Shown here: positions 1 to 16,594 of the stretch, piece after piece
How the letters are laid out: every line of letters begins with the position of its first letter
Position numbering within the stretch: the stretch's first letter is position 1
Origin: Candidatus Aenigmatarchaeota archaeon
GTDB taxonomy: Archaea; Aenigmatarchaeota; Aenigmatarchaeia; CG10238-14; SCSR01
Length of the DNA: 16,594 bases
Direction: 5' to 3'
Assembly (NCBI GenBank): GCA_030017875.1
Contig: JASEGQ010000011.1
Span: forward strand, 1 to 16,594
Translations under genes and position numbers: made by a program
The notes under the pieces: generated by a model
Databases searched by the model: none
What the model was told of the DNA's origin: nothing
What the model saw: the letters and a program-made list of their open reading frames with translations, nothing else

Positions 1-72
1 TTCACAGTCCTGTCTTCAGAGCAGAACTCGACCCTTCCAGCCATCGGTTACGAGCTAATGCTGAAAAAGAAG

Positions 73-1197
73 TTAAGCTCTATACGTTATCGTTAAGGTC
101 ACATCTCTCAAGTCATAGAATGCATTCGGCTCTGTGGAGAAGGATATAAGATTTGTCCCTATGTTCAGAGGAACTTCTGTTCTGTTAAAAGTTTTAGAGA
201 AAAATGCTAGAGGAGGGATGTCTCTAAAGAAAGTCTTATCATTTATTTTGATTGTTATGTCACCTAATGGAATGGTATAGTTTTTGATTCTAAAAGTTAA
301 AACTCCTGATCTAAAGTTTGTAACTTCGTTTACGCCTAGCTCAAAGACAAAGTCCTTATAAAATACTCCCTGGTAGCCTATACCAAATTTTGCGCTTCTA
401 ACCTTATAGACAGTGTTCATCCAAAACTTCCAACCAGGTAAATCAGCGCTTATGGTAATCGTGTTCGATCTCTTGATTTTTTCTTTTTCTAACCGAATAT
501 CAATACTTCCAGGTCCTGCTTTTTGGTTATATATGACCTCTCCATTAAACTCTATTATGAGATTTCCTGCACTGTTCGTATCGTCTATAACCAGAGAGAT
601 GTAGCCTCCTGTCACCATGTTGAACTTCTCCTCTGCCAAACTCTCATGAACCAAATTTATCGGATAGTTTGCAAAGTACCCTCTCACAACTTCAACGTTT
701 TCTTTCGAAGCCAACGTTTCTGAGCCAACTGCGTAGCTAATTGAGAAGTCGTTGAAAAAAATCGATCTAGATGCCTCAACGACCAAAGCTTTTGTTGCAT
801 TAATATTAACAGGAATAGTTTTTCTTCCTCCCGAAAAAGTTATAACTATACTTCCAGAATAAACCTTTTCTATTACGGTGGAAGGAACAGAGATAAAAAC
901 TTTAACAGTTTCTATACCAGAGACATCAAAGTTATTTTTGTCAAAGTATATCCAATTTTTAATTTCTCCAGAGGCAGAGAGGCTAACGTTTGTTGCTGTG
1001 CCGTTCAGAGTAAGGGTAAAGCTTTTGGAAGAGCCGATCTGAATTGCTGAAGAGATAGACTCAGGATAGACTTCGAGCTTGGCAGCTGGTAAGGTAGACC
1101 AAGCGACCATCATGATTATTATCATTATCAAGCCAGCTAGCAAAACAAATGCGAACTCGTCTATTCTCGGCACTTGGCCTTTTTTCAATAAAAGCAC
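73..1197 (-). CDS. hypothetical membrane-anchored or secreted protein (one N-terminal TM helix, beta-rich polar ectodomain)
   Basis: 374-codon ORF with GTG start at 1197 and TAA stop. The N-terminal hydrophobic segment FAFVLLAGLIMIIIMMVAW is followed by a long Ser/Thr/Asn-rich region. I recognise no named motif. Confidence 0.55.
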   Translation of the reverse strand: MLLLKKGQVPRIDEFAFVLLAGLIMIIIMMVAWSTLPAAKLEVYPESISSAIQIGSSKSFTLTLNGTATNVSLSASGEIKNWIYFDKNNFDVSGIETVKVFISVPSTVIEKVYSGSIVITFSGGRKTIPVNINATKALVVEASRSIFFNDFSISYAVGSETLASKENVEVVRGYFANYPINLVHESLAEEKFNMVTGGYISLVIDDTNSAGNLIIEFNGEVIYNQKAGPGSIDIRLEKEKIKRSNTITISADLPGWKFWMNTVYKVRSAKFGIGYQGVFYKDFVFELGVNEVTNFRSGVLTFRIKNYTIPLGDITIKINDKTFFRDIPPLAFFSKTFNRTEVPLNIGTNLISFSTEPNAFYDLRDVTLTITYRA

Positions 1198-1233
1198 CTA
1201 AATTTTAGTTATTAATTTAACAATTAATCTTTT

Positions 1234-1911
1234 ATGAGAATACTAGAAGCTAACTATGAAAAGAAGTTTGCAAAGGTCATGGTGGAGAACAGACTAGACC
1301 TATGGCATCTCGCAAATATACTTGAACCAGGAGACCTAATCACATCAAAAACCCTGAGAACAGTTTTTATCGAAAGATGGGGGGAGAGAGAAAAGGTTGA
1401 AAGAAAGCTTGTTACCCTAACAATTCAACTCGAGAAAATGGTGTTCCAGGATGAAACAAACAACCTTAGGCTCACAGGAAGGATAGTTGAGGCACCAAAG
1501 GAAATCACAATAGGAAGCTACCATACCATAGAGGCCAGAATTCATAGTATTTTATACATTGAGAAAAAGGAATGGAAGCAAGAACACATAGAAAGACTTA
1601 AAAGGGCTGCAAAAGGTATAGAAAGAATAATAAAACCGACTGTGATAGACGAGTTCTTCGTTCACCTGAATAAGAACGATGGCTTGGCAGTTTATGGCTT
1701 TGAGCAAGTTAGAAGTGCTGCCTTGATTGGTGCTGTGAAAGTTGTTTTGATACCTATAGAGAGAATAAAAGACAAGCGAGTCGATGAACTTATAAAAGCA
1801 GTTGAAGAAAAGAGAGGGAAAATAAAGTTTGTAGCAAGGAAAGAGCCTTCTGGAGAAAAGTTTTGCAGAGCTTATGATTTCGCAGCAATACTTAGGTTTC
1901 CCATTTCTTAG
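1234..1911 (+). CDS. Pelota/Dom34-like ribosome-rescue factor lacking the central (eRF1_2-like) domain
   Basis: The N-terminal part (MRILE..ENRLDLWHLANILEPGDLI..IGSYHTIEA) matches the Pelota Sm-like domain 1. The C-terminal part (DGLAVYGFEQVRSAALIGAVKVVLI ... FAAILRFPI) matches the eRF1_3-like domain 3. The protein is only 225 aa against about 340-350 for archaeal Pelota. ATG start, TAG stop. Confidence 0.7.
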   Translation: MRILEANYEKKFAKVMVENRLDLWHLANILEPGDLITSKTLRTVFIERWGEREKVERKLVTLTIQLEKMVFQDETNNLRLTGRIVEAPKEITIGSYHTIEARIHSILYIEKKEWKQEHIERLKRAAKGIERIIKPTVIDEFFVHLNKNDGLAVYGFEQVRSAALIGAVKVVLIPIERIKDKRVDELIKAVEEKRGKIKFVARKEPSGEKFCRAYDFAAILRFPIS

Positions 1912-2044
1912 ATTCTCTCAGAGCTATACATCTTTGTAAATGCGATTTAATTTATGGTGTTTTTATGAGCAAATCTTAATTCCTGAAAAATCTCTTTTTA
2001 TCGGAATTATCTGGAATTTGTTTACAAAAAATCATAGCGAAGAA

Positions 2045-2620
2045 TTACGGAGTCAAACGTTTCAGTTCGTAATAGGTTACGTCTCCCTCTTTATCACAAA
2101 CAGCCCACCACATTGTCGCTCTTATATTATGCGCAAGTCTTACAGCTCTTGACATTTCTGGCAAGGAAAAGGCTGATTCTTCTGCAACAGCTTGGACGAT
2201 GGCCATTGTGTGTTCATGCGGAGCTTTAGGACCTCTCTTTAATTTTACACCCCTTTCATAAATTCTAAAGTGGGCACCAAATTTGTAGCCAGTTTTAACC
2301 AGATAGCCTCTATTTCTTAAATCGCGGTAAACAATAAACTGAGGATGGAACTGATTAACATTTTTACTTCCAATTTCCATTAACTTCTGAAAATCAATTT
2401 TTTTCTTCTTCCCATTTTCTTTAACATAAGCTTTCAACTTTCCTTTTTCGATTAAATACGCGGCTTCGATCAATTCTAGTTCTAATCTATCAGGATTTTC
2501 TTCTGGTTGAGGCTTTCCATATCCAGATTCATCGTATAGAGAAACAGCCTCAGGGCTCCAGATTATCACCCTATTCTCTAGCAGTTCACCTTCCCAAACT
2601 TTTTCTGCCACATCTATCAA
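2045..2620 (-). CDS. endA: tRNA-splicing endonuclease subunit (EndA family)
   Basis: 191 aa, TTG start, TAA stop. The C-terminal catalytic domain aligns without gaps to M. jannaschii EndA as I recall it: YRDLRNRGYLVKTGYKFGAHFRIYERG (Tyr present), PHEHTMAIV (His present), RLAHNIRATMWWAVCDKEGDVTYY (Ala where the catalytic Lys is expected). Confidence 0.9.
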   Translation of the reverse strand: MIDVAEKVWEGELLENRVIIWSPEAVSLYDESGYGKPQPEENPDRLELELIEAAYLIEKGKLKAYVKENGKKKKIDFQKLMEIGSKNVNQFHPQFIVYRDLRNRGYLVKTGYKFGAHFRIYERGVKLKRGPKAPHEHTMAIVQAVAEESAFSLPEMSRAVRLAHNIRATMWWAVCDKEGDVTYYELKRLTP

Positions 2621-2865
2621 CGTTGTATTATTTATAAAAATTAAATTAAAAACTTAAATAAGACTTATTAAAATCTTCTATTCCTATTATTCCTAATTTT
2701 TATACATTCTTTTTCTAAAAATTTGATTTAGTTCTCTCTTCAACTTGTTAAACGTAAAAATTATGATACAAGCTAAAATGTAAGAAAATAAAATAGTTGG
2801 TGTAATCACCAAAGGAAAGCTAACTAATGCTCTCTGTTGCTTTTCTACCAATTAAAATACCTATA

Positions 2866-3288
2866 CTATTTTTGCATATACAAAAAGCCAACTAATACCA
2901 TCAGGATGAAAAGGAAAATAGGATTAAGCAAGATTCCTAACCCAATATAATTGAAAAGAGGACTAATATGGCAACGATCAAATCCTCCAAAAAACCCGAA
3001 AACTATAATAAAAGATAGTGGAAGGATCATTTTTTTAAGTTTTGCAGTTACTCGTGCATGTGTTGTAGGTGCTACTAATGGACCGGTAAGACTAAATATT
3101 GATATAAGTACAAAATGATAACCAGCTAAAATAAATGTAGCTACAATATTTCCTAAACATGTAGTTCTACACCATTCAGCAAAATATGGATAAAATGGTA
3201 AATTAAATAAGAAATTAATAAAAAGAAATAAAGGTATGAGTAAAATCATGCCTATTATTAGAGCAACTAGCATCTCGTACAATCCCAA
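2866..3288 (-). CDS. hypothetical multi-pass integral membrane protein
   Basis: 140-aa ORF that is almost entirely hydrophobic, with about 4 predicted TM segments. ATG start, TAG stop. No recognisable family motif. Confidence 0.5.
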   Translation of the reverse strand: MGLYEMLVALIIGMILLIPLFLFINFLFNLPFYPYFAEWCRTTCLGNIVATFILAGYHFVLISIFSLTGPLVAPTTHARVTAKLKKMILPLSFIIVFGFFGGFDRCHISPLFNYIGLGILLNPIFLFILMVLVGFLYMQK

Positions 3289-3379
3289 CTATCGCACCTT
3301 GAAATACTCTGGCCAGATTTTCTTTTCGACTATCGTCATCTTAACCATTATCTTATAAATTTCTATATTGATAAATTAT

Positions 3380-3910
3380 CTAATCAAACAGTCCTGCCTT
3401 TCTCTTACAACTCTTACAGACTTCCTTTGATTTTCTATCAACATCAAATATCGTATTTGAAAAGCTCATCACACAATTCGGATCTGGGCAATGTGTTAGG
3501 CCAAAGGCCATATGTCCTACTTCGTGAACAGCCTCTTTTACCGCTCTTTCTATTAGTAGTTTTTTGTTAAAAGCTTGCCTGTAAAAAGTCGGATTGAGTC
3601 TGCAAATGGAAATTACAGCGACTCTTCCGTTCATCTGTGCCTGACCAAAGACAAAGTTCAAGTCCTCAGCAAACAGGTCTTGATCTGTAACTGCCAAAAC
3701 CCTTCCCTTGAATTCTTCAAACAAGAAATCTAGAATTTGCGGTGCGACATACTGATGCCTGTAAGGATTGTAGTATTCTTTTGGTAAACCTTTTGGTTCA
3801 GAAATATCAGAAAATATTCTAAAGGAAAGTTCTAGTTCTTCACTAATGGCGCTTAGAACTTCTGTAGGGATTTCGCCAAACGGAACTATTTGTAATCTCA
3901 TAATTATCAA
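3380..3910 (-). CDS. amzA: archaemetzincin (zinc metallopeptidase)
   Basis: The diagnostic motif HEVGHMAFGLTHCPDPNCVMSF...CKSC matches the archaemetzincin signature (HExxHxxGxxxC, then CxM, then a CxxC pair). 176 aa, ATG start, TAG stop. Confidence 0.9.
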   Translation of the reverse strand: MIIMRLQIVPFGEIPTEVLSAISEELELSFRIFSDISEPKGLPKEYYNPYRHQYVAPQILDFLFEEFKGRVLAVTDQDLFAEDLNFVFGQAQMNGRVAVISICRLNPTFYRQAFNKKLLIERAVKEAVHEVGHMAFGLTHCPDPNCVMSFSNTIFDVDRKSKEVCKSCKRKAGLFD

Positions 3911-3955
3911 TCACTTTAAAAGTTTAAGAAGAGAGTGGGACAGGCGAGATTTGAA

Positions 3956-3977
3956 TTCGCGCAGGTTTTTTCCCTGT
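3956..3977 (-). other. tRNA-Phe intron 3 (22 nt, between positions 53 and 54, T arm)
   Basis: Intron sequence is ACAGGGAAAAAACCUGCGCGAA. The central helix pairs exon C48-G51 (CGCG) with intron CGCG at 4 of 4. The 5' bulge is AG|A and the 3' bulge is AA|U. The inner helix is CAGG/CCUG with loop GAAAAAA. Removal restores the T stem GCGAG/CUCGC and the loop UUCAAAU. Confidence 0.8.
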
Positions 3978-4000
3978 CTCGCGACACATCGGTCTTCAGC

Positions 4001-4017
4001 TTCAACGACAATAGCCT
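4001..4017 (-). other. tRNA-Phe intron 2 (17 nt, between positions 30 and 31, anticodon stem)
   Basis: Intron sequence is AGGCUAUUGUCGUUGAA. The central helix pairs exon C25 A26 A27 U28 with intron GUUG (3 Watson-Crick pairs plus one G-U). The 5' bulge is CG|A and the 3' bulge is AA|G. The inner helix is GGC/GUC with tetraloop UAUU. Removal gives the perfect anticodon stem. Confidence 0.8.
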
Positions 4018-4039
4018 CGATTGCTCTCCCGGACTGAGC

Positions 4040-4056
4040 TTACAGCATCAAATTGA
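4040..4056 (-). other. tRNA-Phe intron 1 (17 nt, between positions 9 and 10)
   Basis: Intron sequence is UCAAUUUGAUGCUGUAA. The central helix pairs exon A4-G7 (ACAG) with intron CUGU at 4 of 4. The 5' bulge is UA|U and the 3' bulge is AA|G. The outer helix pairs G1-G3 with C11-C13. Removal joins U8 A9 to G10 of the D stem. Confidence 0.75.
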
Positions 4057-4098
4057 TACTGTCCCCAGCTGTCCCATATTTATTATTCCATTGATAGC

Positions 4099-4107
4099 AT
4101 TATTAAA
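4099..4107 (-). promoter_or_regulatory. candidate TATA box for the tRNA-Phe gene
   Basis: Minus-strand TTTAATAAT lies 24-32 nt upstream of position 4075. That would place the transcription start near 4075 and give a leader of roughly 10 nt ahead of mature G1 at 4065. Confidence 0.3.
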
Positions 4108-4262
4108 GTTTAATTGGTTGATATTTCCTTTCAACCATTTTAACATAATCCGTTCAAGCTATTTTATAAAACCTTAAATCTTTGTTAGTAAATTCTGTCA
4201 ACAAATAAATCATTTAGAATCTCCAATTCCTAGTGCATAGGGACATTTCCTATAGTTAATCT

Positions 4263-4955
4263 TTACCACAAACCTAATCTGTATTTAAACCCTTCTTTTA
4301 CAATAAAAATTAAAACTCCTAAAACTACCCTTATCCCTCTAGCAATACCACTTTTCTCTCTGTATTCTACACTAACAGGCACTTGCTCGATTTTAAGTTT
4401 GTTCCTTAGTGCTTCAACAAAAAGTTCATTTTCGACTATGTAGCCTCCATGGATGTTTTTAATTTTTCTCATCCCATCTTTTGTTAAACCCATAAACCCG
4501 CAGTTGCTGTCTCTTAGATTTGTTCCAAAGAGTAAGTTAAAGGAATTTCTCCAAACAAAATTTCCAAGCTTATGCCGCAAAGGTACTTCCTTCCAGTTTC
4601 TATAGCCAGTAACGAAATCAGCTCTTCCATCTTTTAAAAGTTTAATGATCTTGTTAGCATCTTTAATTTTATATTGTCTATCTGCATCTGCAATTATTAC
4701 GTAACTAATGTCCTTTTTTAGAAAATATTTAAACCCAGTTTTAATTGCCTCTCCCTTACCTTTGTTTGTGTTGTGTCTAAGAACTACAACTTTAGATTTT
4801 TTTGCTAGATCGCTTGTTTTATCTGTAGAACCATCATCAACAACAACTATAGTAGAATTGGGAACATACTTCTTCGTCTCTTTGATTACTGTTTGGATGT
4901 TTTTTTCTTCATTATAAGCTGGTAAAAGCACTCCAATTTTGTCCATTCGACTCAC
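4263..4955 (-). CDS. family 2 glycosyltransferase, dolichol-phosphate mannose/glucose synthase-like
   Basis: VLLPAYNEEKNI...VVVDDGSTDKT...IIADADRQY is the GT-A/GT2 nucleotide-sugar binding signature. There is a C-terminal hydrophobic segment. 230 aa, ATG start, TAA stop. Confidence 0.85.
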   Translation of the reverse strand: MSRMDKIGVLLPAYNEEKNIQTVIKETKKYVPNSTIVVVDDGSTDKTSDLAKKSKVVVLRHNTNKGKGEAIKTGFKYFLKKDISYVIIADADRQYKIKDANKIIKLLKDGRADFVTGYRNWKEVPLRHKLGNFVWRNSFNLLFGTNLRDSNCGFMGLTKDGMRKIKNIHGGYIVENELFVEALRNKLKIEQVPVSVEYREKSGIARGIRVVLGVLIFIVKEGFKYRLGLW

Positions 4956-5054
4956 TCAACGTAAAATTTGCAAAATCAAGCCACAAATTTTCATAGATAC
5001 TTAAATGCTTTAAAGCTTATGATAGTTAGAGAAATTTCTATCGATTGAAAGGAT

Positions 5055-6128
5055 CTACGGTAAAAATTCTTGATTTTTAATTTTTGTTGGTAAGTACTCT
5101 TCTGTAATAAATCTCAAACCTCTACCAGACAGAGCTTCTATTTCTGCTTTTATCTTCTTTTGAATTAAAAGTTTCAGCTCCTTTTGCCATGCTGGATGTT
5201 TAAACCATTCATACTTTAACATCTCCTGTGCCCTTTTTATATCGACCTCTGTTGCCCTTTCTGTGAACTTTTGTAATCCAAACCTTTCTATGTCAGAGAT
5301 GGTCATTCCAATAAACTTTGCGTTTATTGTGCCAAGCCTATCTGAGATATGCGCAAGTGTTATACTGCCATATTTTATAACAGAATAGATATACCAACCC
5401 CATGAATTCGCATCTGTAAGAACATAAACAGGAAGGTTATGTTCTAGCGACAATCTCTGTATCAACCTCCTAACACCTCTTGCGGCCTGGCCCTGACTTG
5501 TAACAAGTATCGACTTATGCTTTTGCCAGAACCTGTCCTCATTCAGCCTCTCATAAACTGCATTTTTTTCCACGACTAAAACAAAATCTGCGTCTACCTT
5601 TTTGAGTTTTATATCTTCAACAACACTTGGCACACCCCATCCACCAGAGCCCATCTTTGAACAGTCAATCGTATCTCCTCTGTCTACGATCACCAATTTT
5701 CCAGCAACTTTGCCTCTAACATCTGCTGCAAGATGTAGTTGCTCTCTCAATATATTAAGGGCAACTTCTAAGTCTACGATGATTGAGTTGCTCTCCACTT
5801 GAGTTTCAAATATGTTTTCGTCTGAATTAGGTAGGGTTCTTTTAAGCGCATAATATGCATCTCTAATGCTGGTGTGGATATTTTCCTTTAGTAGCTCATT
5901 ACAGAATGATGCCATAACTAGAGTTTGCATGAATTTTTTTGCATGTGCTGTATGAAAGAAAAACCTTTTAGCACTTTTCTCCCCCAGAGTTAGCATTCCT
6001 GTCTTTGGGTCATGTATGACATTGCTCAAAGCTCTGATCGGAATATCTATATTTGGGTTCACCCCCTTATCTACATCCTTCAAAATTTTTTCCCCCAAGC
6101 CCCCAAGCTTTTTCTCAGCTTCCTTCAA
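5055..6128 (-). CDS. top6A: DNA topoisomerase VI subunit A (Spo11 family)
   Basis: Catalytic-Tyr region IRDAYYALKR. Toprim motifs VLVVEKNAVYERL and VLTDANSWGWYIY. 357 aa, located directly downstream of top6B on the same strand. TAG stop. Confidence 0.95.
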   Translation of the reverse strand: MKEAEKKLGGLGEKILKDVDKGVNPNIDIPIRALSNVIHDPKTGMLTLGEKSAKRFFFHTAHAKKFMQTLVMASFCNELLKENIHTSIRDAYYALKRTLPNSDENIFETQVESNSIIVDLEVALNILREQLHLAADVRGKVAGKLVIVDRGDTIDCSKMGSGGWGVPSVVEDIKLKKVDADFVLVVEKNAVYERLNEDRFWQKHKSILVTSQGQAARGVRRLIQRLSLEHNLPVYVLTDANSWGWYIYSVIKYGSITLAHISDRLGTINAKFIGMTISDIERFGLQKFTERATEVDIKRAQEMLKYEWFKHPAWQKELKLLIQKKIKAEIEALSGRGLRFITEEYLPTKIKNQEFLP

Positions 6129-6172
6129 CTCTCTTCACCTCTTTCACTGCTTTCTCAGGCCCAGCGAATTCT

Positions 6173-7747
6173 TTATTTTTCTAACCCTGTTTTTATTTCA
6201 ACCCTTCTCTTTATCATATCCTCAAGCCTACTTAAAATAGTTTTTTGATCTTTTCTGGTTAGTTTAGCTAGTGATTCGGAAACTACTGGAATATACCTCT
6301 CAAATATTTGTTTTCTTAAGAACTTTTCTCTTGCTCTTCTTTTCTGGCTGATATATTTTGCAAGTTTTCTTCCTGCGTCTTGAAGGGCAAGCTTGATCTC
6401 TCTAACTATTTCAGGATAGTTTGCGATCGCTTGCTTTCCTTCAGTAGTAAAAGGAACCCACACAGAAGCAAAATGAACAAGAATCACTAAAGGCCCTATG
6501 GGCAAAGCTCCTGCAGGTTGCTGTAGGCCATATCTTCTCCAATCCACCTCTGTAATAGCTTCAGTTATCGCACAATCGCTCTGATGGTATAACAAAGGAA
6601 CCTTGTTTGCAAATCTAAATATCTTAACAGTTTCATTTAGCGGAAGGTTTCCTCCATAAGCTAAGCCAACTGAGATTTGAAAAGGATTTCCTCTATAAAC
6701 TGTTGGAGGCCTGGAAATCGCAACAAAATGTTCTGCTTCTATCTCTTTTTTCAAGCCTTCTGTGATTAAACTCTCGGTAAGAGGGGAAAGACAATCAGTT
6801 GGTGGAGCAATTAGTTTAACCATTTGCATTGCTTTGTGCAGTCTGTCAGATTCCTCTGTGTTTAGATCTTGAGGCTTTCTACTATGCTCAAGCTTTGCTA
6901 GCTTGCATACCTGCTCTGCAGAGCTTCTCCCCACACGACAGAATTCTGTTGTTAAGAAACTAATGAGATTTTTTGCTTTTGTGGCTGAAAGCATTCTTCT
7001 TAAAATTCCAAGCTCAATCCCATGTGGATGAGGCTTGATTTCTTTTGGCTGTTTTGGTAGTTCATTGGTTACTCTTTTGAACTCGGCCTTACCGCTCGGT
7101 CCATCAAAAAAAATATTAGCATGAGGATTTGCTATTGCAGTCTGCTTGATGTATTCGAGAATTGACTGGCCCTTTTCTACGTACCTTCCTTCAACTTCCA
7201 TCTCAACTTTTACGCCGTGCCATTTCTCAGGATTTTTCTCCTTTTTATGGGAAATTACATTAGGCTCATTCTTCGTCACATCTATCATCAACTCGAAAAT
7301 ATGCTTGTCTTTTCCAGTACTTGTTGTTACACTTACAGGTTTTCCTGTTGTTAGCTGGGAGTACAAAACTGCGCCGTGAATCCCAACCCCCATTATGCCG
7401 CGGGTCTGTCTCAATTTGTGGAACTTGCTTCCGAAAAGAAGCTTCCCAAAAGCAAAAGGGACTTTTGATTCGATTATTCCTGGCCCATTGTCTTCTATCA
7501 CAACTTTAAATCTGTTTACACCAACCTGCTTTAGTGAGATGAATATTTCTGGCAAAATCCCTGCATCCTGTGTTGCATCTAAGCTATTATCTAGCCCTTC
7601 CTTGACAACTGTTACTAGAGACTTGGTCGGATTTTCGTACCCAAGAAAGTGCTTATTTTTATTTCGTCTTGCCTATTGCAAGATTTCGAAAAATTCAGCT
7701 ATACTTATCTCTTTCATGTCTTTTGCCAATTCTTCTGCTGTAATCAT
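6173..7747 (-). CDS. top6B: DNA topoisomerase VI subunit B, two exons (7747..7685 joined to 7660..6173), 516 aa after removal of a 24-nt BHB intron
   Basis: The ORF track starts at TTG 7555, downstream of the GHKL N-box EGLDNSLDA (7600..7574), so the real gene must begin further upstream. An ATG at 7747 preceded by GGAGGTGA opens the same frame as MITAEELAKDMKEISIAEFFE. That frame then hits TAG at 7675..7673. Deleting 7684..7661 keeps the frame and gives [34 protein letters not shown]. Confidence 0.85.
7661..7684 (-). other. 24-nt bulge-helix-bulge intron within the top6B coding sequence (contains the in-frame TAG)
   Basis: RNA reads UUU UUCG AA|A UCUUGC AAUAG GCAAGA CGAA AU|A AAA. The outer helix is UUU/AAA. 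The central helix UUCG (7690..7687) pairs with CGAA (7666..7663) at 4 of 4. Two 3-nt bulges lie on opposite strands. The inner helix has 6 bp and the loop AAUAG holds the UAG. This geometry matches the tRNA introns in this window. Confidence 0.75.
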
Positions 7748-7760
7748 CTCAACCACTACT

Positions 7761-7768
7761 TCACCTCC
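7761..7768 (-). promoter_or_regulatory. Shine-Dalgarno-like site for top6B
   Basis: Minus-strand GGAGGTGA lies 13 nt upstream of ATG 7747, in the 27-nt gap after the KH-protein stop codon. Confidence 0.4.
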
Positions 7769-7774
7769 ATATTT

Positions 7775-8266
7775 TCACTTTTTATATTTTTCTAAGAACC
7801 TGTATACTGTAGAGTGCAGACTTCCAAGCAAGAGTTTGTCTATCGCTTGCCTAGCTACCATAACCCTGTCCCACTTCCCTATAATGCTTATTGTTTTTCC
7901 GTAAACTGAAAGCTTAACCTCAGCATATTTTTCAATCAGCCTTTTTGTCTTCCCTTTTGTCCCTATAACTCTTCCTTTAAGCGTTACTATTCTGCTTCTG
8001 GATTTTTTTGCAAAATCTCTAACATCTATAACCTCAAGATAGTAATCCTCGTCTAATAAATTTAACGCAGAATCAAAATCAAAACCTCTTCCAAAAGCTT
8101 TCAAGACTTCTTTAACCCTCAAAACTTTTAATGGCTCGCCCTCTATGTAGATCTCATCGTTTAATTCTACATCAACTTCTGAAAGACTCTTTAATTGCTC
8201 GATAAACTTTTTGTTCTTCCTTAAAATCTTCATCCTCTCTTCTGGTATAGCAATATGATCTATCAT
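7775..8266 (-). CDS. KH-domain RNA-binding protein (archaeal Dim2/Pno1-like)
   Basis: 163 aa with a KH GXXG loop (VIGTKGKTKRLIE). It sits in the conserved archaeal aIF1A-Rio1-KH arrangement. It overlaps the rio1 stop by 4 nt. TGA stop. Confidence 0.8.
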   Translation of the reverse strand: MIDHIAIPEERMKILRKNKKFIEQLKSLSEVDVELNDEIYIEGEPLKVLRVKEVLKAFGRGFDFDSALNLLDEDYYLEVIDVRDFAKKSRSRIVTLKGRVIGTKGKTKRLIEKYAEVKLSVYGKTISIIGKWDRVMVARQAIDKLLLGSLHSTVYRFLEKYKK

Positions 8267-9003
8267 TCTAATCCCGCCATGGCTGAAAACCTTTTGAATA
8301 GCTCCTCTTCATTTTTTATTTTGACATTCAATGCCTTGAAATACGAGTTAACATTTTTTATGTCTCTCCTTAAAAACTCTGAAGCTAGTTGATGTTTTAA
8401 CGGTACAGCTTGGCTGAAATCGATAATGTACGGCTTACCCCAAATCAAGATGTTGTAAGCACTCAAATCCGAATGAATCAAGCCAGATCTTAAAATTTTT
8501 TCCACCTCGTTCAAAATAAACTCATAAACTCCTTGCTTATCTCTATTCTCTAGTTTGACATCGATCAGTCTTGGAGCAAGTTTCCCATCTTCCCCGATGA
8601 ACTCTATTACTAGGATGTTTTCGTTGAACGCGATTGGCTTTGGGCAGCTCACCCCAGCTTCGTGAGCAATCGTCAAATTTTTGAACTCCCTTTTACACCA
8701 GTTCAAGATCACTGCTCTTCTACTCTTTTTGACACTAGAAAATCTCGGATCCCCAACCAGATATTTCCACATACTCTTGAAATCGCAGTATTCAGCTCTA
8801 TAAACCTTTAAAGCCAGCCAATTATCGTTCTTATCTTTAGCTGAAAAAACAACGGACTCCTTGCCCTCCTTTGCAACACCCTCCACAGATTTGATTATAC
8901 CTTTGTTTAGCAGTTTGTATATCGCAAGCAGCGTTCTTTCATCAAAAACCTTTCTCTCTATTTTTAATTCTTTGACATCTTCCAATCTTATTTTCGGTTT
9001 CAA
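8263..9003 (-). CDS. rio1: RIO-type serine/threonine protein kinase (Rio1-like)
   Basis: Shows the nucleotide-binding Lys (LALKVYR), the catalytic loop LIHSDLSAYNILI and the metal-binding motif IIDFSQAV. 246 aa. Confidence 0.9.
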   Translation of the reverse strand: MKPKIRLEDVKELKIERKVFDERTLLAIYKLLNKGIIKSVEGVAKEGKESVVFSAKDKNDNWLALKVYRAEYCDFKSMWKYLVGDPRFSSVKKSRRAVILNWCKREFKNLTIAHEAGVSCPKPIAFNENILVIEFIGEDGKLAPRLIDVKLENRDKQGVYEFILNEVEKILRSGLIHSDLSAYNILIWGKPYIIDFSQAVPLKHQLASEFLRRDIKNVNSYFKALNVKIKNEEELFKRFSAMAGLE

Positions 9004-9045
9004 ATCAGTTCGCCTAATTGTAAATTAATTCTAAGATGATAAGAG

Positions 9046-9372
9046 TTATTCAATAGAAATAGTCTTAACAAACCCTTTCCTTCTGAGCCAATTCGCTTGA
9101 GTCGGGGTGTATCTAAAAATTATATCCCCTCTTTCCTCGCTCTGGACCTTCCAAGGCTGGATTAAAATTAAGTCACCGATTTTGACCCAAACTTTCTTTC
9201 TTAGCCTGCCAGGAATTCTGCAAATTCTTGTGTTGCCATCATCACACTTTCCTCTCACTTTGTCTGCCCCAAGCATCATCTCTACCACGCCTAAAACCTC
9301 TCCCTGTCTAGGGATTCTAATTCTCGCTACCTCTAGCTCTTCTGGAGTTGGTTCAAACTTCTTTTTTCCCAA
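9046..9372 (-). CDS. eif1a: translation initiation factor aIF1A
   Basis: 108 aa with an S1/OB-fold core GEVLGVVEMMLGADKVRGKCDDGNTRICRIPGRLRKKVWVKIGDLILIQPW, typical of eIF1A/aIF1A. Confidence 0.9.
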   Translation of the reverse strand: MGKKKFEPTPEELEVARIRIPRQGEVLGVVEMMLGADKVRGKCDDGNTRICRIPGRLRKKVWVKIGDLILIQPWKVQSEERGDIIFRYTPTQANWLRRKGFVKTISIE

Positions 9373-10047
9373 TCAACCACCGATTGAAACCAAAATTGTA
9401 TCCTTATAAACTTTTTTTCCTCTTATACTACCACTTAGCTTTCTTGAGATTTTAATATTTGCTTTGAGCTTATTCTTCAGGTTTTTTGCAATCTCAAGAG
9501 CAGACCTTTTCGAGCCTATATAAACGTCAAAGCCGTTAGCAACCTCCTCGTACCTTGAAATAAAAGCGAGGTTGTCGTATTGGCTTAGAATATTGATCCG
9601 CTCTTCTATTTCTTTTGAAATTTTTCCTAGAAGATTTTCTGGAGCTCTTACTTGCAGAATTGATTGGTAATAGCCTATAGACCTCATAGAGCATGCTCTG
9701 CAGGTAATTTTTTTTATTATCAGATTCGAAATTTTTTCTTCGGTTTTTTCCAAGTCAGCAATTTTCAAATTTAAATTGATATGCACTTTTTTATCTTCAA
9801 TTCTATAAATTGCTTTTTTTATTTCTGGTTGTATCAACAAATTCGAAAGAATTGATTCTAGAGCATTCTCAACACTGGCAGCTCTGTTGTCTGAAAATGT
9901 TCTGTTGCAAGATTTACATCTCTTGATAACAATTCTATCAGGAATTAGTTTTGAAAAAGAGATTTTTGATAAGAAGCAATCCTTGCATAAATTCTCATAA
10001 AACTTTTCTGCTGTCTTTCCGCACTTCGGACAAAATTTTCTGCTCAT
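9373..10047 (-). CDS. NMD3-family protein (archaeal large-subunit biogenesis/export factor homologue)
   Basis: N-terminal CxxC pairs CPKCGK...CKDCF...CKSCNR...CRACS with NMD3-like spacing. 224 aa. The stop codon abuts the aIF1A start. Confidence 0.65.
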   Translation of the reverse strand: MSRKFCPKCGKTAEKFYENLCKDCFLSKISFSKLIPDRIVIKRCKSCNRTFSDNRAASVENALESILSNLLIQPEIKKAIYRIEDKKVHINLNLKIADLEKTEEKISNLIIKKITCRACSMRSIGYYQSILQVRAPENLLGKISKEIEERINILSQYDNLAFISRYEEVANGFDVYIGSKRSALEIAKNLKNKLKANIKISRKLSGSIRGKKVYKDTILVSIGG

Positions 10048-10069
10048 AATGAAAACTTATATTCTCTAG

Positions 10070-10996
10070 TTAAGTTTTTGCTAGGAGCACCACTCTGCTA
10101 GCCAAATCCTCGTCTTTAATTTTATACCCAGCAGATTCTGATAGATTTTGGGCAAATTTTCTAATGTCGTCCATCGTAGGCATCGCAGCTCTTGGCAATC
10201 TTTTCTGAGCTTCTCCTACATGAAAAAAAGCTTTAGCCTCTATGAAGTCTGGCTCTGCTCTTAATATAAGCTTTGCATATTTTTCTGGTTCTTTGAGATT
10301 AAGTTCTTTTACAAGAGTAAGCCTAATAACTTTTCTACAACTAAAACTTCTCATCAGTTCTAAACTTTCCATCTGTTTTTCCCAAGCATTTGGGACTAGT
10401 GGGTTGTCGACTTTAATAAAAGTTTGTTTGTCTGGAGCACAAAGGGAGATATAAAAATTTGTTGGTTCAACTTCTAAATTCATTATTTTCTCTGGAAGAG
10501 TACCCTTTGTTAAAAGAAAGGTTGTGAAATTTCTTTTGTGAAATTCTTTTAATAGCTCTGAAATTTTTGGATATAGCAAGCTTTCGCCAATAAGACTTAA
10601 TGCAGCGTTATTTGGGTATTGAGCTTCTTCATATTTTTTTCTATCAATACTTGGATTTCCCTTGAAACCTGTTAAAAGCAATCTTTGTTGTTTAATCAAT
10701 TCTTCTATAATCTCAGCAGGCTCATCTATTTCCATACTTTCCATATTTTGCTCAAAGAAAGGATGGAAGGTTCTCCAGCAGTAGACGCATCTGTTTAGGC
10801 AAAACAAACTAACTGTGCATTGCAAGCATCTATGACTTTCAACTCCGTACCATCTTTTGAAGCAATTTCTACCGCGGCTAATGCTTTCCTTTGTCCACTT
10901 ACAAATTTTTACTGCAGAATGCTGATTTTTACCGACAAATCTATAGCCTTGTTTCTCATAAATTTTTTTAAATTCCTCCGGGATCTTATTAGGCAT
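10070..10996 (-). CDS. taw1: tRNA 4-demethylwyosine synthase (TYW1/Taw1, radical SAM)
   Basis: HSAVKICKWTKESI..CFKRWYGVESHRCLQ is the auxiliary-cluster region and CLNRCVYCW is the radical-SAM CxxxCxxC motif. 308 aa, comparable with archaeal Taw1. Confidence 0.85.
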   Translation of the reverse strand: MPNKIPEEFKKIYEKQGYRFVGKNQHSAVKICKWTKESISRGRNCFKRWYGVESHRCLQCTVSLFCLNRCVYCWRTFHPFFEQNMESMEIDEPAEIIEELIKQQRLLLTGFKGNPSIDRKKYEEAQYPNNAALSLIGESLLYPKISELLKEFHKRNFTTFLLTKGTLPEKIMNLEVEPTNFYISLCAPDKQTFIKVDNPLVPNAWEKQMESLELMRSFSCRKVIRLTLVKELNLKEPEKYAKLILRAEPDFIEAKAFFHVGEAQKRLPRAAMPTMDDIRKFAQNLSESAGYKIKDEDLASRVVLLAKT

Positions 10997-11058
10997 ATTT
11001 TTAAGTTTTATTGCAAAATATTTATTAAGCCCTGGTAGCTCAGCTGGTAGAGCAACTG

Positions 11059-11071
11059 TCGAACGGTTGAG
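11059..11071 (+). other. tRNA-Thr intron 1 (13 nt, between positions 30 and 31)
   Basis: Intron sequence is UCGAACGGUUGAG. The central helix pairs exon C25 A26 A27 C28 with intron GUUG (11066..11069) at 4 of 4. The 5' bulge is UG|U and the 3' bulge is AG|A. The outer helix pairs G22 A23 G24 with C32 U33 U34. The intron interior is only a small loop. Confidence 0.7.
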
Positions 11072-11078
11072 ACTTGTA

Positions 11079-11109
11079 ACTGATCATCTGAAGAAGATTA
11101 TGGCAATTG
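11079..11109 (+). other. tRNA-Thr intron 2 (31 nt, canonical 37/38 position)
   Basis: Exon U33 U34 G35 pairs with intron CAA (11104..11106), and C32 faces U, so the central helix is 3 of 4. The 5' bulge is UA|A and the 3' bulge is UG|A. The inner helix is short and wobble-rich. This is a relaxed BHB stacked on the anticodon stem. Confidence 0.65.
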
Positions 11110-11387
11110 ATCAGTAGGTCGCGAGTTCGAGTCTCGCCCAGGGCTTAGTATTATCAGAATTAACAACATGTTTTATTCTGTTATGTAGTACCGGTAAGAG
11201 TAGGCCTGGCTGAATTGCTGAAATGTATTGTGGATGTCAACTTATGCGTCCTAACAACGCATAAAATTTGTTCACAATAAGCTTGCGAAAATGTCTACGC
11301 TGTTATATTGTGAGGTTAAAACCTAGGGAAAATGTCATAAGTTCCATTAAACGTAAGCTTTAAACAGATAAACTACATTCTTATGGG

Positions 11388-12191
11388 TTGAAATTTCAGA
11401 AATATGGTTTAAAGAAGGTGAGCATCTTGAAAACTGAATTATACGAAGTGATGGATTATACAAGAAAGATGATCCCTAAGATAACAGATCTCGTAAATGA
11501 TCTTTTCGATGTTATGCCGCCAAAAATAGATATAATCTTCGGTACACCTTCAGCAATTAAGGGTTATACAGAGGGTTGTTGTAATCCAAAGGCATTCGCT
11601 TTCTATTTTTCTCCATCTTTCTCTGGAGGTCCATTTATTCTTCATCAAATACACGTTCAGTTAGAGATTGTGCAACGCTATAACAAATTGTTTGGCCTAG
11701 AGGTGGAACCAAAACATTTTTCTCTGTCAACCCTTTCTCACGAATACGCCCATTACCTTTTTGATTGGATGCATAGATTTAAATTGTCTAAAGAAACGGA
11801 AAGAATTCTTAAAAGAATGATATCAAAGAAGTGTAAAACTCTGAAGGAGTATACAGAAGCTGTCAAATACTTCATTATCAAAGGAAAAGTTGAGGCAGTT
11901 GGGGAGGTAGCCAGAAGGGAAATAATAAATGCTTTTAATTATTCCGAGGACCTCAATTCTCTAGAAGAAATTGCTGGACGGGTAGGTAAATATAAAGTGA
12001 GAATAACTGGAGAAGTGGAGCGTATAGTGCCCTACATACTTACAATATTAGGGAGGTATTATGCAGATACGATACCTAAAGGAAAAAAAGAATTCCAAGA
12101 ATTTGTCCGTAAAAACCCATTGGCTGTCGAAAAAAGAGATTTAGTTGAAGCATCGACAATCTTAGATGCAGAGTTCTCATCTTTTATTTAG
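11388..12191 (+). CDS. hypothetical protein with an HExxH motif (putative zinc metallopeptidase)
   Basis: 267-codon ORF from TTG 11388, with an alternative in-frame ATG at 11448. It contains LSHEYAHYLFDW. TAG stop, followed by a hairpin terminator. I cannot assign a family. Confidence 0.5.
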   Translation: MKFQKYGLKKVSILKTELYEVMDYTRKMIPKITDLVNDLFDVMPPKIDIIFGTPSAIKGYTEGCCNPKAFAFYFSPSFSGGPFILHQIHVQLEIVQRYNKLFGLEVEPKHFSLSTLSHEYAHYLFDWMHRFKLSKETERILKRMISKKCKTLKEYTEAVKYFIIKGKVEAVGEVARREIINAFNYSEDLNSLEEIAGRVGKYKVRITGEVERIVPYILTILGRYYADTIPKGKKEFQEFVRKNPLAVEKRDLVEASTILDAEFSSFI

Positions 12192-12220
12192 CGTATAGCC
12201 TATTTCCTGATTAAAATTCA

Positions 12221-12256
12221 AGGACGAGAAACAATCTCGTCCTTTTTTATTTTTCT
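12221..12256 (+). terminator. hairpin plus T-tract terminator downstream of the HExxH gene
   Basis: AGGACGAGA (12221..12229) and UCUCGUCCU (12235..12243) form a 9-bp stem with loop AACAA. It is followed immediately by TTTTTTATTTTTC. Confidence 0.5.
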
Positions 12257-12437
12257 TTAAAAAAACAGCTTCTCCATAATAAGATAAAGAATAAAATTGG
12301 TGCTGAGATTCTTACTTAAAATTGTCAAATGAAATTTTTGGGAAAATCAAAAGGAGATTAGAGAAACTATTTGAAAAGAAAGAGCTATTGTGTTTTCTGG
12401 TGGAGCCTAAAGATACTATAAATGATTTACGAGTAAT

Positions 12438-13499
12438 TTAGCTTTTTTCTAAAAAATCAACATCCAGAAGCGAAGACAATTTTGCTATTCCAAAATTTTT
12501 GATTAAGGTAAAGGCAAGAGGTCTGTCCTGTATTTTATAAAAAATTTTTTTCATAATCATCCCAAGCCTGATTGGATTAGCCAGTTTCTTTTTCCATTCT
12601 TTCTCATAATTTTCAAACAAAAATTTTTCAGAGAAATCGTTCGATTCTAATGCTGCAATGCAGGCTTTACCAGCAAGCCCTGCTCCAACCTTGCCGTAGA
12701 TTAACCCTCCTGCGGAAAAGGGTTTCACCTGGCAAGCAGCATCCCCAACAAGCAGAACATTATCTGCTACGGACTTTTTAATCAAGCCATATCTCATTAC
12801 ATCTCCAGTTCTGTTGGTTGTTTCAATCCTACCAATTATTTTTTTCAAAAATTTTTCGAGATAGATACTTGGGTTTTCAAAGGCCATTAAACCGATTCTT
12901 GCTATTTCTTCATTCTCAGGGACAACCCAGGCAAACGATCCAGGAGCAACCTCAGAACCAAACCATAGCTTTACAGTATCAGAGTCGAAATTTGATTTTG
13001 CATTCACTTGAGTAGCTTTCAACAAATTACCCGGTAGTTTAAGGCCAGAAACTTTTGCAACTGTTGAATTTGGCCCATCAGCTCCAACTAAAAGACTTGT
13101 TTCATAAGCTCCTTTCGTCGTGATTACTTTTCTGTTCCTGAAATCTAAAAATCTGGTCGAGAGTTTAAATTTTGCTCCAGCTTTTTTTGCTTTTCTTCCA
13201 AGGTACTTATCATATTTTTTTCTGTCGATTAGATAAACAGGCTTTTTTGATTTGATTTCAAAATAATTATTCTTGGAATAAAATCTAGCTTTTTTTATTT
13301 TGTTAACAATTATTTCTTTTGGTATTTTTCCGATCCTATGACTCACCAAGCCTGTGCATTGAACAGGTTCACCAATTTCCGAATGTTCTTCGAGAATCAG
13401 CACATCATAGCCCTTTCTTGCAACTATCTCTCCGGTTATACAACCAGAAGGACCTGCACCAACTATAACAACATCCACCCTATCTACCGGTTCTGTCAA
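12438..13499 (-). CDS. geranylgeranyl reductase family flavoprotein (digeranylgeranylglycerophospholipid reductase-like)
   Basis: N-terminal FAD fingerprint VVIVGAGPSGC..E, and LVGDAACQVKPFSAGGL, typical of archaeal GGR. 353 aa, TTG start (an alternative GTG lies a few codons in), TAA stop. Confidence 0.85.
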   Translation of the reverse strand: MTEPVDRVDVVIVGAGPSGCITGEIVARKGYDVLILEEHSEIGEPVQCTGLVSHRIGKIPKEIIVNKIKKARFYSKNNYFEIKSKKPVYLIDRKKYDKYLGRKAKKAGAKFKLSTRFLDFRNRKVITTKGAYETSLLVGADGPNSTVAKVSGLKLPGNLLKATQVNAKSNFDSDTVKLWFGSEVAPGSFAWVVPENEEIARIGLMAFENPSIYLEKFLKKIIGRIETTNRTGDVMRYGLIKKSVADNVLLVGDAACQVKPFSAGGLIYGKVGAGLAGKACIAALESNDFSEKFLFENYEKEWKKKLANPIRLGMIMKKIFYKIQDRPLAFTLIKNFGIAKLSSLLDVDFLEKS

Positions 13500-13656
13500 C
13501 CTAACTATTTAAGCTAAGTTAACTCTGAAGCCTGATTTAAATCTTCAACTTTCGGCAGTCTACTCCCCGAACCACAGAGCCATCCCAAGTTTTAGTATGT
13601 TTATACTTGAATTTAAATCCCTATTAATTCTTAATTCTTAATCTACATCTTTCACA

Positions 13657-13716
13657 TTCTAGAGCTTCTCTTTCAGGTTTCCATTAACATATCCACATCT
13701 GGAGCAAGCTCTAGAA
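13657..13716. repeat. long inverted repeat in a 270-nt unassigned spacer
   Basis: TTCTAGAGCTT (13657..13667) is perfectly complementary to AAGCTCTAGAA (13706..13716). With a 1-nt bulge the pairing extends by CTCT/GGAG. On the plus strand the repeat is followed by TTTTT (13719..13723). Confidence 0.5.
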
Positions 13717-13771
13717 GCTTTTTGTAAGAGGTAAAATAAACTAAAAATTGAATAACTCTTGAAATTATATT

Positions 13772-14480
13772 CTATCTACCAAACTTTCTCTGAACAGAAT
13801 TATACCATCTAATTGCTTTTATTAATTCTTTCTTAGAAAAATCGGGCCAAAGTGTTTTGGTAACGTAAAATTCTGCGTAGGATGCTTGCCACAGCATAAA
13901 GTTTGATAATCTGCTAAACCCTCCAGTCCTAATTAGCAAGTCTATTGGCAACGGAACTAGCAAATTTTTTTCTATATCTTTTTCTGTTATTTCTATCTTA
14001 CCTGTCCTTATAATCTTCTCAGCTATTTTTCTCATGGTCTCAGTTAGCTCAAACTTGCTCCCATAAGCTACCAAGAAGTTGATAACATGTTTTTGATATT
14101 TGGCAGTTTTCTGCATTATTTTGCCCATCAGCCTAACAAGCTTTGGAGGCAATCGTTTCAAATCTCCAACAAATCTAACCTTTATTTCATATTTTTCCAG
14201 AATTGGCTTCTTTTTCTCCCAAGATTCTAACATTTCATAAGCTAGTTTGAATATTTCGTTCAATTCTCTTTTCGGTCTGTTCAGATTTTCTGTTGACAGC
14301 ACATAAACAGATATCTGGGGTATACCAAGCTCTAGGCACCAGTCTAAAAATTTGTCAAATACTTTACATCCTTGTCTATGACCATACCATACTGGCATTC
14401 CTCTTTTAAGGGCCCATCTTCTGTCTACGGGCTAAAGGCTTTCCGTCTATGATGATGCCCAAATGATTCGGAACTTTCAT
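13772..14480 (-). CDS. uppS: cis-prenyltransferase (undecaprenyl/dehydrodolichyl diphosphate synthase family), two exons (14480..14441 joined to 14424..13772), 230 aa after removal of a 16-nt BHB intron
   Basis: The track ORF (208 aa) starts at [10 protein letters not shown] and lacks the family's N-terminal substrate-binding motif. Upstream, in a different frame, ATG 14480 encodes [13 protein letters not shown]. Removing 14440..14425 fuses the frames into [32 protein letters not shown], the conserved DGNRRWA...GH..G signature. Total length is 693 nt, or 231 codons including the stop. Confidence 0.85.
14425..14440 (-). other. 16-nt bulge-helix-bulge intron within the uppS coding sequence (frame-correcting)
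   Basis: RNA reads ACGG AA|A GC CUUUA GC CCGU AG|A. The central helix ACGG (14446..14443) pairs with CCGU (14430..14427) at 4 of 4. The 5' bulge is AA|A and the 3' bulge is AG|A. The inner helix is GC/GC with loop CUUUA. The outer helix is weak, with only one G-C pair. Confidence 0.75.
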
Positions 14481-14510
14481 ATCCTTCACTTTAAATTGAA
14501 TATTGAAAAG

Positions 14511-14520
14511 ATTTAAAAAT
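14511..14520 (+). promoter_or_regulatory. candidate TATA box for the tRNA-Trp gene
   Basis: ATTTAAAAAT lies about 29-38 nt upstream of the first tRNA nucleotide at 14549. Confidence 0.3.
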
Positions 14521-14557
14521 TAGTATTTACAAACTCAAAATTAAGTTTGGGGTTGTA

Positions 14558-14588
14558 TATAACGTGGGACGTTAAGCACGAAGTTGTA
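14558..14588 (+). other. tRNA-Trp 5' intervening sequence (31 nt; exact register ambiguous within the GTTGTA direct repeat)
   Basis: This stretch must be removed to join the acceptor stem plus U8 A9 to the D stem AGAU. It is flanked by the direct repeat GTTGTA (14552..14557 and 14583..14588). It contains the hairpin UAACG-UGGGA-CGUUA. In no allowed register could I fold a convincing BHB by hand. Confidence 0.45.
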
Positions 14589-14618
14589 AGATAGCTTGGT
14601 TAGTCTATCAGGCTCCAG

Positions 14619-14655
14619 AGATATTTTGGAGCATTGATACCAGATGAAAGAAGAA
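14619..14655 (+). other. tRNA-Trp anticodon-loop intervening sequence (37 nt, 37/38)
   Basis: In the canonical register the central helix is CUCC/GAAG at 3 of 4 (one C-A mismatch), with 5' bulge AG|A and 3' bulge AA|A. A competing perfect pairing exists between CUCCA (14613..14617) and intron UGGAG (14627..14631). Confidence 0.55.
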
Positions 14656-14736
14656 ACCTGAAAACGAGGGTTCAAATCCCTCCAACCCCATCCAGGCTTT
14701 TATTCATTGCAATGTTGATAGGATGTATCGGATAGT

Positions 14737-15393
14737 CTAAGTCCTCCAACCGTACTTTCCTTTAAGTTCTAAGAAAATTACTGGACCTAAATTTTCAGTC
14801 TTTATTCCTTCTTTAGTTTTTTCCAGATAAATCAAGTCTTGCCCCCCAGATATTCCTCCGACAGGTGCGACAAGCCTTCCACCAACTTTTAGTTGTTCTA
14901 TCAAAGGTTTTGGAATTTCTGGACACGATGCTGTTACGATTATCGAATCATAGGGCGCTTCTTTTGGAAATCCTTGGGAGCCATCGCCGCAAATAACTTT
15001 TACAGTTTTGTATCCAGCCCTTTTCAAGTTCTTTCTAGCAAACTCACAAACTTCAGGAACTATTTCGATTGTTATAACCTTTCCTCTTTTGACTATCTCT
15101 TTTATCAGAGCAGCTCCGTATCCTGAGCCAGAGCCGACTTCTAAAACCCTTTCCCCAGGTTTTAACTTAACTGCTTCTAGCATAATGACATACATATGCG
15201 GAGCAGAAATTGTTGCTTTTCCAACTATTGGTAATGGTGCATCGACCCAAGCCTCTTCCTTATACTCAGGCAAAACAAATAGCTCCCTTCTAACTTTCAA
15301 CATCGCCCTTTTGATCTCAGGACTTTTGAGCCTGCCTATAGCCTCTAAGTGCGCAAGTACTTCCCTTTTCTGTTTTTCCAGCTCTTCCATCAT
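14737..15393 (-). CDS. pcm: protein-L-isoaspartate O-methyltransferase
   Basis: ISAPHMYVIMLE and the SAM-binding motif VLEVGSGSGYGAA are both present. 218 aa, TAG stop. Confidence 0.9.
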   Translation of the reverse strand: MMEELEKQKREVLAHLEAIGRLKSPEIKRAMLKVRRELFVLPEYKEEAWVDAPLPIVGKATISAPHMYVIMLEAVKLKPGERVLEVGSGSGYGAALIKEIVKRGKVITIEIVPEVCEFARKNLKRAGYKTVKVICGDGSQGFPKEAPYDSIIVTASCPEIPKPLIEQLKVGGRLVAPVGGISGGQDLIYLEKTKEGIKTENLGPVIFLELKGKYGWRT

Positions 15394-15425
15394 TTTTAAT
15401 TTGAATTAAATAGAATTTGAATTTA

Positions 15426-16262
15426 ATGAGAAGTTTAGAAAAGGTTGTAGAAGACATAAAGAGCGTTAAAGTTCAAGGAGCAAAGGAGATAGCAATCTAT
15501 AGCCTAAAGTTCTTGAAAGAGTTTTGTAAGGAGAACGGTTTTGGGTTAAAGTTTGAAGTTGCGGCCAAAGTCTTGGAGGATGCTAGGCCGACTGCTGTTG
15601 TTTTGCACAATTGCCTAGAGATCTTGAAAAAAGAAAAGAGAATTAGAACTTTTGATAAGCTGATTAAGCAATTAGATAAAGCTACAAAGAGAATTGCGAA
15701 AAATGGAAGCAGGCTTATAAAAAGCGGCTATAAGATAATGACTCATTGTCATTCTGGTGAAGCTTTGGCTGTGATAAAGAAGGCACGGAATGAAGGAAAA
15801 AGAATCTCCATTTTTGCAACCATAACAGAGCCGTTGGAGCAAGGAGTAAGAACTGCAAAAGAGTTAGCAAAGTTAAAAATTCCTGTTACTCTGATTACTG
15901 ATAATGCAGCCGGTTTTTTTGTGAAAGATGTGGATTGTGTTTTGGTTGGAGCAGACGCTATTAGAGTTGATTCCAAAGAATTGATAAACAAAACAGGTAC
16001 GCTTTTGCTTGCTTTAGCAGCAAATGAATTCAAAAAGCCTTTCTACGTAGCAGCTAACACTCTTAAAATTGATAGAAGAAAGAAATTCATAATAGAGGAA
16101 AGACCAGCAAAAGAAATACGTCAAGAGCTAATTAGGCCAGGAAAACTTGAAGGAATAAAGATAAGGAATCCAGCCTTTGACAGAGTTCCGCTCAGATATG
16201 TAAAGAATATAATAACAGAAAAGGGTGTCTTTAAACCGAAGGAAATATTGAGGATGCGATGA
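15426..16262 (+). CDS. eIF-2B alpha/beta/delta-like protein, probable ribose-1,5-bisphosphate isomerase
   Basis: THCHSGEAL...TEPLEQG...LITDNAAG...VLVGADAI...LINKTGT..LALAA are the e2b2/MtnA-family blocks. The gene is translationally coupled by an ATGA overlap to a form III RuBisCO gene. The track start is TTG 15417, but ATG 15426 (MRSLEK) is the more likely start. Confidence 0.8.
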   Translation: MRSLEKVVEDIKSVKVQGAKEIAIYSLKFLKEFCKENGFGLKFEVAAKVLEDARPTAVVLHNCLEILKKEKRIRTFDKLIKQLDKATKRIAKNGSRLIKSGYKIMTHCHSGEALAVIKKARNEGKRISIFATITEPLEQGVRTAKELAKLKIPVTLITDNAAGFFVKDVDCVLVGADAIRVDSKELINKTGTLLLALAANEFKKPFYVAANTLKIDRRKKFIIEERPAKEIRQELIRPGKLEGIKIRNPAFDRVPLRYVKNIITEKGVFKPKEILRMR

Positions 16263-16594
16263 AATACGAAGATTATGTTGATTTAGGTTATAAGCCAGGA
16301 AAAAATGATTTGATCTGTCTATTTAGAGTAGAGCCAGCAAGAGGGTTTACGATAAAAGAAGTTTCTGGTAGAGTAGCGTCAGAGAGTTCTACTGGCACAT
16401 GGACTGAAAGTTTGGTAACAGAAACAAAAGAAGTGGAAAAAAGACTAAAAGGCTTATCAGCAAAAGTTTTTGAGATAAAGGGAAATTATATTAAGGTAGC
16501 TTATCCAATTGAGCTTTTTGAGCCTGGAAATATGCCGCAGATTCTCTCGAGTATAGCTGGAAACGTGTTTGGGATGAAAGCTGTAAAAAACTTA
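16259..16594 (+). CDS. rbcL: RuBisCO large subunit, form III-like (5' partial, runs off the window)
   Basis: It is absent from the ORF track because no stop codon falls inside the window. Translation gives MKYEDYVDLGYKPGKNDLICLFRVEPARGF..GRVASESSTGTWT...ILSSIAGNVFGMKAVKNL, the conserved RuBisCO N-terminal blocks. The ATG overlaps the upstream TGA. Confidence 0.9.
   Translation, partial: MKYEDYVDLGYKPGKNDLICLFRVEPARGFTIKEVSGRVASESSTGTWTESLVTETKEVEKRLKGLSAKVFEIKGNYIKVAYPIELFEPGNMPQILSSIAGNVFGMKAVKNL

What the first reader, a model, noticed from the sequence alone, without database searches (positions are those of the whole stretch)
2045..14690. System-level observation: BHB splicing extended from tRNAs into essential mRNAs, with the endonuclease encoded alongside
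Within 16.6 kb I count nine short intervening sequences (13-37 nt). Seven are in three tRNA genes and two are in protein-coding genes.

Seven of the nine obey the same hand-checked rule. The four nucleotides at -6..-3 of the 5' splice site pair with the four at -6..-3 of the 3' splice site. Each site is followed by a 3-nt bulge that is cut after its second base.

Features shared by both mRNA introns:
- Each lies within the first about 30 codons.
- Each forces unspliced message to terminate after 24 codons.
- Each interrupts a gene normally considered indispensable: the type IIB topoisomerase and the polyprenyl carrier synthase.

Inference: in this organism EndA plus an RNA ligase (RtcB-type, not in this window) would be required for the expression of protein genes. 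The short 5'-proximal introns could act as an obligatory checkpoint or regulatory step.

The 30/31 introns of tRNA-Phe and tRNA-Thr use the same exon helix (CAAY paired to GUUG). This points to either common descent or intron spread.
Basis: inference. Interest (0 to 1): 0.85.

Follow-up and report, generated by a model that had tools for sequence, protein, structure and literature searches.

The report
Tiny tRNA-type introns inside protein genes
In this stretch of an uncultivated DPANN archaeon (Aenigmatarchaeota), two essential protein genes and three tRNA genes are interrupted by 13-37-base inserts of the kind the tRNA-splicing enzyme removes. Until now such introns were documented inside only one archaeal protein gene (cbf5).

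Summary
All nine short inserts are at the stated places: three in tRNA-Phe, two in tRNA-Thr, two in tRNA-Trp, a 24-nt insert in top6B and a 16-nt insert in uppS.

Removing them gives clean cloverleaf tRNAs. It also restores the conserved AEFFE|KNKH motif in Top6B and the DG|NRRW motif in UppS.

Six of the nine fit the bulge-helix-bulge (BHB) rule exactly, not seven. Two more, both at 37/38, fit 3 of 4 helix pairs. The tRNA-Trp acceptor-stem insert does not fit.

The decisive evidence is comparative:
- An independent assembly carries the same inserts.
- Diverged relatives (about 72% protein identity) have an insert at exactly the same site in top6B (three sequence variants) and in uppS (16 vs 21 nt).
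- In these relatives the central helix and 5' bulge are unchanged, the 3' bulge is nearly so, and the inner hairpin shows compensatory changes.
- The closest relatives lack the inserts precisely.

These are therefore real BHB pre-mRNA introns, new members of the kind known from crenarchaeal cbf5.

The neighbouring endA gene is real, but it sits in the same place in intron-free relatives. The whole clade's EndA lacks the canonical catalytic lysine.

The "checkpoint" idea has no support. RNA-level proof is still missing.

The parts
2045..2620 (-). endA, tRNA-splicing endonuclease. It is a single alpha-type unit of 191 aa.
   Evidence: Pfam tRNA_int_endo_N plus tRNA_int_endo. The best solved relative is the M. 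jannaschii homotetrameric EndA, 1A79, E = 3e-29. It has a 6-aa Lys-rich insert (LKRGPK) just before the catalytic His. The canonical catalytic Lys is replaced by Ala.
3936..4065 (-). tRNA-Phe(GAA) gene, 130 nt, with three introns.
   Evidence: The spliced 74-nt product gives a perfect ARAGORN cloverleaf. The intron-free ortholog in L001 is at 15826-15900.
4040..4056 (-). tRNA-Phe intron 1, 17 nt, at position 9/10.
   Evidence: H ACAG/CUGU, bulges UAU and AAG.
4001..4017 (-). tRNA-Phe intron 2, 17 nt, at position 30/31.
   Evidence: H CAAU/GUUG with one G-U pair.
3956..3977 (-). tRNA-Phe intron 3, 22 nt, at position 53/54.
   Evidence: H CGCG/CGCG, h' CAGG/CCUG. L084 has an intron at the same site with H CGGG/CCUG.
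5055..6128 (-). top6A (Spo11-type subunit), intact partner gene of top6B.
   Evidence: Pfam TP6A_N, Topo_VI_alpha and Toprim.
6173..7660 (-). top6B exon 2, from codon K22 (ATG numbering) to the stop.
   Evidence: Translation and Pfam.
7661..7684 (-). top6B BHB intron, 24 nt: AUCUUGCAAUAGGCAAGACGAAAU.
   Evidence: Strict hBHBh': h UUU/AAA, H UUCG/CGAA, bulges AA|A and AU|A, h' UCUUGC/GCAAGA. Identical in the Logan assembly L081. Homologous introns at the same site in L082/L210 and L083 carry 3 compensatory pairs, and 39 of 39 cells are paired. Absent from L001 and 9 other relatives.
7685..7756 (-). top6B exon 1. The start is GTG 7756 or ATG 7747. It ends ...ISIAEFFE.
11029..11145 (+). tRNA-Thr(UGU) gene, 117 nt, with two introns.
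   Evidence: Rfam 52.5 bits. The spliced 73-nt product gives a perfect cloverleaf. The intron-free ortholog is L001 6673-6744.
11059..11071 (+). tRNA-Thr intron 1, 13 nt, at position 30/31.
   Evidence: H CAAC/GUUG closed by a 5-nt loop.
11079..11109 (+). tRNA-Thr intron 2, 31 nt, at the canonical position 37/38.
   Evidence: H CUUG/CAAU has 3 of 4 pairs. L084 has an intron of 32 nt at the same position.
13772..14424 (-). uppS exon 2 (..NRRWALKRG... to the stop).
14425..14440 (-). uppS BHB intron, 16 nt: AGCCUUUAGCCCGUAG. It sits in phase 1 of codon N14.
   Evidence: H ACGG/CCGU, bulges AA|A and AG|A, h' GC/GC. This is the relaxed HBh' form. Identical in Logan L089. L087 and L088 have a 21-nt intron at the same site with the same H and 5' bulge (3' bulge AUA instead of AGA) and a different h' (GAUCU/AGGUC). 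Absent from L001.
14441..14480 (-). uppS exon 1 ([13 protein letters not shown] plus the first base of N14).
14549..14690 (+). tRNA-Trp(CCA) gene, 142 nt, with two inserts.
   Evidence: The spliced 74-nt product gives a perfect cloverleaf. Relatives start with the same GGGGUUGUA and have no acceptor-stem insert.
14558..14588 (+). tRNA-Trp insert 1, 31 nt, in the acceptor stem/position 9-10 region. The register is ambiguous, from 14552-14582 to 14558-14588.
   Evidence: Flanked by the 6-nt direct repeat GTTGTA. No BHB in any register. It contains the hairpin UAACGU-GGG-ACGUUA.
14619..14655 (+). tRNA-Trp intron 2, 37 nt, at position 37/38.
   Evidence: H CUCC/GAAG has 3 of 4 pairs. The intron carries UUGGAGC, complementary to the anticodon loop, and an AGAUGA motif. 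Homologous introns occur in L001, L082, L084 and L087.

Best explanation
The 24-nt insert in top6B and the 16-nt insert in uppS are genuine archaeal bulge-helix-bulge (BHB) introns. They are the same class as the seven inserts in the three neighbouring tRNA genes.

**Shown by sequence**
- In the pre-mRNA, the last exon bases before the 5' splice site pair with the last intron bases before the 3' splice site. This forms a 4-bp helix: UUCG/CGAA in top6B and ACGG/CCGU in uppS.
- Each splice site lies in a 3-nt bulge. A small intron hairpin closes the motif.

**Inferred, not shown**
- The splicing endonuclease EndA cuts after the second base of each bulge.
- An RtcB-type ligase joins the exons and probably circularises the intron.

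**Consequences**
- Splicing restores ...AEFFE|KNKHFLGYENP... in Topo VI-B and ...[10 protein letters not shown]... in the cis-prenyltransferase.
- Unspliced RNA yields only a peptide of about 24-27 residues.
- A downstream restart would give a protein lacking the start of the ATPase domain (Top6B) or the catalytic Asp motif (UppS).

**Evolution and role**
- The top6B intron is inherited within a sub-clade of Aenigmatarchaeota and has been lost cleanly several times. It could alternatively have been regained at the same site.
- The mRNA introns are most likely tolerated selfish or neutral insertions. They persist where protein constraint keeps the exon half of the motif fixed. They are probably not regulators.
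For: 1. **Precise restoration.** Excision at the BHB-predicted bonds recreates sequences identical to those of intron-free relatives. It also raises Pfam coverage. Prenyltransf goes from profile positions 17-219 at 204 bits to 1-219 at 232 bits. HATPase_c goes from 21.4 bits, below the threshold, to 34.9 bits, above it.
2. **Not an assembly error.** The Logan assemblies of SRR23186779 (L081, L089) carry both introns unchanged. They differ from the window by 6 and 4 SNPs elsewhere.
3. **Same-site homologous introns in diverged lineages.**
   - top6B: L082 (Logan) and L210 (ENA) have AUCCUAGAAUAAUUAGGACGAAAU. L083 has AUCUUGUUAUAAGCAAGACGAAAU.
   - uppS: L087 (JGI) and L088 (Logan) have a 21-nt intron.
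4. **Structure conservation.** On the three top6B variants, 39 of 39 pair cells are standard pairs and 3 pairs show changes on both sides. Slid controls reach at most 61.5%. In uppS, H and the 5' bulge are conserved, the 3' bulge differs by one base (AGA vs AUA), and the inner hairpin differs in length and sequence.
5. **Every variant blocks read-through.** All four in-frame variants (the three top6B introns and the 21-nt uppS intron of L087/L088) carry an in-frame stop, and the window's 16-nt uppS intron shifts the frame into an early stop. Read-through cannot make the protein.
6. **BHB splicing is active in this genome.** Seven tRNA inserts must be removed to give cloverleafs, and four of them fit the same rule.
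7. **Statistics.** p = 5e-10, or 3e-7 with register freedom, for six or more of nine homology-defined sites obeying the rule.
8. **endA is present**.
9. **Patchy distribution.** In the Top6B tree, intron-bearing and intron-free lineages are interleaved. This is the pattern described for cbf5 (PMC2738675).
Against: - There is no RNA evidence, neither junction reads nor intron circles.
- The uppS motif is relaxed. The inner hairpin has only 2 bp in the window, and the outer exon-exon helix is essentially a single G-C pair.
- Covariation rests on three top6B variants and two uppS variants. In the shuffle control, 26 of 500 shuffles reach the observed value.
- The only endA seen lacks the canonical catalytic lysine (AHNIRA instead of AHSVRK). 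Its activity, or the need for a second subunit, is unproven.
- No ligase gene is in the window.
- Three of the nine inserts do not fit the strict rule.
- A second, intact top6B or uppS copy elsewhere in the genome cannot be excluded.
Confidence: 0.85

Rival explanations
1. The inserts are assembly or sequencing artefacts, that is small spurious insertions in a low-quality contig.
For: This is a metagenomic contig. The closest genome representative, L001, lacks all of the top6B, uppS, Thr and Phe inserts.
Against: - The same inserts appear in an independent Logan assembly that differs from the window by SNPs elsewhere.
- Homologous inserts lie at the same sites in four other samples from three data sources, with structure-preserving changes.
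- The inserts form exact BHB geometry.
Confidence: 0.01
2. top6B and uppS are pseudogenes in decay. The inserts are disabling mutations, and function is supplied by other copies or by a host.
For: DPANN archaea have reduced genomes and many lost functions. Gene callers do output truncated proteins of 460 and 208 aa. A second copy cannot be excluded from 16.6 kb.
Against: - Apart from the insert, both genes are full length, without further stops or frameshifts, and 72-83% identical to intact orthologs.
- The same insert site and RNA structure persist across lineages that have diverged by about 28% in protein sequence. A disabling lesion would not be conserved in this way.
- The partner gene top6A is intact.
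Confidence: 0.04
3. The gaps are skipped during translation by ribosomal bypassing or hopping, as in phage T4 gene 60. They are not removed from the RNA.
For: T4 gene 60 is also a topoisomerase subunit. Its coding gap is short and has a hairpin and a stop (own knowledge). Both inserts here have a hairpin and a stop or frameshift.
Against: - No matched take-off and landing codons restore the conserved frame. For top6B the only downstream GAA would land in the wrong frame. For uppS there is none (read from the sequence).
- The stop is not adjacent to the take-off codon.
- The conserved feature is the BHB geometry, which bypassing does not require.
- The same genome needs BHB excision for three tRNAs.
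Confidence: 0.02
4. The introns are real, and beyond that they have been selected as an obligatory checkpoint or regulatory switch that couples expression of essential genes to EndA and ligase activity.
For: - Both introns are 5'-proximal, at codons 14 and 21-24, and cause early termination if not spliced.
- In Haloferax, removal of a BHB intron in the HVO_1309 5' UTR appears to matter for expression (PMC7714728).
Against: - Sister lineages manage without the introns: P0002 and P0003 next to the window, P0120 next to P0093, and L001.
- Only two cases exist, so the 5' bias is not testable.
- No conserved element beyond the splicing motif itself is seen in the 16-24-nt introns.
Confidence: 0.1

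Closest known systems
BHB intron in the cbf5 (pseudouridine synthase) pre-mRNA of Crenarchaeota (Watanabe 2002; Yoshinari 2006; Yokobori 2009, PMC2738675)
   Same: - A short intron inside a protein-coding region.
- Defined by a BHB-like, often relaxed, motif that EndA recognises.
- Patchy distribution explained by one gain and several clean losses.
- Causes mis-annotation of the gene.
   Different: - Different host genes (top6B, uppS).
- Different superphylum (DPANN, Aenigmatarchaeota) rather than the orders Desulfurococcales and Sulfolobales.
- The cbf5 case was tied to the heterotetrameric (alpha-beta)2 EndA. Here the only EndA seen is a single alpha-type unit closest to the M. jannaschii homotetramer, with a different insert and no canonical catalytic Lys.
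- Two intron-bearing protein genes lie within 16.6 kb.
- As of 2020, cbf5 was described as the only coding-region example (PMC7714728).
BHB intron in the 5' UTR of HVO_1309 mRNA, Haloferax volcanii (Schwarz et al. 2020, PMC7714728)
   Same: EndA acts on an mRNA, and excision appears to matter for expression.
   Different: That intron is in the untranslated leader, so it does not interrupt the reading frame. It occurs in a euryarchaeon.
Multiple and non-canonical tRNA introns of Thermoproteales and DPANN archaea (Marck & Grosjean 2003; Sugahara and Fujishima work; Kaneta et al. 2018, PMC5829648)
   Same: - Two or three introns per tRNA gene, at positions such as 9/10, 30/31 and 53/54.
- Strict and relaxed BHB forms occur side by side.
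- Rapid turnover between close relatives.
- Association with EndA variants that carry extra loops.
   Different: Nothing essential differs for the tRNA part, which is a further instance of the known phenomenon. The Trp acceptor-stem insert does not fit any BHB form I could find.
IRE1/RtcB unconventional splicing of HAC1/XBP1 mRNA in eukaryotes (own knowledge; RtcB link in PMC8718801)
   Same: - It works in a similar way. A protein endonuclease cuts a small structured intron out of an mRNA and an RtcB-type ligase joins the exons.
- The 26-nt XBP1 intron changes the reading frame, as the 16-nt uppS intron does.
   Different: The nuclease is unrelated (IRE1 kinase/RNase). The motif is twin stem-loops rather than BHB. 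It is a regulated stress response, for which there is no evidence here.
Translational bypass of the 50-nt gap in phage T4 gene 60 (own knowledge)
   Same: A short untranslated gap with a hairpin and a stop in a topoisomerase subunit gene.
   Different: There are no matching take-off and landing codons here. The RNA motif that is conserved is the BHB.

Membership tests
Archaeal BHB (bulge-helix-bulge) intron | A 4-bp central helix between the 5' exon end and the intron 3' end, flanked by two 3-nt bulges on opposite strands, each holding a splice site after its second base. | tested here: met
   Met for top6B (UUCG/CGAA; AAA, AUA), uppS (ACGG/CCGU; AAA, AGA), Phe 9/10, Phe 30/31, Phe 53/54 and Thr 30/31. 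Thr 37/38 and Trp 37/38 have 3 of 4 pairs. Trp acceptor-stem insert: not met.
Archaeal BHB (bulge-helix-bulge) intron | Outer helices h (exon-exon) and h' (intron-intron), giving the strict hBHBh' form. | tested here: inconclusive
   top6B: met, with h of 3 bp and h' of 6 bp. uppS: h' is only 2 bp in the window and 5 bp in L087, and h is about 1 bp. That is the relaxed HBh' form.
Archaeal BHB (bulge-helix-bulge) intron | Excision at the predicted bonds restores a functional product. | tested here: met
   Cloverleaf tRNAs. Conserved protein motifs and full Pfam coverage are restored.
Archaeal BHB (bulge-helix-bulge) intron | The motif is maintained among homologous introns through compensatory change. 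| tested here: met
   top6B: 3 variants, 39 of 39 cells paired, 3 double changes. uppS: 2 variants with the same H and a different h'. Phe 53/54: H CGCG/CGCG versus CGGG/CCUG in L084. The sample is small.
Archaeal BHB (bulge-helix-bulge) intron | Cleavage by EndA giving 2',3'-cyclic phosphate and 5'-OH ends, ligation by RtcB, and a circular intron. | not testable with these tools
   No RNA data are available. No ligase gene is in the window.
cbf5-type archaeal pre-mRNA intron | A BHB intron inside a protein-coding sequence. | tested here: met
   top6B codon 21/22 and uppS codon 14.
cbf5-type archaeal pre-mRNA intron | The host gene is cbf5 and the lineage is Crenarchaeota with a heterotetrameric EndA. 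| tested here: not met
   The genes are top6B and uppS. The relatives are Aenigmatarchaeota. The EndA is closest to the M. jannaschii alpha4 type. A beta subunit was not searched for.
EndA splicing endonuclease, alpha (catalytic) unit | N-terminal and C-terminal catalytic EndA domains. | tested here: met
   PF02778 at 3.9e-17 and PF01974 at 2e-25. 1A79 aligns over 8-169.
EndA splicing endonuclease, alpha (catalytic) unit | Catalytic triad Tyr-His-Lys (M. jannaschii Y115, H125, K156; numbering from my own knowledge). | tested here: not met
   Tyr (RIYERG) and His (HEHT) are present. The Lys position is Ala (AHNIRA versus AHSVRK) in the window and in all 18 Aenigmatarchaeota homologs aligned. 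A conserved Lys sits in the clade-specific insert L(K/V)(K/R/H)GPK.
EndA splicing endonuclease, alpha (catalytic) unit | An extra loop associated with broad substrate specificity (L1/CSL, L2/ASL or L3 of Kaneta et al. 2018). | tested here: inconclusive
   A 6-aa insert lies before the catalytic His, at the site where ARMAN-2 EndA (4FZ2) also has extra residues. Whether this equals the published L3 loop could not be verified from the text.
Programmed translational bypass (T4 gene 60 type) | Matching take-off and landing codons flanking the gap, with a stop immediately after take-off. | tested here: not met
   Read directly from the sequence. No matching codon pair restores the conserved frame in either gene.

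The most novel reading that the evidence does not exclude
This Aenigmatarchaeota lineage may have let BHB mini-introns spread from tRNAs into many protein-coding genes, perhaps dozens per genome. EndA/RtcB splicing would then be a routine step of mRNA maturation in a prokaryote.

Its EndA would also have a rebuilt active site, with the catalytic lysine moved to a clade-specific loop. That change might underlie recognition of BHB motifs outside a tRNA context.

Recurrence of the same intron at the same conserved site in interleaved lineages would then reflect intron mobility (homing-like gain) rather than loss alone.
Probability: 0.25. Interest if true: 0.85.

Novelty: new member of a known kind. 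Interest (0 to 1): 0.62.

Why it matters
- **Scope of archaeal mRNA splicing.** In the literature I could search, splicing of protein-coding RNA in archaea has rested on a single gene, cbf5, in one phylum (PMC7714728, PMC2738675). Two further genes in a distant superphylum, within 16.6 kb, suggest the phenomenon is under-counted.
- **Annotation.** Gene callers silently output truncated proteins. Here Top6B lacks part of its ATPase domain and UppS lacks its catalytic Asp motif (P0001, P0121, P0054, P0093, P0238). This affects metabolic and "missing gene" inferences for DPANN genomes from metagenomes.
- **Intron evolution.** It gives a small, tractable system for intron gain and loss: 16-24-nt introns together with intron-free sister lineages.
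- **Enzyme specificity.** It allows a test of what lets EndA act outside the tRNA context.

Tried and rejected
1. **ARAGORN on the raw window.** It found no tRNAs, so it is of no use for multi-intron genes. It only worked after manual splicing.
2. **Motif-only BHB scan.** A loose descriptor gives 518 hits against about 417 in shuffled sequence. A stricter one gives 90 against 56. The motif alone cannot find or validate introns, so I dropped it as a discovery tool.
3. **The single metagenome scan.** I used the pattern TTTTTYGARN{12,42}AARAAYMRNCAYYT. It was too degenerate for AT-rich DNA. A tighter pattern such as TTTTTCGAAAN{12,30}CGAAATAARAA should have been used.
4. **Search for further mRNA introns in about 90 related loci.** I looked for split HSPs, missing N-termini and stop-containing in-frame insertions. 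This recovered only the known top6B and uppS cases. One apparent split KH-domain gene in L003 is a scaffold gap of Ns.
5. **Hidden in-frame introns in the window's other genes.** Only 3-5-aa indels relative to orthologs were found.
6. **Alternative parses of the tRNAs.**
   - tRNA-Thr read as a Phe tRNA, using the CTGAAGA inside its intron, would need a 4-nt intron. Rejected.
   - Splitting the Trp 37-nt intron into 15+22 or 25+12 nt gave no better BHB. Rejected.
7. **BHB with 2-4-nt bulges for the Trp acceptor-stem insert.** No convincing solution.
8. **Structure prediction of EndA.** Not run, because the tool returns no coordinates with which to test whether the loop lysine reaches the active site.

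Full report
**1. What the window is**

The 16.6-kb window is AT-rich, about 36% G+C. Pfam assigns the following genes:
- a Pelota/eRF1-like protein
- EndA, 2045-2620(-)
- an M54 peptidase and a GT2 glycosyltransferase
- Topo VI-A, and Topo VI-B as a truncated ORF
- a KH protein, RIO kinase, eIF1A and NMD3
- a wyosine radical-SAM enzyme and a geranylgeranyl reductase
- a cis-prenyltransferase (UppS), also as a truncated ORF
- PIMT, a ribose-1,5-bisphosphate isomerase-like IF-2B protein, and the start of a form III RuBisCO

Top6B relatives in species-representative genomes are nearly all labelled Candidatus Aenigmatarchaeota. The best, L001, is 78% identical and syntenic. The organism is therefore a DPANN archaeon of that group.

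**2. The tRNA inserts**

ARAGORN sees no tRNA in the raw sequence. Rfam sees two over-long tRNAs. By hand I parsed three genes:

| Gene | Coordinates | Inserts |
|---|---|---|
| tRNA-Phe(GAA) | 3936-4065(-) | 17 nt at 9/10, 17 nt at 30/31, 22 nt at 53/54 |
| tRNA-Thr(UGU) | 11029-11145(+) | 13 nt at 30/31, 31 nt at 37/38 |
| tRNA-Trp(CCA) | 14549-14690(+) | 31 nt in the acceptor-stem/9-10 region, 37 nt at 37/38 |

After these are removed, ARAGORN returns perfect cloverleafs with the expected anticodons.

The syntenic orthologs in L001 are intron-free for Thr (72 nt) and Phe (75 nt). L084 shares the Thr 37/38 and Phe 53/54 introns but lacks the others, and has an extra T-loop intron in Phe. Intron content thus turns over quickly between close relatives. 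This is known for Thermoproteales and has been noted for DPANN (PMC5829648).

**3. The two protein-gene inserts**

*top6B.* Upstream of the 460-aa ORF, in the same frame, the sequence reads MITAEELAKDMKEISIAEFFEILQ*ARRNKNKHFLGYENPTKSL.... Ten intron-free relatives all read ...AEFFEKN(R/K)H(L/F)LGYEN.... Removing 24 nt, 7661-7684(-), gives exactly that.

The RNA around it is a textbook hBHBh':

UUU[UUCG]AA|A[UCUUGC]AAUAG[GCAAGA][CGAA]AU|A AAA

It is also the minimum-free-energy fold, and it appears in my strictest scan.

*uppS.* The start [13 protein letters not shown] runs into a frameshift. Removing 16 nt, 14425-14440(-), gives ...[21 protein letters not shown]..., the universal cis-prenyltransferase motif. 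L001 has GACGGTAACAGAAGATGG where the window has GACGGAA[16 nt]ACAGAAGATGG.

The motif is [ACGG]AA|A[GC]CUUUA[GC][CCGU]AG|A. This is the relaxed HBh' form.

*Effect on Pfam scores.* Spliced products score better. Prenyltransf now covers profile positions 1-219 at 231.8 bits, against 17-219 at 204.3 bits. HATPase_c rises from 21.4 bits, below the gathering score, to 34.9 bits, above it.

**4. Is it more than chance?**

A loose descriptor matches 518 places in the window against about 417 in shuffled sequence. What is improbable is that inserts whose ends are fixed independently, by orthologs and by cloverleaf, obey it.
- A random site of the same length obeys the rule with p = 0.013.
- Six of the nine do, giving a binomial p of 5e-10, or 3e-7 if three registers are allowed per site.

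I count six, not seven. Thr 37/38 (CUUG/CAAU) and Trp 37/38 (CUCC/GAAG) have one mismatch each. The Trp acceptor-stem insert has no BHB in any of its seven registers, even with 2-4-nt bulges.

**5. Comparative evidence (the decisive part)**

Searching the protein collection with the spliced Top6B returned the window's own truncated 460-aa product from a Logan assembly (P0001). It also returned a few other N-terminally truncated relatives among about 120 full-length ones. Their contigs show the following.

*top6B*:
- L081 (SRR23186779) carries the identical intron in an assembly that differs from the window by 6 SNPs elsewhere.
- L082 (SRR30965920) and L210 (ENA ERZ27251159) are 72-73% identical in protein. 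Both carry AUCCUAGAAUAAUUAGGACGAAAU at the same site.
- L083 (SRR11722086), 72% identical, carries AUCUUGUUAUAAGCAAGACGAAAU.
- All three variants are 24 nt and contain an in-frame stop.
- All keep UUCG/CGAA and both bulges (AAA, AUA), and differ in the inner hairpin by compensatory changes.
- On the named structure, 39 of 39 cells are standard pairs and three pairs change on both sides. Sliding the partner by 1-3 columns drops pairing to 38-62%.

*uppS*:
- The same approach found P0238 (208 aa, 73% identical).
- Its contigs L087 (JGI) and L088 (Logan) carry a 21-nt intron, AGAUCUAAUCAGGUCCCGUAU, in phase 1 of the same codon.
- It has the same ACGG/CCGU helix and the same AAA 5' bulge; its 3' bulge is AUA rather than the window's AGA. 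The inner hairpin is longer (GAUCU/AGGUC).
- The window's own intron recurs in Logan L089.

*Distribution.* A neighbour-joining tree of Top6B interleaves intron-bearing lineages (window; P0054/P0066; P0093) with intron-free sisters (P0002/P0003; L002; P0120; L001). That indicates one gain with several exact losses, or repeated gain at one site. It is the cbf5 pattern (PMC2738675).

**6. What this excludes**

- **Assembly error** is excluded by the independent assemblies and the homologous introns.
- **Pseudogenisation** is unlikely. Both genes are otherwise intact and conserved, and a lesion would not keep its position and RNA structure over about 28% protein divergence.
- **Ribosomal bypass** is unlikely. 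There are no matching take-off and landing codons that restore the frame.
- **Group I or II introns** are far too large to be candidates.

RNA-level excision itself remains unshown.

**7. How common is it nearby?**

I searched about 90 related loci, roughly 1.2 Mb, for three signatures: split alignments, missing N-termini encoded just upstream, and stop-containing in-frame insertions. Only the top6B and uppS cases came back. The window's other genes show no hidden in-frame inserts relative to orthologs.

Coding-region introns are therefore rare per gene. Two within 16.6 kb is notable, but it cannot be extrapolated without the whole genome.

**8. The endonuclease**

*Type and location.* The 191-aa EndA has both EndA domains and aligns end to end with the homotetrameric M. 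jannaschii enzyme 1A79. Its position next to these genes is not special. The same neighbourhood, including endA, exists in L084 and L001, which lack the mRNA introns.

*Two unusual features*, both shared by all 18 Aenigmatarchaeota homologs aligned:
- A six-residue, lysine-rich insert, GV(K/Q)-L(K/V)(K/R/H)GPK, lies immediately before the catalytic His. ARMAN-2 EndA also has extra residues at that site.
- The canonical catalytic Lys is replaced by Ala: AHNIRA instead of AHSVRK. The triad numbering Y115/H125/K156 is from my own knowledge of the 1998 structure paper.

*Published context.* Published work links extra loops carrying a key lysine to broad substrate specificity. It also notes loop-bearing alpha4-type EndAs in DPANN lineages with many disrupted tRNAs (PMC5829648, PMC2724299).

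*Open question.* I could not test whether the loop lysine substitutes for the lost one, or whether a second subunit exists.

**9. Comparison with what is known**

The mechanism proposed is the one established for cbf5 pre-mRNA in Crenarchaeota: EndA recognition of a BHB-like motif.

A 2020 study of EndA substrates states that cbf5 was then the only reported BHB intron in an archaeal mRNA, apart from the 5'-UTR intron that study itself described (PMC7714728). My full-text searches up to 2026 found no report of BHB introns in other archaeal protein genes or in DPANN. The searchable library is open-access only, so an unseen report cannot be excluded.

I therefore file the finding as new members of a known kind: new genes, a new superphylum and a different EndA type.

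**10.

- "EndA plus ligase required for expression of these genes" is the logical consequence of the above and is very likely true.
- "Checkpoint or regulatory step" has no support. Sister lineages lack the introns.
- The shared CAAY/GUUG of the two 30/31 tRNA introns is dictated by the conserved exon sequence (GAGCAAY). It does not discriminate common descent from convergence.
- "24 codons" for top6B depends on choosing ATG 7747 rather than the better-placed GTG 7756.

**11. Verdict**

- The regulatory gloss is unsupported.
- Interest is moderate to high. It depends on whether a genome-wide census shows a real expansion.

Noticed in passing
window 2045-2620(-); homologs in L001, L003, L004, L006, L007, L012, L016, L017, L021-L026, L028, L084, L085, L210: Every Aenigmatarchaeota EndA aligned has Ala where other EndAs have the catalytic Lys (AHNIRA versus AHSVRK). 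All carry a conserved Lys-containing 6-aa insert, L(K/V)(K/R/H)GPK, right before the catalytic His. This may be a relocated catalytic or specificity lysine, or a sign that a second subunit is needed.
   Followed up: partly
L003 951-4142 and L005 about 8303-11428: In two close relatives, top6B carries a large intein with a LAGLIDADG domain, inserted just before the NSLDA ATP-binding motif (Pfam Intein_splicing at 6e-22). It lies about 25 codons downstream of the BHB intron site. The N-terminus of this gene is a hotspot for selfish insertions.
   Followed up: partly
window 14552-14588: The 31-nt insert in the tRNA-Trp acceptor stem is flanked by a perfect 6-nt direct repeat (GTTGTA). It contains the hairpin UAACGU-GGG-ACGUUA and fits no BHB form. 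It is absent from tRNA-Trp in L001, L082, L084 and L087. How it is removed, if it is, is unexplained.
   Followed up: partly
window 14619-14661; L001 about 3700-3850(-), L082 7675-7787, L084 2173-2281(-), L087 7781-7899(-): The tRNA-Trp 37/38 intron carries UUGGAGC (AUGGAGC in relatives), complementary to the anticodon loop GCUCCAG. It also has box C-like (A/U)GAUGA motifs, with CUGA in the 3' exon. This resembles the box C/D guide known in euryarchaeal tRNA-Trp introns (own knowledge). L001 has two such UGAUGAUACC copies.
   Followed up: no
window 11079-11109: The tRNA-Thr 37/38 intron begins with ACUGAUCA, a copy of the anticodon-stem 5' strand that can pair with 8 bp of the 3' side. It also contains CUGAAGA, a Phe-type anticodon loop. 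It looks like a remnant of a duplicated or foreign anticodon arm.
   Followed up: no
window 7747-7770(-): top6B probably starts at GTG 7756. That codon lies 4 nt downstream of a GGAGGTGA Shine-Dalgarno, and the N-terminus MVEM... matches relatives' MVEE.... The ATG at 7747 is less well placed.
   Followed up: partly
window 4956-5025(-): Just upstream of the GT2 gene start (MDKIGVLLPAYNEE), the same frame encodes MKICGLI followed by a stop. This resembles the N-terminus of the L082 homolog (MKVCGLIPAYNEE) and may be a partial duplication. The 51-nt gap has no BHB.
   Followed up: partly
window 7685/7684 and 14441/14440: Both mRNA introns have the same 5' splice context, CG(G)AA|A, with an AAA bulge. 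The window's own introns also both have a purine-rich 3' bulge (AUA in top6B, AGA in uppS). This may reflect an insertion or recognition preference.
   Followed up: no
L084 13440-13560: tRNA-Phe in L084 is missed by Rfam. It has introns at 53/54 and in the T-loop (about 59/60) but none at 9/10 or 30/31. tRNA-Thr in L082 (6556-6612) seems to have a D-loop insert. tRNA intron positions differ in nearly every relative examined.
   Followed up: partly
L087 11521-11582: A fluoride riboswitch (Rfam RF01734, 43.6 bits) lies in a related Aenigmatarchaeota contig. It is unrelated to the finding.
   Followed up: no
window 13500-13771: A gap of about 270 nt without an ORF separates uppS from the geranylgeranyl reductase gene. 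At this position L084 has a polyprenyl synthase gene (PF00348). That gene is missing or displaced here.
   Followed up: no

Follow-up and report, generated by a model that had tools for sequence, protein, structure and literature searches.

Multi-intron tRNA genes with non-canonical bulge-helix-bulge (BHB) introns are best known from the Thermoproteales (Crenarchaeota), and have also been described in Nanoarchaeum, ARMAN-1/2, Korarchaeum and Methanopyrus (PMC4033280, PMC4090602, PMC8450103). The known intron sites include 30/31 and 53/54 (PMC4090602), and the maximum per archaeal tRNA gene is stated as three introns (PMC4033280, PMC8450103). Among the DPANN archaea, the L3 (Nanoarchaea/ARMAN-2-specific) loop on the alpha4 tRNA splicing endonuclease (EndA) goes together with more tRNA gene disruption, and it is with loops of this sort, not with subunit architecture, that broad EndA specificity has been linked (Kaneta et al. 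2018, PMC5829648). The incomplete tRNA sets of DPANN genomes point, in the same study, to unidentified disrupted genes.

The tRNA-Phe gene considered here lies in a window of 16,594 nucleotides, which is the entire 16.6-kb contig of a Candidatus Aenigmarchaeota (DPANN) MAG. It is a gene of a known archaeal kind, now in a poorly studied phylum. As in the multi-intron genes of the Thermoproteales type, its introns are short and lie outside position 37/38, each carries a 4-bp helix flanked by splice sites, there are up to three of them, and ordinary tRNA finders miss the gene. The initial annotation had drawn this comparison; it was right as to the kind of gene, although the lineage is Aenigmarchaeota and not a Thermoproteales-type crenarchaeon. 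Three features depart from the published picture. Position 9/10, which is absent from the site list of PMC4090602, is occupied in Aenigmarchaeota; one ortholog has four introns, in contrast to the stated maximum of three; and the EndA encoded in the window consists of one alpha-type subunit and is not (alpha-beta)2. Split and permuted tRNA genes (Nanoarchaeum, Caldivirga, Thermofilum) share with this gene the BHB processing logic and, if the proposal below is correct, a complementary sequence outside the gene that helps to build the motif. However, the 130 nt here contain the exons in colinear order on a single strand, and neither trans-splicing nor permutation is needed. A full-text literature search of incomplete coverage returned no description of multi-intron tRNAs in Aenigmarchaeota. 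The four-intron ortholog, the leader copy and the Lys-less EndA go beyond the published descriptions found, as computational observations.

The predicted tRNA-Phe gene and its splice motifs

The predicted gene consists of four exons separated by three introns (Table 1). When the three inserts are cut out of the 130-nt reverse complement, a 74-mer is obtained (GGGACAGTAGCTCAGTCCGGGAGAGCAATCGGCTGAAGACCGATGTGTCGCGAGTTCAAATCTCGCCTGTCCCA) in which all 21 cloverleaf pairs form. The conserved nucleotides U8, G18G19G20, U33, the GAA anticodon, G37, the UUCAAAU T-loop and A73 can all be read from its sequence; Sprinzl numbers in the D-loop presuppose position 17a. ARAGORN calls the spliced 74-mer tRNA-Phe(gaa), but reports no tRNA anywhere in the unspliced window. 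Likewise, Rfam gives no match at the unspliced tRNA-Phe locus, either at the gathering threshold or at E<=10, and its hits in the window are limited to the two other tRNAs listed in Table 1. These results bear out the initial annotation, which had described a tRNA-Phe(GAA) gene that is invisible as a simple cloverleaf, with no intron at 37/38, and from which the removal of inserts of 17, 17 and 22 nt yields a flawless 74-nt tRNA with G20, GAA and A73. The match of the spliced product to syntenic intron-less orthologs, described in the next section, agrees with that reading.

Table 1. Features of the tRNA-Phe locus and other genes in the window
Feature	Position	Strand	Remarks
Pelota-like protein	1234-1911	+	225 aa
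tRNA splicing endonuclease (EndA), alpha-type, 188-191 aa	2045-2620	-	Pfam and 1a79 match
80-aa ORF (mechanical), probably spurious	3935-4177	+
Predicted tRNA-Phe(GAA) gene, 130 nt, four exons and three introns	3936-4065	-	ARAGORN call on the spliced 74-mer
Exon 4, tRNA nt 54-73	3936-3955	-	UUCAAAU T-loop, A73; no encoded CCA
Intron 3, 22 nt, position 53/54	3956-3977	-	ACAGGGAAAAAACCTGCGCGAA
Exon 3, tRNA nt 31-53	3978-4000	-	Anticodon GAA, G37
Intron 2, 17 nt, position 30/31	4001-4017	-	AGGCTATTGTCGTTGAA
Exon 2, tRNA nt 10-30	4018-4039	-	Includes 17a
Intron 1, 17 nt, position 9/10	4040-4056	-	TCAATTTGATGCTGTAA
Exon 1, tRNA nt 1-9	4057-4065	-	GGGACAGUA
Leader copy of the 5' acceptor strand, separated from the gene by a 3-nt spacer (4066-4068)	4069-4075	-	GGGACAG
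TATA-like box, 25-32 nt upstream of the leader copy	4100-4107	-	TTTAATAA; read from sequence
Taw1/TYW1 wyosine enzyme	10070-10996
tRNA-Thr(UGU), two introns	11029-11145	+	Rfam match
tRNA-Thr intron, position 30/31	11059-11071	+	Helix CAAC/GUUG
tRNA-Thr intron, canonical position 37/38	11079-11109	+
tRNA-Trp(CCA), region including the upstream 5' strand	14549-14690	+
tRNA-Trp, perfectly pairing 5' strand	14549-14557	+	GGGGUUGUA
tRNA-Trp as called by Rfam	14580-14690	+	Two A.C mismatches in acceptor stem

The mature sequence allows just one placement of intron 2 and of intron 3, and two equivalent placements of intron 1 (amb = 2). With introns of 17-22 nt, colinear exons and no Rfam intron match in the window, the gene carries no group I/II introns and is neither split nor permuted. 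On the computational evidence, the locus is confirmed as a real tRNA-Phe gene interrupted by three short introns. We put the probability that it would act as a functional tRNA-Phe(GAA) gene, with protein-spliced introns at 9/10, 30/31 and 53/54, at about 0.92, and it is probably the sole tRNA-Phe(GAA) gene of its archaeon. An 80-aa ORF called mechanically on the opposite strand spans the entire gene; it could get annotated as a hypothetical protein instead of the tRNA.

Each of the three introns forms a 4-bp central helix (H) with the preceding exon. In intron 1, A4-G7 pair with intron CUGU (ACAG/CUGU), and the bulges are UA^U..AA^G, where ^ marks the splice site. In intron 2 the helix joins C25-U28 to intron GUUG (CAAU/GUUG, with one G.U pair) between bulges CG^A..AA^G, and in intron 3 it joins C48-G51 to intron CGCG (CGCG/CGCG) between bulges AG^A..AA^U. 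All four central pairs are present in each, with the splice sites located 2 nt beyond the helix on opposite strands (3-nt bulges). The helices are exactly those given by the initial annotation, and their register is that expected for a BHB motif. When the introns were shuffled 200,000 times, a 4/4 helix never appeared in all three at once (0/200,000).

The flanking helices are less uniform. A strict hBHBh' motif has flanking helices h (outer) and h' (inner) of at least 2 bp each. Introns 1 (h 3 bp, h' 2 bp) and 2 (h 2 bp, h' 3 bp) are strict by motif, whereas intron 3 is relaxed (HBh'), with an inner helix of 4 bp and no outer helix adjoining its 3' bulge (h=0, h'=4). The earlier claim that each intron has its own BHB is thus upheld for the central helix of all three, but not in the strict sense for intron 3. 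Among all orthologs, 44 of 66 introns are strict by flanking-helix count.

For none of the three window introns is the strict BHB conformer the predicted minimum free energy (MFE) fold. For intron 1 the bulged conformer costs +8.9 kcal/mol relative to the MFE, because a continuous 9-bp hairpin between exon nt 4-9 and the intron competes with it. This is the usual pattern in the 9/10 family, whose median cost is +5.3 kcal/mol. The strict conformer of intron 2 costs +3.0 to +4.6 kcal/mol, and the bulged conformer of intron 3 is near the MFE (+1.7 to +2.3 kcal/mol). The three motifs draw on different parts of the precursor and could exist together. A fold constrained to contain all of them costs 15.7 kcal/mol relative to the MFE, and this predicted cost makes sequential or protein-assisted folding of the precursor more likely.

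Orthologous genes and alternative readings

Orthologs were collected from the neighbourhoods of EndA homologs and from 74 species-level Aenigmatarchaeota loci of GTDB genomes, using our own spliced-alignment script with a profile term and a wide shift range in the boundary refinement. Two loci (L034 and L042) were excluded from the ortholog set because of their intron boundaries. Counting the window, 47 distinct tRNA-Phe genes were recovered. They are syntenic, and are usually found immediately upstream of EndA and in its orientation. Eleven of these genes have no intron, 11 have one, 21 have two, three have three (the window, L045 and L047) and one (L031) has four. This amounts to 66 introns, 12-31 nt in length, at 15 positions, although the orthologs share ancestry and the intron counts therefore overstate the number of independent events.

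In every one of the 47 spliced products the 21 stem pairs are complete, and ARAGORN assigns each to tRNA-Phe(gaa). The spliced product of the window is identical at 68 of 74 positions to two intron-less orthologs (L072 and L073); of the six differences, four, in the acceptor stem, are compensatory and two fall in the D-loop. The Rfam tRNA model gives these two genes 66-67 bits, a value used here as a proxy for the covariance-model score of the spliced window sequence. Intron-less orthologs as a class reach 64-68 bits (six scanned of the 11) and are recognised by ARAGORN as tRNA-Phe. Single-intron orthologs score 38-49 bits and are missed or miscalled by ARAGORN, and neither program detects orthologs that have two or more introns. 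Two single-intron tRNA-Phe genes are miscalled by ARAGORN as tRNA-Pyl(cta) (L016:4324-4415) and tRNA-Asn(att) (L052:1014-1106).

A single rule describes the splice motif of nearly every intron in the set. Its central helix joins a stretch of four exon nucleotides to a stretch of four intron nucleotides; the exon stretch stops 2 nt short of the 5' site, and the intron stretch 2 nt short of the 3' site. The helix is complete in 58 of the 66 introns (88%) and has three of its four pairs in the other 8, compared with 4/4 in 1.5% of shuffled introns. Other registers have essentially no 4/4 helices, except those that slide along the same helix. Where the boundaries are unambiguous, being fixed by the mature sequence, 29 of 31 introns have 4/4 pairs. 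The helix strands also covary. Position 9/10 is occupied in 20 distinct orthologs, with the compensatory variants ACAG/CUGU, ACGG/CCGU and GCGG/CCGC. At 53/54 the helix is CGCG/CGCG in the window, CGAG/CUCG in L029, CGGG/CUCG in L045 and CGUG/CACG in the metagenome locus L123; at 30/31 it is CAAU/GUUG in the window and L052, and CAAC/GUUG in L043. The metagenome locus came from a scan with CTGAAG-N30-60-CGAATTCAAAYC, in which at least one tRNA-Phe gene with a 53/54 intron was found among the 120 matches listed, the rest being chance matches. Independent comparative evidence of this kind supports the assignment of the window locus, by sequence, as a tRNA-Phe(GAA) gene with three non-canonical BHB-type introns.

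The four-intron ortholog (L031:4822-4964) is interrupted at 9/10, 18/19, 26/27 and 58/59, each intron having a 4/4 central helix, and once spliced it exactly matches the product of a two-intron gene (L003). A close relative of the window gene, with an EndA that is 85% identical, has only the 9/10 intron, plus a leader copy (L203:1573-1676). Other close relatives combine 9/10 with 37/38, 46/47 or 22/23. Such differences in intron set among close relatives indicate a fast turnover of intron content between close lineages.

Alternative readings of the locus were weighed against this evidence. It could be a decaying pseudogene with three unremoved insertions, the working tRNA-Phe being encoded elsewhere; ARAGORN and Rfam do reject the unspliced locus, and a single 16.6-kb contig of the genome is in view. 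However, the exon sequence is intact with 21 of 21 stem pairs, every insert contains a correctly phased 4-bp helix, the three together never arising in the shuffles, and the helix strands covary. The 47 syntenic orthologs, despite their varied intron sets, always splice to a perfect cloverleaf, and both of the other tRNA genes in the window are interrupted too. We consider decay highly improbable. The chance that metagenome assembly or binning created the inserts, for instance through chimeric joins, comes close to negligible: the window is indeed a short MAG contig, but introns at the same positions of the same gene recur in independent assemblies from many samples and studies, and the inserts themselves are short and structured and keep phase with the exons.

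A real gene with other boundaries is also highly improbable. Intron 1 might lie at 8/9, for example, since it slides by 1 nt without any change in product. Alternatively, the second GGGACAG upstream could be the true exon 1, followed by an extra intron; in the tRNA-Trp gene of the window it is likewise an upstream copy of the 5' strand that pairs better. Against this, the 4/4 helix stands in the common register only with the 9/10 placement, and the equivalent slides all give the same mature sequence. Using the upstream copy as exon 1 leaves a 10-nt insert without a BHB helix, or else three nucleotides between the acceptor and D stems. One large intron starting from the upstream copy was tried as well, and rejected together with the upstream exon 1 for the lack of a BHB helix and the 3-nt acceptor/D spacing. 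The boundaries in Table 1, with introns at 9/10, 30/31 and 53/54, are used in what follows.

The EndA gene, the leader copy and a proposed route of processing

The gene for EndA lies 1.3 kb from the tRNA-Phe gene. Its ORF contains the Pfam domains tRNA_int_endo_N (PF02778) and tRNA_int_endo (PF01974), and its closest match, over the full length, is the alpha4 EndA of M. jannaschii (1a79, E = 3e-29). A single subunit comprises the N-terminal domain and the catalytic C-terminal domain, as in alpha4-type enzymes. The initial annotation had associated genes of this sort with broad-specificity endonucleases. An endonuclease gene is indeed close by, but as far as the window shows it is of the single alpha type and not (alpha-beta)2 or epsilon2.

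The catalytic residues Tyr121 and His137 are conserved (18 homologs). The position of the catalytic lysine (Mj K156, in AHSVRK) reads AHNIRA, however, and the resulting Ala168 is invariant in all 18 Aenigmarchaeota homologs. The window EndA thus lacks a complete Tyr-His-Lys triad at the usual positions. To our knowledge, lysine is found at that position in every characterised enzyme, and with alanine there EndA activity is not self-evident. Between the catalytic Tyr and His is a six-residue Lys/Arg-rich insert, GVKLKRGPKAPHEH, which is near-invariant in the 18 homologs. Nanoarchaeum NEQ205 has an insert of equal length at the same place, and the EndA of ARMAN-2 also has one there. From its location and from the wording of PMC5829648, rather than its figure, we infer that the insert corresponds to the L3 loop. 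The protein resembles the DPANN alpha4 EndA with L3 in being a single subunit of ~188 aa with a Lys/Arg-rich insert, and in having heavily interrupted tRNA genes alongside. It is the presumed enzyme for the tRNA-Phe introns.

The genes flanking tRNA-Phe encode an archaemetzincin and a GT2 glycosyltransferase. A Taw1/TYW1 wyosine enzyme is encoded further along the window. Taw1/TYW1 acts on G37 of tRNA-Phe, and its presence fits the G37 of the predicted tRNA. No RtcB ligase gene was found in the 16.6-kb window.

Directly upstream of the tRNA-Phe gene, the 5' acceptor strand is repeated in a leader copy. The usual geometry of archaeal promoters, applied to the TATA-like box, would put the transcription start at about this copy. 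A copy of the acceptor strand within 25 nt upstream is present in 15 of 19 orthologs with a 9/10 intron and in 0 of 27 without one (Fisher p = 7.6e-9, a test that ignores kinship and so overstates the number of independent events). In L027 the acceptor strand and the leader copy are both GGGGCGG, i.e. they covary, and where the acceptor is GGGACAG without a 9/10 intron there is no copy (e.g. L037, L049, L059, L060 and L063). In the four exceptions that have the 9/10 intron, the leaders are complementary to the D-loop (CUCCCG or CCCGGG) and, judging from this complementarity, would lengthen the outer helix instead.

In MFE folds with the natural leader, the copy pairs with the 3' acceptor strand. 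The intron-1 helix is present in the MFE fold of 15 of 19 precursors with natural leaders and in none of the 19 after leader removal. Mononucleotide-shuffled leaders still give this helix in 53% of folds, because the shuffles retain the G-rich composition, and the folding support is therefore only moderate for the function that we propose from these models, a decoy that would free the true 5' acceptor strand for the splice motif. Alternatively, the 9/10 intron and its accompanying copy may simply be co-inherited, the copy then having no function.

On the most likely reading, processing would proceed as follows. The primary transcript probably starts near the leader GGGACAG, and would fold into three local, non-overlapping hairpins with bulge-helix-bulge geometry. 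In each of these, four exon nucleotides would pair with four intron nucleotides, and the splice sites would be 2 nt beyond the helix on opposite strands. The leader copy would plausibly hold the 3' acceptor strand, leaving the true 5' strand free for the intron-1 motif, whose exon strand is acceptor nt 4-7. Both sites of each motif would be cut by the EndA whose gene lies 1.3 kb from the tRNA gene, and an RtcB-type ligase encoded outside the window would join the exons. The cloverleaf would then form, the leader would be removed, CCA added and G37 modified (wyosine). Taking introns 1 and 3 as relaxed motifs, their removal probably depends on the Lys/Arg-rich loop common to this EndA and the Nanoarchaeum catalytic subunit. 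The full combination, in which a hot spot of BHB-intron gain and loss in tRNA-Phe (0-4 introns, at least 15 sites) occurs with a leader decoy for the 9/10 intron and a Lys-less EndA that may draw its lysine from a Nanoarchaeum-type Lys/Arg loop, is possible, but we offer it tentatively and regard the odds as leaning somewhat against it.

Implications for annotation and other genes in the window

Genes of this kind are invisible to ARAGORN and Rfam. As a result of such omissions and miscalls, tRNA complements, completeness estimates and genetic-code claims for DPANN MAGs can be wrong, and the miscalls could create false pyrrolysine or odd-anticodon tRNAs in MAG annotations. The window locus and its orthologs represent concrete cases of the disrupted DPANN tRNA genes suspected in Kaneta et al. 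2018. With 0-4 introns at 15 positions in one orthologous gene, they also form a compact natural data set on the gain, loss and movement of BHB introns. The leader copy and the Lys-less EndA provide leads on the recognition of introns inside the acceptor/D junction.

The tRNA-Trp(CCA) gene is less easily delimited than the others. The acceptor stem called by Rfam is imperfect (Table 1), and a 5' strand that pairs perfectly is found 31 nt upstream. This arrangement suggests either a 31-nt intron between 3/4 and 9/10 or another duplicated 5' strand. A brute-force intron search of tRNA-Trp found no clean BHB.

The tRNA-Thr(UGU) gene combines an intron at 30/31 with one at the canonical site. Its 30/31 intron is similar to the tRNA-Phe intron at the same site, and the sharing of a similar intron by Phe and Thr recalls the intron transposition proposed for Thermoproteales. 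Since tRNA-Thr and tRNA-Trp are interrupted as well, interruption appears to be the norm in this genome.

The Pelota-like protein of the window is only 225 aa long, with matches to eRF1 domains 1 and 3 and no match to the central domain. This short form also occurs in relatives (219 aa in L001).

Follow-up and report, generated by a model that had tools for sequence, protein, structure and literature searches.

The window, that is, the whole stretch of 16,594 nucleotides analyzed here, belongs to an archaeal genome of 601,625 bases in 53 contigs (37% G+C, 86.85% complete). On its forward strand, the Rfam RF00005 model matched a tRNA at 11029-11145 with 52.5 bits and a 53-nt insertion. In the Rfam alignment, all arms are in place, and 53 nt are present between ACUG and CAGU where 9 are expected. 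This gene is very probably best explained as one for tRNA-Thr(UGU) interrupted by two endonuclease-type introns, with the following parts:

11000..11005 (+): TTTAAG, box A/TATA-like element, read from the sequence; starts 29 nt upstream of tRNA nt 1
11029..11058 (+): exon 1, nt 1-30 (acceptor 5′ strand, D arm, nt 26, anticodon-stem nt 27-30 ACUG), from Rfam RF00005 and from ARAGORN on the spliced sequence
11059..11071 (+): intron 1, 13 nt, position 30/31, from its bulge-helix-bulge (BHB) motif and from homologous introns in 12 same-family genomes
11072..11078 (+): exon 2, nt 31-37 (A31, then CUUGUA), anticodon UGU at 11075-11077
11079..11109 (+): intron 2, 31 nt, canonical position 37/38, from a relaxed BHB
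11110..11145 (+): exon 3, nt 38-73 (A38, UCAGU, variable loop AGGUC, T arm, acceptor 3′ strand, discriminator U73)

The gene does not encode CCA and is followed on its 3′ side by a run of T. Archaeal box A elements are located ∼26 nt upstream of tRNA starts (PMC3491384), and from this usual spacing we infer that TTTAAG is the promoter element. The neighboring genes are mostly typical of archaea (topoisomerase VI A and B, NMD3, a Taw1-like radical-SAM enzyme, geranylgeranyl reductase, cis-prenyltransferase, and PCMT).

Splice model and identity of the tRNA

Every removal of 44 nt from the 53-nt insert that left nt 31-39 pairable, with Y32, U33, and R37, was enumerated. When a 5-bp stem, a 7-nt loop, U33, and R37 were required, the full enumeration contained no one-intron solution. 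Fourteen two-intron models obeyed the loop rules, and a BHB was present at both sites only for 11058|11072 combined with 11078|11110; a second two-intron model, 11058|11072 combined with 11074|11106, passed when the BHB criteria were relaxed. After shuffling of the 53-nt insert, none of 3,000 sequences was as good as the proposed model, and 67 of 3,000 gave any acceptable model at all. Scanning the precursor with loose criteria returned dozens of chance BHB motifs; a lone BHB was, thus, not regarded as evidence, and the joint constraint with the cloverleaf was used instead. Because G11058 equals G11071, and A11079 equals A11110, a shift of either junction by one base leaves the product unchanged; among these registers, only the junctions given above fit a BHB. 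A BHB-flanked excision of 44 nt as a single intron (11061|11106) was considered and discarded, as it yields a U31.U39 opposition and the loop CGAUUGA.

The spliced 73-mer was identified by ARAGORN as tRNA-Thr(tgt) of 73 nt. It folds into a regular cloverleaf (7-bp acceptor, 4-bp D, 5-bp anticodon, and 5-bp T stems) with the anticodon stem ACUGA/UCAGU and the 7-nt anticodon loop CUUGUAA, which contains U33, the anticodon UGU, and a purine at position 37. The body and the acceptor end (G1-C72, C2-G71, U73) are of the Thr type. Stem, loop, and identity elements are, thus, all present in the sequence where the initial annotation had placed them. The Thr isoacceptors of the same genome, Thr(CGU) on contig C9 and Thr(GGU) on contig C12, have backbones that match the spliced product, with the GCCC start, the D arm, AGGUC, and U73 in common. 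No second UGU isoacceptor was present among the 21 Rfam and 18 ARAGORN matches in this genome; since the assembly is ∼87% complete, another Thr(UGU) gene could be located in unassembled DNA.

With the gene as BLAST query, matches were obtained in 58 of 61 related genomes, mostly to Thr tRNAs. In one relative (G044), the anticodon arm of Thr(UGU) is ACUGA-CUUGUAA-UCAGU, which is identical to the spliced arm of the window; in another (G023), it is UCUGA-CUUGUAA-UCAGA, again with the same loop. In pattern scans of genome and metagenome collections, which permitted a gap of zero length, the matches were mostly bacterial Thr(UGU) genes, many of which contain exactly the spliced junction string, GGTAGAGCAACTGACTTGTA. 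Judged from these matches, this string occurs commonly in natural Thr(UGU) genes.

The intron at position 30/31 and its distribution in the family

A strict hBHBh′ motif consists of two 3-nt bulges on opposite strands, which flank a 4-bp helix and are cut after the second bulge nucleotide, and of flanking helices h and h′, neither shorter than 2 bp. In intron 1, all four pairs of the central helix are formed (11053-11056 with 11066-11069, CAAC/GUUG), the bulges are 3 nt each (11057-11059, UG|U, and 11070-11072, AG|A), and the outer helix comprises 3 bp (11050-11052 with 11073-11075, GAG/CUU). The inner helix is the single pair C11060-G11065. The bulge-helix-bulge core is, thus, that of the strict motif, but one flanking helix is too short; because of this single inner base pair, intron 1 represents a relaxed form. 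This geometry is as originally described for the locus, including the near absence of an inner helix.

When the 118 genomes of the order were searched by pattern, 17 other genomes of this family had a Thr(UGU) gene that carries an insert somewhere from nt 26 to nt 32. Twelve of the 17, from genera g5, g6, g12, g19, and g24, carry an intron of 20-24 nt at the same 30/31 site, so that, the genome of the window included, 13 same-family genomes have it. The BHB geometry is the same in the 12 relatives, and their inner helices are 4-6 bp long. When the 30/31 introns were aligned on the hBHBh′ motif, 99.3% of the cells were paired and seven pairs were changed on both sides; none of 500 shuffles reached the observed values, and pairing in slid controls was between 29 and 44%. 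The central helices (CAAC/GUUG, CAUC/GGUG, CAUC/GAUG, CACC/GGUG, CACU/AGUG, and CACU/GGUG) covary with the tRNA's own nt 27-28. By this comparison, the 13-nt intron of the window is the family intron, with an inner helix of 4-6 bp reduced to one C-G pair. The presence of the intron in 13 same-family genomes with compensatory changes supports the interpretation of the gene as tRNA-Thr(UGU). Together with the splice-model enumeration and the fit to Thr tRNAs, the homologous, covarying 30/31 intron sustains the original proposal of introns at both 30/31 and 37/38.

The suggestion that 13 nt is near the lower size limit of archaeal introns does not hold, as this genome and its lineage commonly have introns of 10-13 nt. 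ARAGORN reported introns of 11-13 nt in four other tRNAs of this genome, some canonical introns of Thr(UGU) in relatives are 12-15 nt long, and a 13-nt non-canonical intron in tRNA-Cys of ARMAN-2 is cleaved in vitro (PMC3239211).

Further interruptions were observed in relatives and elsewhere in the genome. By manual parsing, two other genomes appear to have inserts of 13-14 nt a few positions upstream of 30/31. Some relatives carry additional introns in Thr(UGU) at 37/38 and at about 42/43. In genus g5, two genes (G004:C34, locus L276, and G081:C32, locus L275) combine the 30/31 intron with an intron of ∼20 nt near 42/43, again by manual parsing. That of G004 has a further 13-nt intron at 37/38, and its 5′ part is non-contiguous, which suggests another intron or a split gene. 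In the genome of the window itself, tRNA-Gln(UUG) (C17:5741-5864, reverse strand) seemingly contains, when parsed manually, a 17-nt hairpin intron at 31/32, immediately preceding the anticodon loop, and an intron of ∼18 nt after nt 37; ARAGORN merged the two inserts into one intron of 34 nt. Although the genome is ∼87% complete, it returned only the 21 Rfam tRNA-like and 18 ARAGORN matches mentioned above, most of them intron-bearing, and several of the ARAGORN calls are plainly wrong. Given so few matches at this completeness, many tRNA genes must be more disrupted still and have escaped detection.

That the gene is instead a decaying pseudogene, the insertions being debris and a working Thr(UGU) gene lying in the ∼13% of the genome that is unassembled, is very improbable. 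The assembly is indeed incomplete and divided into 53 contigs, and thermodynamic predictions for the BHB conformers are unfavorable. However, every stem of the spliced tRNA is perfect, the intron is kept at the same site in same-family genomes with compensatory changes, a conserved module is kept in the canonical intron (see below), and similar interruptions occur in most of the genome's tRNA genes.

Splicing to another anticodon, be it to Ile(UAU) with one 38-nt intron, to the alternative loop CUAUUGA, or to a Phe-like GAA loop, is very improbable: it is favored by the ARAGORN call obtained when introns are allowed (Ile(tat), i(33,38), 38-nt intron) and by the second model passing relaxed BHB criteria, but no one-intron model satisfies the stem and loop rules, the alternative loop would place the anticodon AUU on a Thr-type body, and CUUGUAA is found in all relatives having fewer introns. 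The Ile(tat) model itself was rejected because it has neither a BHB nor support from homologues, and the Phe-like loop because it requires three introns and lacks BHB support. With default settings, ARAGORN found no tRNA in the window. The warning that automated callers could misassign the anticodon was, thus, justified insofar as a miscall does occur; the outcome is Ile(tat) or nothing at all, and not Phe as had been expected.

The canonical intron and its guide-like module

For the tRNA-Thr(UGU) gene with two introns, the splicing motif of intron 2 is again imperfect. Three of the four central pairs are formed (11074-11076 with 11104-11106), position C11073.U11107 (C32.U) being a mismatch; the outer helix comprises 5 bp only once intron 1 is gone, and of the 3 bp of the inner helix, two are G-U. 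Because of the single inner pair in intron 1, and of the central mismatch and the two inner G-U pairs in intron 2, neither intron is a strict hBHBh′ motif.

In the minimum-free-energy fold, a different structure prevails. The first nucleotides of the intron, 11079-11086 (ACUGAUCA), form an 8-bp helix with 11108-11115, which are the final 2 nt of the intron and nt 38-43 of the tRNA, and, thus, cover the 3′ splice site. This helix is a rival of the intron 2 BHB and is far more stable; by nearest-neighbor energies, the BHB conformers lie 11-28 kcal/mol above the minimum-free-energy fold. The intron contains the following elements:

11079..11086 (+): antisense (guide-like) stretch ACUGAUCA, pairs with 11108-11115; a copy of the 5′ anticodon-stem strand
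11088..11091 (+): CUGA, box D′-like; the fifth nucleotide upstream, A11083, pairs with U11111, which is nt 39
11096..11100 (+): GAUUA, imperfect box C′-like, 4 nt after CUGA, possible kink-loop (motif pick 12/18; weak here)

In relatives, the place of the C′-like element is occupied by GAUGA or UGAUGA, or by a full kink-turn with a capped stem. The loop CUGAAGA within intron 2, previously described as a Phe-like decoy, is, thus, part of a module that is conserved in the canonical introns of Thr(UGU) across the class.

The class-wide search covered 371 genomes and returned 41 inserts at the canonical position (or on its 3′ side) that belong to Thr(UGU) genes of 40 further genomes; the pattern did not match the window's own Thr(UGU) gene. 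Most Thr(UGU) introns of at least 28 nt share one layout: the antisense stretch; an NNGA box, often CUGA or UUGA; either a loop of 4-9 nt or a capped stem with a 3-nt bulge; (U)GAUGA; and, at the end, (C)AAG, which pairs with nt 32-35. In 26 distinct introns, 7.27 of the 8 positions of the antisense helix are paired, compared with 5.38 when targets are swapped. The two positions that lie entirely within the intron covary as well (1.88 of 2 paired, compared with 0.61 after swapping). The GA...GA motif was chosen from the stem that it forms, with the antisense pairing left out of account. With this choice, nt 39 lies, across 29 introns and in nearly all lineages, opposite the fifth nucleotide before the box; genus g39 and genome G214 are ambiguous.

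Among the related genomes, the Thr(UGU) introns of 28 (loci L303-L331) were seen to contain an antisense copy of the 5′ stem strand followed by a GA...GA kink-loop, and those of more distant members of the class (L327, L329, and L330) to contain a full kink-turn, in which a tetraloop caps the stem and the bulge is 3 nt long.

A box C/D guide RNA has a terminal kink-turn formed by box C (RUGAUGA) and box D (CUGA), and its target nucleotide lies opposite the fifth nucleotide. In intron 2, the antisense stretch is directly upstream of the D′-like box in the fifth-nucleotide register, with a helix of 7-8 bp. A possible D′/C′ pair (kink-loop) is present in the window as CUGA, a 4-nt spacer, and GAUUA, and in relatives as UUGA, CUGA, or NNGA followed by (U)GAUGA or a full kink-turn. 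A terminal C/D pair is lacking: the antisense stretch is not preceded by a box C, and the second half of the intron is not followed by a box D. L7Ae, Nop5, and fibrillarin are all three encoded in the genome. A second match to the L7Ae family (C49:22070-22336, forward strand, 55.8 bits) contains two in-frame TGA codons, which could point to a broken gene copy, to mini-introns, or to recoding.

A comparable layout was observed in the tRNA-Trp(CCA) gene of the same window (14580-14690). Its canonical intron of 37 nt (14619-14655) contains, in this order, UUGGAGCA, UUGA, UACCA, and GAUGA. The antisense stretch pairs with nt 32-37 of the anticodon loop, and G14629, the fifth nucleotide upstream of UUGA, faces C34 (14615), a nucleotide that the tRNA-Trp intron guide of Haloferax is documented to target (PMC7994747). 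Other candidate combinations of guide, box, and target in tRNAs of the genome proved mostly spurious (in tRNA-Gln, for instance, UUGA is the anticodon itself), and only that of tRNA-Trp held.

The helix that the beginning of intron 2 forms with the 3′ strand of the anticodon stem might well have no guide function, an explanation with close to an even chance of being right. It would then be a leftover of a duplication or a device for folding or quality control, for example, one hiding the 3′ splice site until the body of the tRNA has formed. This is consistent with the intron stretch repeating the 5′ stem strand letter for letter in many lineages, with an intron below the length of a full box C/D RNA and devoid of the terminal C/D pair, and with the imperfect C′-like box (GAUUA) of this genome. 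Duplication of the stem, however, leaves unexplained why covariation extends to the last two nucleotides of the intron, and the next element, in every case a GA...GA kink-loop or kink-turn, is located at a constant distance. The tRNA-Trp intron, moreover, has the same layout and is aimed at a nucleotide already documented as a target of the Trp intron guide (PMC7994747).

Tentatively, and with a chance somewhat short of even, the canonical intron of Thr(UGU) in this class may instead be a stripped-down, self-targeting guide, which would direct 2′-O-methylation of nt 39 before splicing, as the Trp intron would likewise do for C34. With its 7-8-nt antisense stretch and a single D′/C′-like kink-loop or kink-turn, such a guide would pair with the very precursor that contains it, at the 3′ strand of the anticodon stem. 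A report of a guide-like intron in tRNA-Thr(UGU) was not found in the literature. The Nanoarchaeum equitans tRNA-Met intron is C/D-like, and Randau (2012) lists intron guides as known only for tRNA-Trp and possibly for that tRNA-Met (PMC3491384).

In Euryarchaeota, the intron of pre-tRNA-Trp is a box C/D guide for Cm34 and Um39 (Clouet d'Orval 2001; Bortolin 2003; Singh 2004, as cited in PMC7994747). The Thr(UGU) intron resembles it in being canonical, in having an antisense stretch beside CUGA, in the fifth upstream nucleotide facing nt 39 of the same tRNA, and in the mutual exclusion of guide duplex and splicing motif. In contrast to the Trp guide, the Thr intron is only 28-39 nt long, has one guide and one kink-loop or kink-turn without terminal C/D, and is located in tRNA-Thr(UGU).

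Splicing pathway, related systems, and meaning

A single gene for a tRNA-splicing endonuclease was found in the genome, and it is located in the same window:

2045..2620 (-): EndA, 191 aa, Pfam PF01974, 90.2 bits (match 2072-2350)

This enzyme presumably cuts both introns. Its closest solved relative is the Methanocaldococcus jannaschii enzyme (1a79), which is a homotetramer, and compared with it, EndA has a basic insert of six residues, rich in Lys, Arg, and Pro, just before the catalytic His. By its sequence, the only EndA found, thus, looks like the homotetramer type. Homotetrameric EndA is classically strict toward its substrate and thought unable to cut non-canonical introns. A genome full of non-canonical introns is here served by a single, homotetramer-like EndA. 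DPANN lineages in which a homotetramer-type EndA carries an extra loop ("L3 loop") have many disrupted tRNA genes (PMC5829648). A gene for the ligase RtcB is present on contig C33 (566 bits).

In the proposed pathway, EndA, encoded 9 kb from the tRNA gene, would cut at 11058|11059, 11071|11072, 11078|11079, and 11109|11110, and RtcB would join the three exons to the 73-nt tRNA with the arm ACUGA-CUUGUAA-UCAGU, CCA being added later. Because the intron 1 BHB borrows nt 22-28, it can form only while the D stem is open. Both BHBs use nt 32-34 and are, therefore, mutually exclusive, so that splicing is probably stepwise; once intron 1 is out, intron 2 would acquire its full 5-bp outer helix. Since the BHB folds are energetically so far above the minimum, protein-assisted refolding must be assumed. 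The analysis shows the gene itself, a single consistent splice model, covarying homologues of intron 1, and genes for both enzymes, whereas we infer that tRNA-Thr(UGU) is expressed and in fact cleaved, and in which order this happens.

The two-intron Thr(UGU) gene belongs to a known kind, the multi-intron tRNA genes of archaea. Genes with several introns and non-canonical BHB motifs are described for Thermoproteales and other archaea (Sugahara 2007/2008, as cited in PMC4090602 and PMC4033280). The present case resembles those of Thermoproteales in that one to three short introns occur per gene, the BHB can borrow exon nucleotides, the introns are of the kind cut by EndA, and their removal restores the cloverleaf. 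It differs in the host, which here is of DPANN type with a genome of 0.6 Mb; in EndA, which here is homotetramer-like and there a heterotetramer; and in the origin of the 30/31 intron, which here is inherited across the family and not recently transposed. ARMAN-2 (Ca. Micrarchaeum; PMC3239211) is similar in being an ultrasmall DPANN archaeon in which more than half of the tRNA genes are disrupted, with 13-nt non-canonical introns and a relaxed BHB. Its enzyme, however, is a three-unit (epsilon2) protein of ∼390 aa, compared with the single EndA of 191 aa here, and its intron is at 59/60 of tRNA-Cys, compared with 30/31 in the anticodon stem of tRNA-Thr.

With an intron at 30/31 that is conserved across the family, the gene makes a good comparative case, and it is useful for annotation: standard tools, which recover ∼20 tRNA genes from this genome, miss or misname Thr(UGU), so that annotations would wrongly lack the tRNA reading ACA. 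The non-canonical intron in the anticodon stem has been inherited family-wide and has shrunk to 13 nt, despite the fact that the only EndA found is like the strict type. If the canonical intron indeed were a miniature guide, short tRNA introns would be functional and would direct ribose methylation of their own tRNA, and acting as box C/D elements of half size with a single guide would be a regular job of short DPANN tRNA introns. Their retention would then be explained, which would bear on the old question of why tRNA introns persist.

Follow-up and report, generated by a model that had tools for sequence, protein, structure and literature searches.

Can a gene whose catalytic motif is divided over two reading frames still give rise to a complete enzyme? 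The question is raised by uppS (cis-prenyltransferase) in a stretch of 16,594 nucleotides, referred to here as the window, on a contig of an NCBI MAG named Candidatus Aenigmarchaeota archaeon. uppS is an essential lipid-carrier gene, and the insert that divides it sits in the catalytic DGNRRW motif. An initial annotation had read this insert as a 16-nt bulge-helix-bulge (BHB) intron, and the comparative analysis described here supports that reading, to which we assign a probability of about 0.8: positions 14440..14425 would correspond to a BHB intron in the uppS pre-mRNA. The features discussed below are collected in Table 1.

Table 1. Coordinates of the uppS, EndA, tRNA and top6B features in the window.
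Feature	Positions	Strand	Remarks
uppS exon 1	14441..14480	-	Begins at ATG 14480 and ends with the A of the Asn codon AAC; gapless alignment to UPP synthases
Putative uppS BHB intron, 16 nt	14425..14440	-	AGCCUUUAGCCCGUAG; site shared with the homologous inserts of 32 further distinct sequences
uppS exon 2	13772..14424	-	Starts with AC of the Asn codon, followed by RRWALKRG...; stop codon included
Central 4-bp helix, 5' strand ACGG	14443..14446	-	Built from the Asp and Gly codons
Bulge 1, AA|A	14440..14442	-	Predicted 5' splice site after 14441
Inner hairpin: GC, loop CUUUA, GC (2 bp)	14431..14439	-	Minimum-free-energy fold and comparison of homologues
Central helix, 3' strand CCGU	14427..14430	-	Within the putative intron
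Bulge 2, AG|A	14424..14426	-	Predicted 3' splice site after 14425
Span of the distal exon-exon helix	14410..14460	-	GGGC.UCAUC (14460-14451) with GAUGGGCCC (14418-14410); minimum-free-energy fold
EndA, tRNA-intron endonuclease, 191 aa	2045..2620	-	PF02778 and PF01974; presumed cutting enzyme
tRNA gene, insertion of about 44 nt in the anticodon-arm region	11029..11145	+	Rfam
tRNA gene, anticodon loop CCA, insertion of about 37 nt in the anticodon region	14549..14690	+	Rfam
Putative top6B BHB intron, 24 nt	7661..7684	-	AUCUUGCAAUAGGCAAGACGAAAU; in-frame UAG; restored product, conserved in L162
top6B gene	6173..7747	-	Exon 1 7747-7685, intron 7684-7661, exon 2 7660-6173

The split uppS motif and its predicted fold

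On the minus strand, the ATG at 14480 opens a frame that, read without splicing, ends at a TAA stop after 24 aa, and the long frame downstream offers the gene caller a single start (ATG 14398), from which a protein of 208 aa is obtained. Between the Gly codon GGA and the Arg codon AGA there are 19 nt, and the removal of 16 of them (14440..14425, AGCCTTTAGCCCGTAG) yields GAC GGA AAC AGA AGA TGG, i.e., DGNRRW, together with an ORF of 230 aa. The reading frames are those that the initial annotation had described (a signature split over two frames, the first of only 24 aa), and its arithmetic of the 19-nt gap and the 16-nt removal proved correct. Among the possible registers of a 16-nt deletion, only a shift of +1 gives an identical mRNA and all the others alter the motif. 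The comparison of both products with a protein family profile, which the initial annotation had suggested as a check, is clear: the spliced 230-aa UppS covers positions 1-219 of the 219 of Pfam PF01255 (231.8 bits, E = 9e-69), whereas the unspliced 208-aa ORF covers positions 17-219 (204.3 bits), the match being full-length only once the 16 nt are removed. The 208-aa ORF is devoid of the Asp of DGN and of profile positions 1-16. The 230-aa product aligns to solved UPP synthases without gaps over the junction (IIMDGNNRFA, E = 1.8e-48) and, given its full Pfam match, no further lesion is visible in it. As is the case for cbf5-type introns, the insert lies inside a coding sequence and disrupts its frame, and the two exons together make up the orthologous protein.

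The structure proposed in the initial annotation (helix ACGG/CCGU, bulges AA|A and AG|A, inner stem GC/GC and loop CUUUA) was recovered by an unconstrained minimum-free-energy fold of 14462..14410, in which ACGG (14446-14443) pairs with CCGU (14430-14427), followed by the bulge AAA, the GC/GC stem and its CUUUA loop, while AGACAGAA stays unpaired on the 3' side. The pairing directly adjacent to the core is limited to G14447:C14423, after which come an A.A mismatch and an internal loop, and beyond this loop a distal exon-exon helix of 9 bp closes the motif. Two bulges of 3 nt on opposite strands with a 4-bp helix between them, as expected of a BHB, are present, and a symmetric cleavage of both (AA|A and AG|A) gives GGA AAC AGA, as expected of a BHB junction. 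The strict hBHBh' form, as Marck and Grosjean are said to have defined it in 2003, requires that each bulge be immediately adjoined by a flanking helix of 2 bp or more. With an inner helix of 2 bp and an adjoining outer helix of 1 bp, the window copy falls outside that definition and is of the relaxed HBh' type, its BHB and flanking helices being the weakest of the whole set of homologues described below.

It is evident that the fold of a single sequence has a limited power of discrimination. The fold-energy z-score at the uppS site of the window is unremarkable (-1.58), and those of three homologous loci (-0.07 in L002, -0.88 in L125, -0.17 in L028) and of the top6B site (-1.67, see below) are not significant either. 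A generic BHB scan of the window was not discriminating, with 244 matches compared to 183 ± 13 in shuffled sequences, and the thresholds that catch the top6B intron miss the one in uppS. The generic BHB motif is frequent by chance in the AT-rich DNA of the window. A random 16-mer placed at the uppS site would form the helix and a 2-bp inner stem with p of about 0.002. The motif of this single sequence is therefore suggestive and not decisive; what is decisive in favor of a BHB intron is the comparative evidence, and not the fold alone.

In the mechanism that we propose, the pre-mRNA would fold in such a way that ACGG in the exon (Asp and Gly codons) pairs with CCGU in the intron, leaving AAA and AGA as bulges, with the inner GC/GC hairpin and the exon-exon pairing holding the 4-bp helix in place. 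The EndA encoded on the same contig would then cut after the second base of each bulge, and an RtcB-type ligase would join ...GGA A to AC AGA..., restoring the Asn codon and the 230-aa frame. RtcB is the RNA ligase of archaeal tRNA splicing. The cutting, the joining and the identity of the enzymes responsible are inferred.

Inserts at the same codon in related archaea

The 16 nt are also present, unchanged, in a separate Logan assembly (L001, from SRR23186779), which differs from the window by 4 mismatches over 2871 nt (99.86% identity). Among the best 120 protein relatives of UppS two had been called as 208 aa, namely that of the window and P0118 (73% identical), and the DNA of the latter, retrieved both from JGI (L002) and from Logan (L003), has at the same position a 21-nt insert (AGATCTAATCAGGTCCCGTAT) that is identical in the two assemblies. 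The P0118 insert is in frame but holds a TAA, and displays the helix ACGG/CCGU, the bulges AAA and AUA and an inner stem GAUC(U)/(A)GGUC. A first scan of species-representative genomes with a loose pattern gave mostly chance matches in GC-rich bacteria among the matches listed, the true ones among them being L010 (from a Ca. Micrarchaeota MAG) and L028 (from a Ca. Aenigmatarchaeota MAG), whose uppS Asn codon is in both cases interrupted by 20 nt. An exon-only pattern was also used (H-x-[AG]-[IV]-I-x-D-G-N ... R-R-W-[AG]), which allows 13-43 free bases inside the Asn codon and ignores the insert itself. As a control, it was applied to 123 loci, of which it selected the five true uppS ones and no other; it matched the window once and gave no match in 200 shuffles. 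Applied to a metagenome collection, this pattern found 34 loci, 33 of which were uppS; one match of the metagenome scan, L129, was excluded as a GC-rich chance match.

The Asn codon was found interrupted in 33 distinct uppS sequences (at least 32 besides the window) by inserts of 15-41 nt, the hosts being Aenigmatarchaeota-like and Micrarchaeota-like, i.e., two phylum-level lineages. Such a number of distinct inserts at one site, coming from many projects, leaves the idea of a chimeric join or local misassembly (for which only the general possibility of artefacts in MAG contigs can be invoked) with a negligible probability, all the more as the 16 nt of the window recur unchanged in an assembly with 4 SNPs elsewhere and the P0118 insert is the same in the JGI and Logan versions. 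Frame is shifted by 25 of the 33 inserts; the other eight are multiples of three with an in-frame stop, and not a single one is clean. The initial annotation had excluded an in-frame insertion on the ground that the length is not a multiple of three. This is true for the window copy but is not a general signature of the series, as these eight inserts illustrate. Virtual splicing produced an intact ORF in all the loci that a contig end does not truncate, with 228-238 aa, except for L125 and L139, which read upstream into a frame of 530 aa. Exon 1 and the reading-frame relation across the junction are kept in all 33 sequences. The exact spliced UppS of 10 intron-bearing loci had no match in the protein collection, a result that is uninformative.

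This last property of the genes, the conservation of exon 1 in frame with exon 2, bears on what happens to the transcript. One could imagine that EndA cuts the BHB without efficient rejoining, leading to mRNA decay or acting as a regulatory switch, or that the 208-aa ORF is the real product. The yeast TSEN endonuclease does cleave mRNAs without ligation (PMC10485636), and the motif of the window is weak, but there would be no reason to retain the frame relation in 33 of 33 sequences unless the joined product mattered, and the 208-aa ORF is the one that misses the Asp of DGN and the start of the profile. We regard this scenario as very unlikely.

Another way of obtaining the complete protein, in this case with no RNA splicing, would be programmed frameshifting or hopping of the ribosome. 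In T4 gene 60, the classical example of ribosome hopping, there is a stem-loop after a GGA codon, and the same can be said of uppS. However, inserts of 15-41 nt span all residues modulo 3 and have stops in several frames, so that no single frameshift restores DGNRRW, and the conserved feature is the signature of EndA (a 4-bp helix and two bulges of 3 nt). Translational hopping would need matching take-off and landing codons on either side of the insert, and it is rejected because there are none: GAC is the only codon that recurs, but its use would remove Gly-Asn, and it is absent from L002. We consider a translational bypass highly improbable.

The splicing reading makes a structural prediction that can be examined in the alignment of the inserts. 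The columns were anchored on the exon-intron boundaries as defined by the coding sequence, and not fitted to the fold, and comprised 6 outer, 4 helix, 3 bulge, the first 4 and last 4 inner, 4 helix, 3 bulge and 6 outer positions. Paired cells amount to 82.1%, compared to 66.2 ± 1.4 in shuffles (reached by 0 of 500), and drop to 31-45% when the partner columns are slid. Changes on both sides were seen in 6 of the 14 pairs, with a covariation score that none of 500 shuffles attained. The central-helix pair at the third base of the Asp codon is C:G in 20 cases, U:A in 8 and never unpaired, with GAC going together with ACGG/CCGU and GAT with AUGG/CCAU; even the near-identical L152 and L153 differ by GAU/CCAU versus GAC/CCGU. 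Each of the four inner-helix pairs shows changes in both partners. In the outer helix, one pair occurs as G:C in 10 sequences and as U:A in 10 others, the coupling being between the synonymous Pro codons CCG/CCU and the Arg codons CGG/AGG in the Micrarchaeota-like clade (4-bp outer helix), where most homologues have an outer helix of at least 4 bp. There are some departures, such as a G.A at the inner end of the helix in seven sequences, a mismatch at its outer end in five, and a few long inserts that place the hairpin some bases off the bulge. The initial annotation had named a lack of covariation in orthologues as something that would speak against its BHB reading; the covariation is there, and it is the structure rather than the sequence that is conserved among the uppS inserts.

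Selection on the protein points in the same direction. Pairs of intron-bearing uppS genes have dN/dS values of 0.03-0.11, and the window compared to the intronless L158 gives about 0.075; judging from these values, the interrupted genes are under purifying selection. L155 and L157 encode proteins that are 97% identical despite a 1-nt indel between their inserts, and therefore the insert would not be translated. All this has to be weighed against the possibility that the 16-bp insertion simply inactivated uppS and that the gene is decaying or dispensable, as might be suspected from an unspliced reading that stops after 24 codons and from a BHB as minimal as that of the window. A very recent inactivation of the window allele would be compatible with the low dN/dS, the comparison partners being distant and dS saturated, and a further, uninterrupted uppS may exist in the part of the genome outside the window. 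Nevertheless, a pseudogene does not account for one codon being interrupted in 33 distinct sequences of two phylum-level lineages with a common architecture and covariation with the exons, nor for the intact downstream ORF of all the complete copies, the dN/dS range or a 230-aa product with a full Pfam match and no other lesion, and we believe it to be quite unlikely.

The distribution among relatives is patchy. In the nearest ones, L158 and L159 (81-82% identical), the insert is missing and the sequence is GACGG[CA]A|ATAGAAGATGG, which is exactly the predicted uppS junction, and in L158 the neighborhood is that of the window, with PCMT upstream and GGR downstream of uppS. In a neighbor-joining ordering of the Aenigmatarchaeota-like clade, intron-bearing sequences appear single or paired amid intronless ones, and L002 has an intronless relative at 86% identity. 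In the Micrarchaeota-like clade every member of the sample, which is biased by the search, carries the insert. This pattern of presence and absence in uppS resembles the gain and loss described for cbf5 of Crenarchaeota (PMC2738675).

EndA, tRNA genes and top6B on the same contig

The presumed cutting enzyme is encoded within the window. This EndA has its best match among solved structures in that of M. jannaschii and is a single unit, closest to the alpha4 type. At the position of M. jannaschii K156, the canonical catalytic Lys, the contig EndA and its best 120 relatives (120 of 120) have an Ala, the catalytic Tyr and His being kept. There is also a conserved basic insert of 6 aa, KRGPKA (KLKRGPKAPHEH), just before the catalytic His, where the ARMAN-2 epsilon2 enzyme likewise has an insert. 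Because Ala replaces Lys, the active enzyme may differ from the textbook EndA or be a paralogue encoded elsewhere; the role of the missing catalytic Lys might be taken by a lysine of the insert, or else catalysis might fall to a paralogous subunit. In DPANN, loop-bearing alpha4 EndAs are frequently encountered, together with numerous disrupted tRNA genes (PMC5829648). RtcB was not found within the 16.6-kb window.

Two interrupted tRNA genes were detected in the window by Rfam and no tRNA by ARAGORN. One of them (14549..14690) probably has a second insertion, of 31 nt, after the 5' strand of the acceptor, since GGGGUUG (14549-14555) matches CAACCCC. A strict BHB scanner assigned no clean BHB to the insertions of these two genes.

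The other interrupted protein-coding gene is top6B, for which the gene caller gives 460 aa and the unspliced N-terminus reads AEFFE-ILQ*ARR-NKNKHFLGY. Removal of 7684..7661 gives AEFFEKNKHFLGY and a protein of 516 aa that gains the HATPase_c domain and aligns without gaps to M. mazei Top6B. In this case the BHB is a textbook one, with outer UUU/AAA, helix UUCG/CGAA, bulges AA|A and AU|A, and inner UCUUGC/GCAAGA. The top6B of L162 (72% identical) has a 24-nt insert with the same site, helix and bulges, and an inner stem UCCUA/UAGGA. P0240 (Top6B, 486 aa), suspected at one point to be another truncated call, was ruled out, being intronless with a miscalled start.

Putative mRNA introns of BHB type are found in two of the about 17 genes of the contig (uppS and top6B), and both of them lie close to the 5' end of the gene in a conserved motif, at codons 14 and 22, respectively. 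We are moderately inclined to think that mRNA splicing by the tRNA-splicing machinery could be routine in Aenigmatarchaeota and related DPANN, with conserved BHB mini-introns of 15-41 nt in catalytic motifs of several essential genes, kept for long with recurrent precise loss, and cut by a lineage-specific EndA with a replaced Lys and a basic insert.

Comparison with known non-spliceosomal introns

In the literature that could be searched, cbf5 and HVO_1309 are the only archaeal mRNAs with documented splicing (PMC10485636, PMC2738675), and a 2025 paper cites only the cbf5 work for it (PMC12397907). Our literature search, of incomplete coverage and with most subscription journals outside it, returned no BHB introns in uppS or top6B and no mRNA introns in DPANN. 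The BHB intron in the cbf5 pre-mRNA of Crenarchaeota reportedly goes back to the work of Watanabe in 2002 and Yoshinari in 2006. The cbf5 introns are of BHB type, with gain and loss among relatives, and the range of tRNA introns is 11-175 nt (Yokobori 2009, PMC2738675). The likeness to uppS is considerable: a short BHB or relaxed-BHB intron within protein-coding sequence that breaks the frame, so that gene callers miss it or read a frameshift, with a size in the tRNA-intron range and a patchy spread with precise presence or absence in close relatives. There are also differences, since the host genes here are uppS and top6B and the lineage is DPANN (Aenigmatarchaeota and a Micrarchaeota-like clade) instead of Crenarchaeota, the EndA is single-unit and most like alpha4, whereas the crenarchaeal one is (alpha-beta)2 with a CSL loop, and splicing has been shown by experiment for cbf5 while for uppS it is deduced from sequence comparison.

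In HVO_1309 of Haloferax volcanii, a BHB in the mRNA is cut by the splicing endonuclease and the spliced product appears in RNA-seq (Schwarz 2020, PMC7714728; PMC10485636). As in our proposal for uppS, this involves an archaeal mRNA, a BHB and the splicing endonuclease, although HVO_1309 represents one gene of one species that came from a biochemical and transcriptomic screen, whereas uppS rests on a wide comparative conservation and has its insert in the catalytic motif of an essential enzyme. The non-canonical introns of archaeal pre-tRNAs (relaxed HBh' or hBH) share with uppS the 4-bp helix, the two 3-nt bulges, the symmetric cleavage and the size range. In uppS, by contrast, the host RNA is an mRNA and one strand of the helix is made of codons, and therefore the structure covaries with synonymous codon choice.

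Eukaryotes have a functional parallel in the splicing of XBP1/HAC1, performed by IRE1 together with RtcB (metazoa) or Trl1, in which paired stem-loops delimit the intron (26 nt in XBP1) and the process is regulated by stress. As would be the case for uppS, a short mRNA intron is excised by proteins alone, independently of the spliceosome, with a change of frame and, in metazoa, ligation by RtcB; the differences are the IRE1 nuclease, the pair of stem-loops rather than a BHB and the stress regulation.

If our reading is correct, uppS would be the third host gene of archaeal mRNA introns and top6B the fourth, and they would represent the first case in DPANN. The uppS series would be unusually deep, with 33 distinct alleles and an exon-intron covariation that runs through synonymous codons, and would offer natural material for testing which substrates DPANN splicing endonucleases accept; the spread of protein-free introns into coding sequence, and their persistence there, are further questions on which it bears. 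Genes of this kind are truncated by gene callers (208 aa for uppS, 460 aa for top6B) or missed altogether, and metabolic reconstructions based on DPANN MAGs would consequently under-call essential functions. Compared with the systems above, the mechanism would be one of a known kind, and what appears new in the literature that could be searched are the host genes, the lineage, the breadth of the conservation and the variant of the enzyme.

A probable intron in top6B and its likeness to that of uppS

The coding sequence of topoisomerase VI subunit B (top6B, 6173-7747 on the reverse strand) is interrupted between AEFFE and KNKHFLGY by an insert of 24 nt, which contains an in-frame UAG and forms a textbook hBHBh' motif, the strict bulge-helix-bulge with flanking helices. 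Once spliced, the product aligns without gaps to Top6B of M. mazei, and the intron is kept in an orthologue 72% identical (locus L162), with compensatory changes in the inner stem. Since one relative of Top6B, P0169, carries the intein-type Pfam domain PF14890, intervening elements of at least two kinds occur in top6B of this group.

Both mRNA introns, in uppS (site 14424-14446) and top6B (site 7660-7690), lie very near the 5' ends of their genes, at codons 14 and 22, respectively, within highly conserved motifs. The bulges are A-rich in both, and in both exon 1 closes with GAA and exon 2 opens with A.

Features located in the window
Feature	Position	Strand	Description
Pelota/eRF1-like ORF	1234-1911	(+)	225 aa; eRF1 domain matches
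70-aa ORF	1940-2152		next after the Pelota/eRF1-like ORF; without matches
EndA homologue	2045-2620	(-)	sequence comparison with relatives
top6B intron	7661-7684	(-)	24 nt, inside top6B
tRNA gene	11029-11145	(+)	insertion of ~44 nt, anticodon-arm region
tRNA gene, anticodon loop CCA	14549-14690	(+)	Rfam alignment

Interrupted tRNA genes and the surroundings of uppS

As aligned by Rfam, the tRNA gene with anticodon loop CCA has two acceptor-stem mismatches. Both vanish if GGGGUUG at 14549-14555 is taken as the 5' strand, which points to a 31-nt insertion after acceptor position 7, flanked by a GUUGUA repeat, and there is a further insertion of ~37 nt in the anticodon region. In the other interrupted tRNA gene an ACUG motif is duplicated, suggesting that it may contain more than one intron.

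The CCA tRNA gene occupies the place that, in a near relative with an intronless uppS (L158), is taken by an ORF with a faint LAGLIDADG_3 match (308-844, reverse strand), between PCMT and uppS. At two metagenome loci with an insert at the same uppS site (L125 and L139), the frame is open far upstream after removal of the insert in silico and meets its first stop only after 530 aa; uppS may be fused in frame to the gene upstream of it there, or a stop codon may just be lacking.

The EndA homologue and a Pelota/eRF1-like ORF

Domains 1 and 3 of eRF1 were matched in the Pelota/eRF1-like ORF, and no match to the central domain 2 was found in it. As for EndA, the presumed intron-cutting enzyme, every homologue inspected has a conserved basic insert of six residues (KRGPKA) directly ahead of the catalytic His, together with another of four residues in the N-terminal domain. 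The canonical catalytic Lys (K156 in M. jannaschii) is replaced by Ala in the window protein and in all 120 of its 120 best relatives, from Aenigmatarchaeota; the Tyr and His are retained in all of them.
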